Assembly: GCA_017505525.1 (NCBI GenBank) | Contig: JAFVPB010000015.1 | Coordinates: 26 to 64,025 of the forward strand | Source: Clostridia bacterium | GTDB lineage: Bacteria; Bacillota; Clostridia; UMGS1883 | Reading direction: 5' to 3' | DNA length: 64,000 nucleotides | Part shown: piece by piece, positions 1 through 64,000 of the stretch | Layout: every line of letters starts with the position of its first letter | Position numbering within the stretch: position 1 is the stretch's first letter | Position numbers and translations under genes: made by a program | Notes under the pieces: generated by a model | Database searches by the model: none | Seen by the model: the letters and a program-made list of their open reading frames with translations, nothing else | What the model was told of the DNA's origin: nothing

Positions 1-136
1 CAATATTACAATAATAATTTGCTTTTTGGAATATCTTGTACTTCGTTATCTGCTCATCGGTTAACCTTTTTTGAACCACGCGACTATCGCGTGGTTTTCG
101 TTATACAATAAAAAAAGAGAGATTCCTCTCTTTTTT

Positions 137-844
137 TTATTTAAACTTCTCAATATAATAGTCGCATAGCTTTTTCAATTGTTCTTTATTTACTCTGCTT
201 CTTCCATCTGAAACTCCGCAAACTGCAAAGCCCGCTGATTTTGCCGTTTTAGCAGCCTCTAAAACATCTTCAAAAACAATGCATCTTTCAGGAGGGGCAC
301 CACACTTTTCTGCCGCAATCAAATACACCTTAGGCGATTTTTTGCCAACGCCCGTTTCATTTGTATCTGAAAAAGCATCAAACAAATCATATACTCCATT
401 GTTTATCAGAAGAGGCTTATAAAAAATTTCGGGAGAGCTTGTGGAAAGCGCTATTTTTTTATTATTCTTTTTCAATTCACAAAAAAATTCTTTAACACCG
501 TCTTTTAACAACAAGCTGTGCGAATACTCGTAAACTGCCATCTCCGTCCATTCTTCCATAAGACTTTCGGGAGAATCGGGAAGATTAAACCTTTTTATAG
601 TGTAATCTGCCGTTTCTTTGAAGTTCATTGTGGAAATAGCGGTGGAATAATCTTCAGGCACTTTTATAGCGCGTTTTTTCTCTAAAAACTCACAGTCGAT
701 TTTTTCCCACACACCCAAAGAATCAACTATTGTGCCGTCCATATCAAAGATGAATGCATCATAATTTAGAATTATATTTTTCATTTTCTGTTCCTTTTCT
801 GCAATTATAAAGCCGCTTCCTTTCGGAAGCGGCAAAAAAATCAA
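137..844 (-). CDS. HAD-superfamily hydrolase (beta-phosphoglucomutase-like subfamily IA)
   Basis: 235-aa ORF with the N-terminal 'FDMDGTIVDS' HAD motif I and a C-terminal 'CIVFEDVLEAAKTAKSAG' motif IV-like region. A bidirectional hairpin at ~112-135 follows it. Confidence 0.75.
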   Translation of the reverse strand: MIFLPLPKGSGFIIAEKEQKMKNIILNYDAFIFDMDGTIVDSLGVWEKIDCEFLEKKRAIKVPEDYSTAISTMNFKETADYTIKRFNLPDSPESLMEEWTEMAVYEYSHSLLLKDGVKEFFCELKKNNKKIALSTSSPEIFYKPLLINNGVYDLFDAFSDTNETGVGKKSPKVYLIAAEKCGAPPERCIVFEDVLEAAKTAKSAGFAVCGVSDGRSRVNKEQLKKLCDYYIEKFK

Positions 845-1122
845 CCATTTTCTATAGCATCTTCAAGCCAAAATTCTGCAATATCGATGGCTTCGTAAAG
901 ACTTTCTCTTGTAGCCTTTTTTATAACCTTTTCTTTTCCTGTGCCTTTATTTGTGCAAAGGTCGATAGTAACGCTTTCACTCACTTCGAGTCCGTTAACA
1001 TCTTTCTTTGATTTTATAGTAAAGATTATAATATACTTTTCGCTTAAATCACCATAATATATCACATCTCCGCGACGAACCATCGGCTTACCTTTGTATT
1101 TAAAAATTTTCTTTTCGTCCAT
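841..1122 (-). CDS. small hypothetical protein
   Basis: The ORF is trimmed to the ATG at 1122 (MDEKKIFKYKGKP...), preceded by an 'aaaagggg' RBS on the minus strand. Its stop overlaps the start of the downstream HAD gene (ATGA). Confidence 0.4.
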   Translation of the reverse strand: MDEKKIFKYKGKPMVRRGDVIYYGDLSEKYIIIFTIKSKKDVNGLEVSESVTIDLCTNKGTGKEKVIKKATRESLYEAIDIAEFWLEDAIENG

Positions 1123-1269
1123 AATTACACCCCTTTTAAAAATATTAAAAGACTTTATTTTTGTATTATAGCACAATTTTCATTATTAGTAAAGACTTTT
1201 TCTCTAAAATAAATTTATCTTTACTTTTTTATTTCGTTATGCTACAATTATGCGTAATATGAAATCTAG

Positions 1270-1815
<546 letters not shown>

Positions 1816-1817
1816 AA

Positions 1818-1843
1818 AAAGAGCTTTTCAGCTCTTTTTTTAT
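1818..1843 (+). terminator. rho-independent terminator after pyrR
   Basis: A GAGCTtttcAGCTC hairpin is followed by a T-run. Confidence 0.55.
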
Positions 1844-1864
1844 TCCATTAAATTTCGTGTTTTG

Positions 1865-2298
1865 TGCCTTTTTGCGCTCTGGCCGCCTTAAAGGGCGAAG
1901 GAAAAATAGTTCAGAACGGACAAACTGAGTCAAGCGAAGCTTGAGTTACCCGAAGCGACGTCAAAACAAAGCAGACGATGCTCCGTTTTGCTTAAAAGCA
2001 AAACTTACGCACTATGCTTTATTTTTCCTTCTCCCCAAAAAGCATTGTCTGCTTTTCGGGGTCCCCGAAAGTCGCAAGACTTTAAGGGGAAAAGGAGCAA
2101 ACGAGCGATAAGTTTAAGTTTTCCTAAAACTTAAACCTTAGCGAGCCTTGCGACGTGCGAGAGGCGAAGTTTGTTCGTAGCAAAAAGGATTAATAATATG
2201 AAAAAATCTAAAAAACGAGATTTTTCTACCATAATCTGAAAAACCTCATTCTTTCTGCTAATCACGTTTAATATTTTTCCTGCCTTTTTGCGCTCTGG
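1865..2298 (+). repeat. interspersed structured element, copy 1 (long-core variant)
   Basis: Bounded by 18-bp direct repeats TGCCTTTTTGCGCTCTGG (1865-1882 and 2281-2298). It contains the conserved 5' module '...AGTTCAGAACGGACAAACTGAG' and the 3' module 'GAGGCGAAGTTTGTTCGTAGCAAAAAGG-ATTAATAATA-GAAAAAATC..GATTTTTC-..-GCCTTTTTGCG'. Both modules are shared with the copies at 18567 and 31251. Confidence 0.6.
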
Positions 2299-2321
2299 AC
2301 TATTTTAACAAGCCCTTTTTT

Positions 2322-2346
2322 ACAACACAAAAAGGCATTCCTTACA
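2322..2346 (-). terminator. rho-independent terminator after rpmB
   Basis: A GGCATTCcttacaGAATGCC hairpin is followed by a T-run on the minus strand. Confidence 0.55.
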
Positions 2347-2378
2347 GAATGCCTTGCTTGAACCTATTTACAAAGAAA

Positions 2379-2567
2379 TCAGATAGCTCTTACAACTTTT
2401 CCGCTTCTAAGACAACGGGAACAAACATGAACTGTTTTTGGTGTGCCATTAACGATAGCCTTAACTGTTTTTACGTTGGGCTTCCAAGCACGGTTTGATC
2501 TTCTGTGTGAGTGGCTTACCTTAATACCAAAAGTAACACCCTTACCGCATACATCACATTTTGCCAT
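2379..2567 (-). CDS. rpmB: 50S ribosomal protein L28
   Basis: 62 aa, 'MAKCDVCGKG...HRRSNR.WKPN', the typical L28 sequence. Confidence 0.9.
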   Translation of the reverse strand: MAKCDVCGKGVTFGIKVSHSHRRSNRAWKPNVKTVKAIVNGTPKTVHVCSRCLRSGKVVRAI

Positions 2568-2775
2568 ATCTATTTTACCTCCTTAGGATAGCATTTCTTT
2601 TTAAACGCAACTAAGTTGCTTTTCATACGCAAAAGATATTCTAACAGAAATAAACCCAAAATGCAAGCATTTTTTTATATTTTTTTTAAATATATTTCAG
2701 CGAGTGCTTTTTTCTTGATTTTAAAGGGTGAAATATGTATAATATGTATAATAGTAATTAGTGCGGAGGAGTATT

Positions 2776-5283
2776 ATGATTTCAGATAAAAAAAAGCTTC
2801 TTATAATAGACGGGAACAGTATTGTTAACCGTGCTTACTACGGCGTGCGCCCTCTTTCCACCAAGGCAGGAATTCCCACAAATGCAATATACGGCTTTAT
2901 GAATATTATGCTTAAATATCTTGACGAGTATAATCCCGAGTATTTATGCGTTGCTTTCGATTTAAAAGCTCCCACCTTCAGGCATAAGATGTATGATTTA
3001 TATAAAGCCCAGCGCAAAGGAATGCCCGATGACCTTGCCGCACAGATGCCACATCTTAAAGAGTTGTTGCATTCAATGAATATAATGCAGCTTTCGCTTG
3101 AGGGATATGAAGCAGACGATATTATCGGCACTGTAAGCCGAATTTGCGACGAAAACGGAGTGTGGTGCGGAATTATCACAGGTGATAAAGACGACCTGCA
3201 GCTTGCAAGCGATAATACAAATGTGCTTTTAACCACCACACGTATGGGACAGACCGATACCGTTATATTCGATTGGGACAAGGTTATCGAAAAATATGGC
3301 GTTACCCCAAAAGAGTTTATAAGCGTTAAAGCACTTATGGGCGATTCGAGCGACAATATCCCGGGAGTTAAAGGAATTGGCGAAAAAACTGCTTTCGACC
3401 TGCTTGGTAAATTCCACTCACTTGATAATCTTTATGAAAATATTGAATCAGACGAAATCAAGAAAAGCGCACGCGAAAAGCTTATCGATGGAAAAGACGA
3501 TGCTTTCCTTTGCTACAAGCTTTGCGAGATTGATAAAAACGTACCCATCGAGTTTAAAATTGAAGATGCAGCTTTAAAGGAATATAACCTTTCCGCACTT
3601 TCAGATAAGCTTGAGGAACTGGAATTAAAGAAGATAGCCACACGCCTCGGGGCAGAGCCTGTGGAAAAACAGGCAGTGTATAAAGAGGCAGAGAATGCTG
3701 ATGAGAATATCATTAAAAGCTTCTCGGCCGACGAGCTTTATTTCCTGCCCGATGGTGATTATGTTACTTTTTTATGCGGAGAAAACGCTTACAAGGCAAA
3801 CATCACAGATTTAAAGCATCTTTTTGAAGATGAAAAAATCAAGAAAATAACCCATAAATATAAGGATATGTGCCACAAGCTTTCTTCCCTTTCAATAGAA
3901 ATGAAGGGCGAATTCTACGATACCGAGATTGCCGCATATATAATCGACCCAACTAAAACAGATTACAACATAGAAGAAATGTTTACAGAGCTTTCTTTGT
4001 GTGTTTCGGCTCAATCACTTCCAAAGCTTGTGGAAAATCAGCTTGAAATAATTTCTTCACGCAATCAATCGGAGCTTCTTTACGATATAGAGCTTCCTCT
4101 TTTAAAGGTGCTCTATGAAATGGAATGCTTCGGCTTTAGAATTGACAAAGACGAGCTTTCATCTTTTTCCGTTACGCTTGGAGAAAGAATAAAGTCTCTT
4201 GAAGAATCTATTTATTTTATGGCGGGAGAAGAGTTTAACATTAATTCCACAAAGCAGCTTGGAAAACTGCTTTTTGAGGATATGGGCCTTCCCGTTGTCA
4301 AAAAAACAAAAACAGGCTATTCCACTGATTCGGCAGTGCTTGAAAAACTGAGAGGGAAACACGAAATTATCGATTGTATTATAGAGTACCGCCATCTTGC
4401 AAAATTAAAATCGACCTATACTGATGCGTTTTTACCGCTTCTCGACAGTGAAAACAGAATACACTCCACACTTAAGCAAACTGTTACTCAAACGGGCAGA
4501 ATCAGTTCGGCAGAACCTAATCTGCAAAACATTCCTGTTCGCACTGATATCGGGCGAGAGCTTAGAAAAATGTTTGTTGCAAAAGACGGGTGCGTGCTCG
4601 TGGGTGCCGACTATTCACAGATTGAATTAAGAGTGCTTTCGCATATGTCGGGCGATGAAACAATGTGCGACGCTTTTATAAACGACAAGGATATTCACAC
4701 GATAACGGCATCGCAGGTTTTTAATGTTCCCGATTTTCTTGTAACCGATGATATGCGTTCGAGAGCGAAAACGGTAAACTTCGGCATTATCTACGGACAA
4801 AGCGAATTCTCGCTTGCGGGCGAGCTTAAAATAACGCGCAAAGAAGCCGCGGCGTATATAAACGGCTATTTTGAAAAGTACAGTGGCGTAAAGGAATATA
4901 TGGATAAAACCATAGAAAACGCAAAAAAAGATGGTTTTGTTACCACGCTGTTTAACCGCCGTCGCTATATTCCCGAGCTTAGCGCAAAAAATTTTAACCT
5001 GCGCTCGTTTGGCGAACGCGCCGCAATGAACACTCCCATTCAGGGAAGCGCGGCAGATATTATTAAAATGGCAATGGTAAAGGTGCACGATGCACTTAAA
5101 AAAGAGTGTCCTTCTGCCCGCCTTATACTGCAGATACACGACGAATTAATTGTTGAAGTACCCGAAGCCGACAGTAATCTTGCTGCAGAAGTTCTGAAAA
5201 GGGAAATGGAAAATGCAGCAAAATTATCTGTTCCGCTTATAGCAGATGTTAAAATCGGAAAAAGCTGGTACGAAACGAAGTAA
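2776..5283 (+). CDS. polA: DNA polymerase I
   Basis: An N-terminal 5'-3' exonuclease domain ('LLIIDGNSIVNRAYYG') is followed by a family-A polymerase domain ('ADYSQIELRVLSHMSGDE', 'QIHDELIVE'). The start is moved to the ATG at 2776, which follows a GGAGGA RBS. Confidence 0.92.
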   Translation: MISDKKKLLIIDGNSIVNRAYYGVRPLSTKAGIPTNAIYGFMNIMLKYLDEYNPEYLCVAFDLKAPTFRHKMYDLYKAQRKGMPDDLAAQMPHLKELLHSMNIMQLSLEGYEADDIIGTVSRICDENGVWCGIITGDKDDLQLASDNTNVLLTTTRMGQTDTVIFDWDKVIEKYGVTPKEFISVKALMGDSSDNIPGVKGIGEKTAFDLLGKFHSLDNLYENIESDEIKKSAREKLIDGKDDAFLCYKLCEIDKNVPIEFKIEDAALKEYNLSALSDKLEELELKKIATRLGAEPVEKQAVYKEAENADENIIKSFSADELYFLPDGDYVTFLCGENAYKANITDLKHLFEDEKIKKITHKYKDMCHKLSSLSIEMKGEFYDTEIAAYIIDPTKTDYNIEEMFTELSLCVSAQSLPKLVENQLEIISSRNQSELLYDIELPLLKVLYEMECFGFRIDKDELSSFSVTLGERIKSLEESIYFMAGEEFNINSTKQLGKLLFEDMGLPVVKKTKTGYSTDSAVLEKLRGKHEIIDCIIEYRHLAKLKSTYTDAFLPLLDSENRIHSTLKQTVTQTGRISSAEPNLQNIPVRTDIGRELRKMFVAKDGCVLVGADYSQIELRVLSHMSGDETMCDAFINDKDIHTITASQVFNVPDFLVTDDMRSRAKTVNFGIIYGQSEFSLAGELKITRKEAAAYINGYFEKYSGVKEYMDKTIENAKKDGFVTTLFNRRRYIPELSAKNFNLRSFGERAAMNTPIQGSAADIIKMAMVKVHDALKKECPSARLILQIHDELIVEVPEADSNLAAEVLKREMENAAKLSVPLIADVKIGKSWYETK

Positions 5284-5293
5284 AGGGATTATT

Positions 5294-5869
5294 ATGAAAA
5301 TGTTAGTTGGACTTACAGGCAAAACAGGAAGCGGAAAAACTACCGCTGCGCAAATATTCACACGTCTGGGTGCTTTTGTAATTGATTGCGACGAAATAGC
5401 CCACAAAGCTCTTTTTGATAAAGACGTTATAAAAAAACTTCTTTCAGTTTTTCCTGAAAGCATTTGCGAAAACGGGGAAATCGTAAGAAGCGAACTTGGA
5501 CGAATTGTTTTTTCAAACAGTGAAAAGCTGCAGATTCTTAACAGCATTGTACACCCATGGATTAATAGTGAAACATTAAAGCTCTGCGAAAGCTCTCACG
5601 CCGATATCGTTATAATAGATGGCTCTGAACTTGAAGCAAGCGGTATAGATAAAGAATGCAAACATATAATAGTTATGGAATCTCCCGAAAGTTTGCGACT
5701 TGAAAGAATTACAATGCGTGATTCAATTTCAGCCGATGATGCGCAAAGAAGAATAAATGCGCAAAAGGACTATTCAAAAAAAGCAATCGTAATTACTAAT
5801 GATTCAACTCAAAGCGAGCTTGAAAAGAAAATTGAAGAAGTATACAAAAAATTATCTGCGGAGCTTTGA
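5294..5869 (+). CDS. coaE: dephospho-CoA kinase
   Basis: P-loop 'GLTGKTGSGKTT' close to the N-terminus. The start is placed at the ATG at 5294 after an 'aagggatt' RBS; the longer ORF from 5246 overlaps the polA end. Confidence 0.85.
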   Translation: MKMLVGLTGKTGSGKTTAAQIFTRLGAFVIDCDEIAHKALFDKDVIKKLLSVFPESICENGEIVRSELGRIVFSNSEKLQILNSIVHPWINSETLKLCESSHADIVIIDGSELEASGIDKECKHIIVMESPESLRLERITMRDSISADDAQRRINAQKDYSKKAIVITNDSTQSELEKKIEEVYKKLSAEL

Positions 5870-5872
5870 TTT

Positions 5873-6427
5873 ATGAAATCTTTTTTAGCAAAACCCTTTA
5901 AAATTATTGTTTCCCTGCTTTTAATAATAACCATTATTTTTGCAAGTGTATTTATATTAAAAATAATTTTTCCCGATGAATACGGAACGCTTATCAAAAA
6001 GCATTCAAAGGAATACGGAATTGATGTGTATACCGCGTTTGCTCTTATTAAGGCAGAAAGCAACTTTAACCCCGATGTGGTAAGCCATGCAAATGCCAAG
6101 GGACTTATGCAGCTTACCAACGAAACCTTTCTCTTTTGCAAAAGCAACACATCTCTCGGTAACGATATCTTTAATCCCGAAAATAATATAAAGGCGGGAA
6201 TGTGGTACCTTTCGTTTTTGAATAACAAATTCAATCACAACACAGAAAATGTGCTTGCCGCATATAATGCAGGTGCTTCAAACGTTATTAAATGGCTTAA
6301 GAATGAAAATTATTCAGCCGATGGCATATCCTTGGAAACAGTCCCCTATGAAGAAACCCGCAACTATATAAAAAGAGTGCGCAGCTACAGAAAAATCTAT
6401 TATCTACTTTATCCTCAATACAGGTGA
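5873..6427 (+). CDS. lytic transglycosylase (SLT-domain), membrane-anchored
   Basis: SLT catalytic motif 'ESNFNPDVVSHANAKGLMQLT' and 'AYNAG', plus an N-terminal TM helix. Confidence 0.8.
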   Translation: MKSFLAKPFKIIVSLLLIITIIFASVFILKIIFPDEYGTLIKKHSKEYGIDVYTAFALIKAESNFNPDVVSHANAKGLMQLTNETFLFCKSNTSLGNDIFNPENNIKAGMWYLSFLNNKFNHNTENVLAAYNAGASNVIKWLKNENYSADGISLETVPYEETRNYIKRVRSYRKIYYLLYPQYR

Positions 6428-7374
6428 TACAAATGAAAAAATTACCTATTTTTCTTTTAATTATTATATTTCTTTTATGCTCCTGTGCTGAAAAAAGAAT
6501 TACAAAGCAAACCTTTTCCTTTGATACAGTTATAAATATCACCGCAGATAAAAGCGACGAGAAAAAAATAAGCGAAGCACTTACCAAATGCCAAAAATTC
6601 GAAAAAATTTTCAGCAGAACAAATCCCGAAAGCGAGCTCTATAAAGTTAACTGCGGTGCCAAAGAGCTTAAAAACGAGCATCTTTCACACGTCATAAACT
6701 TTGGTATTGAAATGTCGCGTTTAACAGACGGAGCGTTTGATATAACCATTGCACCGCTTTCTGACGTGTGGAACATTAAAGAACGCACCGCCCCTCCAGG
6801 GAAATCGGAGATTGAACAAGCACTAAAAAACGTGGGATACGAAAAAATTTCTTTTTCCCCGTTTAATCTTAACAACACAAAAATTGATCTTGGAGCGCTC
6901 GCCAAAGGCTACATAGCAGACAGGCTTCGGGAAGAATTTGTAAAAAGCGGATGTGAAAACGCAATAATAGATCTAGGCGGAAATATTGCTCTTATCGGAG
7001 AATACACCGTTGGCATCCGCGACCCTGAATCCCCCGAAAAAATATTTGCAACAATCAAGCTTAAAGATAAAAGTGCCGTAACAAGCGGAAGCTATCAGCG
7101 GTATTTTGAATATAACGGTAATAGATATCATCATATAATCGACCCCCGCACAGGATATCCCACAAGTAACTCTATAGCTTCGGTTACGGTAATTTCCCCT
7201 TTATCGATGCACGCCGACGCTCTTTCCACTGCCATTTTCGTTATGGGAGAGGCCGGGCTTAAGCTTTTAAAAAGCTTTCCCGATACCGATGCTTTAATTC
7301 TATTCGAGAACGGAGAAATCCTTACAAGCGATGGTTTTAAAGAAAAATATGACCTTAAACTAAAAAATAATTAA
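6424..7374 (+). CDS. apbE: FAD:protein FMN transferase (ApbE family lipoprotein)
   Basis: A lipobox 'LLCSCAEK' and the ApbE motifs 'FDITIAPL', 'DLGALAKGYIADR' and 'SGSYQRYF'. Confidence 0.8.
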   Translation: MIQMKKLPIFLLIIIFLLCSCAEKRITKQTFSFDTVINITADKSDEKKISEALTKCQKFEKIFSRTNPESELYKVNCGAKELKNEHLSHVINFGIEMSRLTDGAFDITIAPLSDVWNIKERTAPPGKSEIEQALKNVGYEKISFSPFNLNNTKIDLGALAKGYIADRLREEFVKSGCENAIIDLGGNIALIGEYTVGIRDPESPEKIFATIKLKDKSAVTSGSYQRYFEYNGNRYHHIIDPRTGYPTSNSIASVTVISPLSMHADALSTAIFVMGEAGLKLLKSFPDTDALILFENGEILTSDGFKEKYDLKLKNN

Positions 7375-7458
7375 TTAAATTGAAAAAAAAACTTGCATTT
7401 TACAATAAGTTGTGCTACAATACGATGTGTTTCATTATGCGTTGGAGGTGAAAATTAA

Positions 7459-7722
7459 ATGCCTAATATAAAATCAGCTAAAAAGAGAGTTCTTGTTATC
7501 GACAAGAAGACTATGGAAAACCGTATGGTTAAGTCTACTATCAAAACAGAGCTTAAGAAGTTTGAAGCTGCTGTAGCAGAAGGAAATAAGGCTGCTGCTC
7601 AGGAACAGCTTAACCTCTGCGTTAAGAAGCTTGACCAGGCAGGCGCTAAGGGCGTATATCATAAGAATACAATCAGCCGCAAAAAGAGCCAGCTTGCTAA
7701 AGCATTTGCAGCTCTCGCGTAA
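7459..7722 (+). CDS. rpsT: 30S ribosomal protein S20
   Basis: 87 aa, 'MPNIKSAKKRV...', the typical S20 sequence. Confidence 0.9.
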   Translation: MPNIKSAKKRVLVIDKKTMENRMVKSTIKTELKKFEAAVAEGNKAAAQEQLNLCVKKLDQAGAKGVYHKNTISRKKSQLAKAFAALA

Positions 7723-7747
7723 GTATAAATAAATACTTAAAAAACAA

Positions 7748-7775
7748 CCCAATGCAGAATGCATTGGGTTTATCG
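7748..7775 (+). terminator. rho-independent terminator after rpsT
   Basis: A CCCAATGCagaaTGCATTGGG hairpin followed by TTTAT. Confidence 0.6.
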
Positions 7776-7784
7776 TCGTTGAAC

Positions 7785-7833
7785 GGGAATGTTTAAAAAG
7801 TTCAGACCGCAAAAAGTTTAAATCGCAAAAAGT
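7785..7833 (-). repeat. terminal fragment of the interspersed element (end module only)
   Basis: 'GGGAATGTTTAAAaagTTCAGAcCGCAAAAAG' closely matches the reverse-complemented element end 'GGGGATGTTTAAAttcTCCAGAaCGCAAAAAGGC'. It is followed by a second partial repeat, 'TTTAAATCGCAAAAAGTTCAGG'. Confidence 0.45.
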
Positions 7834-8565
7834 TCAGGCTCTCGCTTTATTTACTATCTTGTAAATAATCCAGTAGAGTGAGTTTTGTTCCATCTTTGCT
7901 TTTGTAAGAGCCTCAAGGGCTCTTTTTTCGTCTGTTATTTCAATTTTTATTTTGGGATTATTCATTAAATCCCATAAAATATCGTTTGGCGTTTCTATAG
8001 TTTTTTGGGGTTCTTCCCTTAAAAGCGGCAGCAAATTCTTCTCGAAAGCCTTTCTGGTGTTCCCGCCAAAGAAATTCACACCGGGGCAGGTTTTAAGAGA
8101 AGTTTTTTTATTATAGTCTCCTATAAATCCCGCCGAAGAATACCATGCGTGATAGACAACTGCGCTTTCAGGTACAAGCTTGCACTTTTTTAAAAGCGCT
8201 TTCATCACACTCACTATTGTATTTTTTTGTTCTGTGGGCATAGTTTCAGCATCAAAATTTCCAAGGCATTCAATACATATTGCCCCCGTGTTGGCATTTG
8301 TTATGCCTGCAGGCTTAATATTTAAATCACGCCCCGAAACAACTGTTCCATCGGGAAATATCGTTAAATTCTGCGCAATGTCGCTGAATCCTCTTGATTT
8401 CACATGGTAATTTTTCATTCCCTGCTGAAGTGCCATATGATTATTTACTGAAAATGATTTTATATTTGGACTGTATGTGTGATGAAGCTGAATTTTTGTA
8501 ATTTTCCTTTTAAAATTAAAAGCATCTATGTATTTTACATATTCTTCTGCCGTATATTTTTTCAT
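7834..8565 (-). CDS. phage endolysin, N-acetylmuramoyl-L-alanine amidase (amidase_2/PGRP-type)
   Basis: Amidase_2 features ('IQLHHTYSP', 'ICIECLGNF', 'VYHAWY') sitting next to a holin gene. Confidence 0.7.
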   Translation of the reverse strand: MKKYTAEEYVKYIDAFNFKRKITKIQLHHTYSPNIKSFSVNNHMALQQGMKNYHVKSRGFSDIAQNLTIFPDGTVVSGRDLNIKPAGITNANTGAICIECLGNFDAETMPTEQKNTIVSVMKALLKKCKLVPESAVVYHAWYSSAGFIGDYNKKTSLKTCPGVNFFGGNTRKAFEKNLLPLLREEPQKTIETPNDILWDLMNNPKIKIEITDEKRALEALTKAKMEQNSLYWIIYKIVNKARA

Positions 8566-8575
8566 AATAAAACCT

Positions 8576-9007
8576 CTATTCTTTTTTATCCTTTATTGCT
8601 TCTAAGGCTTTTTTTATAAATTCGGGATATGGAACTCCCATTTTAGTTGTGTTTTCAACGATACTTAACCCCTCGTTCCCTATGAAAAACAGCATAGCTG
8701 TGTTGCGTATATACTCCGACCCCATAACGCTATCAATGCATACGCACAATGCTATCAGGCATAAAACACAAATCTTCTTTACTATTCCCTTAAATCCTGC
8801 ACGTGAGCTTGCCTTTCCGCTTTTGGTTTTATTGCTTTTGTGAAAAACAAATGCAAGCAAAAATCCCGTTATGTAGTCAATTACCATACAAACCAAAAGT
8901 GTTGCTAAAAGCTTGTCCCATCCGCCGAGCAAGGCTGATACAAATCCGCCAATTCCCGAAACTATACCAAGCAAAATATTTTTAACGTAATACGCTTTCA
9001 CATTCAT
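8576..9007 (-). CDS. phage holin (holin_4_1-like)
   Basis: 143 aa with three TM helices, the 'GGWDKLLATLLVCMVIDYITG' region, and a charged C-terminus. It lies immediately upstream of the endolysin. Confidence 0.7.
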   Translation of the reverse strand: MNVKAYYVKNILLGIVSGIGGFVSALLGGWDKLLATLLVCMVIDYITGFLLAFVFHKSNKTKSGKASSRAGFKGIVKKICVLCLIALCVCIDSVMGSEYIRNTAMLFFIGNEGLSIVENTTKMGVPYPEFIKKALEAIKDKKE

Positions 9008-9296
9008 CCTCCTTTACTGCATAAATTTCTCTTGGGTTTTCCTTAAAGTCATAGTTTGCAAGCGTTGTTACAAGCCCTGTTGTATAGCCTTTTATAATTT
9101 TGCCTGTTTCGTTGCCGTATTCATCGGTTGCAATTTCATCACGGCTCTTCTCGTGCAGTTTATAACCATCGCAAGGAAGTATTGTGTAGTTGACTACATC
9201 TCCGTTCTCATTTACACGTTCCTGCATAATGGTGTTTTCTATTTTTGTTTCAATATCTCTGTACATAAAATACCTCCTACGCCAAATTCCAACCAA
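8982..9296 (-). CDS. hypothetical phage protein
   Basis: The ORF sits inside the phage late operon. No recognisable motifs were found. Confidence 0.35.
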   Translation of the reverse strand: MVGIWRRRYFMYRDIETKIENTIMQERVNENGDVVNYTILPCDGYKLHEKSRDEIATDEYGNETGKIIKGYTTGLVTTLANYDFKENPREIYAVKEDECESVLR

Positions 9297-10098
9297 TATC
9301 GGTTATATAGGCATCGTATGTTTTGTTGTTAAATTCAGGTATCGCCCCTAAGTTAGCCATTGCTGTTTTGCAAGTATCTTTAAGAGTGAGAGTATATACA
9401 CCTGCGTTTTCTGTTCCTGAATAATCCTTCAAATGTAAAATTATATCCTTAACACTTTCCACACTTAACGGACTATAAGAAATTGATAAATTTCTTCCTA
9501 TCTCACCCTCAAACCTTACATTTTTCAATGAACTGCAAACACTGAATGCAGATTCAAAATGAGTATCAGCGTTTGAACGAATTAGCTCAATAGTGTGTAA
9601 TTTACCACACCTTGCCCAAGTATAATAGTAGTAGCCTGCGGGCATCCCTACATCTTCAAATTCTTCTAACGCAGTGCAATAATGACATATTTGTCGGTTT
9701 CCCAGTTGATGAGTGGTTTGACTAATATTAAATTTATCTGTATTTATATTTGAGAAATCAAAATATTTTTTCTCAACCTTTTTAATATAGCTGTTGTAAT
9801 GAAACATATAGGCATACGATGGAATGTTGTCAGCAGTAGCACAACCACGAGGCACTATCTTACGATTAGGTCTTATACATTCATCTGTAAAACCAATAAA
9901 AGCATAGGCATACCAATTTCTTTCGCCATTCTGTGTAAATTTATCCCAAAAGGCATTCTGCTCGTCTGTTCTGCCTTTATCATAAACCTCATTTATTCCA
10001 TTTGCCATACCATCAAGGCTCAGTGCCTCTGTGCCGCCTGTTTTAGAGCGGATATTATCCGCAATAACCGTCATTTTTTCATTAAATTTCATTACCAT
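9277..10098 (-). CDS. phage protein with BspA-type leucine-rich repeat
   Basis: One BspA-like LRR, 'FESAFSVCSSLKNVRFEGEI'. It lies between the tail-fibre and lysis genes. Confidence 0.4.
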   Translation of the reverse strand: MVMKFNEKMTVIADNIRSKTGGTEALSLDGMANGINEVYDKGRTDEQNAFWDKFTQNGERNWYAYAFIGFTDECIRPNRKIVPRGCATADNIPSYAYMFHYNSYIKKVEKKYFDFSNINTDKFNISQTTHQLGNRQICHYCTALEEFEDVGMPAGYYYYTWARCGKLHTIELIRSNADTHFESAFSVCSSLKNVRFEGEIGRNLSISYSPLSVESVKDIILHLKDYSGTENAGVYTLTLKDTCKTAMANLGAIPEFNNKTYDAYITDIGWNLA

Positions 10099-11120
10099 TC
10101 ACCTCCTGAAATAGCATTTTCAACGTAGCACTTTACTTCCTCTATCTCCTGAGTTGTAAAATAGTCCACCCCTTTTATAGGGGCATCTCCCTTAACTTTT
10201 CCCACATTGAATGATGAAAGATTTTCTCCGAGGTTTAAAATCAACTCGCCGTTTTCATTAAGACTCACCCCGGGAGGATTCTCTTCGTCGGGATAGTGCA
10301 CCCATAAATCGCCGTTTTCATCCACCGAGAAAGAATAAAATCCGTTTACGGGCACAATTGCACCACCTAAACCCTGCTCGCCTCTTTCTCCCTTATCTCC
10401 TTTTTCGCCCTTATCACCTTTTTCACCCTGGATGCCTTGCTCTCCCTGTATGCCCTGAATGCCCTGTTCGCCTTTTTCACCTTTATCGCCTTTTGAAGCA
10501 ATCATAAGCCAGTAGTTTTCATTCTCTGGCGAAACTCCTTTGCATTCTTTTATACAAACAAAGCATCTTCCTTTGTAAACTGCTTTATTGTTTTTTTCGT
10601 AGAAATACTCTTCATCGTATTCATCCCAAACGTTCATTGAATCAGAAAGCTTTTTTATTTCTTCATTTGCATCTGCAAGCTTTTTTGAAACCTTTGGCAT
10701 AATTTCCTCTATTTCCTGCTGAAGCTGAAGCGTTTGGCTTGGAGTTGGCTCGCAAATATTTAAGCCCCCTTCGCTTTCACTTACAAAAAGAGTATCACGC
10801 ACACTTTTCAGAATTTTTGTTGGAGCGGCACTGTAGTATCCCTCCACAGTAAAAGAACACCATCCCGTTTCCTTTGTTGCTTCGGGAGGAATTTTTGTTT
10901 CATATATAAGGTTGTTCTCTTGGGCATTTGGTTTAAGAACAACACTTACCGCATTTTCGCCCTTAGCATCGCGCCATATAATTCTTTTGCCAAAGCCAAG
11001 CCAGCTCTCATCAAAAGTTATTTCTACATTTTGTGAATTCCCACTGCCTGCCGCACCTGCATTCTTGTTATTTTTTTCAACAAACTGCCCATTTATTTTT
11101 ATTTTTATGGTGTTATTCAT
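10092..11120 (-). CDS. collagen-like repeat tail fibre protein
   Basis: About 17 consecutive G-X-Y triplets ('GDKGEKGEQGIQGIQGEQGIQGEKGDKGEKGDKGERGEQG') flanked by non-collagenous domains. A 'caggagg' RBS precedes the start. Confidence 0.7.
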   Translation of the reverse strand: MNNTIKIKINGQFVEKNNKNAGAAGSGNSQNVEITFDESWLGFGKRIIWRDAKGENAVSVVLKPNAQENNLIYETKIPPEATKETGWCSFTVEGYYSAAPTKILKSVRDTLFVSESEGGLNICEPTPSQTLQLQQEIEEIMPKVSKKLADANEEIKKLSDSMNVWDEYDEEYFYEKNNKAVYKGRCFVCIKECKGVSPENENYWLMIASKGDKGEKGEQGIQGIQGEQGIQGEKGDKGEKGDKGERGEQGLGGAIVPVNGFYSFSVDENGDLWVHYPDEENPPGVSLNENGELILNLGENLSSFNVGKVKGDAPIKGVDYFTTQEIEEVKCYVENAISGGEW

Positions 11121-11132
11121 CTTGTCCTCCTG

Positions 11133-11166
11133 TAAAATTTTAAAAAAATCCCCGTGATAAATTTAT
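11133..11166 (-). terminator. rho-independent terminator of nfnAB
   Basis: A CCCCGTGATAAatttaTCACGGGG hairpin followed by T-rich sequence on the minus strand. Confidence 0.6.
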
Positions 11167-11188
11167 CACGGGGATTTGATAATTTATT

Positions 11189-12586
11189 TTAATTATTCTG
11201 TTTTTTGATATAGTCGTCAATCGCTTTTGCTGCTTTCTTTCCTGCGCCCATTGCAAGAATAACTGTTGCTGCGCCTGTTACGGCATCTCCGCCTGCATAA
11301 ACGCCCTCGCGGCTGGTCTGCCCAAATTCTCCGTCGGTTACAATACAACCGCGCTTGTTCGTTTCGAGACCGGGAGTGGTTTTTCTTATTAAAGGATTGG
11401 GACTTGTGCCTATCGACATTATCACCGTATCAGCTTCTAGCACGAATTCGCTTCCCTCTATCTCGCAGGCTTTTCGTCTTCCACTTTCATCAACTTCGCC
11501 AAGCTCCATAGAAATGCAACGCATAGCACATACATCGCCGTTATCATCACCAAGAATTTCCACAGGGTTTGTAAGCGTTTTAAAGATAATTCCCTCTTCA
11601 ATCGCGTGCTCAACTTCCTCTTTTCTTGCGGGGAGCTCGTCCATAGAACGGCGGTATACAATATAAACCTCGTCCGCGCCGAGACGAAGAGCACTTCTTG
11701 CGGCATCCATCGCCACGTTTCCACCGCCTACCACACAAACCTTTTTGCCCTTTTTAATAGGTGTTTTCGAATTGGGCAGATACGCCTTCATAAGGTTAAT
11801 TCTTGTTAAATATTCATTGGCACTGTAAACACCTTTAAGTGCTTCACCCTTAATATTCATAAACCTTGGAAGTCCTGCACCGCTTGCAATGTAAACCGCC
11901 TCAAATCCGTTTTCAAAAAGCTCGTCTACGGTTATGATTTTTCCAATAACCATATTGGTCATAATATTTACGCCCATTTTCTTAAGCTTTTCTATTTCGC
12001 TGTTTACTATATCCTTTGGAAGACGGAATTCAGGAATTCCGTAAACCAGCACGCCACCTGCAGTATGAAGTGCTTCAAAAACTGTTACCTCGTATCCGAG
12101 ACGTGCAAGATCACCTGCCGCGCTTAATCCCGATGGGCCGCTTCCTATTATTGCAACCTTGTGTGAATTCGATTCTATCTTTTCTGTTTCATTTCCACTA
12201 TGCTCTCTGTGATAATCGGCTACAAATCTTTCAAGTCTACCTATAGCTACACTTTCACCTTTAATTCCTCTCACACAAACACTTTCACACTGAGTTTCCT
12301 GAGGGCAAACTCTTCCGCAAACTGCGGGAAGCGCACTCGAACGGGAAATGATTTCATAAGCGCCCTCCATATCTTCGTTTGCAACCCTTTCAATAAACTC
12401 AGGAATATCAATTCTTACAGGGCACATTGAAGTACATGGCTTATTCTTACAATTCAGGCAACGCCTTGCCTCTTCTACTGCCATCTCGAAGCTGTAGCCC
12501 TCACTGACTTCTTTAAAATTGCTTTTTCTGACACTTGCATCCTGCACAGGCATAGGGCATCTTTTTGGATTCATATTTCTTTCCAT
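11189..12586 (-). CDS. nfnB: NADH-dependent reduced ferredoxin:NADP+ oxidoreductase subunit B (glutamate synthase small-chain-like, SudA/GltD family)
   Basis: Two [4Fe-4S] cysteine clusters near the N-terminus ('CLNCKNKPC', 'CPVRIDIPEF', 'CGRVCPQETQCES') and FAD/NAD Rossmann motifs ('VAIIGSGPSGL', 'VCVVGGGNVAMD'). The start is trimmed to the ATG at 12586, which follows a GGGGG RBS and leaves a 1-nt gap to the nfnA stop. Confidence 0.85.
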   Translation of the reverse strand: MERNMNPKRCPMPVQDASVRKSNFKEVSEGYSFEMAVEEARRCLNCKNKPCTSMCPVRIDIPEFIERVANEDMEGAYEIISRSSALPAVCGRVCPQETQCESVCVRGIKGESVAIGRLERFVADYHREHSGNETEKIESNSHKVAIIGSGPSGLSAAGDLARLGYEVTVFEALHTAGGVLVYGIPEFRLPKDIVNSEIEKLKKMGVNIMTNMVIGKIITVDELFENGFEAVYIASGAGLPRFMNIKGEALKGVYSANEYLTRINLMKAYLPNSKTPIKKGKKVCVVGGGNVAMDAARSALRLGADEVYIVYRRSMDELPARKEEVEHAIEEGIIFKTLTNPVEILGDDNGDVCAMRCISMELGEVDESGRRKACEIEGSEFVLEADTVIMSIGTSPNPLIRKTTPGLETNKRGCIVTDGEFGQTSREGVYAGGDAVTGAATVILAMGAGKKAAKAIDDYIKKQNN

Positions 12587-12587
12587 A

Positions 12588-13430
12588 TTACTGTGCCCCC
12601 TTTTTAAGAAGATTGCAGTTTTCTTCACGCTTCATATTTTCCGCTCTTTTATACATTGTGCCACGGCTGATAGCTTCATCGAAATCCACAAGATGTCCGT
12701 CGAAATCAGGTCCGTCAACGCAGGCAAACTTAGTTTCTCCACCAACCGTAAGGCGGCAGCCTCCGCACATTCCTGTCCCGTCAATCATTATTGGATTCAT
12801 CGATACAGTTGTTTTAATATTATATTTTTTTGTAACAGCACAAACAAACTTCATCATCATAAGAGGGCCTATTGCAAACACTTCATCATATTTATTACCC
12901 TCACAAATCAGCTTTTCAAGAGCCTCGGTAACAAGTCCTTTTTCTCCGTAGCTTCCATCGTCTGTCATAATTTTAAATGTTTGGCTTACGTTTTTAAATT
13001 CCTCTTCTAAAATTACAAGGTCTTTGTTTCTGAATCCCGCAACAGTGTGAACAGTACATCCGTTTTCATATAGTTTTTTTGCAACGGGGAAAGCTATCGC
13101 CGAGCCTACTCCACCGCCTACAACACAAACCTTTTTCAGATTGTCAAGCTTTGTGGGCGAGCCAAGAGGCCCCACAAAATCGCAGATGCTTTCTCCCTTC
13201 CCCAAAGAATTAAGCTCCATCGTTGCCTGCCCGATAACCTGAAAAATTATAGTTACGGTTCCGTTCACCTTATCACTGTCAGATATTGTAAGCGGCACAC
13301 GCTCTCCATCGGGCGTAGCACGAAATATTATAAACTGCCCCGGCTGTGCTTTTTTAGCTATAAGCGGTGCGCTTACCACTATTTTTGTAACACTGGGGTT
13401 AAGTGAAGTTTTTTCAATAATTTCAAACAT
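12588..13430 (-). CDS. nfnA: ferredoxin-NADP+ reductase subunit A (PyrK-like FAD/[2Fe-2S] subunit, SudB family)
   Basis: A PyrK-like fold with 'VCVVGGGVGSA' and a C-terminal 2Fe-2S motif 'CGGCRLTVGGETKFACVDGP'. It is tightly coupled to nfnB. Confidence 0.85.
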   Translation of the reverse strand: MFEIIEKTSLNPSVTKIVVSAPLIAKKAQPGQFIIFRATPDGERVPLTISDSDKVNGTVTIIFQVIGQATMELNSLGKGESICDFVGPLGSPTKLDNLKKVCVVGGGVGSAIAFPVAKKLYENGCTVHTVAGFRNKDLVILEEEFKNVSQTFKIMTDDGSYGEKGLVTEALEKLICEGNKYDEVFAIGPLMMMKFVCAVTKKYNIKTTVSMNPIMIDGTGMCGGCRLTVGGETKFACVDGPDFDGHLVDFDEAISRGTMYKRAENMKREENCNLLKKGAQ

Positions 13431-13532
13431 AAGTTTCTGTCCTTTCGAGTATAAACCTACTCTACATTATACAAAAAACCTCGCCTTAACGCAAGTGGTA
13501 TTTTTAATTTGAAAAGACAACTTTCTTCCTCT

Positions 13533-14717
13533 TTAGTCCTTAACACGTAAATTGGGTGAAAGATTTAAGATTTTGGCACTTTCAGAATCAAGATATCCAA
13601 GCGTTTTCCACTTATCAAGTGCTATTTTAATTTTATCGAGTTTTTCTTTATACTCACGGTCTTTTTGAGAATCTTCCTCGTCTTTAAGTATTTTCTTCAG
13701 TGCCAAATCATAATCACTAAGATATTCTGCCTTTTCGTTTTCAAATTTATCAAGCGAAAGATTATACTCTCTGTCTTCCACTTCCTTTTTGCGTTCTGTT
13801 TCACTTTTATATCGTTCGTTCTCAAGCTCTTTCTCGCTTTTGTATCTTTCATTTTCGAGCTCTTTTTCACTTACGTATCTTTCTTCTTCGATTTCTCTTT
13901 CCTTCCTGTATTTTTCGTCTTCCAGCGAATCAATAAACTTTTTATAATCAAATTCACGGTCTTTTTCAAAGCTCTCTACTCTGTCGAGATATTTTTCATA
14001 TTCGTTTTCTGAAAGAGTATTAAGTGCTTCAAGTTCTTTAAAGTCATTGCTTACAGAATCAAGATACATATCATAGTTCAAAGAGTAAAGCTCGGGAATA
14101 ATATCGGCAACCTTTGAATTATAGTAATCTGCCGCACTGAGTGCCGCACCAGCAGCATAGCTGCTTACGTTGCCGCCCGTGTTTACGGAAAGCTTACCCA
14201 AAATGTCCTCCATACTGCGCTCTCCCTCACGAAGATAGGCTTCTTTATAATATTTATAAATATCGTCCTCAAAGGGATTATACGAAAATTCTTTCCTCTT
14301 TAATATCTTATTTAAGAGGTTGTTTATATCTTTTGAGTAGCTGTTTTTATATTCTTCTCTTTTTCCGCTTGTTCTGAAATCGTCTGCACCCATTATATAT
14401 TTTACTGCCTCATCATACACATCGTCGTAAGCGTAATGTATAAGGCCTTCGGTACCGCTTGCTTTTTTCACTCGCTTTTTAAGAGTTTTTGAAACCGTAT
14501 CTCTTGATGCACCGCTGTTCATCTGCTTTTTCAGCACAACACTGTAGTCGGTATCATCAAGCCAGCCTGAGTACCTGTTTGTTTTTTCATAATCAAGGCC
14601 TTCACTGTCGATTTTTTCGTTACGTGTTTTTTCAAGCTTTGCCGCCGTAACATAGTCGCCTTTTTTTACCGCCTCATTAATTTGTTCTTGATAATCGGTA
14701 TCTTTATTATAGCTCAT
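13533..14717 (-). CDS. hypothetical phage structural protein, D/E/K/Y-rich with tandem repeats
   Basis: Low-complexity charged protein with repeated '...ERYKSEKELEN...' units. It sits in the phage late operon. Confidence 0.4.
   Translation of the reverse strand: MSYNKDTDYQEQINEAVKKGDYVTAAKLEKTRNEKIDSEGLDYEKTNRYSGWLDDTDYSVVLKKQMNSGASRDTVSKTLKKRVKKASGTEGLIHYAYDDVYDEAVKYIMGADDFRTSGKREEYKNSYSKDINNLLNKILKRKEFSYNPFEDDIYKYYKEAYLREGERSMEDILGKLSVNTGGNVSSYAAGAALSAADYYNSKVADIIPELYSLNYDMYLDSVSNDFKELEALNTLSENEYEKYLDRVESFEKDREFDYKKFIDSLEDEKYRKEREIEEERYVSEKELENERYKSEKELENERYKSETERKKEVEDREYNLSLDKFENEKAEYLSDYDLALKKILKDEEDSQKDREYKEKLDKIKIALDKWKTLGYLDSESAKILNLSPNLRVKD
13793..13893 (-). repeat. imperfect ~33-bp tandem repeat (x3) inside CDS 13533-14717
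   Basis: Three successive ~33-nt units encode the repeated ERYKSEKELEN-like peptide. Confidence 0.5.
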
Positions 14718-14892
14718 TTTCTCCCCCCTCGTAAATTCTGGTTTTACTTGTGTTTATTTCTATGATATTTGAACTGTCGAGATGCGTAAGTATATACTTC
14801 AGCTCTTCTTCGTTCGCTCTCAGGTAATTTTCTATTACCCTTATTTTTTCTTCGGTGCTTTTATCCTGTAAATCTGAAAGTGAATGAAACAT
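14707..14892 (-). CDS. hypothetical small phage protein
   Basis: The likely start is the ATG (MFHSLSDLQ) after an 'agaggag' RBS. Confidence 0.3.
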   Translation of the reverse strand: MFHSLSDLQDKSTEEKIRVIENYLRANEEELKYILTHLDSSNIIEINTSKTRIYEGGENEL

Positions 14893-14905
14893 TTTTTCTC
14901 CTCTT

Positions 14906-16677
14906 CTACACAATAAATTCGCGTACTATTGATAAGATATTGCATCGTCCTCTGCCCGAAATCCTAAGCATCATTTCGTGGCATTTTCCTACGCCAATGG
15001 GAATTGTGATATGTTCTTTATTTTTTCCGTAACGCACCATAATTTGCTCCCACGTGCCGTTATCTCTTTTTATTTCGACCTTTATCCATGAGTTTTCAAA
15101 AAGCTCAGCAGATACCCACATTTTAGTATATTTCTTTTTAAGATGATAAAACTCTCTGAAAGGCTGAAGCGTTACAAACCACTCATCGTCTGTGCAGTCC
15201 TCCTCTGAAAAACGGTAGAGCCCGCAATCGTCTATTGCATATAGCTCTCCGTTGTGATAAGAAAATGCCTTTATTTTGGTATTGCCACAGATTGACCACA
15301 ACGATTTTTTCATATCATAAGCAAACAGCTTCCTGCCATCCGTTGTGTCGGCGGCAAGATAATATATTTTCCCATTAGTGCCACCGGAGCAGTTTTCCAT
15401 TTTTATATTTTCAATTTTCCCCGAAATCAAACTTGGAAGACCTCCGCAAAAAGAGTAAACACCGCCAATTCCTGAATAAAAAATTTCCGACCCGATGTTT
15501 ACAAGGCTGTTTTTTCCGTGTGCATCTATCCCGCTCCCTATGCTTTCCACAAGCTGAAAATTAGATGGTTTATCCCCATAAAGCTTAAAAATGGAATCGC
15601 TTTTAAAGAAAACGCAATAATTTCCATAAGAAACACACGCGTTAAAATCTTCCCTTGAATTCGCACTCACGCTGTAGCTATCGGTAGAAAGCATTCTGTA
15701 GACAAAGAAATTATACGGATCACCAAGTTTCGAAGCATAAATGGTATTTTTTTCGCACCCCCACAGTCTGTTATTGTGCACGCACACACACGAAAAATCA
15801 GGTATTTTTCTCTTCACTGTAATTTTTCCTGTTTCCTGAGCCTCACTGAGTGCTTCCTCTTCAAAAACAAGTGTATGGTCCCCTACTTCCTTTACCACAA
15901 GAATTTTATTATTTGCTTCATTTTCGCATCCCGAAATTTCAATGCCATCGCCTTTTCTTATTTTTGAAAAAACATTTTCGTATTCATTTCTTAACGTATA
16001 AAGATAAGTTTTCAGCGTATATTTGCCTGCATCATCTTTTTTTGATGAAAGCACTTTTCTGTACTGACTGTATGTACACTTATCTTTAATTATTGTTCCT
16101 GGTAAAATTTCCTCTGCGAATACAGGGGCATATGTTCCGAGTTTTATGCTTCCTTCCGTTATTTCCGCCGAAGAATAAACTGAAAGTTTTTCATTTTCAA
16201 AAAACACAAGCTCATCTTCCACAACATCTGTAACCCATTTTTCTTCAGGAACAGATACAGAGTTTAACCCAAATCTTACTGTGGTATCTGAAAAAGTGTA
16301 TTCCGCCTCTAAGCTTTCAAAAACTTTTGTTTCCGTATTATAGCAAACCTTGTCGGGGAAAATTAAAATCATATTTCCCATTACGGCAATTTCCTTTTCT
16401 CCCGAAGTCAAATTTCCAACCTTTTCTTTCCCATAGAATAAGGCTCCGCTATCTATAACGCATTCCTTTTGCGAAAAAGCAATGCCCTGCGGTGATTTAT
16501 AAAATTCATCCCTGATAAGCTTGTTTGATTGTGTTAAAAAAGGAAAGTTTTTATGCGAGATTCCGCTGCACTCCCTTATCTCGCCCTCTAAGTAATTGTT
16601 TGTAGTATTAAGGCCTCCAAAACCCGATATTTCTTTTTTATATTTTCTGGTTTGTAAAATATTAGGTAGCTTCATTT
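14906..16677 (-). CDS. phage structural protein (putative tail/adsorption apparatus component)
   Basis: 590 aa from the ATG at 16677 (MKLPNILQ) after an 'aaaggag' RBS. The position in the late operon is the only evidence; no motif was recognised. Confidence 0.4.
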
Positions 16678-16685
16678 TTTCTCCT

Positions 16686-17036
16686 TTAAATTCTGATTTC
16701 GCACTGTGGAGGAATATGTGTGCGGATATAGTTTTTTCTGAATTCCTCGTATGCACGCATAAACATCGCAGCACTAACGGCATAAGATGCCGTTTCTCCA
16801 CTGTGAAAATCTCCCATTGCAATAATATAAAGCTCGTAAATGTTGTCGTACGGAGCTTTTGCTAAAAGCTCCGTTTCTCCGCTATCCGGAAATTCATATT
16901 TTTTGAACTGAGGTAAATGCATAGTTTCAAGTGCAATTTTTCCGTCGAGTTCGCTTATCCATTCTGACTTTTGTTCGTCGGTAAATGTATCGGGATGCAG
17001 CCTCATTGCCCTTTCAATAGCCTTATTAATTGTCAA
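16686..17036 (-). CDS. hypothetical phage protein
   Basis: The ORF overlaps its neighbours in the late operon. Confidence 0.35.
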   Translation of the reverse strand: MTINKAIERAMRLHPDTFTDEQKSEWISELDGKIALETMHLPQFKKYEFPDSGETELLAKAPYDNIYELYIIAMGDFHSGETASYAVSAAMFMRAYEEFRKNYIRTHIPPQCEIRI

Positions 17037-18135
17037 TCAGAATGCACTCCTTCCACTTTTCTCCATCGAAAATATAAATTCCGTTCTTTTCTTCACAAAG
17101 CTTTACTGCATGATCAGAATTAAATTCAGCATTTTCAACTAAGGTATCACCGCTTAAAACAAACATCGGTCGGTAGCCGTTTTTTTCCGTAGCTTTTACG
17201 CTTTCAAGTTCTCCCTGACTGTTAATTATTGCATTATTACTGCTGTAGAGACCTCTTGTCCAGTAAGCAGAGTATGTTCCGCCTGTAACCATTGCCCTTT
17301 TGGAATTTAGCGCGAAATACTCAAATTCTCCAAGTTCAACGCTTGTTGGCAGAAAAACCCTTCTTTTCCCTGTGCTTTTAACATCTATTTTCACAATCTT
17401 ATTCAAAAGATTTTTGCCTAGAAAACTTACATAGATTGATTCAAGAAACAAATCTGCAGTAGATAAAGCATACTCTGTTTTTCCCGCTCTGTCGAAGCAC
17501 ACTTCTTCGGGAAGAATTTCGTTTCTTAAAAGTGCAACCATTCCGTTACCTGTGTAATTCTTATCCACGATTATATAAGGGGTTTCAACTCCGTTTTCCA
17601 TAACAATCAGCTTGGTTCCCGTTTCCTGTTCTCCCAGCGTGATAGAGCTTTCTTTTTTTGTACTTATAAATACATCTCCGATGCGGGCATCTTCGGGAAA
17701 GCTTGGGGCAACAGCAATATTTCTTACACACAACTCTTCTTCATCCACAGAATAAGCTTTTACTTTTCCTGTGAATTCCCCGCCGTTTTTCTTCATAGCA
17801 TTATCAAAAAGTGAATCTGCATACTGAAACACATCGCATTTTTTCTCGTTTGAGTCGTATATAGATGAAATCATATCTCCCAGAGCATCTTTCCCTTTTT
17901 CCCCTTTGGGAATAAAAAAAGTTAAAAGAGGGTTTTTTATGTTGCTTGAATCAATTTCAACTCTTGCGTTCTCGTTATCTTCCACTGTAATTATTTCCTT
18001 TATGGAAAACACCGGAGTATATCCACTTACACCCTGTGCTCCCTGCACACCTCTTTCCCCTTGTGCACCTCTTTCGCCCGAACTTCCTGCTTCACCTTTT
18101 TCGCCTTTTATTCTTCCAAGATTAAAGCTTGCCAT
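17026..18135 (-). CDS. phage protein with N-terminal collagen-like G-X-Y repeats (head or tail fibre)
   Basis: N-terminus 'GEKGEAGSSGERGAQGERGVQGAQGVSGYTP', followed by a globular domain. Confidence 0.5.
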   Translation of the reverse strand: MASFNLGRIKGEKGEAGSSGERGAQGERGVQGAQGVSGYTPVFSIKEIITVEDNENARVEIDSSNIKNPLLTFFIPKGEKGKDALGDMISSIYDSNEKKCDVFQYADSLFDNAMKKNGGEFTGKVKAYSVDEEELCVRNIAVAPSFPEDARIGDVFISTKKESSITLGEQETGTKLIVMENGVETPYIIVDKNYTGNGMVALLRNEILPEEVCFDRAGKTEYALSTADLFLESIYVSFLGKNLLNKIVKIDVKSTGKRRVFLPTSVELGEFEYFALNSKRAMVTGGTYSAYWTRGLYSSNNAIINSQGELESVKATEKNGYRPMFVLSGDTLVENAEFNSDHAVKLCEEKNGIYIFDGEKWKECILIDN

Positions 18136-18147
18136 AAAATCAACTCC

Positions 18148-18411
18148 TTAAATCTTTCTGGCTTCAGCTTCGGCAAAAAATTCGCTTGATTTGTTATCCA
18201 TAAGTCTTGCTGTTTTAATATCCTGTCGCATTGAATTTTCTAAAACATCGGCAAACTTCTTTTTGATTTTAACCTTCTTGCCTCTCTGAATAACACAGCT
18301 TTCCCCGTTTACTGCCACAAATACATTATCCTTATAATCCTTGTTATCCCTGAAAAGCTCTATTTCGACCAAAGCTTCCTTTTCTTTTGATTTCATATTT
18401 TTTGCTGCCAT
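18148..18411 (-). CDS. hypothetical phage protein (head-associated?)
   Basis: 87 aa, immediately downstream of the major capsid gene, with an 'aggaaagga' RBS. Confidence 0.35.
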   Translation of the reverse strand: MAAKNMKSKEKEALVEIELFRDNKDYKDNVFVAVNGESCVIQRGKKVKIKKKFADVLENSMRQDIKTARLMDNKSSEFFAEAEARKI

Positions 18412-18566
18412 TTTTTACATCCTTTCCTGTTTTTACTTTCCCTTAGTTTTTTTGCAGGGGCGGACACCCTCACATTTCCGCAAAATACAGATCCCACGGG
18501 CGGATGTAGGCATCCGCCCCTACAATTAATAATTAAATCAGTTTTTACTGAAAAATATTTTTAAAG

Positions 18567-18830
18567 TTCCAAGTGATTTAAACATCCTCTTACCAGAAGA
18601 GGATAGGAGAAATTGCTTGAAACGGACAAACTGAGCCAAGCTATGCTTGGGTTACCCGAAGGCGTACACAGGTACGCCGAGAGGCGAAGTTTGTTCGTAG
18701 CAAAAGGCTTAATAATAAAGAAAAATCGAATTCAGTGAGATTTTTCAACCAAAACACAATGTTTCATTACTTTGCGCTTATTTCTTTATATCTATCTTTG
18801 CCTTTTGCGTTCCAAGTAATTTAAACATCC
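18567..18830 (+). repeat. interspersed structured element, copy 2
   Basis: Flanked by 21-bp direct repeats 'TTCCAAGTRATTTAAACATCC' (18567-18587 and 18810-18830). It carries the 5' module 'ATAGGAGAAATTGCTTGAAACGGACAAACTGAG' and the 3' module 'GAGGCGAAGTTTGTTCGTAGCAAAAGGCTTAATAATA...GAAAAATCG..GATTTTTC...GCCTTTTGCG'. Confidence 0.6.
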
Positions 18831-18832
18831 CC

Positions 18833-20179
18833 TTACCCAAATGTGCTTGCTGTTTCTACCCTTACCATGTATGGTTCAACAAGTCTAACCGTTGCTTTTG
18901 TAGCCTTCCAGCCTGCTGTTGCACGCTGATTGAGCGGGTCAGCAGTTCCTGCTGAGCCAAGCTGCTTGATTATATGTGTGAGGCCACCGCCCACAATTTC
19001 TGTTGTGCCATAAGCATTTTCACCGAAAATAAGTGTTGAATAAACATCTCTGCCCTTGTATCCTGCTTCACCGGGGTAAATAACCATTCCTGCTGAAATT
19101 GTATTTTTGGGTGCCTTTGCAAGATAAAGAGCCTTTTTATCTGCATCGATACCTGAAATTTCAAGCACTTCGGCATCACTTTCAGAATAGATAATCTGAA
19201 TTTTTCCGCCTGCAAGTCGCTCTGCATCTTCCAGAGTAATTTCTTCCTTAATTTTTAATTCAAATGTTGATGATGTTCCGCAGCCCTCTGCAAGTGTTGG
19301 GTTGCTATCGAGAACACTGTAGGAAGAAGCTGTAAGTTCACGCGACTGCGCACAAAGATCTTCTGCATGGAAAACCTTCGCTTCACTTGATTCCACAAAG
19401 CGAACATTTTCAATCTTACCGATTTCGCCCTGATAAATACCCTCGGGATCGGAATATGTTTTAACGTTAATCCACTTGGGATCACTCATAAGGTCGTATG
19501 CTGTATCAGGGTGAATAATACCCACATAGCTGCCATCGATAGTTTCGGCACTCATCTTCTTAAGATAGCGCACTGCCTTTCTGACAGCGTCGACCGTAAG
19601 ATAGTGATTTCCGCTTTCTTCTCCTCCGTTTAAAAGTCCTCTTTCATCAACCTGACCTTCGCTGTACTGCACATTTGTACCGCCTGAAAGCACCTCACGG
19701 GTGATTGTATCAAGAGTTCTTCCCGCCTGACCACCAAGAAGCTTTGTAGCCTGTACAAGATTGTTGTCAACTGCAGTAAGCATAAGCATATCTGAAAGCT
19801 CAATAAATCCACCATACTGCTTAACATCTGCAGAAACAACGCCCATATCAAGCTTCTGTCCTGATGGGGTAACGCCCTCTGCAAGAGGTGTTGTCATTTT
19901 GGGAAGCGGGTCGTACTTTCTGAATTCTATTGTCTTACCGTTTCCCTTCGGAATAGGGCACTTCTGTCCAAACTGGTCATGGACAAGTTTAGGCTCTGCC
20001 ATGTCAATAAGATAATCCGAGTAATATGTTCTCATTTCCGCACTTAATCCACCGTTTTCACCGTAAGGAGTGAATGCGCCTGTTGTATTATTAGCAATAC
20101 CTGCCGTTGTGTTTACAGTGTCGCCTGCAGCAAAAAGCTGCAAGTCAATAATTCTTTCTGTCTGTTTCAAATTTTTCAT
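18833..20179 (-). CDS. phage major capsid protein
   Basis: 448 aa in the canonical position downstream of portal and scaffold. The N-terminus 'IIDLQLFAAGD' resembles the L27/Prp cleavage motif. Confidence 0.7.
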   Translation of the reverse strand: MKNLKQTERIIDLQLFAAGDTVNTTAGIANNTTGAFTPYGENGGLSAEMRTYYSDYLIDMAEPKLVHDQFGQKCPIPKGNGKTIEFRKYDPLPKMTTPLAEGVTPSGQKLDMGVVSADVKQYGGFIELSDMLMLTAVDNNLVQATKLLGGQAGRTLDTITREVLSGGTNVQYSEGQVDERGLLNGGEESGNHYLTVDAVRKAVRYLKKMSAETIDGSYVGIIHPDTAYDLMSDPKWINVKTYSDPEGIYQGEIGKIENVRFVESSEAKVFHAEDLCAQSRELTASSYSVLDSNPTLAEGCGTSSTFELKIKEEITLEDAERLAGGKIQIIYSESDAEVLEISGIDADKKALYLAKAPKNTISAGMVIYPGEAGYKGRDVYSTLIFGENAYGTTEIVGGGLTHIIKQLGSAGTADPLNQRATAGWKATKATVRLVEPYMVRVETASTFG

Positions 20180-20197
20180 CCTTTCCTTTTACATTTA

Positions 20198-21028
20198 TCA
20201 GAAGCTTATTTTTTCGCCTCTTGCCGCACGTTTTGCAATCTCTTTGCGGTCTTTTTTGCTAAGCCTTGAAATATTATTTTCGAAAATCATTCCGCTTGTA
20301 GAGCGCGAGCCGTTTTCAATGGGGCGCACTCCCTTAGATCTGATTGAATCCACAATTTTCTTCTCAGCGTTTTTTGCATTCTTTTCAAGAAGCGTATCCA
20401 TATTTGTAACTTCGTAGGCATGCTTTACGCTTACTCCCACCCTGATAAGGCGTACAAATTCAGGATTTTTAAGCTGCTCTTTAAAATCGAAATCGCTGTA
20501 TTCCTTTTTTGTTTCTTCAACCTCAGCGCGAAGCTTTTCTGCTCTGGCCTTCGACTTTTCGTCTCTTTCGCTGTTCTCTCTCATCTTCTTAAGATAAGCG
20601 TTCTCTGCAATCAGTCTCCTGATAATGTCTTCGTATTTGTTTTCATTGTTGTTTTTGGTGTTTTCCATCTCGCCTGTTATCTCCTTTTCAAGCTTTTGTG
20701 CATTGTTATCATCAATGTTGTACTTTTTCATAAGCAAGTTTATGATATGTTCGTTTTTGTCGAGAGTTTCTTTCAACTTTTTCACCTCCTTGAATCTGCG
20801 GTCGATAATTTTTTGCACTCTTTGAGCAAATTGATTTTTAAATTTGCCGCTTATAAGCTTTTCAAACTCCGCATTTTTTTCTTTTTCGCTTTCGGCGTCA
20901 AAGCCTTCTTTTTCTTCGCCCGTATGCAGTTTGCCTGTTTCTGCAGTTTTTTCGGCATCTATACCTTCCCTTTGCTGCGCGCTTTGCTCGGGGATTGCAT
21001 GCTTTTGTTCTTTTTTCTTCATTGTCAT
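20198..21028 (-). CDS. phage scaffolding protein
   Basis: Highly charged, alpha-helical, coiled-coil-like 276-aa protein lying between the portal/Prp genes and the capsid gene. Confidence 0.55.
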   Translation of the reverse strand: MTMKKKEQKHAIPEQSAQQREGIDAEKTAETGKLHTGEEKEGFDAESEKEKNAEFEKLISGKFKNQFAQRVQKIIDRRFKEVKKLKETLDKNEHIINLLMKKYNIDDNNAQKLEKEITGEMENTKNNNENKYEDIIRRLIAENAYLKKMRENSERDEKSKARAEKLRAEVEETKKEYSDFDFKEQLKNPEFVRLIRVGVSVKHAYEVTNMDTLLEKNAKNAEKKIVDSIRSKGVRPIENGSRSTSGMIFENNISRLSKKDRKEIAKRAARGEKISF

Positions 21029-21339
21029 CTTTTCCTCTCAGTTTTAACTATCTTAATGTTTTCGGGAAATTGTCTTGCAAGCATCGTGAATCCTTCAAGC
21101 GCCATTTTATATGCTCCTCGGCATTCACGCCCTCCTGAAAAGCTGATTTCTCCAAGCCCTTTCTGGGTATTTGTTTCAAGCGAAGTAACAAGGGCATCCT
21201 TTTCCGCTGCTGCCACTAAGGAATAGTATAAAATACTCACAGCACTGCAAAGAATATCTTCTCCCTTTGAATACATAGCGTGCCCTTTTATATTTACCTT
21301 AAAATTATTTGCCCTTTTAACTGCCTGAATTTCTATCAT
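21025..21339 (-). CDS. Prp-like cysteine protease (ribosomal-processing protease family, DUF464), phage-encoded
   Basis: 'KGHAMYSKGEDILCSAVSIL' matches the Prp His/Cys catalytic dyad region 'GHAGY..G.DIVCAAVS'. It is 104 aa, the typical Prp size. Confidence 0.65.
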   Translation of the reverse strand: MIEIQAVKRANNFKVNIKGHAMYSKGEDILCSAVSILYYSLVAAAEKDALVTSLETNTQKGLGEISFSGGRECRGAYKMALEGFTMLARQFPENIKIVKTERKR

Positions 21340-22961
21340 ATTGCTTCCTCTCTTTCGGCTATCTGTATGTCTCGTATCTTTGCTTCTATGCCCGCTTTGC
21401 CCTCAAAATCCATAAGCTCAAGAGCGCAAAGTGCCTGTTCTTTATATTCAGGATTAAAAAAACCAAGACCAAAAAGCTCCTTTGCCATTTCGTTTTGCGA
21501 TAGCCTGCTGTATGGACTTTTCTTTTGAGCTTTCACACTGATATCAAAAACAGGTTTTCTGAAATATTCATCAGATTCTCCCTGCCCCTTAAGTTTTTCA
21601 TTACTGTAATCTGAAAACGTGTATTCACCTGAACTGTCTGCAATTCTGAAAGAGCGAAGCTCATCGTAAAACTGACGGATAAGCTCTATACAAAGGTAAT
21701 TTATCTTTGAAAATGCCCTGTAGGTAGATTTAAGCATATCTCTGCTTGTTTTACTTCCTGCCTCCTGAAGTGCAGCAATTGCAGATGCTGCCGTTACTCC
21801 GCCCTGGGTTGTTCCGCGTGAAACATCATTGTTCGAGCTTGTTTCCTTAAGTTCTTCAATTTTCATTTGAAGAATACTTATGCAAGATTGCGGCACCTGT
21901 GAAATCTGAATTTGGCGCAGTCTTTCTTCGTTTATATCACCCTCAACGTGAACAATCGGTTTTCTCCAATCGAGAAATTCCCCTTCGTTTATTCCTGCAC
22001 TCACCTTTGCAAAATACCTCGGTTTGGCACACATTATTGCGTTTTCAAGTATCGCCTGATTAAGCTTATCTATATACATCTGCGGATTTTTCGTTACTGC
22101 AATGAATCCAAATCCCGTGGGCGTACCCTCCTCGGGAAAAAGGGTATCGAAAATTATTGGGTATTCCCCATGGTCGTACCAGCCTTTTTCCTCGTATTCT
22201 TTATGATTTTCCGATGCAAATAAAACAGTATCTCCCACAAACTTGCAGTAATGAAGATTAACTCTGCCATTCTTTTTCACTTTATAGTACCAGTCCACAA
22301 TAGGGATTTTGTCTGCTATGTCCACATTATCATCGTATATGTACTGTTTAACATCAATTGTGCCTCCGTCCAACTTTCCGCGGAGCACCGGATATTCTTT
22401 TTCAAGCACATCTCCATCACACAAATCCACAATAAACAGATTACGGCTTTTCTGAATATCAGTAACACCCGGCTCCCAGAAAATATTTAGTAAATCAAGC
22501 TTTTTAATCTGTATATCACCAAGACCATTTTCAAGCTCACTGTTCCAGAAAACTCCCATAGCACTCGTTCCGTGCTTAAGCTTGTACCACCAGCAATCGG
22601 AATAAATATCCTCGTAATTGTTGTGCTCAAGAATGCACGGAAGAATACCCGACAGCCGCTTTGCTTCCTCGTAATCGTTTTTTTCCCTTGGAAGAATACT
22701 TGCCTCAGGGAAATTATCCATGGCATCGGCGTGCTTATTGATAAGCGAATTAAAAAGCCACGCACTGACGGCTTCTCCCTGCCCTGAATCTTTACGCGAG
22801 GAGTCCATTTCCCTATGGCGAAGTTTCCACCACTGTTCGTCCTCAACTATTCTCTCTTCGAGGCTTGTTTTGGCTTCTTTATATTTCTTAAGCTTTATTG
22901 CCGCCTCTTTAACTTCTTCTTTTCCTATTTTTTTATGGAAAACACTTTCTTTCTGCTTCAC
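21336..22961 (-). CDS. phage portal protein
   Basis: 541 aa between the terminase and the scaffold/capsid genes, which is the canonical gene order. Confidence 0.65.
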   Translation of the reverse strand: MKQKESVFHKKIGKEEVKEAAIKLKKYKEAKTSLEERIVEDEQWWKLRHREMDSSRKDSGQGEAVSAWLFNSLINKHADAMDNFPEASILPREKNDYEEAKRLSGILPCILEHNNYEDIYSDCWWYKLKHGTSAMGVFWNSELENGLGDIQIKKLDLLNIFWEPGVTDIQKSRNLFIVDLCDGDVLEKEYPVLRGKLDGGTIDVKQYIYDDNVDIADKIPIVDWYYKVKKNGRVNLHYCKFVGDTVLFASENHKEYEEKGWYDHGEYPIIFDTLFPEEGTPTGFGFIAVTKNPQMYIDKLNQAILENAIMCAKPRYFAKVSAGINEGEFLDWRKPIVHVEGDINEERLRQIQISQVPQSCISILQMKIEELKETSSNNDVSRGTTQGGVTAASAIAALQEAGSKTSRDMLKSTYRAFSKINYLCIELIRQFYDELRSFRIADSSGEYTFSDYSNEKLKGQGESDEYFRKPVFDISVKAQKKSPYSRLSQNEMAKELFGLGFFNPEYKEQALCALELMDFEGKAGIEAKIRDIQIAEREEAI

Positions 22962-23512
22962 CCTTTTTCCTCCTTAATATCGGGCAGTATTACAACTCCC
23001 GATTTTTCATTTTCTTCATCTTGTTTTTCTTTGTGCTTCGCCTCTTCAATTTGTAGTTTCCTTTCATCAAGAGGAGATACAATTCCATACATAACGCTTT
23101 TTATCTGTTCGAGCGACTCAAGCGCCTTTATTGCCGAGCCTAACGATTTCATATCAATTTTATTGAAAATCTGCTCTTCAGTAACAGTGGTGCCGTCGCT
23201 TCCCTTTTCTTTTATGAGATAGCGCCTGAACTGATCTTTGTCGCTAACGGCTTCATCAAGAATTCCCGAAAGCTTATTTGCAATATCAAGCTCCTTCGAG
23301 AGCTTTATTGCGGCAATATATGCGGCCTTATCGGCACACTTTTCCATCACGCTCCCAAGATATTCCTGCCTTGCCTCCTGCCATCTTTCTATCTGATAAT
23401 GACGATAAAGCGTTGCAGGATGTATCCCGTGTTTTTTACTGAGTGCCGCTGCCGATATATCGCTCGTTACAAATTCTGTTTTAAGAGCATTCCAATCATA
23501 TTTTTTCTTCAT
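22958..23512 (-). CDS. phage HTH-domain protein (possible small terminase subunit / packaging protein)
   Basis: N-terminal HTH 'ISAAALSKKHGIHPATLYRHYQ' and an acidic coiled-coil C-terminus. It lies between the large terminase and the portal. Confidence 0.4.
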   Translation of the reverse strand: MKKKYDWNALKTEFVTSDISAAALSKKHGIHPATLYRHYQIERWQEARQEYLGSVMEKCADKAAYIAAIKLSKELDIANKLSGILDEAVSDKDQFRRYLIKEKGSDGTTVTEEQIFNKIDMKSLGSAIKALESLEQIKSVMYGIVSPLDERKLQIEEAKHKEKQDEENEKSGVVILPDIKEEKG

Positions 23513-23523
23513 TTTCCCCTCCG

Positions 23524-24954
23524 CTACCTTATTATTGTTTTTCCGTATTGTGCGTATTCTTCTGTGTTAAGAGGGTTGTAGATTACCTGAGGTGCTTTTA
23601 CCGGTGGCGGATTGATGGGATTTTCCATTGCAACATATCTTACTTCGTCATAGATATGGTCTTCTGCCTGAGTATCGATATCTTCAACATCGCTTGCACT
23701 ATACACAAGGGCGGGAATAGTCCTTATAAAATTCTTGCAGGTAGAAAAAACATAAAGCATCGGAATCCCGCGTTCGTCAAACGCAAGACGGTTATGCAGC
23801 TGCATTTTTCCCGCCATTCGGGTGTTATCGGCTTTTTCAAAATAAACTCCTGCCCTCTCCATCATTGATGCCACACTCTCCCCACGGCTTTCATCAAAAA
23901 TTGATGGATCGGCAATTCCCGTAACGTAACGTCCTTTAAGATTAATGTCTTCTTTTTCCACCCTTGATATATTTTTTGCTATTTCCAATGGTTCCCATCG
24001 CACCCCCTCGTTGGGAGTTCCCGTGCAGCCGTAAAGTTCCCTTATCCGATACATTCTTCCATCGTGGTCAACCGCATACCAACCCACAGAAAACGGTCTT
24101 GAATAGCCAAAGTCAAATCCGCGGTATATTTTCCACGAAGCCGGTACCCGAAATGGCTCTATCACGTGAGTATCAATATGCGTTTTATAGCCATCGGGAT
24201 TATTCTTCCACTCTGTAAAAACCTGACCCGAAAAGCTGTCCCAGTCTCCGTATAAAAGAGCTTTTCTTTCATTTTCAGGAAGAGAAGCCAGCCTCGTTAT
24301 ATATTCAGGGTCGTTACGAAGAAGAATTTTATTATCAAACACGCTCGACGGCACAAATATTCTTGATCTCTGCCTTTTCTCGCTGTGTCCGTCGGGAAAT
24401 ATTATATTAATATCCTCGTAAATTGTTGTCATTGGCGGTGCAGGAGTTATAAATCTCTCCTTTACCCAGCCGTGGCCAACTCCTCCGGGGTTTGCCTGTG
24501 CCCTTATATAGCACCTTGTACCGGGACCGTTTGGTCTGTTACGACTGAAAAGATAACTGTATTCATCCCAGGTAAAGTGTGTAAGCTCGTCAAAATCTAT
24601 AAAGTCGTACCTTTTTCCCTGATAGTTTGTTCTGTCTTTGGTGTGTTGCATTGCCCCAAAATATATTTTTGCTCCGCTTTTAAATGTCCAACAGTGCTTT
24701 TGTTCATTATATTTCGCATCGGGAAATGCACTTTTATAAATCTCGCGACTCCTGTCGATTAATTCTGAAAGCTGAGGATACGTTTTTCTTAATATTAACC
24801 CCCTGTAGTGAGGGATATTAACCTGTCTTAAGGCTTCTGCTAATGCACAGTCGCTTTTTCCCCCACCGGCGGCGCCACCGTAAAGAGCCTCATTTTCAAA
24901 ACGCTCCATAAAAATCTTTTGCCTTGGCTGAGGCGTCCATATTACGTTTTTCAT
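23524..24954 (-). CDS. phage terminase large subunit
   Basis: Walker A 'LYGGAAGGGKSD' and a C-terminal nuclease region with conserved acidic residues. 476 aa. Confidence 0.85.
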   Translation of the reverse strand: MKNVIWTPQPRQKIFMERFENEALYGGAAGGGKSDCALAEALRQVNIPHYRGLILRKTYPQLSELIDRSREIYKSAFPDAKYNEQKHCWTFKSGAKIYFGAMQHTKDRTNYQGKRYDFIDFDELTHFTWDEYSYLFSRNRPNGPGTRCYIRAQANPGGVGHGWVKERFITPAPPMTTIYEDINIIFPDGHSEKRQRSRIFVPSSVFDNKILLRNDPEYITRLASLPENERKALLYGDWDSFSGQVFTEWKNNPDGYKTHIDTHVIEPFRVPASWKIYRGFDFGYSRPFSVGWYAVDHDGRMYRIRELYGCTGTPNEGVRWEPLEIAKNISRVEKEDINLKGRYVTGIADPSIFDESRGESVASMMERAGVYFEKADNTRMAGKMQLHNRLAFDERGIPMLYVFSTCKNFIRTIPALVYSASDVEDIDTQAEDHIYDEVRYVAMENPINPPPVKAPQVIYNPLNTEEYAQYGKTIIR

Positions 24955-25208
24955 ATGTTTTCACATATTTCCAGAATATAATTCCCCTCTTTGTCTTTTG
25001 TTGCAAAAAGCCTGTAATTCCCAAGAACATTCTTCACATCGTCTGCGCTTATCGTTCTTTTTCCTCCCTGTTCTTTTACAAGCATTACAATATTTGCCGC
25101 TGCACAGTCAAGAAGCTGGCGCATAGCCTCAATTTCTTCCCTTAGCTCCCCTATAAGCTTTTTATCGTCGGCGATTTTCTTATCACGCCTTTTAATTTCG
25201 TTATTCAT
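24951..25208 (-). CDS. hypothetical phage protein (coiled-coil)
   Basis: 85 aa, overlapping the terminase start. Confidence 0.3.
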   Translation of the reverse strand: MNNEIKRRDKKIADDKKLIGELREEIEAMRQLLDCAAANIVMLVKEQGGKRTISADDVKNVLGNYRLFATKDKEGNYILEICENI

Positions 25209-25404
25209 TTTTATTTCCTCCGCTGTAGTATTCTGTTAAAGATGAAGCCGCACTGCATTTTTTCCAGCAAGCATTGTTTGCGCAGTATTTTGTTGTATAC
25301 TCATTTTTTAATTCCCCGTTATGAAATCTTAATATACCACCCTCGCAATAAATTTTCTTTCTGCTCTCTCTTTTATAAAAAGGACAATCTATCACTTTTT
25401 TCAA
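25201..25404 (-). CDS. small Cys-rich phage protein
   Basis: 67 aa with cysteines at 'CPFYK...YCEGG...YCANNACWKKC'. Confidence 0.3.
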   Translation of the reverse strand: MKKVIDCPFYKRESRKKIYCEGGILRFHNGELKNEYTTKYCANNACWKKCSAASSLTEYYSGGNKNE

Positions 25405-25631
25405 TTTGTCTCACCTCGCAGTGCCATATACTTACCATAGGAAAGCCCCATTTTCTGTGCTTTTTGTTGTAGCAAGGTTAAATCCTCATATGGCAGTCTC
25501 ACACAGTCTATGTATGGAGCATATCCGCATTTTTTTCTTTTGTAGCAAAACTTACTACACGTTATTCTTCTTAACGAAAGCTCGGGGATACGTCTCCCGC
25601 AAACAACACAAAACTTAAAATCTCTTTCCAT
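25401..25631 (-). CDS. small zinc-ribbon protein, first gene of the leftward phage operon (Cro/early-regulator candidate)
   Basis: 'CVVCGRR...CSKFC' zinc ribbon plus a C-terminal helical region. It is divergent from the repressor gene. Confidence 0.3.
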   Translation of the reverse strand: MERDFKFCVVCGRRIPELSLRRITCSKFCYKRKKCGYAPYIDCVRLPYEDLTLLQQKAQKMGLSYGKYMALRGETN

Positions 25632-25817
25632 AATCTTTCCTTTCGCGTAAGTTAATTTTTGATGGTCTTACGTATTACGTAAGTGAGTATATATTACCAA
25701 ATATCAAAAGTCAATACTTTTTACGTAAGTTTTTTAATTTTTCTTGCATTTTAGGAAAGTTAGTGATATAATCCATTTGTAACACAGGTATTTTTGTAAC
25801 AGAATTGAGGATTAATT
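25632..25817. promoter_or_regulatory. divergent promoter/operator region of the phage repressor switch
   Basis: 17-bp palindrome CTTACGTA-T-TACGTAAG (25667-25683) plus half-sites ACGTAAGT at ~25645 and ~25719. A sigma-70-like promoter TTGCAT-17-TATAAT (25746-25774) faces the repressor gene. Confidence 0.55.
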
Positions 25818-26429
25818 ATGAAATTACAAGACAGAATTAAAGAACGTCGCCGCGCACTTGGGCTAACACTTCTTGAGGTAGCAGATGCTCTTGGCGTGAA
25901 AGAAGCCACCGTGCAAAGATACGAAAGCGGAGAAATAAAAAATTTAAAGCTTGAAACAATAAATTCACTTGCAAAGCTTTTCAGATGCTCTCCCTCTTAT
26001 CTTGTGGGGTGGGATTTTGAAGATTCACTTCCTCCCCAGGTCATGGAAATAAAAAACGAAGAAGTGCCTATGGTAGGCGAAATTGCCGCCGGAAAACCCA
26101 TTCTTGCAAATGAATTTGTTGAATACTATTCACCTCTTAAGGATACAGGTGCCGATTTCTGCCTTAAGGTTAAAGGCGATTCTATGATTGGCGCCGGAAT
26201 AACCGATGGTTGTACCGTTTTTATCCACAGGCAGGATATTGTGGAAGACGGTGAAATTGCCGCAGTGCTTATTGATGACGAAGCAACACTTAAAAGGGTG
26301 TATATATCTGAAGATTCTATAACTCTTGTTGCTGAAAATCCCAAATACAAGCCAATGATATATTCAGGCGAGAAATGTAGTGGCATTCGTATTCTGGGCA
26401 AAGCCGTTTCGTTTATGTCTGCCTTATAA
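25818..26429 (+). CDS. phage CI-like repressor (XRE-family HTH + S24 LexA-like peptidase domain)
   Basis: N-terminal HTH 'LGLTLLEVADALGVKEATVQRYESGE' and C-terminal S24 'KVKGDSMIGAGITDGCTVFIHRQ...LKRV' with a Ser/Lys dyad. Confidence 0.8.
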   Translation: MKLQDRIKERRRALGLTLLEVADALGVKEATVQRYESGEIKNLKLETINSLAKLFRCSPSYLVGWDFEDSLPPQVMEIKNEEVPMVGEIAAGKPILANEFVEYYSPLKDTGADFCLKVKGDSMIGAGITDGCTVFIHRQDIVEDGEIAAVLIDDEATLKRVYISEDSITLVAENPKYKPMIYSGEKCSGIRILGKAVSFMSAL

Positions 26430-26458
26430 ATTAAAAATATAAATTTTGGAAAAAAAGC

Positions 26459-26487
26459 TTGCAAAATAGTTTTTTTGATGATATAAT
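26459..26487 (+). promoter_or_regulatory. sigma-70-like promoter of the rimP-nusA-infB operon
   Basis: TTGCAA-17nt-TATAAT, followed by a leader hairpin AGAGTGGGgtttCCCACTCT. Confidence 0.5.
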
Positions 26488-26545
26488 ACTTTTGGTTAAG
26501 TAAGAGTGGGGTTTCCCACTCTTTCGTATTATATGGAAAACAGAG

Positions 26546-27010
26546 GTGATTGAATTGTCTAAAATTGAATCTGCACTTGAAAAAATTGCTCTTCCTGTTT
26601 GCAATGAAGCCGGTGTTTATATCTACGATACCGAGTATAAAAAGGAAGGAGCAAACTATTTTCTCCGCCTCTATATAGATAAAGAAGGCGGCGTTACAAT
26701 CGAAGATTGTGAGAATGTAAGCCGCAATTTAAACCCGCTTCTTGACGAGGCTGATATAGTTAAGGAAGCTTATATTTTCGAGGTTTCCTCCCCTGGGATC
26801 GACCGTTTGCTTACAAAACCGTGGCACTATGAAAAAGTAATCGGCGAAGATGTAACAGTTAAACTTTTTTCGCCCATCGATTCTAAAAAGGAGCTTGAGG
26901 GCACACTTTTAAAAGCTGATGACGAAACTTTTACCATCAGCTCAGAAAATAAAGAGATTACAATTGAAAAAAAGCAGGCGGCATCAACCCGTTTGGCGTT
27001 TAAATTTTAA
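26546..27010 (+). CDS. rimP: ribosome maturation factor RimP
   Basis: 154 aa of RimP-like sequence, the first gene of the nusA-infB operon. The start is either the GTG at 26546 or the TTG at 26555. Confidence 0.85.
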   Translation: MIELSKIESALEKIALPVCNEAGVYIYDTEYKKEGANYFLRLYIDKEGGVTIEDCENVSRNLNPLLDEADIVKEAYIFEVSSPGIDRLLTKPWHYEKVIGEDVTVKLFSPIDSKKELEGTLLKADDETFTISSENKEITIEKKQAASTRLAFKF

Positions 27011-27028
27011 TAGGAGATGATTAGAAAA

Positions 27029-28066
27029 ATGAACAGCGAACTTATCTTGGCACTTGATGCACTTGAAAAAACCAAAAATATTAAAAAGGAAATTATGTTT
27101 GAAGCTCTTGAAGCAGCACTTATCACAGCATATAAAAAGAACTTCGGCCCCGGCTATAATTGCTTTGCCGATGTTAACCGCGAAACCGGTGATATGCGTG
27201 TGTACTGCACAAAAACAGTTGTTGAAGAAGTAAATGACGATTGCACCGAAATCACACTTGAAGAAGCACAGAAGGTTAACAAGCGTTATCAGATTGGCGA
27301 CCTTGTTGATTTTGAGGCTTCTCCCGCAAAGTTCGGCAGAATTGCTGCTCAAACTGCAAAGCAGATTGTTGTGCAGAAAATCCGTGAAGCAGAACGCGGA
27401 AATATGTATGATGAATACCAGAGCAAAGAAAACGATATTATGCTTGGCAAGGTTGAAAAGCTCGACCGCAAGGGCGTTATGGTTGACCTTGGCACTGCCG
27501 AAGCTCTTCTCACAGAATCAGAGCAGATTCCGGGTGAAATCTACACTCCGGGAAAAAGAATTAAGGTTTATGTTTACGAAGTTAAGAAAACTCCTAAAAA
27601 CGTTAACCTTATGGTTTCAAGAACTCATCCCGGTCTTGTTAAAAAACTTTTCGAACAGGAAGTTCCCGAAATTGCCGATGGCACAGTTGTTATCAAGAGT
27701 ATTGCGCGCGAGGCAGGAAGCCGCAGCAAAATTGCAGTTTTTGCTGAAAACCCCAATATCGACCCTGTAGGCTCTTGCGTAGGACAGAAGGGTACAAGAG
27801 TTGCTTCTATTGTTGAGGAGCTTAACGATGAAAAAATCGATGTTGTACAGTATAGCGACGATATCGCAGAATATATCAGCGCTGCACTTAACCCCGCAAA
27901 GGTTTTAAGCGTAAGTGTTGACGAAGCAAACAAATCAGCACTTGTAACTGTGCCCGAATTCCAGCTTTCTCTCGCAATCGGTAAGGAAGGTCAGAATGCA
28001 CGCCTTGCCGCACGCCTCACAGGTTGGAAAATCGATATTAAAAGCGATGGCGGTGCACTTCAATGA
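27029..28066 (+). CDS. nusA: transcription termination/antitermination factor NusA
   Basis: NusA N-terminal domain, S1 domain and two KH domains ('GSRSKIAVF', 'IGKEGQNARLAARLTGWKIDIK'). The start is placed at the ATG at 27029, downstream of an AGGAGA RBS. Confidence 0.9.
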   Translation: MNSELILALDALEKTKNIKKEIMFEALEAALITAYKKNFGPGYNCFADVNRETGDMRVYCTKTVVEEVNDDCTEITLEEAQKVNKRYQIGDLVDFEASPAKFGRIAAQTAKQIVVQKIREAERGNMYDEYQSKENDIMLGKVEKLDRKGVMVDLGTAEALLTESEQIPGEIYTPGKRIKVYVYEVKKTPKNVNLMVSRTHPGLVKKLFEQEVPEIADGTVVIKSIAREAGSRSKIAVFAENPNIDPVGSCVGQKGTRVASIVEELNDEKIDVVQYSDDIAEYISAALNPAKVLSVSVDEANKSALVTVPEFQLSLAIGKEGQNARLAARLTGWKIDIKSDGGALQ

Positions 28067-28314
28067 GCACTCCACTGAGAATGTGCGTAGTGTGTCGCGA
28101 AATGCTTCCGAAGGATAGCCTTGTACGTGTGATTAAAACAAAGGAAGGCGCAGTTTCTATCGACAGCACAAAAAAAGCAAATGGCAGAGGTGCCTATGTC
28201 TGCAAAGGCGAGCGTTGCCGCGAAAAGCTTATTAAAAGCCGTGCACTGCAAAGAGCACTTTCAATAGAAATTCCCGAAGAGATACTAAATAACATAATGA
28301 AAGAACTGATTTGA
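28063..28314 (+). CDS. ylxR: YlxR/RnpM family RNA-binding protein (DUF448)
   Basis: 'PLRMCVVCREMLPKDSLVRV...GRGAYVC' motif. The gene sits in the conserved position after nusA. Confidence 0.8.
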   Translation: MSTPLRMCVVCREMLPKDSLVRVIKTKEGAVSIDSTKKANGRGAYVCKGERCREKLIKSRALQRALSIEIPEEILNNIMKELI

Positions 28315-28625
28315 TGAACGATAAATTGTTGGGAATGCTTGGCCTTTGCGTAAGAGCAGGCAAAGCCGTATTCGGAGCATTCAGTGCGGAAAAAGCCATC
28401 GAAATGGGCACTTGCCGCCTTGTGATATTAGCCAGCGATATCGGGCAAAGCAATAAACGCTCGATTGAGTACAAATGCAAAAGGGATAACATTCCCTTAA
28501 TATATTATTCAGATAAAGAAACCCTGAGCCGGGCAGTAGGCAAAAAGGACATACCGATTATTTGTGTATGCGACGATAATTTTTCATCTGCCATAATTAA
28601 AATTCACGGAGGTGTTGCCAAATGA
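28311..28625 (+). CDS. ylxQ: L7Ae-family ribosomal protein-like YlxQ
   Basis: '[12 protein letters not shown]...LVILASD' L7Ae/L30e fold motif, in the position between ylxR and infB. Confidence 0.8.
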
Positions 28626-30871
28626 TAGCAAAGCAGAAAATAAGTGCAGTTTCAAAAGCAATTGAGATCCCGAGTAAAGAAATTGTTAAAATGCTTTCAG
28701 AAGTATTGGGCGTAACAAAAAGCACAGCAGCAAGTCTTGATGTTGAGGAATTAAGCGTGGTGTTTGATTATTTCACTCAGCAGTTCGACGATCACACTCC
28801 TATGGAGGACTATATTAATTCTTACCATAAAGAAAAACAGGAAAAGGAAGCAAAAGAAGCAGAAGCCGCTATTGAAGAAGCAGCAGAAGCAATCACTCCA
28901 CAGAAAAAGGTGCGTTATGTTGATACACGCAGTAACGCAGTTGACCTTGATGTGCAGCTTGCAAAGGAAAAAGCTGAAGAGCTTGCTCCCGAAATGAAAG
29001 ATACCGATACCAATAAGGAAAGAATCAAGAAGAGCAAAAATCCCAAGCAATCTCAAAAGAAAAATCAGCCTGCAAATAAAATGGAGGCTCCAAAGCCGAA
29101 GCCTGAAAAGAAAGAAAAGCTTCACGTTGTAATCGGCGATACTATCACAGTAGGCGATCTGGCACAGAAGCTTAAAGTTGCAGCAACAGAGGTTATCAAG
29201 CGCTTAATGCAGCTTGGTATTATGGCGGCAATCACTCAGGATATTGAGTATGATGTTGCGGCTCTTATTGCCGAGGATATGGATGCCGAGGTTGAACGTG
29301 AAATAATCATCACTGAAGAGGACCGTCTTTTTGGCGATGCCGATGCTCCCGATGATGAAAAAGACCTTGTTCCCCGTCCACCCGTTGTTGTTGTTATGGG
29401 CCACGTTGACCACGGTAAAACAAGTCTTCTTGATGCTATCCGTTCAACAAACGTAACCTCAAGCGAAGCAGGCGGTATCACTCAGCACATTGGTGCTTAT
29501 ATGGTAAATATCAACGGAGAAAAAATAGCATTCCTTGATACCCCCGGTCATGAAGCATTCACAGCAATGCGTGCCCGCGGTGCTCAGGTTACCGATATTG
29601 CCATCCTCGTTGTAGCGGCAGACGATGGTATTATGCCACAGACTGTTGAAGCTATTAACCACGCTAAAGCTGCTAACGTAAGCATTATTGTAGCTATAAA
29701 TAAAATAGATAAAGACGGTGCTAACCCCGACAGAGTTAAGCAGGAGCTTACAGAGCACGGCCTTGTTCCCGAAGAATGGGGCGGCGATGTTATCTGTGTT
29801 GAAGTTAGTGCAAAACAGAAGAAAAACATTGATCAGCTTCTTGAAATGGTACTTCTCACAGCTGAAATGAAAGAGCTTAAGGCTAATCCAAACCGTCGTG
29901 CAAAGGGTACTGTTATCGAAGCAAAGCTCGACAAGGGACGCGGTCCTGTTGCAACAGTTCTTGTGCAGAACGGCACACTTCATCAGGGCGACATTATCGT
30001 TGCAGGCACTGCAGTTGGCCGTGTGAGAGCTATGCTTGACGACAAGGGCAAGAAAATCAAAGAAGCTATGCCTTCCACACCTGTTGAAATCATCGGGCTC
30101 AGCGAAACTCCCGATGGAAACGATGTGTTCTACTGTGTTGAAGACGAGCGTGCTGCACGCCATGTTGTTGAAGCAAGAAAGCAGAAAATCAAAGACGAAG
30201 CAAACAAAGCTAAGCAGAAGGTTAATCTTGAAGACCTCTTCAGCCAGATTCAACAGGGTGATGTGAAAGACCTTAATATCATTGTAAAAGCAGACGTTCA
30301 GGGTAGTGTTGAAGCAGTTCGCCAGAGCCTTGAAAAGCTTTCAAACGAAGAAGTACGCGTAAGAGTTATCCACGGCGCAGTTGGTGCCATCACAGAAAGC
30401 GACGTTACTCTTGCAACAGCATCAAATGCTATTATCGTAGGCTTCAACGTACGTCCCGACGTAGGCGGAAGAAATGCCGCTGAAATCAACAAGGTTGATA
30501 TGCGTATGTACAGAGTAATTTACGAAGCTATTGAAGAAATCGAAGCTGCTATGAAAGGTATGCTTGCTCCCACATTCCGCGAAGCTGTTATCGGCCACGC
30601 AGAAATCCGCCAGACATTTAAAGTCAGCGGTGTTGGTACAATCGGCGGCTGCTATGTTACAGATGGTAAAATCCAGCGTAACTGCGGCGTAAGAATTGTG
30701 CGCGACGGTATTGTTATTCACGAGGGCGAGCTTGATTCACTCAAGCGCTTCAAGGACGACGTTAAGGAAGTTGCAAGCGGTTACGAGTGCGGTATGGGCT
30801 TTGTTCGCTTCAACGATATTAAAGAGGGCGACGTTGTAGAATGCTTCGTTATGGAAGAAGTTAAGAGATAA
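28622..30871 (+). CDS. infB: translation initiation factor IF-2
   Basis: GTPase G1 '[12 protein letters not shown]' and G3 'DTPGHEAF', NKxD 'NKIDK', and the C-terminal IF-2 domains. Confidence 0.95.
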
Positions 30872-30914
30872 AATCTCCAGATTGTGATATACTAAAAAGA
30901 AAAAGGAGTTTGTC

Positions 30915-31262
30915 ATGTCATTTAAACGTACCGACAGGATATCCGAAGAAATAAAAAAAGAATTATCAAGTATTATCCGCGATCTTAAAGATCCTCGCAT
31001 CCCTATGATGACGAGTGTTGTAAGCGTTAATGTAACAAACGATCTGCGCTATGCAAAAGCCTATATCAGTGTTATGGGCAGCGACGACGAGAAGAAAGAT
31101 GCTATAAAAGCTCTTTCTTCTGCCGCAGGCTTTATAAGGCGCGAAATCGGCGGAAGAGTTAAGTTAAGATGTGTGCCTGAATTCACCTTTGTGCAGGATA
31201 CTTCTATAGAATATGGCGCGCATATTAACGACCTCTTAAACAAAATTCAAGGGGATGTTTAA
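30915..31262 (+). CDS. rbfA: ribosome-binding factor A
   Basis: 115 aa, 'RISEEIKKELSSIIRDLKDPR', the typical RbfA KH fold. Confidence 0.9.
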   Translation: MSFKRTDRISEEIKKELSSIIRDLKDPRIPMMTSVVSVNVTNDLRYAKAYISVMGSDDEKKDAIKALSSAAGFIRREIGGRVKLRCVPEFTFVQDTSIEYGAHINDLLNKIQGDV

Positions 31263-31493
31263 ATTCTCCAGAACGCAAAAAGGCGAGAATAATCAAAATT
31301 CAGAATGCTTATAAGCCTAAACTGTTTATAATTCGGTTGAAAAATCCAGTTTTTCGATTTTTCTTCGTTTTTAATCCTTTTTGCTACGAACAAACTTCGC
31401 CTTCGAGGTATACCAATACATCTTTGGCTCAGTTTGTCCGTTCTGAACAATTTCTCCTATCCCCTTTTTTTATGGGGATGTTTAAATTCTCCA
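31251..31493 (-). repeat. interspersed structured element, copy 3 (minus orientation)
   Basis: 20-bp direct repeats 'GGGGATGTTTAAATTCTCCA' at 31251-31270 and 31474-31493. The first overlaps the last codons and stop of rbfA. The 5' and 3' modules are the same as in copies 1 and 2 but reverse-complemented. An internal 63-codon ORF (31259-31450) starts with TTG after AGGAGA. Confidence 0.6.
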
Positions 31494-31517
31494 ATCAGCT
31501 GTTAAAGGACTGATTAT

Positions 31518-32471
31518 ATGTATAAAAAAATTTCCAAACATCTTTTTTCGTGCAAATCAGTTGCACTTTTTGTTCACGTTAATCCCGACTGGGATTGCAT
31601 TGGAAGTGCCTTGGCACTGAGAAGTGCTCTGCGCGGAAAAAACATTAAATGCGATGTTTTCACAGAAAAAGAGCTTTCAAAGCATTTAAGCTTTATGGAA
31701 AATGATGTTATTGTGTTTTCCGAAGAAAGCGCCATGCCCGATTACGAATGCTTTTGTGCAATCGATGTGGGCACTCCGTCGCGTTTGGGCGCATGGGGCG
31801 ATTTCTTCACCAGAAAAGAAAACACAGTTTGTATTGACCACCATTTATCCAGCGGACCATTTGCTTCTCTTTCAGTTATTGAAACTGAAAGAAGCTCTAC
31901 GGGTGAGCTTGTTTTTGAAATACTTTCTTCTTTAAAAATTGAAATAACAAAAGAAATTGCAAGCTATCTTTACTGTGCAATTTCTTCAGATACAGGCTCT
32001 TTCCAGTATTCAAACGTGAAACCAAGAACTTACGAGATAATCATTTCTCTCACCAAAGCAGGTATCGACACATCTTACCTTTCGAGTATGCTTTACGAAA
32101 GAAAAAGCCTTACTCAGCTTTATCTTGAAGCCGAGGCTATTAATTCTTTAAAGCTTTACCACGATGGAAAGATTGCAACTGCACACGTAACTAATGAAAT
32201 GCTTGAAAAGTATAATGCCAAAAGAAGCGACACCGAGGCACTTGCCTCTCTTCCCCGCAGTATCGACGGGGTAATGATAAGCGCATTTTTCTCGGAGCTT
32301 CCAAATGGAGATATCCGCGTAAACTTAAGAGCACAGGGCGATTACGATATCGAGCCTGTTGCCCGCTTTTTTGGTGGTGGCGGTCATAAAAAGGCAGCCG
32401 GATGCACACTTGAGGGCGTGGATATGGAAAAAGCACAGAATCTTGTTGTAGGTGAATTAATTAAATTATGA
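31518..32471 (+). CDS. nrnA: DHH-family phosphoesterase (bifunctional oligoribonuclease / pAp phosphatase NrnA-like)
   Basis: DHH motifs 'FVHVNPDWDCIGS' and 'IDHH', plus a C-terminal DHHA1 'GGGGHKKAAG'. Confidence 0.8.
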   Translation: MYKKISKHLFSCKSVALFVHVNPDWDCIGSALALRSALRGKNIKCDVFTEKELSKHLSFMENDVIVFSEESAMPDYECFCAIDVGTPSRLGAWGDFFTRKENTVCIDHHLSSGPFASLSVIETERSSTGELVFEILSSLKIEITKEIASYLYCAISSDTGSFQYSNVKPRTYEIIISLTKAGIDTSYLSSMLYERKSLTQLYLEAEAINSLKLYHDGKIATAHVTNEMLEKYNAKRSDTEALASLPRSIDGVMISAFFSELPNGDIRVNLRAQGDYDIEPVARFFGGGGHKKAAGCTLEGVDMEKAQNLVVGELIKL

Positions 32472-33361
32472 ATGATTTTAACGGTGTAATTATTATAAAC
32501 AAGCCTGTGGGGGGAAGCTCACACAGGTGCGTGAGTATAGCGCGCCGTGCACTGAATATGAAAAAAATCGGTCACACAGGAACTCTCGACCCACTCGCAA
32601 GCGGGGTTTTGCCTCTTCTTGTAGGAACGGCAACCCGTGCGGCTGATTTTTTGTCATCTGAAGATAAAAGCTACCGCGCAACGTTGCTTTTAGGCACGCG
32701 CACCGATACTCTTGATATTACGGGAACGGTGCTTTCCACTTCTCCCGTAGATGTAACTGAAGAAGAAATCCGGCAAGCTGTTTCCTCTTTTATCGGGGAA
32801 ATTTCGCAGATTCCTCCAATGTACAGCGCAATTCAGGTAAATGGCGAGCGCCTTTATAACCTTGCACGCAACGGTATTGAAATTGAGCGCAAGGCGCGTC
32901 AGATCACAATTTTTTCTATCAATATAGTGAAAATCGATTTGCCTGAAATTGTTATCGACGTACATTGTTCAAAGGGAACATATATCCGCTCGCTCGCCTC
33001 TGATATTGGCGACAAGCTCGGTTGCGGAGGAACCATCAAGGCGCTCGAGCGCACACAGTGTGGCATTTTCTCCATAGAGAATGCTATTACTCCCGATGAA
33101 CTTATGGAGCTTTCTGAAAAAGGCGAAATTGAAAATTCACTAATTAAAGTGGATAATCTTTTCGAGAGCTACAGAAAAATAAAGCTCGACAAAAAAAGAG
33201 CCGACAGAGTAAAAAACGGCGTTCCGATTTACTATAAAACAGGCTCGCAAAATGAATTTTTCAGAGTATACGATGAAAACGACATTTTTATCGCTCTTTC
33301 AAAGAGCGATATTGAAGACGGCAGAGAATGTCTTCGTCTTATAAAGGGGTTTTATAAATGA
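32468..33361 (+). CDS. truB: tRNA pseudouridine(55) synthase
   Basis: 'GHTGTLDPLASGVLPL' catalytic Asp motif. Confidence 0.9.
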   Translation: MNDFNGVIIINKPVGGSSHRCVSIARRALNMKKIGHTGTLDPLASGVLPLLVGTATRAADFLSSEDKSYRATLLLGTRTDTLDITGTVLSTSPVDVTEEEIRQAVSSFIGEISQIPPMYSAIQVNGERLYNLARNGIEIERKARQITIFSINIVKIDLPEIVIDVHCSKGTYIRSLASDIGDKLGCGGTIKALERTQCGIFSIENAITPDELMELSEKGEIENSLIKVDNLFESYRKIKLDKKRADRVKNGVPIYYKTGSQNEFFRVYDENDIFIALSKSDIEDGRECLRLIKGFYK

Positions 33362-34227
33362 CGAAAGTACAAGCAAGTATTGCTCTCGGTTTTTTCGACG
33401 GAGTACATACGGCGCACAAAGAAATTATCCTTTCGGCAGCAGATACCGCCACAAAAAAAGGAATGCGCCCTATTGCCCTCACGTTCGACCGTTCCCCGAG
33501 AGAGCTTCTTTCAAGTGAAAAAATTGAATATATTTCCCCGTTTTGCGATAAAAACGAAATTATCAAAGCGCTTGGATGCGAGCTTCATCTCCTTAACACC
33601 ACACCCGGGCTTTTAAATATGGAGCCTGAAGAATTTGTAAAAACAATACTTGTGGGAAAATTTAACGTGGGGCATATTTGTTGCGGATATAACTATCGCT
33701 TCGGAAAAAAAGCAAAAGGCGATACCGCACTTTTGCAGGAGCTTAGCAAAACCTATGGCTTTACCGTTTCCGTTTTTGATGCTATCGAGCTTTTAGGGGA
33801 CACCGTTTCCTCAAGCAGAATACGTGCTCTTTTAAAAAAGGGCGAAATTGAAAAAGCAAACACTCTTCTGGGCAGAAGCTTTTCACTTTCGGGAATTGTA
33901 ACAGAAGGTAAGCACCTCGGAAAAACAATCGGTTTTCCCACAGCAAATATCTTCCCCGAAAAAAATCTTGTTACGCCAAAACGCGGAGTGTATAAAACGA
34001 TGGTAACAACGCCGTTGGGTTCATTCCCCGCTATCACCAACGTGGGAATAAACCCCACAGTTGGCGCAGAGGAAGCACACCTTGAAACTTATATCCCATC
34101 GTTTTCTGCCAATTTATATCAGGCAGAAATAAAAGTGGAATTTGTAAGCTTTTTAAGAGAAGAAAAAAAGTTTGAAACTTTGGAAGAACTAAAAAATCAA
34201 ATACAAAAGGACGTTAATATGCTGTGA
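33358..34227 (+). CDS. ribF: bifunctional riboflavin kinase / FMN adenylyltransferase
   Basis: 'ALGFFDGVHTAHKEI' FAD-synthetase nucleotidyltransferase motif and a C-terminal riboflavin kinase 'GFPTANI...E.HL'. Confidence 0.9.
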   Translation: MTKVQASIALGFFDGVHTAHKEIILSAADTATKKGMRPIALTFDRSPRELLSSEKIEYISPFCDKNEIIKALGCELHLLNTTPGLLNMEPEEFVKTILVGKFNVGHICCGYNYRFGKKAKGDTALLQELSKTYGFTVSVFDAIELLGDTVSSSRIRALLKKGEIEKANTLLGRSFSLSGIVTEGKHLGKTIGFPTANIFPEKNLVTPKRGVYKTMVTTPLGSFPAITNVGINPTVGAEEAHLETYIPSFSANLYQAEIKVEFVSFLREEKKFETLEELKNQIQKDVNML

Positions 34228-34233
34228 TGCTAT

Positions 34234-34266
34234 TGTAGGGGAGGGTCTCTGTGCCCTCCCGTTTTT
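34234..34266 (+). terminator. rho-independent terminator after ribF (member of a repeated terminator sequence)
   Basis: GGGAGGGtctctgtgCCCTCCC followed by GTTTTT. Near-identical 32 bp recur at 43464-43497. Confidence 0.6.
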
Positions 34267-34559
34267 ATTGTAACCCTCCAACAATCAAAAAAAGAGTTTA
34301 AAACATAACGTTTTAAACTCTTTTTTGATTACAACACATCAGTTTTGCTGATACTCCTACTATAAAGACTGTATAATTTAGATGTCAGCATCAGAGGCTC
34401 TCTTGAGGCTCCCTTGTGTAAAGGGAGCTGTCAGCGTAGCTGACTGAGGGATTGTTTACTTTATTCATTTACAACCCCTCCGAGTTTGCTTCGCAAACCC
34501 ACCTCCCCTTACACAGGGGAGGCTTTCCGTTTCGACTTTTTTCGACAATCTTACTATGT

Positions 34560-34741
34560 TTTTGTCAAGTTAGGGACAAAATTTTTGTCGATATGCAAAC
34601 TAAAGTTTGCTCGATATTTTCACTTCGTAAAATCGATATGTTTTCCCTTCGGTCAAACTCGATATGATATGAATTCTCGTTGCGTCAGCAACATATCGAG
34701 AATTCGTTAGAATTCATATCGATGCGTTGCCACCGCAACGC
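34560..34741. repeat. iteron-like array of TCGATATG motifs with inverted repeats in a convergent intergenic region
   Basis: Direct copies GTCGATATG (34592), CTCGATATT (34614), ATCGATATG (34636) and CTCGATATGATATG (34665). Inverted copies CATATCGAG (34695) and CATATCGAT (34720). Palindromes GCAAACTaaAGTTTGC and GAATTCTCG...CGAGAATTC. Hairpin GCGTTGCcaccGCAACGC abuts the stop of the minus-strand gene. Confidence 0.5.
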
Positions 34742-35884
34742 TTACGGAACTATCTCCATAACGCTATTATACGTTTCCCAAAGCTTTTCCACTGTAAGTC
34801 CGCCTGCACGCGTATGCTTTTTTGCAAGCTCGTCTGTGTAGTCGCTGAGCATATATGCCTTATACTTTCCACCCGAGGCGTGTGTAACGGTTGGAAGCAT
34901 TTCATAGCTTTCTACTTTCGTTACTCCGTTTTCCTTAGTTATAGTAACGCTTGCCATACCGCCAAGAATTTTACTTAATCCGCTCTGATTTGAAACGAAA
35001 TTTCCAAGCGAATAGAAAACAACTGCCTTGTTTCCGTTTTGTGAAACGTGCTCTGCCGTAGGCTGAATAACGTGGGGATGGCCGCCAACTATAACATCGG
35101 CACCGTTTTCACACAGAAATTCAACATCGCGTTTCTGCTCGGATGTGGGAGTATGGGTATACTCTGTGCCGAAATGAACAAATACCACCGTTATATCAGC
35201 AATTTCCTCCGCCTTTTGAAGCAATGATTTATTAAGCTCTCCGCGGTCTAAAAGATTTACAAGATAAGGCTTGTCCGCAGGAAGCCTGTAGCCGTTAAGA
35301 CCATAAGTAAAATTGAGCATAGCAATTTTAAGCCCGTCTTTTTCCCACACAAACACCTCTTGTTGTTCGCTTTCGGTTTCGTTAATTCCCAAAACATCAA
35401 CATTCTTGTGAGAATCCCAATACTCTATTGTATGCATAAGCGCGTTGTACCCGCGGTCGTAGGTGTGATTTGTTGCATGGGTAATAAGATTAAACCCCGA
35501 TTTTACCAAACTGTCGCCAACCTCTTCGGGCGTTCCAAACGAAGGATAGCCGCTGAAAGCTTCTGTGGCTTCCACAAAAATTGTTTCCTGATTAATAGCC
35601 GCAATGTCCACATCTTCAATATAAGGAATAATATCTGTATAAATATCGTCGAAATTATATCCGTTTTCCGTTTTGCACGATTTGAATATCGGCGAATGCA
35701 TTAGATTATCCCCCACCGCACGAATTGTAACGCTAACCTTTTGCGGCACTTGTGCTTCCTCTGCAGTGTTATTTGTTTTTGCCGTTTTTTCCTGCGGATT
35801 AAACAACAAAACAAACAAAAGAATTATCGATACCGCCATTACACTAAATGTTATTGTAAGCTTCTTTTTATCACTTAATTGCAT
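34742..35884 (-). CDS. CapA-family (PGA_cap) metallophosphatase-like protein, membrane-anchored
   Basis: N-terminal TM helix and CapA motifs ('GDNLMH', 'HFGTEY', 'GGHPHVIQP'). Confidence 0.75.
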   Translation of the reverse strand: MQLSDKKKLTITFSVMAVSIILLFVLLFNPQEKTAKTNNTAEEAQVPQKVSVTIRAVGDNLMHSPIFKSCKTENGYNFDDIYTDIIPYIEDVDIAAINQETIFVEATEAFSGYPSFGTPEEVGDSLVKSGFNLITHATNHTYDRGYNALMHTIEYWDSHKNVDVLGINETESEQQEVFVWEKDGLKIAMLNFTYGLNGYRLPADKPYLVNLLDRGELNKSLLQKAEEIADITVVFVHFGTEYTHTPTSEQKRDVEFLCENGADVIVGGHPHVIQPTAEHVSQNGNKAVVFYSLGNFVSNQSGLSKILGGMASVTITKENGVTKVESYEMLPTVTHASGGKYKAYMLSDYTDELAKKHTRAGGLTVEKLWETYNSVMEIVP

Positions 35885-37511
35885 TTTTTATCCTTTCTAT
35901 GGTGCGCTTTTCTCCAAGCACCTGCTGAATGCACCAAATATCGGGTGAATTTGTTCTGCCTGTGATTGCCACTCTTATAACGCAGCTCACATCGCCAACG
36001 TGGCCCTTATAAAGCTCGGGATTTTTCTTGTAAAGCTTTGGCTGAGGAGCATATCCAAGCTCTTCACCAATAGCGCGGATTTTGCCAAACCATGTACTCT
36101 GGTCGTCTGCGTGATCGTATGTTTCAAGATACTTTTCAAGAATAATCTTTCTGTCTTCCTCGCAAACGTTTTCTGGATAATCTTCTTCCATCTTAAAGAG
36201 AGTATCAAAGAAGAAGCTGTAAAAATCTTTCGACTGCTTCCAGCAGCTTATATCTTTTCTTGGTTTTTCTCCGCCTCTGCCAATTGCAATCATGCCCTTT
36301 GAAAATTCTTCATCTTCACAAAGAAGCTTGTAGTATTCTTCATCGCACTCCTTTGCCCACTCGCAGATATAGTTGTAAACAGTATCGGCATCAAGCGTTG
36401 CAAGATAGTTTTTGCTTACGTCGTTTAACTTGTCAATATCAAAAAGCGAGCCGCTTATTCCCATTTTCTTTGTTGTAAATTCAAATTCACGAACATTTGC
36501 TTCGGGATTTTCCTTTCTCCACTCTTCGTAGTTAGAGTTAAGCACCGTCATCATATATTCCCAAACGGCACCCGGAAGATAGCCCTCGCTCTTGTAATAG
36601 TCAAGCGAAAGCTCGGGATCCTTGCGTTTGCTGAGTTTTCTCTTAACTCCGTTATCAATCTTCATAAGCTGAGCTGTGTGGCAATAGATTGGAGCACGCC
36701 AACCCATAGCCTCGAAAAGCTGAACGTGAATAGGAAGAGTTGCAAGCCATTCTTCTCCGCGTACAACGTGAGTTGTTTTCATAAGATGGTCGTCTATAAC
36801 ATGTGCAAAATGGTATGTTGGAATTCCGTCTGATTTTAAAAGCACCACGTCCTGCTCATTCTGTGGCATTGTAAGCTTTCCGCGGATAGCATCTTCTATT
36901 GTGAATGTTTTCCCCGAAGGCTCGGGCGCGCGGAATCTTAAAACGAAGCTCTTTCCCTCGTTTATATTTTTCTCGGCTTCCTCAAAAGTTATATTTCTGT
37001 GAACTGCCCACTTTCCGTAGTAGCCGAAGTTTTCCTTAAGCTCTGTCTGCTTTTCACGCATAGCCGTAAGTTCTTCTTCTGTGCAGAAGCAAGGATATGC
37101 AAGACCTCTTAAAACAAGGTCTTTAGCAAAGGTCTGATAAATTTCAGCTCTTTCACGCTGACGGTATGGGCCGTAATCTCCCTTTTCTCCGTCTTTTAAA
37201 GCGCCCTCGTCAAATTCAACGCCGAAATAACGAAGAGTGTTTATAACAACCTCCACTGCGCCGGGCACTTCGCGCTTGTTATCTGTATCCTCTATTCTTA
37301 AATAGAACACACCACCCGATAAATGCGCCAATCTCTCATCGCAGATAGCACCAAAAAGGTTACCAAGGTGGATAAACCCTGTGGGGCTTGGTCCAAGGCG
37401 CGTAACCTTTGCCCCCTCGGGAAGGTTTCTTTCGGGATAAAGGTTTTCATAGTAATCGGGAGTTTTATCTATATTCGGGAAGAGAAGCTTTGCCATTTTT
37501 TCGTTATTCAT
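35871..37511 (-). CDS. gltX: glutamate--tRNA ligase
   Basis: Class-I HIGH region 'PSPTGFIHLGNLFGAI' and a KMSKS-like 'KLSKRK'. A long C-terminal anticodon-binding extension brings it to 546 aa. Confidence 0.85.
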   Translation of the reverse strand: MNNEKMAKLLFPNIDKTPDYYENLYPERNLPEGAKVTRLGPSPTGFIHLGNLFGAICDERLAHLSGGVFYLRIEDTDNKREVPGAVEVVINTLRYFGVEFDEGALKDGEKGDYGPYRQRERAEIYQTFAKDLVLRGLAYPCFCTEEELTAMREKQTELKENFGYYGKWAVHRNITFEEAEKNINEGKSFVLRFRAPEPSGKTFTIEDAIRGKLTMPQNEQDVVLLKSDGIPTYHFAHVIDDHLMKTTHVVRGEEWLATLPIHVQLFEAMGWRAPIYCHTAQLMKIDNGVKRKLSKRKDPELSLDYYKSEGYLPGAVWEYMMTVLNSNYEEWRKENPEANVREFEFTTKKMGISGSLFDIDKLNDVSKNYLATLDADTVYNYICEWAKECDEEYYKLLCEDEEFSKGMIAIGRGGEKPRKDISCWKQSKDFYSFFFDTLFKMEEDYPENVCEEDRKIILEKYLETYDHADDQSTWFGKIRAIGEELGYAPQPKLYKKNPELYKGHVGDVSCVIRVAITGRTNSPDIWCIQQVLGEKRTIERIKNAIK

Positions 37512-37512
37512 A

Positions 37513-38694
37513 TCATTTATTCCTTTCTAATCTGTCGAAATATCCTGTGTATTTTACTTTTGGTGCATCAGGCAGAAGATATTCGCACAAATCTATAAAA
37601 TAATCGTCTGTCATTGATGCAATATAGTCTGCCACAATATCGTCGGGCGAGTTTTCCTCAATGTAGCTGCCCGCACCGTAATAGCCACGCCGCGTGTTGA
37701 TATAGTCTATATGATGCTTATAAATAATGCTTTCCTTATCTTCCTTTATTAAATCCTCGCGAAGCTTTTCATAAAGCATTTTAAACATAGGCTTCAGGCA
37801 TTTATCATACTGCTCGCTCACGCTCTGCGAAAGATAGATAGTTTTCATATTATCGCTCTTTGCATTTTTAAGAAGCTCGAAATAATCATCATCCATCTTT
37901 ATATATGGCTTTTTATAGCTGTTTTCAACTATATTAACAATAAAATTATTTATCGTGTAGGAATTATAGCTTCCGTCGCACTCAAGCTCCATTCCCGCGC
38001 GCTGGGCATCCTGCCTGTCTTTACCAACATAGGCTATTATGTCGCTCACGCGCACCACACACCCCTCAAGCGTTGAGGGAATAAGCTTTTTAATATTCGC
38101 CCTGTCTTTGTAGCACGATTCCACCTTTTTATCAAATTCCTCAAAACCTGAAATCGGCTTGGGGCTATACTTTTTCAGTTCAAGCTCGCCGTTGTGGCAC
38201 AGTATGCCATCGAGCGTATCGAGGCTTATATTAAGATTGAATATTTTATCAAGCACCCTCACGCTGTGAACATTGTGATTGAAATACCTTTTTGTGTGAG
38301 CATAGTAGCTATCATTTAAAAGACTTTCCCCTGCATGGCCGAAAGGCGTGTGCCCTATGTCGTGCCCAAGTGCTATGGCTTCTATTAAATCAAGGTTAAG
38401 ATTAAGCATTCTGCCAATGTTTCTTGCAATACGCGAAACAAGCTGAACATGAAGCGCTCTTCGTGTTATATCATCTTCCTTATAAAATGAAAAAACCTGT
38501 GTTTTATCGGTATATCTGTTATAAAAAGGATGGTGCATTATTTTTTCAATGTCCCTCACATAACAAGGCCGCCATAGGCTCGCCTTATCACGGTCGGAAT
38601 TTCGCCTTAATGCTTTTCCCTCTGTAAGCTTAAGCTCGTATTCAATTCTTTGTGATAATTCATCCGATAGTTTTAAATAGTCATTCTTCGCCAA
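37513..38694 (-). CDS. dGTPase-family HD-domain triphosphohydrolase
   Basis: HD motif 'ALGHDIGHTPFGHAGE' and dGTP triphosphohydrolase-like architecture. Confidence 0.75.
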   Translation of the reverse strand: MAKNDYLKLSDELSQRIEYELKLTEGKALRRNSDRDKASLWRPCYVRDIEKIMHHPFYNRYTDKTQVFSFYKEDDITRRALHVQLVSRIARNIGRMLNLNLDLIEAIALGHDIGHTPFGHAGESLLNDSYYAHTKRYFNHNVHSVRVLDKIFNLNISLDTLDGILCHNGELELKKYSPKPISGFEEFDKKVESCYKDRANIKKLIPSTLEGCVVRVSDIIAYVGKDRQDAQRAGMELECDGSYNSYTINNFIVNIVENSYKKPYIKMDDDYFELLKNAKSDNMKTIYLSQSVSEQYDKCLKPMFKMLYEKLREDLIKEDKESIIYKHHIDYINTRRGYYGAGSYIEENSPDDIVADYIASMTDDYFIDLCEYLLPDAPKVKYTGYFDRLERNK

Positions 38695-39175
38695 AGAGAC
38701 CCCGCCCCCTTTTTATAATTATTCCTGCAACAATTCCCGTAAGAACTCCTGCTATGCATCCCGATGCACAAAGCACAGGAACATAATAAATTGCACCCTT
38801 CCCCACAAGGAAATATGCACACATAAGCTGACCTAAATTATGGAATATGCCGCCGACAAGGCTAACTCCAACCACTGAAAAGCAGCGCATCTTCTTTGCT
38901 GCAAGCATCGCCAGAAGGCTAAGTGCCGCACCCGAAAGGCTGTATAAAAACACAGTGGGGCTTCCAAAAAGTGTACTGCACAAAAACACCTTTAAAAGTG
39001 CTACTATAACCGCACTTTTGTACCCTAAAAAATAAATCGCCAAAAGCACAGTAATATTCCCAAGCCCAAGCCTCACTCCGGGGGCAGGCGTGGGAATTAA
39101 ATTGTCTATTCCGCCTAAAATCACCGCAAGCGTCGCAAAAAGCGAAGCAAGCGCTATTTTTTTATTTTTTATCAT
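38681..39175 (-). CDS. Gx transporter family membrane protein (heptaprenyl diphosphate synthase component I-like)
   Basis: 164 aa with 5 TM helices; 'NLIPTPAPGVRLGLGN' is typical of this family. Confidence 0.6.
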   Translation of the reverse strand: MIKNKKIALASLFATLAVILGGIDNLIPTPAPGVRLGLGNITVLLAIYFLGYKSAVIVALLKVFLCSTLFGSPTVFLYSLSGAALSLLAMLAAKKMRCFSVVGVSLVGGIFHNLGQLMCAYFLVGKGAIYYVPVLCASGCIAGVLTGIVAGIIIKRGRGLFGEE

Positions 39176-39519
39176 AAAAGCACATCCGCTTCAGTTTCTT
39201 TTGTTTTTCCCTCCACAAGCACACTCACTCTGTTTGGAAGACAAACAATGCTTTGCCCCGCCTTACTTATCTCGCCCTTTTGGCACAATTTATTGGGGCA
39301 GCTCGTTTCCTTTATATAAACCCTGCCGTCATCAATCACAACGGTTGTTTTTCCGTATTCCGTTTCTATTTTCACTTTTGCGTTTTCCTTTAGTGAAAGC
39401 GTTTTATAAACCTCGCCATCCACATAGATGGAAACCTTTTCTCCGCCCGATGTAAACGCTCCCCACACTAAAAGCAAACCAACCACAAAACCCAGAACAA
39501 TAAAATCTGCTTTTTTCAA
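39172..39519 (-). CDS. NusG domain II-containing membrane protein (DUF1312)
   Basis: N-terminal TM helix and a 'CPNKLCQKGEISKAGQSIVCLPNRV' Cys motif. It is co-transcribed with the Gx transporter. Confidence 0.6.
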   Translation of the reverse strand: MKKADFIVLGFVVGLLLVWGAFTSGGEKVSIYVDGEVYKTLSLKENAKVKIETEYGKTTVVIDDGRVYIKETSCPNKLCQKGEISKAGQSIVCLPNRVSVLVEGKTKETEADVLL

Positions 39520-39582
39520 ATTATTTCATCCTTTTAAAGAAAAAGATAGGTATATATATTATATACCTATCCCCCCTCTATG

Positions 39583-40317
39583 TCAAGAAATGTATCGTTT
39601 AGCGGCATAGCCTACAATCCCCTCGTAATTCACAACATACCAGTCGCGCCACGCTCCCAGAACGGTAAGATTTGCGCCATTTGGCATCGATGCAAGAATC
39701 CGCGAATTCAGGTTTGGACGATTCCTCAGATTAAGCGTTCCACTTGATATATCTACCCTTGCCCGCCTCGGTGCCTGAGGATCTACAAGCGGTATTCCAA
39801 AATACTCTGCAACGGAAAGTGCAAGGTTTCTTCCTATAGCATCTATGTTATTCTTTATCCACTCGGCATCCTCCACATTATCGTGGTAACCAAGCTCCAG
39901 AAAAATTGCAGGAGCTCTTGTTTGGGTAACTTCTCCGATTTCTGTTGTGGGAAGCGCCCTCACATCACTTGGCACGGGATAAATCTTCTTAAGATTGCGC
40001 ACAAAAATATCGGCACCTCTTCTTCCAAGGATGCTCCCGGGCGAATAATACACGTCAATTCCCCTATAATCTCCGTACTGCCCCTCGGGAGCTGCATTAG
40101 TATGAATGGCAAGGTGCAAATCATAGTTTCCGCTGTTTGACTGTGCTATTGATGAAGCTGCCGTCATATCCTTTGTGTTTCTTGTATACTGCACCCCGCT
40201 TGATTGCAGATACCTCACCATCGCATCAGCGATAAGATTGGCATAGAATTCCTCGCTTCCTCCTGTAACATACATATTTCCTTCCTGTGTTGATGGACTA
40301 AGATATATTCTTGGCAA
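39583..40317 (-). CDS. N-acetylmuramoyl-L-alanine amidase (amidase_3, CwlC-like) with C-terminal SH3-like domain
   Basis: Amidase_3 motifs 'LAIHTNA' and 'FLELGYHDN', plus a C-terminal SH3_3-like 'GTLNLRNRPNLNSRILASMPNGANLTVLG'. Confidence 0.75.
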   Translation of the reverse strand: MPRIYLSPSTQEGNMYVTGGSEEFYANLIADAMVRYLQSSGVQYTRNTKDMTAASSIAQSNSGNYDLHLAIHTNAAPEGQYGDYRGIDVYYSPGSILGRRGADIFVRNLKKIYPVPSDVRALPTTEIGEVTQTRAPAIFLELGYHDNVEDAEWIKNNIDAIGRNLALSVAEYFGIPLVDPQAPRRARVDISSGTLNLRNRPNLNSRILASMPNGANLTVLGAWRDWYVVNYEGIVGYAAKRYIS

Positions 40318-40447
40318 ATTATCACTCCTCTACTTTAGTATATGCATTCTCCCTGAAATCGCCCCTGATTTGACAAAAATGCTGTATTGCTGTATAATAC
40401 AGTGTGAATTTTCAAAATTTTTATATGGAGATTATTTTATGAAAAAA

Positions 40448-41842
40448 TTTATATCATTAACCCTTGCGGTTTTACTTGTGCTTTTAAGTTTTCAAAGCGC
40501 ATTTGCCGCGCCAAGAATTCCCGTGTATAAAGTTGGGAATGTTTTATACTTTTTCGATAAATCATCGGGAACAATCACTGGCTTTGCGGGAGAGCCGAAA
40601 GACCTTATTATCCCTACAGAACTTAACGGACATAAGGTAGTTTCAATCGGAACGGGAGCATTTTCATCCTGTCCAACGCTTTCAACGCTTTCAATTCCCT
40701 ATGGCGTATGCTCGATTTCTGCAAATGCGTTTTCGGGATGCACCAATCTTATGTCTGTTGAGATAGGGGCCACTGTTTCGTTTATAGGCGATAGCGCTTT
40801 CAGGGATTGTACATCTCTTTCACGCGTAACATTTTTAGGCTTGCTTGATAACATTGAATCAAATGCTTTTTACAACACTCCGTGGATTACAAATTCCACC
40901 GATGAATTTGTAATGCTTGGCGGAACAACACTTATTAAATACAACGGAACAAGTGAAAGAGTTGTTGTGCCCGCGGGCGTAAAAAAAATTGAAGCTAATG
41001 CCTTCAGCTGGAACCCCTCTATTAAAGAGGTTGTTCTCCCTTATGGCTTGCAGAAAATAGGCGACAATGCCTTTGTGCACTGCTACAGTCTTGAAAAAAT
41101 AGAAATTCCGTCTACCGTTGCATATATCGGCACAGGTGCCTTTGACGATACAATATGGCTCAACAATCAGGAGGGCAACTTTATTTGTGTTAACGGTATA
41201 CTTATTGCCTACCGCGGAAATGATAAAAGCGTAATAATTCCTGATGGCATAACGGGTATTGGAAGCGGTGCCTTTATGTCGAATGAAAGTCTTATGTGTG
41301 TTACCGTTCCTGAAAGTGTTCTATATATTGATACCCTTGCATTTTCAGGATGTTCAAACCTTATCTGTGCTAATATTTCCCATTCTGTAGAATGGATTGA
41401 CGAATATGCTTTTTCGGGATGCACCAAGCTTTCTCTCTGTGTAACAGAGGGCACCTATGGCGAAAATTACGCCCAGAGTATGGAAATAATCATAAGCCGT
41501 CCTGTCCCTGCATATTACAACTGGAATCAGGTTATTTTCGACGGAGTCTATCCTCTTCTCCTGAATGGAACAGCTTATATTCCTCTTCGTGCCGTTTTAG
41601 AGGATTTGGGCTACACCGTTTTGTGGGATAATATATCAAAAAGCACTAAATGTGTTAAAGGAGATTATTATTTTATAATAGAGCAGAGCGGTAGAGTGCT
41701 TATCAATTCACAAATTGCATGGTTCACAGCGGAACCAATCAATATAAAAGGAAAAACGCTCTATCCGTCAAACATTGTGAGTCTTCTTACGGGAAACACT
41801 ATAGAATGGAACGAGCAGTCAAAGAGTATTATGATATATTAA
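40448..41842 (+). CDS. secreted BspA-type leucine-rich-repeat protein with C-terminal copper-amine-oxidase N-terminal-like (stalk) domain
   Basis: Signal peptide 'LLVLLSFQSAFA', 8-9 BspA-like LRR units ('IGDSAFRDCTSL', 'IEANAFSW...') and a C-terminal 'YIPLRAVLEDLGYTVLWDNISKS'. The start is the ATG at 40448 after a GGAG RBS. Confidence 0.65.
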   Translation, partial: FISLTLAVLLVLLSFQSAFAAPRIPVYKVGNVLYFFDKSSGTITGFAGEPKDLIIPTELNGHKVVSIGTGAFSSCPTLSTLSIPYGVCSISANAFSGCTNLMSVEIGATVSFIGDSAFRDCTSLSRVTFLGLLDNIESNAFYNTPWITNSTDEFVMLGGTTLIKYNGTSERVVVPAGVKKIEANAFSWNPSIKEVVLPYGLQKIGDNAFVHCYSLEKIEIPSTVAYIGTGAFDDTIWLNNQEGNFICVNGILIAYRGNDKSVIIPDGITGIGSGAFMSNESLMCVTVPESVLYIDTLAFSGCSNLICANISHSVEWIDEYAFSGCTKLSLCVTEGTYGENYAQSMEIIISRPVPAYYNWNQVIFDGVYPLLLNGTAYIPLRAVLEDLGYTVLWDNISKSTKCVKGDYYFIIEQSGRVLINSQIAWFTAEPINIKGKTLYPSNIVSLLTGNTIEWNEQSKSIMIY

Positions 41843-41941
41843 TGTTTAAATTCTTCATGCCGCAAAAAGGCAGCAGATATAATACTATAAAATTAAAAAG
41901 GGGATGTTTAAGGCATCCCCTTTTTTGTTAAGGAGGCAGTT

Positions 41942-43468
41942 ATGCGTAAGCTATTAAAAATTCTATTCAGCCAGATTGTTATAATCAGTCTTCTTTTAAT
42001 TTTACAAATTGCTCTCATCGTCTACTCTGTTTTAAGGCTTAGCCAGTACTTTATTTATTTTGATTTATTTCTTAAGCTTATAAGCTTAATTGTCGTTATA
42101 TTTATCATGAATCGCCACTCCAATCCTATTTATAAGCTTGCGTGGGTTGTTCCTATAGTAAGTTTCCCACTTCTGGGAGGATTTTTCTATCTCTTTATAA
42201 TGGGTCAGCGTCAAACAAAAAATTTCTTTAAAAGACTTTCCACTATTGAAAAGGAAACCACAAAAGATTTTGTGCAGGATAGTAATGTTTTTAACGAAAT
42301 TGCCCAGAATCACCCCGAAAGAAAATCTACTATCACCTATATAAACAAGGTTTCAGGTCTTAATGCCTATCGCCTTGATGAAGCGCAGTATTTTTCTGTG
42401 GGAGAGGAAAAATGGAAAGCACTTCTGTGCGAGCTTGAAAAAGCGGAAAAATATATCTTTCTTGAATATTTTATAATTAAAGACGGCACTATGTGGAAAA
42501 GCATTCTTGAGATATTGAAGCGCAAAGCAAAAGAGGGAATTGATGTGCGCGTTATGTACGATGGAATGGGAAGCATGGAAAACTTTCCTATATCATACCC
42601 TAAAACACTTGAATCCTATGGAATAAAGTGCCGTGTTTTCAGTCCTTTCACGCCTTTTCTTTCTGCCCTTCAGAATAACCGCGATCACAGAAAAATTGCC
42701 GTTATAGACGGAAAAACCGCTTTCACCGGCGGAATAAACCTTTCAGATGAATATGTTAACATTGACTACAAGCACGGCCATTGGAAGGATATGAGCGTAA
42801 TGATTAAAGGCGAGGGTGCGTTCAGTTTTGCCATTATGTTTCTCCAGCTTTGGTCTATGGTAAGCGGTGAAAAGCCTAACCCCGCGCTCTACCGCCCTGA
42901 ATACAGCGCACCGCAAGGCACAGGCTATGTGATGGGTTATGCCGATATACCTCTTGACAAATACCAGACGGGAGAGTTTGTGTATCTTGATATAATCAAC
43001 AAAGCAAAAAAATATGTGTATATAACCACCCCCTATCTTATCCTCGACCACGAAATGGTGGTGGCACTTACAAATGCTGCCCTTTCGGGGATTGATGTTA
43101 AGATAATCTGCCCGCTCGCAGTCGACCACTGGTATGCGCGCGCAGTGGCTTACAGCTATTATAAAGAGCTTATCGAAAGCGGCGTGAAAATATACGAATA
43201 CACCCCCGGCTTTATCCACGGAAAAACTTTCTGCTCCGATGGAGAAATCTGTGTTGTGGGAAGCATCAATCTTGATTACCGAAGCTTATATCTTCATTTT
43301 GAATGTGCTTCTTTGTTTATTGATTCTCCTGTTGTGCAATCAGTCTACAGCGATTTTAAGGAAACACTTAAAAAGTGCCGCCTTATAACCAAGGAAGAAT
43401 GCGACAGTATCCCCCCACACAAAAAGATACTCTATGCAATACTCCGACTATTCGCACCTCTTATGTAG
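41942..43468 (+). CDS. cls: cardiolipin synthase
   Basis: Two N-terminal TM helices and two PLD HKD motifs ('HRKIAVIDG', 'HGKTFCSDGE'). Confidence 0.9.
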   Translation: MRKLLKILFSQIVIISLLLILQIALIVYSVLRLSQYFIYFDLFLKLISLIVVIFIMNRHSNPIYKLAWVVPIVSFPLLGGFFYLFIMGQRQTKNFFKRLSTIEKETTKDFVQDSNVFNEIAQNHPERKSTITYINKVSGLNAYRLDEAQYFSVGEEKWKALLCELEKAEKYIFLEYFIIKDGTMWKSILEILKRKAKEGIDVRVMYDGMGSMENFPISYPKTLESYGIKCRVFSPFTPFLSALQNNRDHRKIAVIDGKTAFTGGINLSDEYVNIDYKHGHWKDMSVMIKGEGAFSFAIMFLQLWSMVSGEKPNPALYRPEYSAPQGTGYVMGYADIPLDKYQTGEFVYLDIINKAKKYVYITTPYLILDHEMVVALTNAALSGIDVKIICPLAVDHWYARAVAYSYYKELIESGVKIYEYTPGFIHGKTFCSDGEICVVGSINLDYRSLYLHFECASLFIDSPVVQSVYSDFKETLKKCRLITKEECDSIPPHKKILYAILRLFAPLM

Positions 43469-43497
43469 GGGAGGGCCTCTGTGCCCTCCCGTTTTTT
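43464..43497 (+). terminator. rho-independent terminator after cls (second copy of repeated terminator)
   Basis: GGGAGGGcctctgtgCCCTCCC followed by GTTTTTT, near-identical to 34234-34266. Confidence 0.6.
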
Positions 43498-43562
43498 CTT
43501 TACCTTGACTTTTTCTTTAAAACATAGTAATATGAGAATGATTATCAAATTGGAGGCGCATT

Positions 43563-43967
43563 ATGAAAGCACCCTACAACACGAAGCAAAAATCTGTAAT
43601 TCTTGAATTCCTTAAGGAAAACAACCGCCACTACACCGCACGCGAGCTTGCAGATAGCCTTAAAGATAAAGCTTCCACCGCCACGATTTACAGGCAGCTT
43701 GAAAGCCTTGTTGAAAGCGGACTTGTGCGAAAATTTATAACGGGAGATTCTGCCTGTTATCAGTATGGAGAAATCTGCGAGGAAAGTCATTTCCATTTAA
43801 AATGCACCAAGTGCGACACTCTTTATCACGTTGATTGCAGCTTTCTTTCCGAGCTTTCCGGCCATATAAAATGCCACCATAATTTCACTGTAGATAACAG
43901 TCGCACCGTTATGTATGGAATTTGCGAGAAATGTTCAGCCTCAAGCCGTTTAGGAGAAAACTTATGA
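43563..43967 (+). CDS. zur: Fur-family metalloregulator (Zur-like)
   Basis: Winged-helix N-terminus, 'HFHLKCTKCDTLYHVDC' and 'CEKC' metal sites. It lies directly upstream of znuCB-like genes. Confidence 0.75.
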   Translation: MKAPYNTKQKSVILEFLKENNRHYTARELADSLKDKASTATIYRQLESLVESGLVRKFITGDSACYQYGEICEESHFHLKCTKCDTLYHVDCSFLSELSGHIKCHHNFTVDNSRTVMYGICEKCSASSRLGENL

Positions 43968-44653
43968 CAGATATTATAAAAGTAAAAAACCTCTCTGTTT
44001 CATACGAGGGAAAAAAAGTTATTGAAAACATCTCGTTTAACGTTGAAGAAAACGATTTTCTGGTTATCTTTGGCGAAAATGGAAGCGGAAAAAGCTCGCT
44101 GATAAAAGCAATGCTTTCATTGAAAGAGCCATCGGGAGGAGAAATTGAATTTTCGGGCGGTCTTTCCCCGCACGAAATAGGATATCTCCCCCAAACCTCG
44201 CTTGCTCAGCGCGGATTTCCTGCATCGGTAAGGGAAGTTGTAATTTCAGGTTGCCTTAACAAAATGGGGAAACGTGCGTTTTACGGAAAAAAAGAAAAAG
44301 CTCTCGCTGAAGAAAAAATGGAGCTTCTTGATATACAGAACCTTAAAAACGAAAGCTTTCAGAATCTTTCGGGCGGACAGATGCAGCGCGTTCTTTTGGC
44401 GCGCGCACTTTGTTCGGCAGGGCGTGTGCTTCTTTTAGATGAACCCACAAGCGGACTTGATCCCAGTAAAACGGCAGATTTTTATGAATTAATTTGTCGT
44501 ATCAACGCTCAGGGCACTGCAGTAATTATGGTTTCTCACGATGTTCACAGCTCGCTTTCCGTTGCAAAGCATGTGCTTCATATCGGCAACCATTCTGCAT
44601 TGTTTTACGGCACAGCTCACGATTACGAGCTTAGTTCTCTTATAGAAGATTAG
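43964..44653 (+). CDS. znuC: metal (zinc) ABC transporter ATP-binding protein
   Basis: Walker A 'GENGSGKSS', signature 'LSGGQMQRV' and Walker B 'LLLDEPTSGLD'. The start is the ATG at 43964 after a GGAGAA RBS. Confidence 0.85.
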   Translation: MTDIIKVKNLSVSYEGKKVIENISFNVEENDFLVIFGENGSGKSSLIKAMLSLKEPSGGEIEFSGGLSPHEIGYLPQTSLAQRGFPASVREVVISGCLNKMGKRAFYGKKEKALAEEKMELLDIQNLKNESFQNLSGGQMQRVLLARALCSAGRVLLLDEPTSGLDPSKTADFYELICRINAQGTAVIMVSHDVHSSLSVAKHVLHIGNHSALFYGTAHDYELSSLIED

Positions 44654-44661
44654 GTGATTTT

Positions 44662-45480
44662 ATGGATACAATAATTTCTCTTTTTTCATACGGATTTATA
44701 TTACGTGCCATCATCGTTGGAATAATGGTAAGTTTATGTGCCTCGGTGCTTGGAGTAAATCTTGTTTTAAAGCGCTACAGTATGATAGGCGATGGTTTAA
44801 GCCATGTCTCATTCGGTGCGCTTGCCCTCGCTGCAGCACTCAATGCGGCGCCTTTGGCGGTTTCTGTTCCCATAGTAGTAATTGCAGCATTTTTTCTTCT
44901 GCGAATTACGGAAAACAGTAAGCTCAGCGGAGATGCCATGATTGCCGTTTTTGCTTCATCATCACTTGCTTTCGGTATAATTATAACAAGCCTTACTACG
45001 GGGATTAATGCCGATATCTGCAACTATATGTTCGGAAGCATCCTTGCAATGAGCACTACCGATGTGTTTATAAGCATAATCCTTTCCTTAATTGTGCTTA
45101 TTATGTATCTTATATTCTACAATCGTATTTTTGCCATAACATTTGATGAAAATTTCAGCCGTGCAACAGGCGTTAAAGTAGATATTTATAATATGCTTAT
45201 TGCCGTTTTAACTGCTCTTACAATCGTTCTGGGCATGAGAATTATGGGGTCCCTTTTAATTTCAAGTCTTATAATTTTCCCCGCCCTCAGCGCTATGCGG
45301 GTTTGCAAACTTTTTAAAAGCGTTATAATCACCTCGGCAATAATCAGTATTGTATGCTTCTTTTTTGGCATTATCTTTTCCTATACTCTTGAAATCCCTG
45401 TTGGAGCAAGCGTGGTGTGTGTAAATTTGTGCACATTCATCATATTTTTCATAGTTGGAAAAATTAAAGAAAAAAATTGA
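44662..45480 (+). CDS. znuB: metal (zinc) ABC transporter permease
   Basis: 272 aa with 8 TM helices, of the ZnuB/ABC-3 family. Confidence 0.85.
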   Translation: MDTIISLFSYGFILRAIIVGIMVSLCASVLGVNLVLKRYSMIGDGLSHVSFGALALAAALNAAPLAVSVPIVVIAAFFLLRITENSKLSGDAMIAVFASSSLAFGIIITSLTTGINADICNYMFGSILAMSTTDVFISIILSLIVLIMYLIFYNRIFAITFDENFSRATGVKVDIYNMLIAVLTALTIVLGMRIMGSLLISSLIIFPALSAMRVCKLFKSVIITSAIISIVCFFFGIIFSYTLEIPVGASVVCVNLCTFIIFFIVGKIKEKN

Positions 45481-45485
45481 AAAAC

Positions 45486-45516
45486 CTATTGACTTTTACA
45501 CTTAAAGGCTTATAAT
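45486..45516 (+). promoter_or_regulatory. sigma-70 consensus promoter upstream of ABC exporter
   Basis: TTGACT-17nt-TATAAT. The ~90-nt leader contains a long-range stem AGCCGAAAAA/TTTTTCGGCT next to the AAGGAGG RBS. Confidence 0.55.
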
Positions 45517-45609
45517 ACATCATAACAAGATGCGTCAGCCGAAAAACGCCGAAATTTCACCATTTCAGGCGGGTTTAGATTATTCTTTTTCGGCTAAGGA
45601 GGTTTTTTA

Positions 45610-47403
45610 ATGAATGAAAAACACACCTATAAAGGCTTTTGGAACTATATGGCAAAATATCTTACAAGCTATAAAAAGGATATCGTAAAAACTGCCATTT
45701 TTTTACTGATTGTGGGCGTTTGCGTTGCCTGTCAGCCACTTGTAATCAAGTATATTGTTGACGATGGCATTTCAAATCCGCGCCTCAACGCAGGCGAAAA
45801 AATGTCGTTCGTAGGTATCCTTTGCGGTATATATATGTTTTTTGGCGTTCTCCGTATGATAACGTGGAAAACGGCACTTAAAAGCATGCTCAAAGCACTC
45901 GAGGGCTCAATTTTCAAGCTGAGAAGCGATTTCTTTTCGCACGTTCAGCATATGTGTATGAAGTTTTACGATAAAACCTCGGCGGGCGAGCTTTTCAACT
46001 GCATTATGGGATCCCCCATCGTAAATATGAAAACGTATATGCAGCAAATATTCATAAATGCCCCCTATCAGGCGGTAACGTTTGTAATTTCTCTTGTAGC
46101 ACTCACTTCTTACGATATTTACCTCACACTTATAATGCTTTTAACGGCATTTTTAATGGCACTTGTAAATATTCTCTCGCGCAAAAAGATTAAGGCTGCA
46201 TTTAAGGACTACATAAAAACAGAAACGGAAGCAAGCCACTATCTTAACGACACGCTTCACGGTATGGATGCCGTTAAGCTCTATTCTATAGAGGACTATA
46301 GCTTTAAAACATTCCAGCGATTTATTTCATCTATGTTTGAAAAAAGCTCCCACGCCGTTATAACCCAGGAGGTTGAGGCGCAAAAACCGCAGTTTTTCAC
46401 ATTCCTCGGAACCTGCACAATCTATATTGTGGGAGCTCTTTTCTGCATACGCGGAAGAATAAGCGTGGGCGAGCTCTATGCCTTTATTTCAAGTATGGGT
46501 ACAATTTTAGGTCTTCTTACAACATGGCTTACAATCGGTCTTACGAAAAACAGCGCAGAGGTTGGCCTTTATAAAATCCTCTCAATTCTCGATACTCAGT
46601 CTTCAACTCCCGATAGTCCCACAGGTTATAAAAGAAGCGTTGATGTTGAGCGTGCAAACGCAAAACAAAACGATAAGCCCTGTATTGAATTTGAAAATGT
46701 AACCTTCGGTTATGATGATAAAAAAATATTCAATGGTCTTAACTGCAGCATTAAATATAACGAAAGCATTGCTCTGGTAGGTTCATCGGGAAGCGGTAAA
46801 TCCACATTCATAAAGCTTCCAATCCGCCTTTATGATGTTAATGGAGGAACTGTTAAAATGCACGGCCAGGATGTGCGCGATTTCGATATTCACGATTTAA
46901 GAGTTTCGTTTGGTATCGTTCCTCAGAACCCGTTTATATTCTCGGGCACCATATGGGAGAATATCACCCTTGCTCATCCCGAGGCTACAAGCCTTGACGT
47001 TATAAACGCAATGGAAATTGCCCACGTTCACGAATTTGTGAACGAACTGCCCGATGGTTGGGCAACACGCGTGGGCGACGGTGCACTTAATCTTTCGGGC
47101 GGACAGAAGCAGAGGCTTGCTATCGCACGCGCCATTTTAGGAAATCCCGACGTTCTTATTTTCGACGAGGCTACAAGCGCACTCGATAATATTTCAGAGC
47201 ACCATATTCAAGAGGCTATGGAAGAACTTATGAAAACTCACACCGTTATAATCGTGGCACACCGCCTTTCGACCATCCGCAACGTAAACAGAATAATGGT
47301 GTTCGACCGTGGCGAAATAGTGCAGGAAGGAAACTTTACCGAACTTCAGAATCAGGAAGGACTATTTAAGGAACTACTCGATGCCGCACAAACCAACAAT
47401 TAA
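45610..47403 (+). CDS. ABC transporter, fused permease/ATP-binding (ABCB/MsbA-type exporter)
   Basis: N-terminal 6-TM domain and a C-terminal NBD with 'GSSGSGKST', 'LSGGQKQRLAIARA' and 'LIFDEATSALD'. Confidence 0.85.
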   Translation: MNEKHTYKGFWNYMAKYLTSYKKDIVKTAIFLLIVGVCVACQPLVIKYIVDDGISNPRLNAGEKMSFVGILCGIYMFFGVLRMITWKTALKSMLKALEGSIFKLRSDFFSHVQHMCMKFYDKTSAGELFNCIMGSPIVNMKTYMQQIFINAPYQAVTFVISLVALTSYDIYLTLIMLLTAFLMALVNILSRKKIKAAFKDYIKTETEASHYLNDTLHGMDAVKLYSIEDYSFKTFQRFISSMFEKSSHAVITQEVEAQKPQFFTFLGTCTIYIVGALFCIRGRISVGELYAFISSMGTILGLLTTWLTIGLTKNSAEVGLYKILSILDTQSSTPDSPTGYKRSVDVERANAKQNDKPCIEFENVTFGYDDKKIFNGLNCSIKYNESIALVGSSGSGKSTFIKLPIRLYDVNGGTVKMHGQDVRDFDIHDLRVSFGIVPQNPFIFSGTIWENITLAHPEATSLDVINAMEIAHVHEFVNELPDGWATRVGDGALNLSGGQKQRLAIARAILGNPDVLIFDEATSALDNISEHHIQEAMEELMKTHTVIIVAHRLSTIRNVNRIMVFDRGEIVQEGNFTELQNQEGLFKELLDAAQTNN

Positions 47404-47440
47404 AAAAAGTGCTGAACGATTAAGCTCGTTCAGCACTTTT
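47404..47440. terminator. bidirectional terminator between convergent genes
   Basis: GTGCTGAACGAttaagCTCGTTCAGCAC hairpin flanked by A-runs and T-runs. Confidence 0.6.
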
Positions 47441-48700
47441 TTAATTGTTATAAATGACGTTGGGATGCTCCATATTTCCTGTGTTGTTATTAAATATACA
47501 ATTATTAAAAACAATGCTTTTTGTTCCAAAATCAGTTATGTCTTTAAATTTGTTATCACTAAAATCGCAGTTTGTAAAGGTTATTTCAGATGGATAGTCT
47601 TCCCAATCCAGTGTGCTGATAAATCCCGACCACTCCGCACATTCTATATTACGAATAATACAATCGGCGCATTTTATAACGGAACTGTCAATTCTTAAAA
47701 AACCGCCGAAGTGGACGCTGTCGGAAAACTCTGTTCCATTTACAATAGCTGAAGAATTGTATAACCATATTCCTGAATACGTACAATCATATATTCTGCC
47801 GCCCGATACATTTAAGTATTTAACTCCATCTCCAAATATGCCCACTGCTCCGCAACCGTATAAATTGCAGTTTTCCACTTTTATACTATCGCATATATTA
47901 AATCTTACCACACTGCCTTCACATTCATATTCTTCAAGGCTTGTTGTATGCCCTATTGTTAAGCCTGACAGCGTAATCTTACCACACTTTTCAAATCTTA
48001 AAACGTCTGCCATCTTATCATCTGTAACAATCTCGGCGTTACCCTCAATAGTCATATTAACAACATTTTTAATAACATAGCTGTCAAGATATGTTCCATC
48101 GTAGTCAGGCTGCTTTTCAACGTGTTCGTTATTAACCTCTTTTAAGCCTGACAGATTATAATAATCCGATGTAAGCACTATTTTTTTATTGCTTCCTATA
48201 GCATTCAACAACTCAACAGGCGTGGCAACATACACCGTTGTTTGCACTGAACTTTCTTTAGTATAGTCAATATAATCACTGTAAATATTAATGGTTTTCA
48301 TATTTTCATCCCATTTTACCTCACTATTGAGGACCTCGGATACTGCTCTTAATGGAATTAAAGTTCTTCCTTCAACAATCATCGCAGGACAATCCAATTC
48401 AACTTGTCCTGAAAACGTATCCATCAATAAAGCTCCTATGGTTACAGACACATAATTTCTTCCCTTAACGGCTTTTGCAGTTTTTGTAGCGTTATCCCAT
48501 GAAACCTCAGCACCTATTTTTTCAAATATTGCTCTCATCGGAACCATAGTACTGTTATTTACTATCATCGGCTCCACATCAAACTTAATTTTTTTATTGT
48601 TCATATATACGCTTACAGGGGTGTTTGCAGCTGCGCATAACGAAAAGAACAATATAATCACAACAGAAAGAATGATAGATATAAATCCGCTTTTTTTCAT
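47441..48700 (-). CDS. secreted protein with two N-terminal copper-amine-oxidase-N-like (stalk) domains and a right-handed beta-helix-like region
   Basis: Signal peptide, then 'VPMRAIFEKIGAEVSWDNATKTAKAVKG' and 'IPLRAVSEVLNSEVKWDENMKTINIY'. The C-terminus is Cys/Asn/Gly-rich with repeats, as in parallel beta-helices. Confidence 0.55.
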   Translation of the reverse strand: MKKSGFISIILSVVIILFFSLCAAANTPVSVYMNNKKIKFDVEPMIVNNSTMVPMRAIFEKIGAEVSWDNATKTAKAVKGRNYVSVTIGALLMDTFSGQVELDCPAMIVEGRTLIPLRAVSEVLNSEVKWDENMKTINIYSDYIDYTKESSVQTTVYVATPVELLNAIGSNKKIVLTSDYYNLSGLKEVNNEHVEKQPDYDGTYLDSYVIKNVVNMTIEGNAEIVTDDKMADVLRFEKCGKITLSGLTIGHTTSLEEYECEGSVVRFNICDSIKVENCNLYGCGAVGIFGDGVKYLNVSGGRIYDCTYSGIWLYNSSAIVNGTEFSDSVHFGGFLRIDSSVIKCADCIIRNIECAEWSGFISTLDWEDYPSEITFTNCDFSDNKFKDITDFGTKSIVFNNCIFNNNTGNMEHPNVIYNN

Positions 48701-48947
48701 TTTTATTCTCCTTAATATTATGTTTTCCGCTATATACAGTGAAAGTCCGCCAGCATAGAATTTGCGGTCTTGCCATTTCTCTTCAGTTTTATTCTATCAT
48801 TATATTTCTTTACTTTCAATATTTTTCTTTATTTAAAACGGTTTAATTGTAATAAATATGAATAATTTCAAAATTTATGTAAAACGACTTGTAAAATAGT
48901 TATTATTAATGTATAATAAACAAGAATAAAAAAGGAATGGTTTCTAT

Positions 48948-49559
48948 ATGTTTAAAAAATTCTTGAATTATTATAAATGGCAAATTATCTTTTTCATTTT
49001 AATATTTATATGCGGTATGTTTGTTTTATCGAAAACAACTGTAACTTTTCCTGCTGATTTGCGCATTGCCTACACCAGCACCCACTACCTGAATTCTCAA
49101 ACCTTTAACGATAATAAGTCGGAAATTGAAATGCTTCTTAACGAGGCAACAAACGACGATAAAAAGGTTGCAACAATCAAAACCTTTTCAAGCGACAATA
49201 TAGATGAAGTGAAAAACAAGCTCAGGCAATACGTTAAATCCGATGTTTACGATATCTACATTGCTTCCAAACAGGCATTTGATGCAATTGAAGATAAATC
49301 TGTTTTTATTGATGTCTCGCGATATGAATCCCAGATTATAAAGCGCGATACCATGCTCGAAGATTCATCAGGCCGTGCTTATGCGGTACCTCTTGAGGGA
49401 AATACTATTATCGAACTCTTGGGAGGAACCGATACAAAAGGGCTTTATATTGCCGCAGCAGCTGAAAAAGGCGAAGAGGATGAAATATCGGCTTTTCGCA
49501 AAAACGGCATAAATATCTGCGGATATATAATAGAAAACAAAGATAAATATAATTACTAA
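48948..49559 (+). CDS. hypothetical membrane-anchored protein
   Basis: N-terminal TM helix; no other motif recognised. Confidence 0.3.
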   Translation: MFKKFLNYYKWQIIFFILIFICGMFVLSKTTVTFPADLRIAYTSTHYLNSQTFNDNKSEIEMLLNEATNDDKKVATIKTFSSDNIDEVKNKLRQYVKSDVYDIYIASKQAFDAIEDKSVFIDVSRYESQIIKRDTMLEDSSGRAYAVPLEGNTIIELLGGTDTKGLYIAAAAEKGEEDEISAFRKNGINICGYIIENKDKYNY

Positions 49560-49574
49560 GAAAGGATGATTTAA

Positions 49575-49907
49575 ATGTTAACAGCTTTTGCAACCAACGC
49601 ACAAAATGCTACAGAAAATGCTACACAGCAGCCCCCGGGAGGCGGCGGAATGATTTTAATAATGTATGCAATAATATTTATTGTATTTTATTTTATTCTT
49701 ATCCGTCCTCAGAAAAAACGCCAGAAGCAGCTTGCAAATATGATCGACGCTCTTCAGATTAACGACGAAGTTGTAACAGCAGGCGGAATCAAAGGCAAAA
49801 TAGCCTCAATCAAAGAAGATACCGTTGTTATTGAAACAGGCGCCGACAAGGTAAAAATCGTATTTGAAAAAAGTGCTATTTCAAAAGTGCTCACAATCCA
49901 CGAATAA
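49575..49907 (+). CDS. yajC: preprotein translocase subunit YajC
   Basis: Single TM helix plus 'LIRPQKKRQKQ' and 'GDEVVTAGGIKGKI', typical of YajC. It lies upstream of secDF. Confidence 0.85.
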   Translation: MLTAFATNAQNATENATQQPPGGGGMILIMYAIIFIVFYFILIRPQKKRQKQLANMIDALQINDEVVTAGGIKGKIASIKEDTVVIETGADKVKIVFEKSAISKVLTIHE

Positions 49908-49949
49908 AGTAAAACACCTTCGAATATTATAGTTCGGAGGTGTTTTATT

Positions 49950-50321
49950 TTGAAAACAACAATTTCTTTTAAAAGCTACATATCCGCTCTTTTATTATCA
50001 CTTGCAATCACTCTTCTTATTTTAGCAGTCCTTTCGGCACTATTTACCTTTTTTAATGTAAGCGAAAAAATAATTAACCTTTCCCCCACAATATTATTTT
50101 TCTTTTCCTCTTTTCTTTCAGGTTTTTTTGCTTCAAGAAAAACGCGACGCGCAGGATGGCTTACTGGAATTATTGCCTCTTTTTTCTATAGTATTATTGT
50201 TTTACTCCTTTCTATAATTTTTTCATCAGGCGCCCCCACGCCTACAAGCGCTTTAAAAACAGTTCTTTATTCTCTTCCTTTTGGAATATTTGGCGGTATT
50301 TTAGGGATAAACTCTAAATAA
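49950..50321 (+). CDS. hypothetical integral membrane protein
   Basis: 123 aa with four predicted TM helices. Confidence 0.4.
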   Translation: MKTTISFKSYISALLLSLAITLLILAVLSALFTFFNVSEKIINLSPTILFFFSSFLSGFFASRKTRRAGWLTGIIASFFYSIIVLLLSIIFSSGAPTPTSALKTVLYSLPFGIFGGILGINSK

Positions 50322-50372
50322 CTATTGACTATTTTCCATATTTTTAATATAATAACAATGTTATGATTTTTT

Positions 50373-50726
50373 ATGGGATGTGAGGGAATGAAGCACAAGC
50401 GTTTTTTGGCTATAGCTGTTTTATCAGTAATATTCTTCAGCACGCTTACTCTAGTGCCTCATATGGAAAGCAAGGCAACAAACGCCTGTTTAAACTTTGT
50501 TTCAACAGACATTGCCTGCACTCTCGCAAGCGATAATGTCGAATCCGATTGTGAATTTAAAAAGATAAGAACTTCACCTTTTTCACTGAAAAAAGGAAAA
50601 ACAGAATTTCTTGTTCCGTTTAAAAGCACACATATTTTAACACAATCTGCTTTTTTAATCACACTAAAAAATGCAGATTCCCCTACGGACAAGCTTATTG
50701 AAAATATAAATTCAAGAGCTCCCTGA
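50373..50726 (+). CDS. hypothetical secreted protein
   Basis: Signal-peptide-like N-terminus; no other motif. Confidence 0.3.
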   Translation: MGCEGMKHKRFLAIAVLSVIFFSTLTLVPHMESKATNACLNFVSTDIACTLASDNVESDCEFKKIRTSPFSLKKGKTEFLVPFKSTHILTQSAFLITLKNADSPTDKLIENINSRAP

Positions 50727-50778
50727 TATTATTTGTTATCCCATTACAATCTTTCAAAATATTTAAGGAGGAAAACCA

Positions 50779-52092
50779 ATGAAAGCAAAAAATCTTATTT
50801 CATTTTTGCTGGTTATAGTGCTTATCGCAGTATTTTCATACGTGGCATTATTTGATTTTAAAATCGGCAATATTGAAGTTCCCAGCACTTTCGACAAAGA
50901 GAAAGGCATTAAGCAGGGTCTCGACCTTGTAGGCGGTTCAATTATAGTATTTGAGCCCGATGTAAAAGACCTCAGCAAGGTAACAAACGAGGAGATGGGC
51001 AGTGCAGAAAGCATTATCCGTGCCCGCCTTGATGCTGCAGGCTACAACGAAGCAACAATTTCCCGTCAGGGTGCAACAGGAATCCGCATCGAAATTCCTA
51101 ATATCGACGATCCTCAGGAAGCCGTTAAAATGATCGGTGCAACAGCAAAGCTTGAATTCCTTGATGCCGATGAAAAAGTAATTATGGACGGTTCAAAGAA
51201 GTATATCTCAGGTGCAAAAAGCATCTACGGACCAATTTCTGAAACATCAGGAAACGTATACTATGTTCAGCTTTCATTCAAGAAAGACGGACAGGCTAAG
51301 TTTAAAGAAGCTACAGAAAAAGCTGTGGCACGCGTGGGCGAAAACAAAAACTTTATAAGCATCGCACTCGACGGAAAGGTGCAGATGAGCCCCACAGTTA
51401 ACGAAGTAATCAACAGCAACAGCTGTGTTATCACAGGCGATTACGACCAGGAGGGTGCCGACAAGGTTGCAAACCTTATCAACTCAGGTCAGCTTCCTTT
51501 CTCACTTAAGGATTCAGAGCTCAGAAGTGTTGGTCCAACACTTGGTTCAAAAGCACTTTCAACATCTCTTAAGGCAGCACTTATCGGCATAATTCTTGTT
51601 ATGCTCTTCATGCTTATAGTATACCGTCTGCCCGGTCTTATTGCTGATATATCACTTGTTGCATATATCGCACTTGTAACCCTTATTATGGCAGGCTTCT
51701 TCTTCACAGATTTCCGCGTAACACTCACTCTTCCCGGTATTGCCGGTGTAATTCTTTCAATTGGTATGGCAGTTGACGCAAACGTTGTTATATTTGAAAG
51801 AATTAAAGATGAACTTCGCAGCGGAAAGAGCGTTGGTGCAAGCGTAAATGCAGGCTTCAAGCGTGCTCTTACAGCCGTTATCGATTCTAACATCACAACT
51901 ATTATTGCTGCAGTTGTGCTTTATTTCTTTGGCACAGGTACAGTTAAGGGCTTTGCTGTAACACTGTTTATCGGTATTGTGATAAGCATGCTCACTGCCG
52001 TTACACTCACAAAGTTCTTACTTAAGCAGACAATTGGATTTGGTATAAAGAATCCCGCACTTTACGGATTATCAAAAAGGAGGGATGCATAA
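50779..52092 (+). CDS. secD: protein translocase subunit SecD
   Basis: GGAGGA RBS, N-terminal TM helix plus periplasmic domain, and a C-terminal 6-TM SecD region. Confidence 0.9.
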   Translation: MKAKNLISFLLVIVLIAVFSYVALFDFKIGNIEVPSTFDKEKGIKQGLDLVGGSIIVFEPDVKDLSKVTNEEMGSAESIIRARLDAAGYNEATISRQGATGIRIEIPNIDDPQEAVKMIGATAKLEFLDADEKVIMDGSKKYISGAKSIYGPISETSGNVYYVQLSFKKDGQAKFKEATEKAVARVGENKNFISIALDGKVQMSPTVNEVINSNSCVITGDYDQEGADKVANLINSGQLPFSLKDSELRSVGPTLGSKALSTSLKAALIGIILVMLFMLIVYRLPGLIADISLVAYIALVTLIMAGFFFTDFRVTLTLPGIAGVILSIGMAVDANVVIFERIKDELRSGKSVGASVNAGFKRALTAVIDSNITTIIAAVVLYFFGTGTVKGFAVTLFIGIVISMLTAVTLTKFLLKQTIGFGIKNPALYGLSKRRDA

Positions 52093-52967
52093 TGTTTTCA
52101 CCGGTAGCTAACAGAAAAAAATTCTTTATAATTTCTTCAATACTCGTAGTTATAAGCATTATACTTCTTTTCGTTAAAGGCCTCAACTTCGGTATCGACT
52201 TCACAGGCGGTACCACACTTCAGTTCGACCTTAACAAAACAAAGTACTCTGCTTCAGTTGAAACCGAAGTACGCGATATTGTTAAAAAGCACGTTAAAAC
52301 AAACGATATTACCATCCAGAAAACTGGCGAAAATGGTATCAGCGTAAAAACAGTTGAGCTTACAAACGAACAGAGCGATAAGATTATCGACGATGTGAAA
52401 AAGGAATTCAATCTTAAACAAAAGCACGTGCTTGCAAATGATAAGGTAAGCGGTACAGTAAGCGGACGCCTCATCGGCGATTCTCTTAAGGCAATCTTAC
52501 TTGCTATAATCCTTATGCTTATCTACATCACTTTCAGATTCGACTTCCAGTCGGGTACAAGTGCTGTTTTAGCTCTCGCTCACGACGTTATCATTATGCT
52601 TGGTTTCTATTCACTCTTTGGTCTTAATGTAAACACAAGCTTCATTGCAGCAATCTTAACCATCCTTGGTTATTCAATCAATGCTACAATTATTGTGTTC
52701 GACCGTGTTCGTGAAAATCAGCGTACAATGAAAAAGGCATCATATGGTGAAATTGCCGACAATGCAATCAAAGCTTCATACCTTCGTGCAATCAACTCTT
52801 CTATTACAACACTCTTAACTATCGGTCTTCTTTACATCTTAGGTGTTGCTTCAATCAAAGAGTTTGCTCTTCCGATTATCGTTGGTATCGTAGCAGGAAC
52901 TTATTCTTCACTCTTCATCGCTGCTCCTTTCTGGGCATGGTGGAAAGACCAGGATAAGAAACAATAA
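52092..52967 (+). CDS. secF: protein translocase subunit SecF
   Basis: Adjacent to secD; the 'GIDFTGGT' motif and 6 TM helices. Confidence 0.9.
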   Translation: MFSPVANRKKFFIISSILVVISIILLFVKGLNFGIDFTGGTTLQFDLNKTKYSASVETEVRDIVKKHVKTNDITIQKTGENGISVKTVELTNEQSDKIIDDVKKEFNLKQKHVLANDKVSGTVSGRLIGDSLKAILLAIILMLIYITFRFDFQSGTSAVLALAHDVIIMLGFYSLFGLNVNTSFIAAILTILGYSINATIIVFDRVRENQRTMKKASYGEIADNAIKASYLRAINSSITTLLTIGLLYILGVASIKEFALPIIVGIVAGTYSSLFIAAPFWAWWKDQDKKQ

Positions 52968-53164
52968 CATAAGTTAATATTTAAAAGCATAAAATACCAC
53001 TGTGGAAACACAGTGGTATTTTTTTGTAAAGCCTTATGTTTTGCCCTCCTTGCCTAAAGGAGGGGGACCGTCAAAGACGGTGGGAGGATTCCTTGGATGT
53101 GTCCAGTCGCAGGCTAACGGCTCCTTCCTTTATGTTGGCAAACCATTATCGCGAGGTGTTTTAT

Positions 53165-53944
53165 TTGAAACGTATTTTTTCCATTGTATTATCCTTATTA
53201 TTCTTGTGTTCCTGTTCTTTTAATGCTACTTTAAAAAGTAGTTCTGAAAGCCTTTCTCTAAGCGAGAAAAAACAGGGCTGGGGTTTTAAAAAAACTGAAA
53301 GCGGCCCTGAATTTACAAGCTCACAAAAAGAAATAATGAAAAAATACAACTGCATATATCACGGAAATCCCGAAGAAAAAGTGCTTTACCTCACATTTGA
53401 CGAGGGGTATGAAAACGGCTATACTCCCCTTATTTTAGATACTCTTAAAGAGAAAGGTGTGCCTGCGGCTTTTTTTGTTACAGGGCCATATGTTAAAAAC
53501 GAACCCGAACTTATTTTAAGAATGGCAAAAGAGGGGCATATTATAGGCAACCACACAGTTAACCATCCCTCTGTCCCCAATATTTCCACCGAAGAGTTGG
53601 TACGCGAACTTTCAGAACTCGACCGCCTTATTTTCGGAGTTTGTAAAAAAACCACAAAATATTTCCGCCCCCCAATGGGCGAATACAGTGAACGTACTCT
53701 GCACGCGGCAACCTCGCTTGGATATATAAACACGTTCTGGTCGTTTGCCTATGTCGACTGGAATAACAACGTTTCAAAAGAAGAAGCCAAAAAAAATATT
53801 TTAAAAGCTTTCCATAACGGAACAGTTATTCTTCTTCACGCAGTTTCACGCGGAAATGCCGAGGCACTCGGCGAAGCTATTGATATTGCAAAAAAAGAGG
53901 GCTATGTCTTCAAAAGTCTCGATGAATATCCCGGGCAAAGATAA
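53165..53944 (+). CDS. polysaccharide deacetylase (NodB-homology, PdaA-like) lipoprotein
   Basis: TTG start after a GAGGTG RBS. Lipobox 'FLCSCS' and NodB motifs 'LTFDEGY' and 'HTVNHP'. Confidence 0.75.
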   Translation: MKRIFSIVLSLLFLCSCSFNATLKSSSESLSLSEKKQGWGFKKTESGPEFTSSQKEIMKKYNCIYHGNPEEKVLYLTFDEGYENGYTPLILDTLKEKGVPAAFFVTGPYVKNEPELILRMAKEGHIIGNHTVNHPSVPNISTEELVRELSELDRLIFGVCKKTTKYFRPPMGEYSERTLHAATSLGYINTFWSFAYVDWNNNVSKEEAKKNILKAFHNGTVILLHAVSRGNAEALGEAIDIAKKEGYVFKSLDEYPGQR

Positions 53945-54115
53945 AATGCACAGACCGCATAAAGTTTCTTCTGTTTTAAAAATTCTTATCGTAGGGCAGG
54001 AGCTTGTTCCTGCCGTAGAAAAATAAATTTTTTTGTGATTTCATCCCTCCGTATAAAACTGCAAAAAAAGCACATCATAAAAAAGCAACTTTATTAATTC
54101 AAAGGAATAAACGTT

Positions 54116-55327
54116 ATGAAGATATTAAAAAAACTTGCAACCGTTTTTTTTGCAGCTACTGTATCGGCATTAATACTATATGCCGATATTCTTTTTTCAT
54201 TCCCGGCTCAAATCACAATGTACCGTGGGCAAAACCATAGCAAAAATATGGGCTCGGGCGTCTTTATAGGAAGCATATCGTCAGATATGAATGTAAGCAG
54301 TTCGGGAGAAAATGTTACCCCCCTCGAAACAGGAACATACGATGCCACGCTCAGCGCACTAAAAACAATTCCCTTTAAAAGCATAAAAATCAATGTTACT
54401 GAACCAAGCTATCTGTATGCCTCTGGAGAATTAATCGGTCTTCGCATTCACAACAAGGGTCTTATCGTTATAGATACCTCTCCAATTGAAACAAATGACA
54501 ACCTCTCATCCCCCGCTGAAAATGCAGGGCTTGAAGCAGGCGATGTAATTCTTGAAATAAACGGCATTGCTGTGCAAAGTTCAGGCGATGTACCCCTCCT
54601 TTTAAAGACTGGAGAATCTGTTTTAACGGTAAACAGAAACAATCGCATCATAAAATTGAAGATAACCCCCGTAACCGACAAAAACGATTCACGCCCCAAG
54701 CTCGGCGTGTGGGTGCGCGACAGTACGGCAGGCGTAGGCACAATGACGTATTATAACCCCGAAACAAATTCGTTCGGCTCGCTCGGGCACTCTATAAGCG
54801 ACAGTGATACGGGAATTATGTTTGATATTTTAAAGGGCACCATCGAAAAAAGCTATGTTGTTTCTTTAAGAAAAGGTGAAAAAGGAAGTCCCGGTGAAAT
54901 CTGCGGTGGTTTTTCTGGCGGAAATATTGCAGGAAATCTTTTAAAGAACTGCGAAGCAGGTGTTTACGGTGTGCTTACTGAAAACGCCGATATTTCGGGC
55001 ACGCTTCTTCCCACCGCCCCGATGAATCAGGTAAAAACGGGAAAGGCACATATTCTTTCAACCGTTGATTCCTCCATTAAAAAATATGAAATCGAAATTC
55101 TTCGCACAATGCCGTTTGGCTCTGCTGCAAAAGGCTTAGTCATAAAAATTACCGACCCTGATTTACTTAAGAAAACAGGCGGTATAATTCAGGGAATGAG
55201 TGGCAGCCCCATCATCCAGAACGGCAAGCTCATCGGCGCCGTAACCCACGTACTCATTAACGACCCCACGCGCGGCTACGGAATATTTATTGAGAATATG
55301 CTTTCAGAAGCAGAGAAAATTAAATAG
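54116..55327 (+). CDS. spoIVB: stage IV sporulation protein B (SpoIVB S55 serine peptidase)
   Basis: PDZ domain 'GLEAGDVILEINGIAV' and the S55 catalytic region '[26 protein letters not shown]'. Confidence 0.85.
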   Translation: MKILKKLATVFFAATVSALILYADILFSFPAQITMYRGQNHSKNMGSGVFIGSISSDMNVSSSGENVTPLETGTYDATLSALKTIPFKSIKINVTEPSYLYASGELIGLRIHNKGLIVIDTSPIETNDNLSSPAENAGLEAGDVILEINGIAVQSSGDVPLLLKTGESVLTVNRNNRIIKLKITPVTDKNDSRPKLGVWVRDSTAGVGTMTYYNPETNSFGSLGHSISDSDTGIMFDILKGTIEKSYVVSLRKGEKGSPGEICGGFSGGNIAGNLLKNCEAGVYGVLTENADISGTLLPTAPMNQVKTGKAHILSTVDSSIKKYEIEILRTMPFGSAAKGLVIKITDPDLLKKTGGIIQGMSGSPIIQNGKLIGAVTHVLINDPTRGYGIFIENMLSEAEKIK

Positions 55328-55415
55328 GTATCATACCCGCCTGTACAAAGCAGGCGGGTCTTTTATATATTAATATGTAAACTGTGACAAAAACTATTCC
55401 ATTCACAATCTAATA

Positions 55416-56165
55416 TTAAAACGCCGCCTTTCTGAACGCAGTTGGCGAAATACCCATATGTTTCTTAAAAAAATTACTGAAATAGAATTCATCATCAAAA
55501 CCGCATAGCATACCCACTCTATGGATGGGCAAGTTGCTATTTACAAGCAAGTCTTCGGCTTTTTGCAATCTCAATTTTAAAACATAGTTATATGGTGAGC
55601 AATTCATTGCACAATAAAACCGTCTGTAAAATTGCGCGTGAGAAAGTTCGCATACATCAGCAAGCTCATCCACATTAATTTTTTTGTTATAATTTTGATT
55701 TATTATTGCAATAGCTTTATTAACTGCTTTATCTTGAGGCTTAACATCAAAATGCGTGATGCCGTTTTCTATATGATGTTGCATAACTATATCGCAAAAT
55801 AGCATCTTTCTGTACATGTGAAGGTCTGTAAACGGTATATTCTCTATTTTATCAAGCAAGTCCAGGGTAGATAATATCCTTTCGGTATTATGAAAAACTA
55901 CCTTTTCATCATTAAAGCACAACATATCCGAATGATATCGGAACAAATACATGGTTACCGGTGTTAAAACTTTCCTTTGATAAAGCACATTACGGCGAAA
56001 CAGGGCTCCCTCATTTTTTTGAACAATTTGTTTTCCCGACGAGCTTTCAAAAGAAAAAGAACCATCTTGCACAAGAACAAAAATATCGTCAGAACCACAG
56101 AATGATTCCATCTGAAAATTTTCCCGAAAAACTTTAACACATACTAAAAGTTTTATGCAATCCAT
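55416..56165 (-). CDS. AraC-family transcriptional regulator
   Basis: C-terminal double HTH 'ELADVCELSHAQFYRRF...HRVGMLCGFDDEFYFSNFFKKHMGISPTAFRK'. Confidence 0.75.
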   Translation of the reverse strand: MDCIKLLVCVKVFRENFQMESFCGSDDIFVLVQDGSFSFESSSGKQIVQKNEGALFRRNVLYQRKVLTPVTMYLFRYHSDMLCFNDEKVVFHNTERILSTLDLLDKIENIPFTDLHMYRKMLFCDIVMQHHIENGITHFDVKPQDKAVNKAIAIINQNYNKKINVDELADVCELSHAQFYRRFYCAMNCSPYNYVLKLRLQKAEDLLVNSNLPIHRVGMLCGFDDEFYFSNFFKKHMGISPTAFRKAAF

Positions 56166-56294
56166 ACACTCCTCCTGATGATACGATTTTATATGTTTAT
56201 GATATAATATTTTATTTACATTGTCAACAGCGCGCTTTATAATGATATAAAATTGTAAATTGTTATTTGTAATACAATAAAAAGAGGTGATATT

Positions 56295-57167
56295 ATGGGC
56301 TACTGTTTTGTGTTTATTTCTTTGCTTGCGGGCTCAACAAAAGGTTTTTTAGGGAAGCTTTTAAGCAAGCATACTTCAAACTATAACAGTTCGGTATTTA
56401 TGAATTTAATAAGAATGCTAATTTGTATTTTTATAGGGTTTGGCATTCTGATAACAGAACCGGCTATAAAGGTGGATACATCCGGTATTATTTTTGGTGT
56501 GCTTGCCGGAATAAGTATATCGGTATTTGTGATAACCTGGCTTTTAGCAATTAAATACGGAGCTTTTATGTTAGTCAGTATTGCCCAAATGTTTGGTGTT
56601 ATTGTTACATTGCTTCTCAGTTTTATTGTTTTCGGTGAAAAGGCATCTGCACAACAGATACTCGGTGTTGTTCTTGTGGTAATCGCTATTTTAATTATGA
56701 TTTCATATAACAACACCACAAAAGGGAAACTTACAAAAACTGCATCAATTTGCCTTTTCCTTTGCGGTCTGTCAAGCGGCTTACTTGATTTTTCGCAAAA
56801 GCTTTTTACTCACTATTCAGAAGGAAGCGTAGCTCTTTTGAACTTTATTACATACGTTTCTGCCACCATTTTGCTGGGTGCATATTTTATTGGTTTTTCC
56901 AGAAAGGATGCATCTGTTCAATATAAGAAGCTTTTTAAGGAAACCTTTTTGGTGATTTTTGCAATGTCAGTCTGTCTGTTTTTAAATTCATATTTCAAAG
57001 CTTTAGCCACCAGATATCTGTCGGCAACCCAAATTTATCCGGTTTATCAGTCCGGCGGTCTGATTTTAAGTGCGTTGATGTCCGCTATCTTTTTTAAAGA
57101 AAAAATTACTAAACGGTGTATACTTGGTATGTGTATTGCGTTTATTGCAATTCTTTTACTGAAATAG
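56295..57167 (+). CDS. 10-TM membrane transporter (GRP/DMT-superfamily sugar-transporter-like)
   Basis: 290 aa with ~10 TM helices in two similar halves. It is adjacent to a glycoside hydrolase. Confidence 0.5.
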   Translation: MGYCFVFISLLAGSTKGFLGKLLSKHTSNYNSSVFMNLIRMLICIFIGFGILITEPAIKVDTSGIIFGVLAGISISVFVITWLLAIKYGAFMLVSIAQMFGVIVTLLLSFIVFGEKASAQQILGVVLVVIAILIMISYNNTTKGKLTKTASICLFLCGLSSGLLDFSQKLFTHYSEGSVALLNFITYVSATILLGAYFIGFSRKDASVQYKKLFKETFLVIFAMSVCLFLNSYFKALATRYLSATQIYPVYQSGGLILSALMSAIFFKEKITKRCILGMCIAFIAILLLK

Positions 57168-57178
57168 GAGGTTAAATT

Positions 57179-59050
57179 ATGTCTTATTCAATGAAAAATG
57201 GAATTCTGTATGATAATGGAATTCCGAAATTAGCACTCGGGGCATCTTACTACCCGTCTTTCCATCCGGCTAAATTCCCCGTTCCTCCCGAAGGAGACAG
57301 GCTTGGGGAAATGAAAAAGGATTTAAAGCAGATGGAACAAATGGGCTTTAACTTTTTGCGCACAGCGGCATTGGGAGAAGTTTTTCTGGACAATGAAGAA
57401 GTGAAAACCAACACACCCTTTATAGATGATATGGCAAATGAATGTGAAAAAAGAAATATTGCATTGAGTGTTCGTCTGAATGGGTATATTACAAATTTAA
57501 GAGGCAATACAGGTTACGAAATGATAAATCACAAAGGTGAAGAAGCTGAAAAGGCGTGGAGTGTTTTTATTGAATTCTGTTTACACCACAAAGGAATACT
57601 AAGAGATGACCGAGACGCTACAAAGGCTCTTGCTAAGCACTTTACCGAGTTTCCGGCTGTAGTATCATACCAGATATATAACGAACCTCACTATCCGGAA
57701 AACGGTATTTTTGATTATCACCCCCTGGCGCTTAACGCTTATCGCAAGTGGCTTGTTGAAAAGGGATATATGTCCGAAAACGAAGCTGAAAGCTACATTC
57801 CTCCGTCTGAAAAGCCTACAGACATCAATGGCATAGAAGAATGGATTCGTTTCAGAATATTTTCAATGAATGCAATGTTAGACTTTTTAAATAAAACATC
57901 AGATTACGCCAAAGAAGTTGCTCCTGAAATTGAAACTTATACTTGCTACACCTGTGGGGAGGCAGGCAACAAACCTATTTCTTCAGGTGTGAGCTATTTT
58001 GGTGATGATATGGATGTTTTAGGTCTGACACAATATATAAATTTAGTGGGTTCAGACATCTATTCGGCTTTATACACCCTTGACTCAGCGGCATCTGCGG
58101 CAGAAGTAAAGGGAAATCGTGTTTGGATGATTGAGGCAGATGCCCGCGTTAAATCGCCCGCAAGGAAAATATATGCACAAACCTATATGATGCTTGGAGC
58201 AGGATTTAAGGGTATATGCTATTATGCCTGGAAGGGTGACTACCCATATGAAGGGACTCCTATTCCTGACAACTGCGGGTTTTATCACTATGATGGGACC
58301 CCTTCGCTGGAGCTTGAAGAAAAGAAAAAACTTTTCCCTATGCTTAATCGTTACTCCACTGAACTTGTACTCGCCGAAAGAATGCATTCGGGCATCGCTA
58401 TTCTCCATTCAGATCATGGTGCTGCATATGGGGAAGCAGTTTCAAACTTTAATGCAAAGGGTATAAATCCTTGGCAAAAAGAAAGTATCCGCATTTATGC
58501 AGAGCTAACAAGAGAAGGACAATTGGTCGATTTTGTGCAAGCAAGGGATTTATGTAAGACACCATATCCTGTAAACATACTATTTGTTCCATTTTTTGAA
58601 TATCTGTCTGAGGAAGAAAAAGAAATCCTTAAAGATTTTTCTGACAATGGAGGAAAAATATACTGTTCTGATCATAAAGTCACATTCTCATACATAAATG
58701 TGTTAGGATTTCGTGATTATAAAAAACCTAAATTGAATGATCTCACCGACGAATTTGGTGGAGCCTGTGAAATGGCTGATATACTGGAAGAGAATAACAT
58801 TGAACCATACGTATCAACTAATCATCGTAATCTGTTTTACAAAATAACAAAAACAGATGATGGTCATTTTCTTTTCATAGTAAATAACAGTCCCACACAT
58901 AAGATTATAACCAATCATAGAATCAAAGTAAGGGTGCCTTTTAAAAATGCTCTTCTTATAAATCCTGCAGGCGATGACATACTTACCGTCTGTGATGATA
59001 CTATTTTATTACCCGAGGTCAATTACGGGGCAATAATAAAATTAACCTGA
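57179..59050 (+). CDS. glycoside hydrolase (TIM-barrel, GH42/GH35-like beta-galactosidase-type)
   Basis: 623 aa; 'FNFLRTA', 'YQIYNEPHY' and 'WMIEAD' resemble the GH-A clan catalytic regions. Confidence 0.55.
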   Translation: MSYSMKNGILYDNGIPKLALGASYYPSFHPAKFPVPPEGDRLGEMKKDLKQMEQMGFNFLRTAALGEVFLDNEEVKTNTPFIDDMANECEKRNIALSVRLNGYITNLRGNTGYEMINHKGEEAEKAWSVFIEFCLHHKGILRDDRDATKALAKHFTEFPAVVSYQIYNEPHYPENGIFDYHPLALNAYRKWLVEKGYMSENEAESYIPPSEKPTDINGIEEWIRFRIFSMNAMLDFLNKTSDYAKEVAPEIETYTCYTCGEAGNKPISSGVSYFGDDMDVLGLTQYINLVGSDIYSALYTLDSAASAAEVKGNRVWMIEADARVKSPARKIYAQTYMMLGAGFKGICYYAWKGDYPYEGTPIPDNCGFYHYDGTPSLELEEKKKLFPMLNRYSTELVLAERMHSGIAILHSDHGAAYGEAVSNFNAKGINPWQKESIRIYAELTREGQLVDFVQARDLCKTPYPVNILFVPFFEYLSEEEKEILKDFSDNGGKIYCSDHKVTFSYINVLGFRDYKKPKLNDLTDEFGGACEMADILEENNIEPYVSTNHRNLFYKITKTDDGHFLFIVNNSPTHKIITNHRIKVRVPFKNALLINPAGDDILTVCDDTILLPEVNYGAIIKLT

Positions 59051-59057
59051 TCAAATG

Positions 59058-59150
59058 GCAAGCTTATCGGCGCCGTAACGCACGTACTCATCAACGACCC
59101 GACAAGAGGCTATGGGATTTTTATTGAGAATATGCTAAGGGAAGCATCTT
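59058..59150 (+). pseudogene. diverged fragment of the spoIVB 3' end (last ~30 codons)
   Basis: Encodes '[32 protein letters not shown]', about 85% nt identity to 55216-55327. Confidence 0.6.
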
Positions 59151-59207
59151 AAATTCCCATATACAAAGAGGGTGTTTAAAACTTTGTTTTTAAACACCCT
59201 CTTTTCA

Positions 59208-60272
59208 TTATTCAATTGTATCTATACCCTTAAGGAAATCACTTTCGCTATTTCCGATTAGTCCAAAGTTTGTTCTTGATTCTCCTTTAACCTCGCAAAG
59301 GAAATAATTTTGAATCCCCATCTCCTCTAACATGAGATCGCTTTCTGCAGTGAAGCATCTCGCCTCGTTTGCATAGGGAACAATGGCTATGTATTTACAT
59401 GCAAGCTTAGTATCAGTTTTATAAAAAGTAAGAAGAAAAACGTCTTTTCCTGCAGGGGTTTTGGTATACTTTGTTTCAAATATATATTCAGCGCTTAGTT
59501 CTGCCTGCTTTAAAATATTATTATATGCTGAAATAATTTCTTCATCACTGATAACATCTACTAAAAACTCATATTCATATTGTGATTCAATCTGAATCGT
59601 CGCCACAAACTCGCAAATCAAATCATTCCATATTGCTTTTACAAGTTCTTCAATCTTTGGCTCCTTGCTTGTAAAAATAGCCTGCCAGTCTACACCTGCC
59701 TTCGTTAATTCATTTACATAAAACGGCAAATACTGCTGTTCAAAAGCATACCTGATATCACCATAGAGCGATTTCAACACTTCCATATCGGCTGCGCTCA
59801 ATTCTGTCTGTTTATATGTTTTCGATGCGCTTTCATCCGTTGTGATAATTACTTTAAAGTTTTCTTTATCCCACTCAACCTTTGCGCCCAATCCTTCCGA
59901 AACAGCTCTTACAGGAACGAGTGTTCTTCCCTCTACAATCTTTGCAGGCACATCAAGGGCAATTACTTCTCCGTTTTTAAGCATTTGGTTACTGTTTGCC
60001 GTTATTTCAAGCTTAATTTCACCCTTTACGGCAACGGCTGTTTTTGTTTCTTTAACCCACTCAACCTCTGCACCAATAGCCTCGAATATAAATCTCATCG
60101 GCACAAGGGTTCTGCCGTCTTCAATAACAGGATTAACGTCAAATTCTATTTTTTCGTTGTTTACACACACCGTAACTTCTTTTTCGCTTGCAAGAGCAGA
60201 TGCTGAGAATAAGAAAAGCATTGTCATGGCAAGAAAAAGCGATATGTATTTTTTCGCTGTGTTTGTTTTCAT
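59208..60272 (-). CDS. lipoprotein/secreted protein with two copper-amine-oxidase-N-like (stalk) domains
   Basis: Signal peptide, then 'VPMRFIFEAIGAEVEWVKETKTAVAVKG' and 'VPVRAVSEGLGAKVEWDKENFKVIIT'. Confidence 0.55.
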   Translation of the reverse strand: MKTNTAKKYISLFLAMTMLFLFSASALASEKEVTVCVNNEKIEFDVNPVIEDGRTLVPMRFIFEAIGAEVEWVKETKTAVAVKGEIKLEITANSNQMLKNGEVIALDVPAKIVEGRTLVPVRAVSEGLGAKVEWDKENFKVIITTDESASKTYKQTELSAADMEVLKSLYGDIRYAFEQQYLPFYVNELTKAGVDWQAIFTSKEPKIEELVKAIWNDLICEFVATIQIESQYEYEFLVDVISDEEIISAYNNILKQAELSAEYIFETKYTKTPAGKDVFLLTFYKTDTKLACKYIAIVPYANEARCFTAESDLMLEEMGIQNYFLCEVKGESRTNFGLIGNSESDFLKGIDTIE

Positions 60273-60319
60273 TTTAAGCAGCTCCTTTCCATATCAAATA
60301 TAGCACAAAGCGAGCACCA

Positions 60320-60559
60320 TTGCAACACTTTCGTTTTGGGGGCGAGGCAATTTTTGTTGCAAAAGGCTTAGTCATAAAAATTACCGACCCTGATTTACTT
60401 AAGAAAACAGGCGGTATAATTCAGGGAATGAGTGACAGACCCATCATCCAGAACGGCAAGCTCATCGGCGCCGTAACCCACGTACTCATTAACGACCCCA
60501 CGCGCGGATATGGTATTTTTATTGAAAATATGTTAGTGGAAGCGGAGAAAATTAAATAA
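60320..60559 (+). pseudogene. duplicated spoIVB 3' fragment with mutated catalytic serine motif
   Basis: About 95% nt identity to 55125-55327. 'GMSGSP' is changed to 'GMSDRP', and there is no PDZ or N-terminal domain. Confidence 0.7.
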
Positions 60560-60593
60560 TAAAAATGCTCGTCTATTTAATATAGGCGAGCAT

Positions 60594-61376
60594 TTATTTT
60601 GAAGAAATATATTTTTCAACAAAAACAGATGGAGAGGTTCCGACATATTCTTTAAACTGGCGGCTGAAAAAATAGACATTGTCATATCCACAAAGCTCTG
60701 CAACCTGTGTTATTGAATACTGTTTTGAAAGAAGAAGATCACAGGCATGGTTGATTTTTAGTCGAATAATGTACTTTATAGGTGACATTCCAAACTTTTT
60801 AATAAAAAGTTTTTTAAAATAGGATTCACTGATTTTGCAAAGAGCTGCAAGATACGGTATTGATATTTTTTCGTCAAGAAAGTGGTTTTCTATGTAATTT
60901 ATGGCAGGGCGGATTTTTTTATACTGACCTTCGGGAAGATAGTTATTTTTCTGAAGCTCCGAAAAAATTTTGTAAATCATAGACATAGTTTCAAAATAGT
61001 ACCCTTCGCCCTTTGCCACCCACACTGCAAACATCTTTTTAAAAAGTCCGCCTATATGGGCGGCATTTTTTATGGCTAAAACAAAAGCTTCATCCGAAAT
61101 CGCTGTATCCGTGTCAAAGCTCACAAAAATACATTCACCTCTTCTTTCACGCTCAACAATATACCTTTTGCTTTCGCCACAGGGCAGAAACCGCATGGTG
61201 CCGGGCATTATTTCAAAAACCTTATCATTAAAATACACCCTTGATTCTCCCGAAAAGTGAAAAATCAACTCGTTATGCTTTAAATCAGATGAAAAAACGG
61301 TCTTTTGATCCTTGTATTCGTACTTATCAACCATTGCAACACGGTTTATATTTGTTATCACAAATTTATTTTCCAT
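60594..61376 (-). CDS. AraC-family transcriptional regulator
   Basis: N-terminal cupin-like sensing domain and a C-terminal AraC HTH 'LAALCKISESYFKKLF...VAELCGYDNVYFFSRQFKEYVGTSP'. Confidence 0.75.
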   Translation of the reverse strand: MENKFVITNINRVAMVDKYEYKDQKTVFSSDLKHNELIFHFSGESRVYFNDKVFEIMPGTMRFLPCGESKRYIVERERRGECIFVSFDTDTAISDEAFVLAIKNAAHIGGLFKKMFAVWVAKGEGYYFETMSMIYKIFSELQKNNYLPEGQYKKIRPAINYIENHFLDEKISIPYLAALCKISESYFKKLFIKKFGMSPIKYIIRLKINHACDLLLSKQYSITQVAELCGYDNVYFFSRQFKEYVGTSPSVFVEKYISSK

Positions 61377-61518
61377 AATATCACCACATCAATTATATCA
61401 TTTTTTAATTATAAAAGCAATAAAAACACAAAGCATTGTACCGAAAAGTGCAAATGTGTTTTTTTAGTGTATTTACATTTCCCGGCTCAGGTATATAATC
61501 AATCCCGAGGTGATCTTT

Positions 61519-63642
61519 ATGACAGATAGAATAGCTGAACTTACAAAACTTACTTTGGAAGGGAAAATGTTTGCCGAAATGACGGCTACGGAATTTGACC
61601 GTGAAGACATTTTTCTTTCAAAGCAGGAAATGGAATCTAAAAGACTTTGTGAACATATACTCAATCAAAAACCGGTTTTAACACAGTATCAAAAAATGAC
61701 CGGATTTTTCCTTTGCCGCAACGGCATAGTTGTGGGAGATGCCTTCCACCGCCAGGGTCACAAGGCATGGGAAGAGATGCGAAAGGATTTTTATCTTAAA
61801 AACATCGACAATCTTTCAACTTTAGAGTGGCAACACGCAACAGCCGATTATAAAAAGGTTTTGGAAAAAGGCATAAAGGGTATTATTGCAGAAATTGACG
61901 ACTCCCTTAAACTTCATACCGAAAAAGAAGAGCAGGAGTTTCTTTCTGCTCTGAAAAATGTTGCCGAAACTCTCATAAAATGGGCACACAAATGCTCGGA
62001 AAAAGCCCTCGAAATGTCTGAACAAACAGATATCCCCGAATACAGGAGCAATCTTAAAACTCTTTCCGAAGCTCTTAAAAATGTTCCCGAAAACAAGCCC
62101 TCATCATTTTATGAAGCAGTGCTTGCAATTTATGTATGCTTTTCGGCAGACCCGGACAGCGTGGGAACCCTTGACAGATACTTAAATCCTTTTTATGAAA
62201 AAGACCTAAAGGAAGGTAAGCTCACAAGAGACGAGGCAAAAGAATATCTTCAGGAGCTTTTCCTCATGCTTCAAGCTGCCACCCACATAGCCAACGGCAA
62301 TTTCACACGAGGCGGCGAATCACATTTTTGCATCGGCGGTTATCTCCCTGACGGCTCTGACGGCTTTTGTGACCTTTCCAAGCTCATTTTGGAAGCTTTG
62401 ATTGACCTTCCAACATGGATTCCACAGGTAACTTTAAGATGGACTAAAAAAACGCCAAAGGAAGTATTTCGTTTTGCTCTCGACTGTGAAAGAAAAGACC
62501 CAAACAAAAGAATTGCTTTCCAAAACGATGAAAAGCGATTAAAATGCTATACTGAAATATGCGGTTTCCCATTTGAAAAAGCCGTTGGGTATACAACTGT
62601 TGGTTGTAATGAGCCTGCCTTTTTAGGTGCAATTACGGGAAGCAACTCCAAAATAAATTTTGCACGCTGTATTGAAACTCTCTTCCATAAAAAAAGCGAA
62701 AAAATTATAAATACAAAGGATTTTGATGAATTTTATTCAGTATTCTTAGAAGAAATGTTTTCCGACCTTGAAACCGCCTACGAATATGATAATAAATACA
62801 ATCGTATGCGTGCAAAGGATATAAATTATCTTTCAAGCATATTTTTTCAGGGTTGTATAGAAAAAGCCAGAAGTCTTACTCAGGGTGCAGGAGATGTTGT
62901 GATTGCCTCACCAATGTATATCGGAATTGCAAATGTAATTGATTCGCTTATTATAGTAAAGCAGTTTGTGTTTGACGAAAAAATTATTACAATGGCAGAA
63001 CTTGTTTCAGCACTTAAAGCTGACTGGCAAGGATATGAAGAGCTGCATGCTTTAATTCTTAAAAAGGGCGATTTCTTCGGCAATGATACAGACCGCTCAA
63101 ATTACGTAGCACAAAAATTATATCAGAGTCTGTATGAATTCCTGAAAGATAAAACCAATCTTTTTGGCTATCACTGGCTTATCGGCGACCTTATAGGCTA
63201 TAATCCACATCATAAATGGTTTGGTGAAAAAATGGAAGCAACACCCGATGGCAGACATAAATGCGATTCTCTTAAATTTGGTTTGGGACAAAGCGAAGGA
63301 AAGGATAGAAACGGGCTTACTGCACTTTTAAATTCAATTGCCAAGGTTGACCCGAATGCAATCGGATGCGGTTCTACCGTTACCAATCTGATGATAGATG
63401 AACAACTTGTGAAAAATGAAGAGAATTTTGAAAAAACCGTTGATATGCTTGAAACATATTTCAAAAACGGCGGTGTGCATTTTCAGCTTACCTATGTTTC
63501 TAAGGAAGACTTGATAAATGCTAAAGCAACACCTGACGATTATAAAAATTTACGTGTTCGTGTATCAGGATTTTCTGATTATTTTGTAAAGCTTAACGAA
63601 GCAATACAGGATGATATTATCAAAAGGACGACGCAAAAATGA
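61519..63642 (+). CDS. glycyl radical enzyme (PFL2/glycerol-dehydratase-type), substrate unknown
   Basis: C-terminal glycine-radical motif 'RVRVSGFSDYF' and thiyl-loop 'VGCNEPAF' (GCxE). The start is the ATG at 61519 after a GAGGTGA RBS. Confidence 0.85.
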   Translation: MTDRIAELTKLTLEGKMFAEMTATEFDREDIFLSKQEMESKRLCEHILNQKPVLTQYQKMTGFFLCRNGIVVGDAFHRQGHKAWEEMRKDFYLKNIDNLSTLEWQHATADYKKVLEKGIKGIIAEIDDSLKLHTEKEEQEFLSALKNVAETLIKWAHKCSEKALEMSEQTDIPEYRSNLKTLSEALKNVPENKPSSFYEAVLAIYVCFSADPDSVGTLDRYLNPFYEKDLKEGKLTRDEAKEYLQELFLMLQAATHIANGNFTRGGESHFCIGGYLPDGSDGFCDLSKLILEALIDLPTWIPQVTLRWTKKTPKEVFRFALDCERKDPNKRIAFQNDEKRLKCYTEICGFPFEKAVGYTTVGCNEPAFLGAITGSNSKINFARCIETLFHKKSEKIINTKDFDEFYSVFLEEMFSDLETAYEYDNKYNRMRAKDINYLSSIFFQGCIEKARSLTQGAGDVVIASPMYIGIANVIDSLIIVKQFVFDEKIITMAELVSALKADWQGYEELHALILKKGDFFGNDTDRSNYVAQKLYQSLYEFLKDKTNLFGYHWLIGDLIGYNPHHKWFGEKMEATPDGRHKCDSLKFGLGQSEGKDRNGLTALLNSIAKVDPNAIGCGSTVTNLMIDEQLVKNEENFEKTVDMLETYFKNGGVHFQLTYVSKEDLINAKATPDDYKNLRVRVSGFSDYFVKLNEAIQDDIIKRTTQK

Positions 63643-64000
63643 AATTACGGAATGAAACTATGAAAACTATAATTTTTGACATAGAAAGAAATTCTTTTGT
63701 AGATGGTCCGGGAATACGGACAACGGTGTTTTTCAAAGGTTGTAATTTAAAATGCAAATGGTGTCACAATCCCGAAAGCCAAAATCGTGAAAAAGAAATA
63801 TTGTTTTATAAAAACAAATGCACATGGTGTGGAAGATGCAGTGAGTTGACTGTTGATGATGAACACTTCCTTTGCTTTAATGATGCAAAGGAAATCTGCG
63901 GAAAAGAATATACAGTTGATGAGGTTTTTGCTGAAGTAATAAAGGACAAAGCTTTTTACGAAACTTCAGGCGGCGGAGTTACTTTTTCAGGCGGCGAATG
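63639..64000 (+). CDS. glycyl-radical enzyme activating protein (radical SAM), 3'-truncated by window end
   Basis: 'CNLKCKWCHNPES' CX3CX2C radical-SAM cluster and 'GGGVTFSGGE'. Its start overlaps the GRE stop (ATGA). Confidence 0.75.
   Translation, partial: MKLRNETMKTIIFDIERNSFVDGPGIRTTVFFKGCNLKCKWCHNPESQNREKEILFYKNKCTWCGRCSELTVDDEHFLCFNDAKEICGKEYTVDEVFAEVIKDKAFYETSGGGVTFSGGE

What the first reader, a model, noticed from the sequence alone, without database searches (positions are those of the whole stretch)
1865..2298. Unannotated interspersed structured element family (3 full copies plus 1 end fragment in 64 kb)
Three intergenic loci (1865-2298 on the plus strand, 18567-18830 on the plus strand, 31251-31493 on the minus strand) share the same modular architecture.
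- 5' module: a short hairpin whose sequence differs between copies but whose position is conserved (CGCC..GGCG, CCTCTT..AAGAGG or CCCC..GGGG), followed by ATAGGAGAAATTGYTYGAAACGGACAAACTGAG.
- Core: variable in length (27, 48 or 234 nt).
- 3' module: GAGGCGAAGTTTGTTCGTAGCAAAAAGG, then MTTAATAATA, then a hairpin GAAAAATC..GATTTTTC, then AACC, a variable stretch, and finally GCCTTTTTGCGYTCYGG.

Several internal pairings are supported by compensatory changes between copies.
- GCAAAAAGG/CCTTTTTGC has five A:T pairs in copies 1 and 3. Copy 2 carries GCAAAAGGC/GCCTTTTGC with four.
- The core-proximal hairpin is TCAAGC..GCTTGA in copy 1 but CCAAGC..GCTTGG in copy 2.
- GAACGGACAAACT near the 5' end can pair with AGTTTGTTC at the start of the 3' module.

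Each copy is bounded by 18-21 bp direct repeats. The family has features of a MITE or integrative miniature element and, equally, of a structured ncRNA gene. I could not match it to RNase P, tmRNA, SRP, 6S or any riboswitch consensus.
Basis: seen in the sequence. Interest (0 to 1): 0.75.

Follow-up and report, generated by a model that had tools for sequence, protein, structure and literature searches.

The report
Multicopy structured repeat beside terminators
The three loci belong to a large, uncatalogued family of ~245-base non-coding elements in uncultured gut and rumen Clostridia that fold into a conserved three-armed structure, insert just after transcription terminators, and look like a new kind of structured mobile element with no gene of its own.

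Summary
The window holds three full copies, at least four 3'-end fragments and one hairpin-only relic.

Each ~245-nt unit folds on one strand into a three-way junction:
- P1: the 5' segment x' pairs with the 3'-terminal ~24 nt, x.
- P2: a conserved arm.
- P3: an arm with a variable interior.

On 64 copies, 91% of cells pair against about 45% in slid controls, and 31 pairs show two-sided changes. Some copies, including copy 1, carry a ~200-nt accessory domain.

The flanking "direct repeats" are not target duplications. They are an extra copy of the element's own 3' end. Close relatives show a clean empty site for copy 1, and solo-x or internally deleted alleles at the sites of copies 2 and 3.

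Copies sit just 3' of terminator-like hairpins and abut the stop codon of a convergent gene. No protein gene is linked to them. Rfam 15, the plasmid, phage and viral collections and the literature gave no match.

Best reading: a non-autonomous mobile element recognised or copied as a folded single strand, perhaps RNA. That last step is inferred, not shown.

The parts
1856..2318 (+). Whole block present at the copy-1 site and absent from the empty allele of a close relative (463 nt): 8 nt, then a 3'-end fragment, a spacer, a full unit and TTT.
   Evidence: Window compared with L132, whose PyrR is 90% identical. L132 reads ..ATTCCAGTATTAATTT^ACACAACACAAAAAGGCATTCC, with no trace of the element.
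1860..1888 (+). Left partial copy (x_left) of copy 1: the P3 3' strand plus the start of x (TTTTGTGCCTTTTTGCGCTCTGG..), followed by CCGCC, which pairs with the start of x'.
   Evidence: Direct repeat 1860-1882 / 2276-2298 at 91%; sequence.
1890..2315 (+). Copy 1, a full unit of the long form. x' 1890-1915; P2 1916-1926 / 2168-2178; accessory domain about 1957-2155; P3 2180-2189 / 2282-2291; x 2293-2315.
   Evidence: for the anchors. The MFE fold of 1883-2318 gives the three-way junction at -135.9 kcal/mol, z = -6.9. The accessory domain is conserved with compensatory changes in L016, L093, L082 and L032.
18566..18594 (+). Left partial copy (x_left) of copy 2: GTTCCAAGTGATTTAAACATCCTCTTACC.
   Evidence: 29-nt direct repeat with 18809-18837 at 93%. 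Relative L133 has a single x at this site.
18597..18834 (+). Copy 2, a full unit. x' 18597-18621; P2 18622-18632 / 18688-18698; P2a 18636-18650; P2b 18662-18677; P3 18700-18708 / 18800-18808; x 18809-18832.
   Evidence: Fold z = -5.0. nhmmer E = 2.7e-54.
31249..31468 (-). Copy 3, a full unit of the short form, lacking P2a. x' about 31468-31442; P2 31441-31431 / 31396-31386; P3 31384-31376 / 31284-31275; x 31273-31251. The stop codon and last three codons of rbfA (GDV*) are read from the complement of x.
   Evidence: Fold z = -5.8. nhmmer E = 7.5e-46. RBFA domain hit.
31469..31493 (-). Left partial copy (x_left) of copy 3: TGGAGAATTTAAACATCCCC plus ATAAA.
   Evidence: 25-nt direct repeat at 92%. 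Relative L125 carries exactly one copy of this sequence, which equals the window minus 223 nt.
7784..7838 (-). Solo 3'-end fragment (..CTTTTTGCGGTCTGAACTTTTTAAACATTCCC).
   Evidence: nhmmer profile positions 196-250, E = 4e-6.
41841..41920 (-). Mini-hairpin GGGGATGCCTTAAACATCCCC followed by T5 (41920-41900). About 30 nt further on lies the solo 3'-end fragment GCCTTTTTGCGGCATGAAGAATTTAAACATT (41871-41841).
   Evidence: weak nhmmer hit.
53933..54040 (-). 3' fragment of the second subfamily (..CTTTATGCGGTCTGTGCATTTTATCTTTGCCC). The stop codon of the convergent ORF 53036-53944 lies inside it.
   Evidence: nhmmer profile positions 138-249, E = 5e-5; sequence.
59169..59200 (.). Hairpin-only relic (HP0 type): AGGGTGTTTAAAA-CTTTG-TTTTTAAACACCCT plus CTTTT, between convergent genes. 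Its arms match the window-type x.

Best explanation
These are copies of a non-autonomous, structured mobile element family resident in uncultured Oscillospirales-like Clostridia.

Shown:
- A unit of ~245 nt folds on one strand into a three-way junction, closed by pairing of its 5' segment (x') with its last ~24 nt (x). A ~430-nt form carries an optional accessory domain.
- Copies are gained de novo. They land in the T-rich stretch just 3' of a terminator-like hairpin, with at most 3 nt duplicated.
- They arrive as more-than-unit-length pieces. A partial previous unit, or a hairpin built from x, precedes the full unit. Full-full tandems also exist.
- They persist vertically.
- Close relatives at the same sites carry a solo x or a P1-only hairpin where the window has a full copy.

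Inferred:
- Those solo-x and P1-only alleles are decay products of full copies. Recombination between the two x copies would leave a solo x, and internal deletion would leave a P1-only hairpin.
- The fold is conserved because the element is recognised and copied as a folded single strand whose 3' end (x plus a T/U tract) is fixed and whose 5' end is variable.
- I favour an RNA intermediate that ends at the P1 + U-tract terminator and is copied back into DNA by a reverse transcriptase supplied in trans. That is SINE-like, with the terminator-side lifestyle of group IIC introns.
- The partner enzyme, transcription of the element and the RNA step are not shown.
For: Family and structure:
- More than 111 loci in about 45 MAGs, many at contig ends.
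- On 64 copies, 91.3% of cells pair against 39-51% when the partners are slid. 31 pairs have two-sided changes and 218 cells covary; 0 of 500 shuffles reach these values.
- P1 pairs in every copy where both ends were extracted, with copy-specific compensation.
- G.U 240 versus A.C 86 on the forward strand.
- The accessory domain has its own covariation and a GCAA loop.

Mobility:
- A clean empty site for copy 1 in L132.
- Solo-x alleles in L125 and L133, and an internally deleted allele in L135.
- Near-identical copies at different loci of one genome.

Directionality:
- Among partial copies not cut by a locus end, 3' fragments with scattered 5' break points outnumber the two pieces that keep only the 5' part.
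- Tandem arrays in L108 and L015.
- The right end is precise and followed by T-rich sequence: 62 of 76 copies have at least 4 T in the next 8 nt.

Position:
- A hairpin lies upstream. The 58 nt upstream fold at a mean of -18.4 kcal/mol, against -9.4 for random windows.
- A convergent gene's stop codon lies within 0-15 nt of the 3' end in 36 of 54 copies.
- Copies 2 and 3 lie inside operons, antisense to them, and without the bidirectional hairpin.

No linked protein family.
Against: - No transcript data are available, and there is no convincing promoter. The internal-promoter idea scored only 13 of 103 copies against 6.3 +/- 2.5 in shuffles, and the -10-like box sits too close to the fragment starts.
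- A terminator hairpin sits directly upstream of most copies, so read-through would be needed.
- No reverse transcriptase was seen, although only about 830 kb of sequence around copies could be inspected.
- Solo 3' ends may arise by deletion between the two x copies rather than by 5' truncation during copying, if the solo alleles are derived from full copies. That weakens the retro-style argument.
- The upstream hairpin loop occurs in both orientations, which a simple RNA-copy model does not predict.
- GCGAAGC loops are also exceptionally stable in DNA, so a single-stranded DNA form is not excluded.
- Within a genome the P3 interior is only 46% identical while the core is 85%. This also fits host-level selection on old resident copies.
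Confidence: 0.4

Rival explanations
1. A DNA-level element of the REPIN/RAYT or IS200/IS605-PATE kind. A hairpin-binding single-strand DNA transposase encoded elsewhere recognises the P1 stem, and the similar upstream hairpin, on one DNA strand. It cuts at the foot of the stem and inserts 3' of like hairpins. P2 and P3 only help the strand fold.
For: - The constraint is strand-specific.
- The upstream hairpin's arms match each subfamily's own x, as two sites bound by one protein would.
- Insertion occurs 3' of hairpins on either strand of the palindrome: L077 has a fragment on the other side, and the hairpin loops occur in both orientations.
- Target duplication is at most 3 nt.
- Tandem insertion after another copy's x.
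- GCGAAGC loops are very stable as DNA (established knowledge).
Against: - No HUH, TnpA or TnpB gene lies near any of about 120 copies.
- The right end has no local hairpin of its own.
- The most conserved part is the internal P2 arm, not the ends.
- An optional accessory domain with a GNRA-type loop looks like RNA architecture.
- Both orientations occur within 64 kb.
- The insertion is longer than one unit.
Confidence: 0.25
2. Primarily a host-used structured RNA or cis-acting module, either a protein-binding RNA or an ornate terminator/insulator at gene ends. Its many copies are kept by selection, and spread is rare and secondary.
For: - Orthologous copies are retained across species (L001/L016, L034/L065). 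In L034/L065, paired columns differ 15% and unpaired columns 32%.
- The core is 85% identical and the P3 interior 46% within genomes.
- Copy 2 carries a unique compensated variant: CCAAGT in x and x_left, CTTGAA in x'.
- P1 is followed by a T tract, and the upstream hairpin plus T tract looks like a bidirectional terminator.
- Orientation avoids terminating operons.
- Fragments now supply stop codons for two ORFs (rbfA and 53036-53944), and apparently the ribosome-binding site for nrnA.
Against: - Copies decay freely in close relatives, to a solo x or an internal deletion.
- Sites are empty in near relatives.
- Dozens of dispersed copies next to unrelated genes.
- Assemblies break at copies.
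- No promoter was found.
Confidence: 0.2
3. A guide-RNA gene, omega-RNA- or tracrRNA-like, for a TnpB/IscB/Cas12-type nuclease encoded elsewhere. The x'/x duplex plays the part of the anti-repeat:repeat, and the flank after x serves as the guide.
For: - Its size, strong fold and precise 3' end next to variable flank.
- Solo 34-36-nt 3' pieces resemble lone repeats.
Against: - No TnpB, IscB or Cas gene is adjacent to any copy.
- No Rfam match to HEARO or IS605-orfB motifs, even at E up to 10.
- The flank is usually the stop-codon region of a convergent gene.
- No array structure.
Confidence: 0.05
4. Leftovers of a local duplication, or chance similarity.
For: None beyond the small number of copies visible in one window.
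Against: More than 111 loci in about 45 genomes; 0 hits expected by chance; the flanking genes are unrelated.
Confidence: 0.01

Closest known systems
Group IIC introns (bacterial class C group II introns) and their ORF-less or 5'-truncated derivatives
   Same: - Multicopy structured elements that insert just downstream of intrinsic terminator hairpins, in a fixed orientation.
- They leave many 5'-truncated copies and do little harm to host genes (established knowledge of the family).
- A segment near the element's 5' end pairs with sequence immediately upstream of the insertion point.
   Different: - Only ~245 nt.
- No domain V/VI, no GUGYG start, and no Rfam group II hit.
- The ends pair with each other.
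- Insertions are longer than one unit.
- No intron-encoded protein was seen.
REP / BIME / REPIN elements mobilised by RAYT (HUH) transposases
   Same: - Extragenic, and placed at gene ends between convergent genes.
- Hairpin-forming, hundreds of copies, and strand-specific.
- The P1-only and upstream hairpins resemble REP-type palindromes.
   Different: - In REPINs the spacer between the inverted REPs is the least conserved part. Here the ~200-nt interior (P2) is the most conserved and forms a three-way junction with covariation.
- No RAYT was found.
- The family spans many genera.
Bacterial MITE-like repeats that fold as RNA (Correia/NEMIS, BOX, RUP, ERIC)
   Same: - Small, non-coding and interspersed, with terminal inverted repeats.
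- They affect transcripts of neighbouring genes.
   Different: - No regular target-site duplication.
- Strict placement and orientation relative to hairpins.
- Internal helices with compensatory changes, and an optional accessory domain.
- Conservation across about 45 species-level genomes.
Eukaryotic SINEs and retrozymes (non-autonomous retroelements)
   Same: - A precise 3' end with a homopolymer-rich tail and a variable 5' end.
- Truncated 3' pieces, head-to-tail arrays, a structured RNA body and no coding capacity.
   Different: - No reverse transcriptase partner, internal promoter or ribozyme has been identified.
- No comparable non-intron retroposon is known to me in bacteria (own knowledge, not searched systematically).
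IS200/IS605 PATEs and TnpB omega-RNA scaffolds
   Same: - Strand-specific folded ends, no target duplication, and insertion 3' of a recognised sequence.
- A long structured non-coding part that ends exactly at the right boundary.
   Different: - No tnpA or tnpB nearby.
- No subterminal hairpin at the right end.
- No match to the Rfam IS605-orfB or HEARO models.

Membership tests
MITE (miniature inverted-repeat transposable element) | Terminal inverted repeats | tested here: met
   x' and x are imperfect inverted repeats of about 25 nt in every copy where both ends were extracted.
MITE (miniature inverted-repeat transposable element) | Fixed-length target-site duplication flanking the element | tested here: not met
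   Comparing the empty and filled alleles at copy 1 shows at most TTT duplicated. The 23-29-nt repeats are copies of the element's own 3' end.
MITE (miniature inverted-repeat transposable element) | A related autonomous IS with the same ends | tested here: inconclusive
   None among about 120 copies in 832 kb. Whole genomes could not be scanned.
REP / REPIN | Short (20-40 nt) palindromic units, singly or as inverted pairs, with a cognate RAYT gene flanked by them | tested here: inconclusive
   Hairpins of 28-36 nt exist upstream of copies and alone. No RAYT was seen in the sequence held. The 200-nt conserved interior is not a REPIN feature.
Group II intron (class C) | Catalytic domain V, domain VI and the six-domain fold | tested here: not met
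   No Rfam group II hit at gathering score or at E up to 10. The unit is 245 nt with three arms.
Group II intron (class C) | Insertion just after an intrinsic terminator hairpin, in one orientation | tested here: met
   About 88 of 93 copies have a hairpin or a 3' fragment directly upstream. The empty site of copy 1 lies about 20 nt after the pyrR terminator.
IS200/IS605 PATE or TnpB omega-RNA | Adjacent or cognate tnpA/tnpB, similar subterminal hairpins at both ends, and no target duplication | tested here: not met
   No such genes nearby. There is no local hairpin at the right end. Only the lack of a target duplication is met.
SINE-like retroposon | RNA intermediate and reverse transcriptase supplied in trans | not testable with these tools
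   Only indirect signs are available: a fixed 3' end with a T tract, 3' fragments with scattered break points, and tandem or longer-than-unit insertions.
Any Rfam 15 RNA family | A score at or above the family's gathering threshold | tested here: not met
   0 matches over the whole window. Only chance-level hits on three copies at E up to 10.
CRISPR array / tracrRNA | Regularly spaced repeats with spacers, and cas genes nearby | tested here: not met
   The repeats are 223-416 nt apart, with conserved sequence between them. No cas genes were found.
Riboswitch or leader | Position in the 5' UTR of the regulated gene | tested here: not met
   Copies follow gene ends. The right-hand gene is convergent in 41 of 54 copies.
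Intrinsic terminator | A GC-rich stem followed by a U tract | tested here: met
   Both the upstream hairpin and P1 are followed by T-rich sequence. Termination activity itself was not tested.

The most novel reading that the evidence does not exclude
A bacterial counterpart of SINEs. In this reading a structured RNA is terminated at its own long-range P1 terminator and copied back into DNA by a reverse transcriptase acting in trans, landing next to terminator hairpins. That would be the first non-intron, non-autonomous retroposon family described in bacteria. Alternatively, the three-way junction may be a new large functional RNA class, or even a ribozyme, that spreads as a selfish element.
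Probability: 0.3. Interest if true: 0.9.

Novelty: new variant of a known kind. Interest (0 to 1): 0.7.

Why it matters
- It would add a widespread, uncatalogued structured element to the small set of bacterial interspersed repeats. Its internal fold, not just its ends, is conserved across many genera.
- It gives a concrete system for asking how gene-less elements spread in gut and rumen Clostridia, with empty, filled, solo and collapsed alleles already in hand.
- It breaks MAG assemblies. It also reshapes gene ends, donating stop codons, an apparent ribosome-binding site and terminator-like hairpins.
- If the RNA-intermediate reading holds, it would show retroposition of a non-intron RNA in bacteria.

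Tried and rejected
- **Rfam.** Gathering scan of the whole window, and E up to 10 on three copies: nothing credible.
- **Sequence collections.** blastn of copy 2 against plasmids and phages found nothing. IMG/VR scans with three core patterns returned nothing or chance coding hits.
- **Literature.** A search for the core sequences found nothing, and two topic searches found nothing relevant.
- **Linked protein.** Clustering all ORFs in 111 loci gave only housekeeping families. Pfam scans of 30 window ORFs showed no transposase, reverse transcriptase or nuclease. A motif scan for RT and HUH proteins gave one candidate, which turned out to be a ferredoxin.
- **ORF-bearing autonomous form.** I looked for copies whose 5' and 3' modules lie far apart. 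The largest gap is 322 nt, and L103, L105 and the second L022 copy proved to be diverged or truncated copies.
- **Coding potential.** x' looks like a ribosome-binding site plus AUG. It was rejected by reading the sequence: the frame and stop are not conserved among copies (L104 versus L022, and a 1-nt frame shift in copy 2; sequences).
- **Variable P3 interior as captured spacer.** The only matches are to other copies, plus one unrelated hairpin repeat.
- **Internal outward promoter.** Weak, and misplaced relative to the fragment starts.
- **Short duplication after x.** The spacer after the left x shares only a weak prefix excess with the right flank (1.33 versus 0.90 +/- 0.15 nt).
- **GC skew for replication polarity.** Uninformative.
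- **Metagenome probes.** A probe for the copy-3 deletion junction found nothing in JGI contigs, although the allele was later found in a Logan assembly. A scan for the accessory domain found it only inside elements.
- **Same-species contigs.** All carry the three copies, so no strain-level polymorphism was seen.

Full report
**Observation**

The three loci are real and homologous. The 23-mer GGCGAAGTTTGTTCGTAGCAAAA occurs exactly three times in the window (2163+, 18683+, 31379-), against 0 expected by chance. The 5' module occurs three times as well. The match at 13783 to the 3' motif lies inside an ORF and is chance. The flanking direct repeats are 23, 29 and 25 nt long at 91-93% identity. 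Each copy folds far better than shuffled sequence, with z = -5.0, -5.8 and -6.9.

**Anatomy**

On the element's own strand a unit reads as follows.
- x': GGGGATAGGAGAAATTGYTYRRAAC.
- P2 5' strand: ACGGACAAACT.
- GAG, then an optional hairpin P2a.
- GTTACCCGAAG, then hairpin P2b (GCGTAC..GTACGC).
- CGAGAGGCGA.
- P2 3' strand: AGTTTGTTCGT.
- A, then the P3 5' strand: GCAAAAAGGC.
- A hairpin flanked by an A run and a T run, then a variable AT-rich stretch.
- P3 3' strand: GCCTTTTTGC.
- G, then x: GTTCTGGAGAATTTAAACATCCCC.

x' pairs with x, so P1, P2 and P3 meet in a three-way junction. Copy 1 runs to 2315, not 2298. Its 234-nt 'core' is a conserved accessory domain that replaces the P2b loop. That domain is also present in L016, L093, L082, L032 and L045, with its own compensatory changes and a GCAA-capped hairpin. 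It was found only inside elements.

**The family**

Nearly all hits are in uncultured Clostridia, Oscillospiraceae or Acutalibacteraceae MAGs from rumen, gut and faeces, about 45 genomes in all, and many lie at contig ends. One hit, in Prescottella, is chance.

On a 64-copy alignment with the P1/P2/P2a/P2b/P3/P3a structure:
- 91.3% of cells form standard pairs, against 39-51% when the partners are slid.
- 31 pairs show changes on both sides, and 218 cells covary.
- None of 500 shuffles reaches these values.

RNAalifold found P2, P2b and P3 independently. Diverged copies show compensated changes even in the nearly invariant P2 helix (sequences). P1 pairs in every copy where both ends were extracted. 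Subfamily-matched x'/x sets exist, along with copy-specific compensations such as GGAGAU/AUCUCC and GUGAU/AUCGC. G.U pairs outnumber A.C 240 to 86, so the constraint is on the strand as written.

Rfam 15 has no match at gathering score or at E up to 10. The plasmid, phage and IMG/VR collections and the literature searches gave nothing.

**Context rules**

Upstream of x' there is almost always one of two things.
- A near-perfect palindrome whose arms match that subfamily's own x, followed by a T tract.
- A partial 3' end of another unit.

A few copies follow an ordinary terminator instead. The 58 nt upstream fold at a mean of -18.4 kcal/mol, against -9.4 for random windows. The hairpin always lies on the 5' side, and its loop occurs in both orientations, even within one genome. 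The sequence after x is T-rich: 62 of 76 copies have at least 4 T in the next 8 nt.

In 41 of 54 copies the right-hand gene is convergent. Among those, 36 have the stop codon within 0-15 nt of the element's end.

In the window:
- Copy 1 lies between pyrR and rpmB/polA.
- Copy 2 lies antisense inside a phage-like structural operon.
- Copy 3 lies antisense between rbfA and nrnA, in the nusA-infB-rbfA-nrnA-truB operon.

The two operon-internal copies lack the bidirectional hairpin. No protein family recurs next to copies, and no transposase, reverse transcriptase or RNA-guided nuclease was seen.

**Gain, persistence and variant alleles**

Homologues of window proteins led to the same sites in close relatives.
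- **Copy-1 site.** L132 (PyrR 90% identical) has a clean empty site..ATTCCAGTATTAATTT^ACACAACAC.., about 20 nt after the pyrR terminator. The window carries 463 extra nt (1856-2318): a partial 3' end, a full unit and TTT. At most TTT is duplicated. The extra left piece therefore came in with the insertion and is not a pre-existing target here.
- **Copy-3 site.** L125 holds exactly one x, which equals the window minus 223 nt. Other relatives hold a different x-like solo or a small hairpin, and a more distant one has overlapping rbfA and nrnA with nothing between.
- **Copy-2 site.** L133 holds a solo x at the same junction with the capsid stop codon. L135 holds x' joined directly to the end of x, a P1-only hairpin.

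Two loss routes would explain these alleles, although the direction of change is inferred rather than shown. Recombination between the two x copies would leave a solo x. Internal deletion would leave a hairpin, a plausible source of the upstream hairpins.

Other observations:
- Orthologous occupied loci exist in different species: L001/L016 and L034/L065. In L034/L065, paired columns differ 15% and unpaired columns 32%.
- Within a genome the core is 85% identical but the P3 interior only 46%. A few pairs are near-identical throughout.
- Full-full tandems exist in L108 and L015.
- Among partial copies not cut by a locus end, 3' fragments with scattered break points outnumber the two pieces that keep only the 5' part.

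**Mechanism**

Shown:
- A strand-specific, selected fold.
- De novo insertion next to terminator hairpins with almost no target duplication.
- Longer-than-unit insertions and tandems.
- A precise 3' end with a T tract.
- Solo-x and collapsed alleles at occupied sites in close relatives.

Inferred: the element moves through a folded single strand whose 3' end is fixed and whose 5' end is not.

I favour an RNA that ends at the P1 + U-tract terminator and is copied by a reverse transcriptase acting in trans, with template switching giving the partial-plus-full and tandem forms. My confidence in this reading is about 0.4. The main weaknesses are:
- There is no transcript evidence.
- No promoter was found.
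- No reverse transcriptase was seen.
- Solo 3' ends can be explained by deletion rather than truncated copying.

The main rivals, which are not mutually exclusive, are:
- A hairpin-recognising single-strand DNA transposase system (REPIN/RAYT or IS200/IS605-like), at 0.25.
- Host-level use of the fold as an RNA or as a terminator/insulator, at 0.2.
- A guide-RNA role, which is unlikely at 0.05.

**Novelty and verdict**

The kind of thing, a bacterial interspersed structured repeat, is known. This family differs in four respects:
- A conserved three-way-junction interior.
- An optional accessory domain.
- Strict placement beside terminators.
- Breadth across about 45 genomes.

It is absent from Rfam 15 and from the papers searched. 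I rate it a new variant of a known kind, with interest 0.7. I give a 0.3 chance that it is something more novel, either a bacterial SINE-like retroposon or a new functional RNA class.

Noticed in passing
window 31251-31262 and 53936-53944: Host genes end inside element sequence. The last codons and stop of rbfA (..QGDV*) and the stop of ORF 53036-53944 are read from the complement of x. Relatives with other alleles have different RbfA C-termini (KPEN*, KPE*).
   Followed up: partly
window 31494-31517 (and L123, L125, L129, L130): The nrnA ribosome-binding region (TTAAAGGACTG) looks like the complement of a degenerate P3-3'-strand/x fragment. It is absent from the more distant relative L127, where rbfA and nrnA overlap. 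An old fragment may have been co-opted as the intergenic region.
   Followed up: partly
window 18441-18525, 34236-34262, 34400-34525: A second, unrelated family of GC-rich hairpin repeats (for example GGGCGGATGTAGGCATCCGCCCCTACA and GGCTCCCTTGTGTAAAGGGAGC..CCTCCCCTTACACAGGGGAGG). One member, 34406-34456, is also found inserted in the P3 interior of element copies L046, L072 and L083.
   Followed up: partly
window about 7800-25300: A phage-like block on the minus strand: amidase, collagen-repeat protein, N4-gp56-type major capsid, P22-like portal, large terminase, and a LexA/S24-type repressor at 25818-26429. Metabolic genes (11189-13430) lie inside it. The capsid has thousands of homologues at 70-93% identity, so it may be a conserved domesticated element rather than a recent prophage.
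   Followed up: no
window 1893-1908 versus 2020-2035: The accessory domain of copy 1 contains a stretch (TATTTTTCCTTCTCCC) that is 94% complementary to x'. It is conserved in all long-form copies. It could be an alternative partner for x' and so a possible conformational switch.
   Followed up: no
L022, L024, L035; L020, L033, L062, L095: The loop of the upstream palindrome occurs in both orientations (CTCG/CGAG; CGCAAG/CTTGCG) while the arms stay the same. This is a flip-flop reminiscent of hairpin telomeres, and it is unexplained by any of the models.
   Followed up: partly
L108 about 1900-2500 (-) and L015 4739-5150: Head-to-tail tandem arrays of complete units with only 0-3 nt between x and the next x'.
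   Followed up: partly
x' of most copies, for example window 18603-18616: x' reads like a ribosome-binding site followed by AUG or UUG (AGGAAAAAAUG, AGGAGAAAUUG), and x like an anti-Shine-Dalgarno (CCUCC/CCCC). No conserved ORF follows.
   Followed up: yes

Follow-up and report, generated by a model that had tools for sequence, protein, structure and literature searches.

Faecalibacterium prausnitzii makes a podovirus-like gene transfer agent (GTA), FpGTA (Borodovich et al., 2026; PMC12946183). Its capsid protein is of the N4-gp56 type, Prp is encoded between portal and capsid, the nozzle was modelled on 8eap, and one charged protein is "TolA-like"; fibres, holin and endolysin lie in a second operon (PMC12946183). 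FpGTA is devoid of replication genes, and its 40-nm particles package 8.4-8.9 kb of host DNA (PMC12946183).

Here we describe a putative particle locus in the MAG of an uncultured gut Clostridia bacterium. It spans positions 7746-26429 of the window (the whole 64,000-nucleotide stretch of DNA analyzed) and consists of a CI-like XRE/S24 repressor followed by a minus-strand array: three small genes, TerL, an HTH protein, P22-type portal, Prp, scaffold and N4-gp56-family capsid, then a podovirus tail nozzle, probable ejection proteins, the host nfnAB operon, collagen-like fibres, holin and amidase. An earlier note on this DNA had listed repressor, small, terminase, head, structural, holin and amidase genes, and each of them is present where the note had it.

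Gene content of the locus

The genes adjoining the locus are housekeeping genes: polA, coaE, SLT, apbE and rpsT on one side and rimP to ribF on the other, in agreement with the direct flanking by rpsT and rimP claimed before.
7459-7722: rpsT, flank on the amidase side
26546 onward: rimP/nusA/infB, flank on the repressor side

Searches of Pfam, PHROGs and NCBIfam gave zero matches of any ORF to integrase, replication, tape-measure, tube or sheath families, so that the reported absence of recombinase, replication, tape-measure, tail-tube and sheath genes holds. An integrase or replication module just outside the boundaries was sought here and in relatives and was not found; the window contains no tRNA, and no convincing flanking direct repeat or att-like repeat was detected.

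The repressor and control region comprise the following features.
25818..26429, plus strand: CI/LexA-like repressor, 203 aa, XRE HTH and S24 autopeptidase (Pfam HTH_3, Peptidase_S24; phrog_4)
25632..25817, unstranded: divergent control region (sequence, promoter scan, motif search)
25744-25772, plus strand: repressor promoter TTGCAT-17-TATAAT (promoter scan)
25714-25686, minus strand: late promoter TTGACT-17-TATACT (promoter scan)
25667-25683: putative operator palindrome CTTACGTAnTACGTAAG, directly downstream of the late -10 box (motif search)
25722-25730 and 25645-25653: putative operator half-sites (motif search)

The repressor translation contains an Ala-Gly cleavage site (EIAA|GKP), a catalytic Ser (GDSM) and a catalytic Lys (LKR), and its dN/dS between the window and the sister genome L090 is 0.056. 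Of 70 related loci that include TerL, 57 have a divergent repressor homologue 0.75-3.5 kb upstream of terL. The promoter-plus-operator layout recurs in three other species, L090, L084 and L088, and the palindrome and half-sites probably act as operators.

Packaging and head functions are encoded next.
24951..25631, minus strand: g76 (Cys-rich, zinc-ribbon-like), g67 and g85 (coiled coil)
23524..24954, minus strand: TerL, large terminase, 476 aa (Terminase_6N; phrog_979, 3e-61)
22958..23512, minus strand: 184-aa protein with N-terminal HTH and charged helical C-terminus (translation)
21336..22961, minus strand: P22-like portal (P22_portal, PF16510, 1e-27; phrog_156, 1e-80)
21025..21339, minus strand: Prp-type cysteine protease (PF04327, 4e-12; GHA His and ILCSAVS Cys motifs)
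20198..21028, minus strand: scaffolding-like protein, 276 aa (phrog_13908, 2e-45)
18833..20179, minus strand: major capsid protein, N4-gp56 family, 448 aa (phrog_1357, 2e-81; TIGR04387, 305 bits against a cut-off of 60 bits)
18412..18832, minus strand: long non-coding gap after the capsid gene, with a 29-nt direct repeat (18566-18594 / 18809-18837)

Profile searches with g76, g67 and g85 returned no family match; the three are kept in ~15 species with dN/dS of 0.07-0.11 and are candidate early regulators or an antiterminator. TerL is 82-85% identical among tier-1 species (dN/dS 0.05). The 184-aa HTH protein, whose matches are all weak (phrog_1206 terS, E 3.5e-4 over residues 2-48), is an uncertain candidate for a small terminase or DNA-binding packaging factor; its HTH resembles that of a sequence-specific TerS, and packaging could thus be pac-directed rather than random. 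In all relatives, true phages included, the scaffold gene is found between Prp/portal and capsid. Prp is presumably the capsid maturation protease: the capsid N-terminus bears a matching DLQLF|A motif, within a Prp-type propeptide whose cleavage motif LQxF|A (residues 13-17) has invariant Q14 and F16 in the alignment. An inserted domain of ~100 aa (residues about 290-400) is present or absent among aligned capsid homologues. At least 510 GTDB species genomes encode capsid relatives, and the capsid protein is 76% identical to that of the bona fide phage L085, so capsid size may be phage-like and not reduced. The post-capsid gap contains GC-rich hairpins (e.g., 18510-18493) and is possibly an attenuator; it is unusually long, in a range of 67-600 nt among relatives.

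Beyond the capsid gene are the remaining structural, adsorption and lysis genes; six more ORFs were confirmed, two with collagen repeats.
18148..18411, minus strand: 87-aa virion-module protein (phrog_15239, 4e-23)
17026..18135, minus strand: 369-aa collagen-repeat protein with DUF6273, fibre/appendage (Pfam Collagen, DUF6273)
16686..17036, minus strand: 116-aa conserved protein (phrog_12105, 6e-26), kept beside the nozzle gene
14906..16675, minus strand: podovirus tail nozzle, 589 aa, all-beta by AlphaFold2 model (phrog_511)
14707-14892, minus strand: g61
13533-14717, minus strand: g394, all-alpha, ~190-residue helix, E/K/R-rich C-terminus (AlphaFold2 pLDDT 85)
8982..11120, minus strand: distal adsorption module g342, g271 and g94
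10092-11120, minus strand: g342, collagen-like tail fibre (phrog_5073 tail fibre, 1e-22; Collagen)
9277-10092, minus strand: g271, weak BspA-type LRR (LRR_5, below the Pfam cut-off)
8982-9266, minus strand: g94
7746..9001, minus strand: lysis cassette of holin, amidase and terminator
8576-9001, minus strand: holin (Phage_holin_4_1, 7.5e-39)
7834-8565, minus strand: N-acetylmuramoyl-L-alanine amidase (Amidase_2, 4e-12)
7770-7746, minus strand: terminal terminator after the amidase gene

The 589-aa protein is, on its AlphaFold2 model (pLDDT 89.7), a podovirus tail nozzle, an assignment new in this analysis; Foldseek matched the model to P22 gp10 (8u10, 9jg6 and 8eap; E 7e-15 to 3e-14), Sf6 gp8 and T7 gp12 in the PDB. 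The ORF can be read as 638 aa, but gene callers and homologues make a start at 16675 most likely. The earlier note had correctly suspected podovirus tail components at 13533-18135 and was right about the lack of long-tail genes; the tail encoded here is of the short podovirus type. Neither a tape measure nor a tail tube turned up among the unassigned ORFs, where structure models gave the nozzle and an all-helical protein, g394. The g394 model had no significant match among PDB folds; true phage relatives encode its homologue after the nozzle and before a giant polyvalent protein, and g61 and g394 are probably internal or ejection proteins. In nearly all of 80 related loci the 87-aa gene comes directly after the capsid gene, the exceptions being contigs that end at the capsid, and its product is possibly a head-tail connector; the 116-aa protein is a candidate adaptor or connector. 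The 369-aa collagen protein evolves fast (35-41% identity between species), and its weak PDB sequence match to the 80alpha upper fibre (6v8i) is confined to the collagen stretch. In L090, a 610-aa collagen protein replaces the g342/g271/g94 module.

Conservation, chromosomal position and selection

The same ordered array was found in about 17 species-level Clostridia MAGs, plus L088 and L090, and an HD/GltX/PGA_cap neighbourhood is common to nine or ten species. The repressor abuts PGA_cap/GltX/HD in 8 other species and lies ~4 kb from PGA_cap in L088; in the window the trio is at 34751-38694, with only the rimP-ribF operon between it and the repressor. The related loci compared end near the amidase gene, and the cross-species neighbourhood evidence for this lineage comes from the repressor side. 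Synteny across relatives, a check proposed earlier, places the element in the same chromosomal neighbourhood across species. Each of the more distant subfamilies has its own recurring host neighbour (FGGY kinase in 14 cases, a sigma factor in 10, RadC in about 9); host genes likewise lie downstream of them (Ffh, SpoVAD, PrfA, SerC/SerA), and no recurrent integrase family occurs in their flanks.

Purifying selection on the element genes is strong. The 20 phage-derived genes compared between the window and L090 are all intact, with dN/dS of 0.04-0.24, and their dS (0.35-1.6) is similar to that of the flanking nusA, rimP and ylxR (0.49-0.74). Among relatives, the fibre, holin and repressor modules have been swapped, which shows that exchange with phages continues.

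A host operon is nested within the array.
11189..13495, minus strand: nfnAB operon (NCBIfam PRK06222, 1.5e-118; gltA/PRK12778)
12588-13430, minus strand: nfnA
11189-12586, minus strand: nfnB
about 13493-13465, minus strand: nfnAB's own promoter TTGCGT-17-(TG)TATAAT (sequence and scan)
11146..11177, minus strand: strong intrinsic terminator, 12-bp GC-rich stem plus T7

The nfnAB promoter overlaps a weak hairpin plus T-run downstream of g394. Twelve related loci have the operon in this slot, as do most of the species with the array, and it is missing in one derived clade. The terminator stands ~12 nt upstream of the Shine-Dalgarno sequence of the fibre/lysis block and 25 nt upstream of its start codon, leaving no space downstream of the terminator for a promoter of that block. 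An equivalent hairpin is located 17-29 nt upstream of the g342 homologue in 10/10 nfn+ loci examined, with different stem sequences and pairing kept; nfn- loci have a hairpin there too, without the long T-run. The embedded operon had been taken as a sign of an old, fixed element, and the ~17-species array, the nfnAB slot, the shared neighbourhood and purifying selection support that view.

Proposed function and alternative readings

We consider it probable that the locus is a domesticated, podovirus-derived, SOS-inducible GTA-like "viriform", vertically inherited at a fixed site in a gut Clostridia lineage. Particles could be built and released, but the locus cannot copy or move itself, and it is therefore most likely GTA-like. 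Judging from the conserved layout, the repressor bound to CTTACGTAnTACGTAAG operators over the late promoter would keep the locus silent; upon DNA damage, RecA-stimulated self-cleavage at Ala-Gly, for which the motifs are intact, would derepress it in a few cells. Late transcription would then yield the small regulators, TerL, portal, Prp, scaffold, capsid, connector, fibre, nozzle and ejection proteins. We hypothesize that RNA polymerase reads through the conserved hairpin terminators to the fibre/holin/amidase block, which would probably need an element-encoded antiterminator, and that the same terminators insulate nfnAB. After procapsid assembly and removal of the capsid propeptide by Prp at LQxF|A, TerL would package DNA by headful; because excision and replication functions are lacking, the proposed substrate is chromosomal DNA. 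Nozzle and fibres would complete the short tail, holin and amidase would lyse the cell, and the particles may deliver the DNA to other cells.

PBSX has an architecture of repressor, terminase, head, tail, holin and amidase, and kills by a contractile tail. A PBSX-like killer or altruistic-lysis particle, which damages competitors or releases public goods and packages DNA incidentally without productive delivery, would mirror this architecture, and the rapid turnover of the fibre/RBP module would fit strain targeting. We regard it as unlikely: the locus has no contractile apparatus, and TerL, portal and ejection-type proteins, which killing alone would not need, show strong purifying selection. 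For FpGTA, Borodovich et al. likewise raise this possibility (PMC12946183).

It is quite improbable that the locus is a helper-dependent element (a satellite or mobilisable defective phage) that excises and replicates through a co-resident phage or host factors and packages itself. Its compactness and its own capsid and packaging genes recall capsid-forming satellites, to which a murine preprint likens similar clusters, and the HTH-bearing TerS candidate and swapped repressor, holin and fibre modules would fit. Integrase, excisionase, primase and Rep were not found here or in relatives, and the window showed no att-like repeats or tRNA; the element keeps one neighbourhood over about 9-10 species with dS like its flanks, and, unlike capsid-forming PICIs, it encodes its own nozzle, fibres and lysis functions.

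Very improbable is an intact temperate mini-podophage with an unrecognised integration/replication system in its small ORFs. Although the three small ORFs and g184, the 184-aa HTH protein, lack assigned functions and modules are exchanged with phages, these ORFs (67-184 aa) carry no sign of a recombinase or replicase, the element is fixed and diverges together with its flanks, in most species a host operon with a promoter and terminator of its own lies inside it, and true phage relatives have many more genes. A functionless cryptic prophage drifting to loss, suggested by the missing integrase and replication modules and the interrupting host genes, is effectively refuted by 20/20 intact genes with dN/dS of 0.04-0.24 over a dS of about 0.4-1.6, the full array in about 17 species, and conserved operators and leader hairpins whose differing stems still pair. 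Of the readings offered earlier, the domesticated PBSX/GTA-like locus is favoured by array, fixed site and dN/dS, and the degraded podovirus prophage is rejected.

Comparison with phages and FpGTA

True phage relatives of ~41 kb share the TerL-portal-Prp-scaffold-capsid-fibre-nozzle-g394 order and additionally encode a 3275-4154-aa polyvalent protein, which the element lacks. Continuing module exchange with phages is unusual for classical GTAs. The locus matches FpGTA in gene families, order and two-operon split, a likeness by families, structure templates and gene order only; g85 occupies the place of the putative TerS in FpGTA. This GTA-like kind was described very recently from Faecalibacterium, and the Clostridia locus would be a further member.

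Gene content and borders of the element

ORF listing and profile searches recovered the genes that the earlier note had listed, at the positions it had assigned to them.

Features of the element, from the repressor to the distal end of the array
25818-26429, plus strand: repressor of 203 aa with XRE-HTH and Peptidase_S24 domains (profile searches), divergent to the minus-strand array
24951-25631, minus strand: three small ORFs, g76, g67 and g85 (ORF listing), first in the minus-strand array
minus strand, second position, after the three small ORFs: TerL (Terminase_6N)
minus strand, after TerL: g184, a protein of 184 aa with an N-terminal HTH
minus strand, after g184: P22-type portal
21025-21339, minus strand: Prp-type cysteine protease (PF04327), between portal and scaffold/capsid
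minus strand, between Prp and capsid: scaffold-like protein
18833-20179, minus strand: capsid protein of 448 aa, after the scaffold
minus strand, after the capsid: six further ORFs, two of the six with collagen repeats
minus strand, after the six ORFs and before the fibre: nfnA and nfnB (host operon)
8982-11120, minus strand: collagen-like tail fibre, then a weakly LRR-like protein and a small ORF, after nfnAB
minus strand, distal end: holin (Phage_holin_4_1) and endolysin (Amidase_2); the fibre-to-lysis block spans 7834-11120

One flank reads polA-coaE-SLT-apbE-rpsT and the other rimP-nusA-ylxR-L7Ae-infB-rbfA-DHH-truB-ribF, so that direct flanking by housekeeping genes (rpsT, rimP) holds on both sides. 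In the profile searches no ORF matched integrase, replication, tape-measure, tube or sheath families, and none of the element ORFs matched baseplate or contractile-tail families, in agreement with the proposed absence of integrase, replication and long-tail genes. The window contains no tRNA and gave no Rfam match. Att-type direct repeats were sought at the element borders, where just chance or promoter-like similarities turned up. The rpsT promoter region (7392-7421) and the repressor promoter (25743-25772) share a 30-nt similarity, CTTGCATTTTA...TA(C/T)AAT (73% identical), which probably reflects two strong sigma-70 promoters rather than att sites. When the structural region was compared with 50,697 phage records by megablast, no match was returned; relatives were detectable at the protein level only.

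Virion proteins and phage relatives

TIGR04387 places the capsid protein in the N4-gp56 family (305 bits, cut-off 60). The protein has more than 8000 homologues; alignment shows a highly conserved core and a ∼100-residue domain that only some of the sequences have, so that there are forms of ∼441 and ∼341 aa. The inserted domain (alignment columns about 290-400) is poorly conserved, and the core is 80-85% identical between long and short forms. Both forms were found in otherwise identical element architectures, the short one for example in the related locus L088. An LQxF motif near the capsid N-terminus is invariant in the alignment (DLQLF|A in the window); it corresponds to the cleavage motif of Prp-type proteases known from S. 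aureus L27 and phage 80alpha. Because the capsid carries this motif and the element's Prp retains its His and Cys motifs, Prp is likely the capsid maturation protease. By capsid, the nearest cultured phages are podoviruses, namely Bacillus megaterium phages Page and Pony (36%) and Paenibacillus phage API480.

The start of a 638-aa ORF was placed, probably correctly, at 16675, giving a protein of 589 aa (g589). Its AlphaFold2 model (pLDDT 89.7, from 39 homologues) was compared with the PDB by Foldseek, and the top 28 matches were all podovirus tail nozzles, among them P22 gp10 (8u10, 9jg6 and 8eap; E about 1e-14, 3e-14 for 8eap), Sf6 gp8 and T7 gp12. A PDB sequence search with the same protein gave no match, and the nozzle was thus detected by the structure model alone. 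Since the model matches podovirus nozzles, the element encodes a short tail of podovirus type. The all-alpha model of a second ORF product, g394, has a helix of ∼190 residues and a C-terminus rich in E/K/R. Its fold search yielded no tape-measure or tube fold, and the coiled-coil or BAR-like matches that it did yield were below significance; neither a tape-measure nor a needle identity was assigned for that reason. In true phage relatives the g394 homologue has the nozzle on one side and a giant polyvalent protein on the other, a position that suggests an internal or ejection protein. The earlier note had looked to 13533-18135 for podovirus tail components, which g589 now provides, and its view that the unknown ORFs hide no tape measure or tail tube stands, with g589 modelled as a nozzle and g394 free of such fold matches. 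PDB sequence searches with g369 (collagen/DUF6273) and g273 gave collagen or insignificant matches only.

Between the capsid gene and the next ORF (g87) lies a non-coding gap of 420 nt (18412-18832; 67-600 nt in relatives). Its features are GC-rich hairpins (e.g., 18510-18493) and a direct repeat of 29 nt, both copies of which (18566-18594 and 18809-18837) resemble a stop codon, RBS and ATG. The gap could be a post-capsid attenuator or the remnant of a small insertion.

Phages of ∼41 kb from gut Clostridia (L085, L095 and L096; distantly Page/Pony and API480) have element-like TerL, P22-like portal, Prp, scaffold and N4-gp56 capsid genes in the same order, followed by collagen fibre/DUF6273, nozzle and g394-like genes also in the element's order, and their capsid reaches 76% identity with the element's capsid. 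They differ by a polyvalent virion protein of 2800-4150 aa and roughly 25 kb of additional genes, whereas the element lacks both and is chromosomally fixed. These podophages are plausible ancestors of the element. The giant proteins directly follow the g394 homologue and carry MuF_C, ART-PolyVal, SNF2/helicase and LPD38 domains (L085:13550-21320, L095:11389-21371, L096:13495-21827, also L010 and L036). A nozzle homologue of 608 aa forms a cluster of 4142 member sequences; it was considered as the nozzle of the Faecalibacterium gene transfer agent (GTA) and rejected, as it belongs to a ∼41-kb phage, which must therefore be very abundant in public metagenomes. An IMG/VR scan returned mostly fragments of 5-12 kb, and several of them stop at the g394 boundary or no more than ∼200 bp from it. 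Among the closest entries, L097, L099 and L101 end about 45-210 bp from the end of the g394 homologue. Automated virus callers may truncate the region where it meets nfnAB, in which case the fibre/lysis block would be missed.

Conservation, chromosomal site and regulatory DNA

Relatives were searched by a capsid scan of one genome per GTDB species, which was positive in at least 510 genomes; locus architecture was inspected in the closest 80. These best 80 are nearly all uncultured Clostridia, Oscillospiraceae or 'Eubacteriales' gut MAGs. All window proteins served as tblastn queries, and about 17 species-level genomes proved to have the element's ordered array, repressor through holin, 10 of them with nfnAB in the same slot; two additional loci (L088 and L090, the latter from the closest sister genome) show the same pattern. 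In a concatenated TerL, portal and capsid tree the three clear nfnAB-less loci fall in one derived clade, which makes the nested operon, on this phylogeny, ancestral for the group.

In eight other species (L006, L008, L011, L012, L014, L015, L016 and L018) the repressor abuts PGA_cap, not rimP, and PGA_cap is preceded by GltX and an HD-domain gene; in L088 PGA_cap is ∼4 kb away. The window has the same HD/GltX/PGA_cap trio at 34751-38694, with only the rimP-ribF operon between it and the repressor. Because the trio is shared, the element occupies one chromosomal neighbourhood in at least nine species (9-10). The rimP-nusA-infB-rbfA-truB-ribF operon (26546-34227) separates repressor and PGA_cap in the window lineage and in L090, which points to a local rearrangement that brought a core translation operon beside the element.

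Protein identity between the window and these genomes
TerL (element): 82-85%
capsid (element): 71-78%
portal (element): 65-72%
GltX (host flank): 84-86%
HD (host flank): 72-77%
PGA_cap (host flank): 60-70%

Selection was estimated by comparing the window with L090, which shares the rimP flank and has a capsid 92-93% identical. Each of the 20 phage-derived genes in the comparison is intact (dN/dS 0.04-0.24, dS 0.35-1.6), and the flanking nusA, rimP and ylxR gave dS of 0.49-0.74 and dN/dS of 0.04-0.14. The intact genes and low dN/dS exclude a decaying remnant, and a dS like that of the flanks fits co-divergence of the element with its host. Of the two readings offered by the earlier note, the degraded podovirus-type prophage thus fails, whereas a domesticated PBSX- or GTA-like particle gains from the shared array, the shared neighbourhood and the purifying selection. 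The fixed position it described and the synteny it proposed to check were found, and the recurrence of nfnAB in one slot across species agrees with its argument that the nested operon marks an old, fixed element.

Individual modules vary among relatives. At L090:17311-19384 one 610-aa collagen protein and a 75-aa ORF replace the 342-aa fibre, the 271-aa LRR-like protein and the 94-aa ORF of the window (8982-11120); the L084 holin is of r1t type instead of holin_4_1; and the L015 and L018 repressors are only 42% identical. The element therefore undergoes module swapping, and this exchange of fibre, holin and repressor shows that recombination with phages continues.

A divergent homologous repressor lies 0.75-3.5 kb upstream of terL in 57 of the 70 loci with TerL in view (among the 80 loci). 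In more distant subfamilies (capsid identity 56-60%) the gene order is still repressor, TerL, portal, Prp, scaffold, capsid and g87; the nozzle is present in some and absent from others. Host genes that recur within each subfamily bound these loci: upstream, an FGGY kinase in 14 loci, a sigma factor in 10 and RadC in about 9; downstream, Ffh, SpoVAD, PrfA and SerC/SerA. A VTC protein is a further recurrent neighbour (Pfam). In the flanks of these subfamilies no integrase family recurs and no tape-measure or tube family was seen. A recurrent ORF of ∼500 aa beside the repressor was considered as a large serine recombinase and rejected, since Pfam assigned it to the FGGY sugar kinases. These subfamilies would have a split architecture because their tail-fibre and lysis genes must sit elsewhere. 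One more distant relative (L087:4347-13195) has a head module only, made up of TerL, portal, Prp, scaffold, capsid and four small ORFs together with an HTH-only regulator that lacks the S24 domain. The genes serC, serA and prfA come immediately after this module; nozzle, fibre and lysis genes are not present nearby.

The repressor retains the Ala-Gly cleavage site and the catalytic Ser and Lys motifs. The divergent region of 186 bp contains the repressor promoter (TTGCAT-17-TATAAT) and the late promoter (TTGACT-17-TATACT). A 17-bp palindrome, CTTACGTAnTACGTAAG, lies immediately 3' of the late -10 box, with two half-sites besides, and is a putative repressor operator; the layout of promoters and palindrome is kept in three other species. 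The promoter of nfnAB itself overlaps a weak terminator downstream of g394 (hairpin 13495-13480), and a strong terminator (11177-11146; 12-bp stem and T7) closes the operon 25 nt upstream of the first fibre gene's start codon. A hairpin occupies this pre-fibre position in all 10 nfnAB-containing loci examined, with stems that differ in sequence yet pair, and is also there, without the long T-run, in nfnAB-less loci. As there is no room for a promoter downstream of the terminator, the fibre-holin-amidase block would be reached by read-through. We propose that element-controlled antitermination carries transcription into this block, by analogy with lambda Q or with the antitermination reported for the Caulobacter GTA. 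Such a mechanism would explain a constitutively expressed host operon upstream of lysis genes.

Interpretation and comparison with known systems

We conclude that the element is probably a domesticated, SOS-inducible, podovirus-derived, GTA-like particle locus. By the general definition (Lang et al. 2012; viriforms), GTAs are host-resident and phage-derived, lack integration and replication functions, are inherited vertically under purifying selection, and package random host DNA into heads too small to take up the encoding locus. The element and its relatives likewise consist of resident phage-derived structural genes without integration or replication functions, and vertical inheritance under purifying selection is evident from the neighbourhood, the dN/dS values and the flank-like dS. 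Three points weigh against a GTA-like reading: the HTH-bearing TerS candidate g184 could confer pac specificity; the capsid, 76% identical to a phage capsid, may form heads of phage-like size; and relatives show exchange of fibre, holin and repressor modules.

The inspected loci suggest that such elements are widespread and ancient in gut Clostridia. A bolder proposal, which we regard as possible though doubtful, is that the window represents a large unmapped family of fixed podovirus-derived particle loci whose members occur in hundreds of Clostridia species and whose subfamilies each lie next to a particular host gene. Their circuit would combine a resident SOS-cleavable CI-like repressor with Q-like antitermination across conserved leader terminators, and would keep the constitutively expressed nfnAB safe between head genes and lethal lysis genes. 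If g184 were a pac-specific TerS, packaging would start inside a non-excising locus and run outward, making the element a dedicated lateral-transduction engine for the adjacent translation/ribosome-biogenesis region, not a random GTA.

GTA-like packaging was recently reported to be the commonest route of bacterial DNA into human-gut virus-like particles, and to our knowledge the responsible genes have so far been pinned down in Faecalibacterium only. The probable GTA-like locus described here would be a further case of a kind described only in 2024-2026, and its contiguous layout and explicit, predicted regulatory circuit recommend it as a model. It provides a recognisable regulator, a putative operator set and leader terminators, and yields testable hypotheses on how lysis-coupled particle production stays off. 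A repressor beside TerL, an N4-gp56 capsid, Prp, a nozzle, a host-anchored position and no integrase may serve as search criteria to tell GTAs from 'defective prophages' in metagenomes.

The main rival, in which these particles would serve for killing or lysis as in PBSX, is in our estimate quite unlikely. PBSX of Bacillus subtilis packages host DNA and, like the element with its predicted SOS control, is a fixed, SOS-inducible locus with a divergent XRE-type repressor, terminase, head, tail, holin and amidase genes and no integrase or replication genes. However, its tail is contractile and of myovirus type (sheath, tube and tape measure) and its head is unrelated, whereas the element has a podovirus nozzle and fibres; the PBSX Xre has no S24 domain, which the element's repressor has. 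Lacking a contractile tail, the element is not a member of the PBSX group. Capsid-forming PICI satellites (cf-PICIs) share with the element a compact size and capsid, portal and terminase genes of their own, but they carry an integrase, primase/Rep and att sites while lacking tail and lysis genes; for the element the reverse holds, and it therefore does not belong to them. Nor does it resemble a functional temperate prophage, as it has regulatory, virion and lysis modules only and its true phage relatives are of ∼41 kb.

GTAs of the RcGTA type (Alphaproteobacteria) and VSH-1 (Brachyspira) resemble the element in their domesticated, vertically inherited head, tail and lysis genes under purifying selection, in the lack of self-replication and integration, and in multi-locus tendencies. 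Their gene families are unrelated (HK97-type siphovirus-like particles), they occur in different phyla, and they are under host regulators (CtrA/GafA), whereas the element has a resident CI-like repressor.

The closest likeness is to FpGTA, the podovirus-like GTA of Faecalibacterium prausnitzii (Borodovich et al., Nat Commun 2026; PMC12946183), with proteins RCH50844-50853 and RCH48794-48800. Its operon I (10.5 kb) encodes a putative TerS, TerL, portal, a Prp-annotated protein, N4-gp56 capsid, a nozzle modelled on PDB 8eap (RCH50846) and an abundant virion protein annotated 'TolA'; operon II (5.5 kb), 125 kb away, encodes fibres, RBP, holin and endolysin; replication genes are lacking, and the 40-nm particles carry 8.4-8.9 kb of near-random host DNA (PMC12946183). 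The order TerL-portal-Prp-capsid is common to both (RCH50852, 50851, 50850 and 50849 in FpGTA), and RCH50849.1 has the same NCBI capsid name as the capsid of the element. In both, the nozzle gene lies downstream of the capsid gene, and g589 matches the 8eap template; both have a terminal, highly charged helical protein ('TolA' in FpGTA) and a separate block of fibres/RBP, holin and endolysin, set off in the element (7834-11120) by nfnAB and a terminator. Replication and integration genes are missing from both, and both hosts are Gram-positive gut anaerobes of Clostridia. The likeness thus covers protein families, order, nozzle template and two-block layout. Nothing but nfnAB lies between the two blocks of the element, which abut directly in one clade, in contrast to ∼125 kb in FpGTA. 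The element further differs by a divergent CI-like S24 repressor with conserved putative operators, where no regulator is described for FpGTA, by a separate scaffold gene and the capsid insertion domain, and by its different, uncultured host lineage. No Faecalibacterium accession was among the members of the two sequence clusters looked up. Similar integrase-less clusters are described in Coprocola and Butyricicoccaceae in a murine-gut preprint. The element would thus offer a compact, contiguous version of an FpGTA-like machine, easily cloned and dissected, from a different uncultured lineage of Clostridia.

Follow-up and report, generated by a model that had tools for sequence, protein, structure and literature searches.

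The described system to which the present locus may best be compared is FpGTA, a podovirus-like GTA-like element of Faecalibacterium prausnitzii (Borodovich et al., Nat Commun 2026, PMC12946183). FpGTA is chromosomal, carries no replication genes and is near-ubiquitous in its genus. Its genes (protein records RCH50844-50852 and RCH48794-48797) form two operons separated by about 125 kb. Operon I encodes a TerS candidate, TerL, the portal, a Prp-annotated protein, an 'N4-gp56 family' capsid and virion proteins, and it ends with a long-helix protein annotated as 'TolA'. Operon II encodes a fibre/RBP, a holin and an endolysin. Particles have been obtained experimentally and package DNA of about 8.5 kb (PMC12946183). 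In the Caulobacter GTA cluster (CcGTA), expression needs anti-termination at internal terminators (PMC11150451).

In the window, which is the whole 64-kb stretch of Clostridia DNA analysed here, an 18-kb phage-like cluster (7834-26429) is bordered by host genes, polA-coaE-SLT-apbE-rpsT at one end and rimP-nusA-infB at the opposite end. Coordinates refer to the minus strand unless stated otherwise. At the head of the cluster, a divergent gene on the plus strand (25818..26429) encodes a CI/LexA-like repressor made of HTH_3 and Peptidase_S24 domains. This gene recurs at the corresponding position in related loci L025, L029, L032, L123, L125 and L131-133. Assignment as a canonical LexA was rejected, the lexA model scoring below its cutoff and matching the S24 half only. 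A putative late promoter (25675..25730; TTGACT at 25714-25709, a 17-nt spacer and TATACT at 25691-25686) lies between two exact ACTTACGTAA boxes (25730-25721 and 25684-25675), which are likely repressor operators. L131 and L133 have also conserved this promoter, together with similar boxes. These two boxes are the only ones found, with none close to nfnAB or to the fibre/lysis genes, so that a second repressor-controlled promoter for the latter is unsupported.

The cluster is made of two halves. The first one (half I) starts with three small ORFs of 76, 67 and 85 aa (p76, p67 and p85; 24951..25631), conserved in relatives; p76 is Cys-rich and zinc-ribbon-like, and this region holds candidates for a small terminase or a regulator. 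Then come the large terminase TerL (23524..24954; Terminase_6N), 82-87% identical across species with a dN/dS of 0.02-0.04, and a block (20198..23512) encoding p184, a P22-type portal (21336-22961), a Prp-like cysteine protease (21025-21339) and a scaffold-like protein (20198-21028; phrog_13908). The major capsid protein (18833..20179) belongs to the N4-gp56 family (TIGR04387, 305 bits). It is followed by a virion block of five genes (14707..18411), namely p87 (18148-18411), a 369-aa collagen/DUF6273 fibre-like protein (17026-18135), p116 (16686-17036), an internal-virion-protein homologue (14906-16675/16822; phrog_511, 3e-43 for the 14906-16822 ORF) and p61 (14707-14892). The half closes with p394 (13533..14717; 394 aa), the upstream neighbour of nfnA. 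Searches of Pfam, PHROG and NCBIfam returned no informative match for p394, p76, p67, p85 or p61. The AF2 model of p394 is all-alpha with a helix of about 190 residues, and its only matches in BFVD are uncharacterised gut podovirus proteins; p394 is phage-derived. The second half (half II) consists of a collagen fibre, variable proteins, a holin and an amidase. Its first gene, immediately downstream of nfnB, encodes a collagen-repeat tail-fibre-like protein (10092..11120) whose first 312 residues are conserved, including in loci that have no head operon. The remainder (7834..10092) encodes an LRR-like protein of 271 aa (9277-10092), p94 (8982-9266), the holin (8576-9001; Phage_holin_4_1) and an N-acetylmuramoyl-L-alanine amidase (7834-8565).

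Neither integrase nor replication genes were found in the cluster, and its borders show no tRNA or att repeats, the longest border repeat being 10 nt. A megablast search of the 18-kb sequence against 50,697 phage records gave no match, hence no close sequenced phage exists among them. More distant relatives were found in IMG/VR, where 80 entries with TerL identities of 58-85% keep the module order on phage contigs of 30-43 kb. This common order, together with the phrog_511 match and the likeness of p394 to podovirus proteins, upholds the phage origin of the 13533-18135 region, on which the initial annotation depended. None of the 80 related phage contigs carries nfnAB, and in true phage relatives the fibre/holin/amidase set does not follow the p394 homologue. 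Matches to NfnB of 64-73% identity do occur in phage records (INPHARED/GenBank). These are UNVERIFIED faecal 'Bacteriophage sp.' scaffolds which consist of ordinary bacterial DNA, and they were therefore rejected as evidence for a phage-borne nfnAB.

The genes nfnA (12588-13430) and nfnB (11189-12586) lie between the two halves, co-oriented with the phage genes and flanked by p394 and the collagen-like fibre gene, as first described. NfnA (280 aa) is the small subunit, with FAD and an Asp/Cys3 [2Fe-2S] motif. NfnB (465 aa) is the large subunit, with two 4-Cys motifs and FAD and NADPH Rossmann folds. For nfnB, a 479-aa ORF starting at GTG was dropped in favour of the ATG overlapping the nfnA stop codon (TAATATG), which is the better start. 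The profiles NF004862 and TIGR01316 recognise NfnA with 395 bits (cutoff 220) and NfnB with 588 bits (cutoff 472). Against solved structures, NfnA scores 295 bits with the small subunit of P. furiosus NfnI (5JCA_S), 260 with TmNfnA and about 100 with PyrK, while NfnB scores 552 bits with T. maritima NfnB (4YLF_B), 261 with GltD and 206 with DPD. Aligned with the solved enzymes, the NfnA motif DGTGMCGGCR...FACVDGP and the NfnB motifs CLNCKNKPCTSMCP and CGRVCPQETQCESVC, with all eight of their cysteines, correspond residue for residue, and the cluster ligands are presumably those assigned in the published Nfn structures. On the basis of these alignments, nfnAB are bona fide host-type genes for an NADH-dependent ferredoxin:NADP+ oxidoreductase, with a predicted electron-bifurcating transhydrogenase activity. 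The exact NfnA protein is present on 7 contigs; four of these occurrences stem from different samples and have an identical upstream neighbour, so that an assembly artefact does not account for the arrangement. A second nfnAB copy was not found within the 64-kb window, the only stretch searched. A search of NfnB homologues for the nearest element-free outgroup and a possible paralogue was saturated, its best 120 matches lying at 77-100% identity, and was informative only through the genomic context of the matches.

The gap upstream of nfnA measures 102 bp (13431-13532), in agreement with the 100 bp initially reported. It contains a putative promoter (13466-13494) with TTGCGT at 13494-13489, a 17-nt spacer and TATAAT at 13471-13466, the -10 element ending 35 nt ahead of the nfnA ATG. 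The window match (9/12) is reached in about 40% of shuffles and alone is not above chance. The argument is a comparative one: among the 41 loci scanned, most have TTGnnn-17-TATAAT as the best match upstream of nfnA, a perfect TATAAT and a -35 element beginning with TTG being each found in 36 of them, and for most loci the distance from the end of the match to the start of nfnA is 31-46 nt. Comparison of these upstream sequences thus shows a positionally conserved promoter of the sigma-70 type for nfnAB.

On the 3′ side of nfnB, CCCCGTGATAAATTTATCACGGGG (11173-11150) forms the hairpin of an intrinsic terminator (11142-11177) at the boundary of the two halves. The extended stem, AAATCCCC...GGGGATTT (11177-11146), has 14 bp and a 4-nt loop and is followed by seven T (11148-11142). 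With its 14 pairs, it ranks first among the terminator-like sites within 7000-26500. The RBS of the fibre gene follows its end by about 10 nt and the ATG by about 21 nt. The hairpin stands alone between nfnAB and the fibre, holin and amidase genes, and there is no room for a promoter. An equivalent hairpin was found in all of the 33 loci folded, which span all three arrangements (see below); in particular, loci devoid of nfnAB retain a CCCCGTG...CACGGGG hairpin between p394 and the fibre gene. The terminator thus belongs to the seam between the halves rather than to nfnAB. In the true phage relatives checked, no terminator follows the p394 homologue, another gene starting within about 10 nt. 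Directly 5′ of the hairpin, many relatives also have a conserved motif, GTGTAACGACTTTCG, a candidate anti-termination motif. The operon had been credited with its own strong terminator, and with the promoter-to-terminator layout of a moron. The hairpin is indeed strong and the unit is formed, with a promoter conserved along with nfnAB, but the terminator is not specific to nfnAB, since it also occurs where these genes are absent.

Comparison of 33 species-representative loci (MAGs) showed a close cluster with the same gene order in 31 of them. In 28 of these 31 clusters, nfnAB lies between p394 and the fibre gene; three are without nfnAB, and the nfn-less loci form one nested clade. Additional full copies are L123 and L125-127. 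Four architectures can be distinguished among relatives: half I, nfnAB, terminator and half II in a row; the same without nfnAB, the two halves adjoining with the terminator alone between them (L018, L026, L031 and L124); nfnAB, terminator and fibre/lysis genes without half I (L118-121), with half I alone at another place, beside a peptidase gene (L131-133); and nfnAB alone, next to rplKAJL-nusG and without phage genes (L122). From prevalence, study series and matching dS, it may be inferred that the loci with half I alone and those with nfnAB and half II are parts of one genome. That the halves can live apart, and that true phage relatives do not have this fibre/holin/amidase set after p394, could suggest that nfnAB is a host operon marking the border of two unrelated prophage remnants. 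This is very improbable given that the halves directly adjoin in the four nfn-less loci, that together they make up a complete head-fibre-lysis set with a single repressor, and that their dS values match between species pairs with both under purifying selection.

Every phage-like gene shows a dN/dS of 0.02-0.27 in seven species pairs with dS of 0.2-1.0. One cell was left out, that of the capsid in L017/L021 (0.85, dS 2.6), which is an ORF-extraction artefact. In the split arrangement, purifying selection is seen on the detached half I (dN/dS 0.02-0.17) as well as on the detached half II (0.07-0.27), and their dS values agree at about 0.5-0.6. As deduced from these ratios, the phage-derived genes are under purifying selection. 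The element might otherwise be an inert cryptic prophage with decaying genes kept through linkage to an essential nfnAB, and it is true that it has no replication and integration functions. Such an explanation has little to recommend it in view of these dN/dS values, of the integrity of the roughly 20 phage-like ORFs across more than 30 species, of the conservation of half I unlinked to nfnAB and of the persistence of an intact cluster where nfnAB is absent.

The history of nfnAB parallels that of the phage-like genes. Neighbor-joining (NJ) trees of TerL+portal and of NfnA+B, with a rooting that is approximate (viral outgroup or midpoint), resolve identical groups (Mantel r 0.88, 0/2000 permutations), and mean p-distances are 0.195 and 0.185, respectively. 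The dS of the phage-like genes equals that of nfnAB. The window, L127, L005 and L023, which represent four lineages, have the rpsT flank in common, and they rank alike whether compared by the identity of rpsT, of NfnA/B or of TerL; many other species have a different flank beyond the amidase. Vertical inheritance of the cluster is supported by the congruence with nfnAB and by the four shared flanks. The comparison of composition suggested in the initial annotation showed no contrast in GC, GC3 or codon usage, nfnAB and the phage-like genes being both within the host range; this homogeneity cannot separate the hypotheses, except that it argues against a recent acquisition.

These results bear on the proposal, made at first, that nfnAB is a moron or an auxiliary metabolic gene of an active temperate phage, rebalancing host NADPH and ferredoxin during lysogeny or infection. 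The operon is embedded in late genes, co-oriented with them and provided with a promoter and a downstream terminator, and IMG/VR labels fragments of the cluster (L038-L040) as viral. Nevertheless, there is hardly any place left for this proposal. Integrase, replication genes, att sites and tRNA are all missing from the element. It measures 18 kb, as compared to 30-43 kb in its true phage relatives, and nfnAB is found in none of the latter. One chromosomal flank is kept in four lineages, divergence proceeds in step with host-type genes at equal dS, codon usage is host-like, the terminator is found without nfnAB, and NfnB of the same clade is also encoded beside the fibre/lysis half only or away from any phage gene. 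In a related scenario, which is unlikely though less so than the former, the ancestral phage would have captured nfnAB before domestication and the phage copy would have replaced that of the host. The late-operon position and private promoter resemble those of morons, and the full arrangement occupies the deepest branches of both trees. Against this, no related phage has nfnAB, the terminator predates or is independent of it, the L122 NfnB, free of phage genes, nests within element-linked sequences, and composition is fully host-like.

The explanation best fitting these data is that nfnAB is probably a host housekeeping operon located at the seam of a domesticated, vertically inherited, podovirus-derived GTA-like cluster. 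Because the cluster is domesticated and vertically inherited, nfnAB would be a resident host operon and not a phage-carried gene. The evidence thereby favours the other, hedged possibility raised by the initial annotation, an element domesticated enough to house host genes. It may be imagined that nfnAB was inserted once, between p394 and a pre-existing terminator, when the element was already resident, and that it was later lost from the seam in one subclade; in another lineage, half I would have been separated from nfnAB. With the approximate rooting, this gain followed by a loss could also be a single gain after the split of the nfn-less clade. In uninduced cells, nfnAB would be constitutively transcribed from its own promoter, the terminator shielding the holin and amidase genes from this transcription. 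Induction would come about when the S24 repressor cleaves itself; transcripts started at the late promoter would then cross half I and nfnAB, and fibre/lysis expression would need read-through or anti-termination at the terminator. No anti-terminator protein was identified, which counts against the explanation.

More speculatively, nfnAB and the terminator might together act as a regulatory gate. Read-through or anti-termination at this site would then set the timing of lysis after induction and the basal leak of lysis genes, and particle release would be tied to how the cell is transcribing, perhaps also to its redox state. By extension, there would exist an unrecognised, widespread GTA of the podovirus type, dispersing into separate operons. 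This idea remains tentative. The cluster offers targets for the study of lysis-gating, namely the late promoter with its operators, the boundary terminator and the candidate anti-termination motif. The locus is also a warning case. Virome pipelines would score nfnAB in such a 'prophage' as an auxiliary metabolic gene, and IMG/VR and GenBank already hold pieces of the cluster and nfnAB-bearing host fragments labelled viral. More generally, a conserved, selected, repressor-controlled and podovirus-derived cluster occurs in dozens of uncultured Clostridia species of the ruminant and human gut. Its architectures, either contiguous, split by nfnAB or dispersed to two loci, offer a natural series of the fragmentation of a GTA-like element among host genes.

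As far as its genes can tell, the cluster displays the features of the GTA-like class, that is, chromosomal structural, packaging and lysis genes free of replication and integration functions, vertically inherited and under purifying selection. To our knowledge, no conserved metabolic operon has been described inside the RcGTA or CcGTA clusters. Both are, like the window cluster, phage-derived sets that lack replication and integration genes and are vertically inherited under purifying selection; these GTAs are head-to-tail clusters measuring about 15 kb, with accessory genes elsewhere in the genome. They differ in being of the siphovirus type, with unrelated gene families and in another phylum, and in being under the control of two-component, quorum or GafYZ systems of the host instead of a CI-like repressor. 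Known morons and auxiliary metabolic genes (lambda bor/lom; cyanophage psbA) are, like nfnAB, autonomous and co-oriented promoter-gene-terminator units between late genes. However, they ride a replicating phage genome, whereas the window element is not mobile, its terminator is not insert-specific and its nfnA and nfnB are the ordinary orthologues of the lineage. NfnAB of T. maritima (4YLF/4YRY) and NfnI of P. furiosus (5JCA) have the same two-gene layout of small and large subunits, and no difference from the window enzyme was detected at the sequence level, the genomic context alone being unusual. Likened by gene order and by annotation families, namely N4-gp56 capsid, Prp and 'Terminase-like', FpGTA would be the closest described analogue, and the present cluster would extend this very recent finding beyond Faecalibacterium. 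Both systems reside in gut Clostridia (Oscillospirales-type) and have no tail tube, sheath or tape-measure genes. The window capsid matches TIGR04387, the NCBIfam model of the FpGTA capsid, and a Prp gene stands between portal and capsid. FpGTA consists of two separate operons and some relatives of the window cluster likewise have their halves at separate loci, whereas in the window arrangement the halves either adjoin or are separated by only 2.4 kb containing nfnAB. The divergent S24 repressor at the head and the conserved terminator between the halves are further differences from FpGTA. Finally, particles and packaging have been seen for FpGTA, while the window cluster, known from its genes alone, may be called GTA-like by analogy.

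In the window, nfnA (12588-13430) and nfnB (11189-12586) belong to a series of minus-strand ORFs that runs unbroken from 25631 down to 7834 and is headed by a divergent HTH_3+Peptidase_S24 repressor gene (25818-26429). According to family (profile) searches and in the order of transcription, this series starts with three small ORFs, followed by the large terminase (TerL, 23524-24954), p184 (such names give the length in amino acids), a P22-type portal, a Prp-like cysteine protease (21025-21339), a scaffold-like protein, the capsid (18833-20179), p87, a collagen/DUF6273 fibre-like protein, p116, an internal-virion-protein homologue (IVP; phrog_511, 3e-43), p61 and p394. This first half, hereafter half I, is followed by nfnA and nfnB, the ATG of nfnB overlapping the stop codon of nfnA. 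Half II then comprises a collagen-repeat fibre protein, an LRR-like protein, p94, a holin and, as the last gene, an Amidase_2 endolysin. Host core genes adjoin the cluster on both sides, with polA-coaE-SLT-apbE-rpsT up to 7722 and rimP-nusA-infB-rbfA-truB-ribF from 26546. No integrase, replication gene or tRNA was found in the cluster or at its borders, nor were border direct repeats longer than 10 nt.

Some genes of half I deserve mention on their own. The first ORF (25401-25631, minus strand) encodes a Cys-rich, zinc-ribbon-like protein of 76 aa (CVVCG...C..FC...KKCG), 55-76% identical across species; family searches gave no match for it, and it may act as a regulator or as a small-terminase-like factor. 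The Prp-like protease gene is found in the window and in the homologous loci L013, L016, L023, L027, L127 and L131 and is missing from other lineages. The capsid has 448 aa in the window versus 341 aa in L123 and L125, which points to a lineage-specific insertion domain or extension.

The assignment of nfnAB itself is clear. NfnA passes the curated cut-off of NF004862 and NfnB that of TIGR01316; solved Nfn enzymes are a far better match for both products than GltD, DPD or PyrK, with every cluster motif aligning. Nfn balances the NADPH, ferredoxin and NADH pools, its enzymology being known from C. kluyveri, T. maritima and P. furiosus.

The genes flanking nfnAB are derived from a phage, as the initial annotation had presumed. 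IMG/VR contigs of 30-43 kb display the same module order (TerL, portal, Prp, scaffold, capsid, p87, p116, IVP, p394), with a TerL 58-73% identical to that of the window and with 7-10 kb of early genes upstream. In addition, the predicted model of p394 is all-alpha with one helix of about 190 residues (pLDDT 83), and a dozen gut 'Podoviridae sp.' proteins, all uncharacterised, match it. The 18-kb element is thus a truncated derivative of this phage family. It keeps only the repressor, the late promoter and the virion, packaging and lysis genes. On the other side, neither nfnA nor nfnB occurs in any of the 80 viral loci from IMG/VR. The initial annotation had put nfnAB forward as a phage moron or auxiliary metabolic gene; this class is defined by carriage on a transmissible phage genome, a feature that nfnAB lacks.

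Viral catalogues call for caution in this respect. IMG/VR entries L038-L040 (IMGVR_UViG_3300029860_000336 and others) are pieces of the domesticated cluster listed as viral genomes; their TerL is 83-85% identical to that of the window, and they end at p394 or, for L040, within IVP. Virome pipelines therefore already count a host element as virus. Three GenBank scaffolds from human faecal virus-like particles, deposited as 'UNVERIFIED: Bacteriophage sp.' (MT836119.1, MT835804.1 and MT835785.1; L128-L130), encode NfnB proteins of 64-73% identity. They were considered as phage-borne nfnAB and rejected: these scaffolds are ordinary bacterial chromosome pieces (recA, uvrA-like, PTS, ftsK-like) with none of the phage genes of this panel, that is, host DNA recovered in viromes and filed under phage.

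A scan that sampled each GTDB species by one genome gave 33 loci, 31 of which contain a close cluster in identical order. In 28 of these 31, nfnAB lies between p394 and the fibre gene; in the remaining loci (L018, L026 and L031), p394 is directly followed by the fibre gene. Full copies were also met through context look-ups (L123, L125-127). Identities to the window are typically 82-87% for TerL, 73-83% for the capsid, about 70% for the portal and 72-81% for NfnA/B, and lower for p394 (about 48%) and IVP (about 40%). The window, L127, L005 and L023 share the rpsT-apbE-coaE-polA flank, rpsT adjoining the amidase gene in L127 as in the window, and in these four loci the identities of rpsT, NfnA/B and TerL rank in the same order. 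Neighbor-joining trees of TerL+portal and of NfnA+NfnB recover the same groups, the two sets of distances being correlated (Mantel r 0.88, 0 of 2000 permutations as high) with similar means (0.195 and 0.185, respectively). Between close species pairs, dN/dS is 0.02-0.27 for every phage-like gene; TerL and portal give 0.02-0.06 versus 0.02-0.08 for nfnA/B, with similar dS values. A contrast in GC and codon usage between nfnAB and its neighbours, a check proposed in the initial annotation, did not emerge, since GC3 and codon usage of nfnAB and of the phage-like genes fall within the host range of the window. Taken together, these findings show that the cluster and nfnAB have long resided together and that function has been selected for. 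Neither a recently acquired prophage nor a remnant in decay fits them. The other reading offered initially, that host genes reside in a domesticated element, was the right one: the cluster co-diverges with nfnAB under purifying selection, and nfnAB is an operon of the host that lies within a domesticated element of phage origin rather than a phage auxiliary gene.

In many other species, the flank past the amidase gene differs, often with defence or mobile-element genes, so the chromosomal position is not universally conserved. The variable regions (L125 17295-20960; L121 15081-21401; L029 17280-18407; L123 17882-19434) suggest an insertion hotspot beside the cluster; genes observed beyond the amidase encode GmrSD, Endonuclease_NS_2, Fic, a DNA methylase, a HATPase and a tyrosine-recombinase-like 375-aa ORF.

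The position of nfnAB between phage-derived genes, with a promoter-bearing gap and a terminator, is borne out by sequence, coordinates and family scores. The gap upstream of nfnA (102 bp) contains TTGCGT-17-TATAAT, and a hairpin, CCCCGTGATAAATTTATCACGGGG, with a T7 run lies 3′ of nfnB, ending about 21 nt before the fibre ATG and 10 nt before its RBS. Taken by itself, the promoter match of the window is no better than chance; its support comes from comparison across loci. In most of 41 loci the best match is TTGnnn-17-TATAAT, ending 31-46 nt before the nfnA start codon, within intergenic sequences that are otherwise unalignable. A perfect TATAAT is found in 36 of the 41, as is a -35 element beginning with TTG (exceptions to the pattern: L013, L015, L027, L034, L122 and L127). 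A GC-rich hairpin with a T-run is present directly upstream of the fibre RBS in 33/33 loci examined (MFE -19 to -40 kcal/mol, z -3 to -11), its stem sequence varying by lineage. The nfn-less loci retain this hairpin between p394 and the fibre gene (e.g. CCCCCGTGATACGTTTGTCACGGGGG); the terminator therefore belongs to the boundary between the two halves, nfnAB and its promoter being placed between p394 and this terminator. Of the independent promoter-plus-terminator layout described initially, the promoter recurs with nfnAB across loci, and the terminator is present also where nfnAB is absent. In the TerL+portal tree, rooted approximately with phage relatives, the three species without nfnAB group as a single clade within the nfn-bearing ones, which favours one insertion of nfnAB and one later loss.

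The gene context of NfnB homologues, whose list saturated at 77-100% identity among the matches listed, reveals further architectures. In very prevalent species (entries P0155 and P0130), host YtxC and DUF6873 genes precede the same promoter, nfnAB and the same terminator, followed by a collagen fibre, three small ORFs and Amidase_2, with no head operon upstream of nfnAB; the fibre and lysis genes there show dN/dS of 0.07-0.27 and dS equal to that of host genes. In P0220, nfnAB occurs by itself, next to rpmB (L28) and rplKAJL-nusG-secE, and its terminator is a different one. Loci of the most prevalent TerL cluster (P0246, P0247 and P0249) run from the repressor to a p394 homologue and then a peptidase gene, without nfnAB or half II; their dN/dS is 0.02-0.17, and their dS of about 0.5-0.6 agrees with that of the nfnAB-half II pair. 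We infer that these loci and the nfnAB-half II loci may make up a single system whose halves lie at separate positions. In the NfnB tree, sequences from 'half II only' and 'no phage' contexts nest among element-embedded ones; NfnAB is thus the ordinary orthologue of the clade, its neighbourhood having been rearranged around it.

Between the repressor gene and the cluster (25632-25817), a putative late promoter, TTGACT-17-TATACT, is flanked by a pair of exact ACTTACGTAA boxes, one directly 5′ of the -35 element and the other directly 3′ of the -10 element; a third, degenerate copy follows. L131 and L133 keep the same promoter flanked by similar boxes, AACTTACATAA. We propose that the promoter of nfnAB drives constitutive synthesis of NfnAB, the balancing enzyme of the cell, the boundary terminator keeping this transcription out of the holin and amidase genes. 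Upon repressor cleavage, late transcription would cross half I and nfnAB. Since the interval from hairpin to fibre RBS leaves no space for a promoter and no ACTTACGTAA operator box was found near half II, fibre and lysis expression would require read-through or anti-termination at the boundary hairpin. Anti-termination at internal terminators is documented in the Caulobacter GTA cluster (PMC11150451); no anti-terminator was identified in the window cluster.

In many lineages, including an nfn-less one, a motif GTGTAACGACTTTCG(N)CA is also observed immediately 5′ of the boundary terminator (about 20 nt; L006, L008, L010, L014, L025, L029, L030, L032, L033, L035, L118-121, L123 and L124). It is absent at window 11178-11200, and the intergenic sequence around it shows no conservation. 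Pairing with sequence 3′ of the hairpin is possible in L025, L029, L030 and L032, and the motif is a candidate site of anti-termination or regulation.

What is new here is the scale and structure of the element, found in more than 30 species and in three or four architectures, with a universal boundary terminator and, conserved at the seam, a core redox operon. Among described systems, FpGTA, the podovirus-like GTA of Faecalibacterium, comes closest (PMC12946183). Its operon I encodes a TerS candidate, TerL, portal, a Prp-annotated protein, an N4-gp56-family capsid, a nozzle and an abundant 'TolA'-annotated protein; operon II, about 125 kb away, encodes fibres/RBP, holin and endolysin (PMC12946183). 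The window cluster, known here from sequence, matches FpGTA by family labels and gene order. We class it as GTA-like and domesticated, since three of the four defining features of a GTA, all but packaging, are seen by sequence analysis, rather than placing it in the FpGTA family. In some of its relatives the halves lie apart, as the FpGTA operons do; in the window, nfnAB sits exactly at the seam corresponding to that between FpGTA operons I and II.
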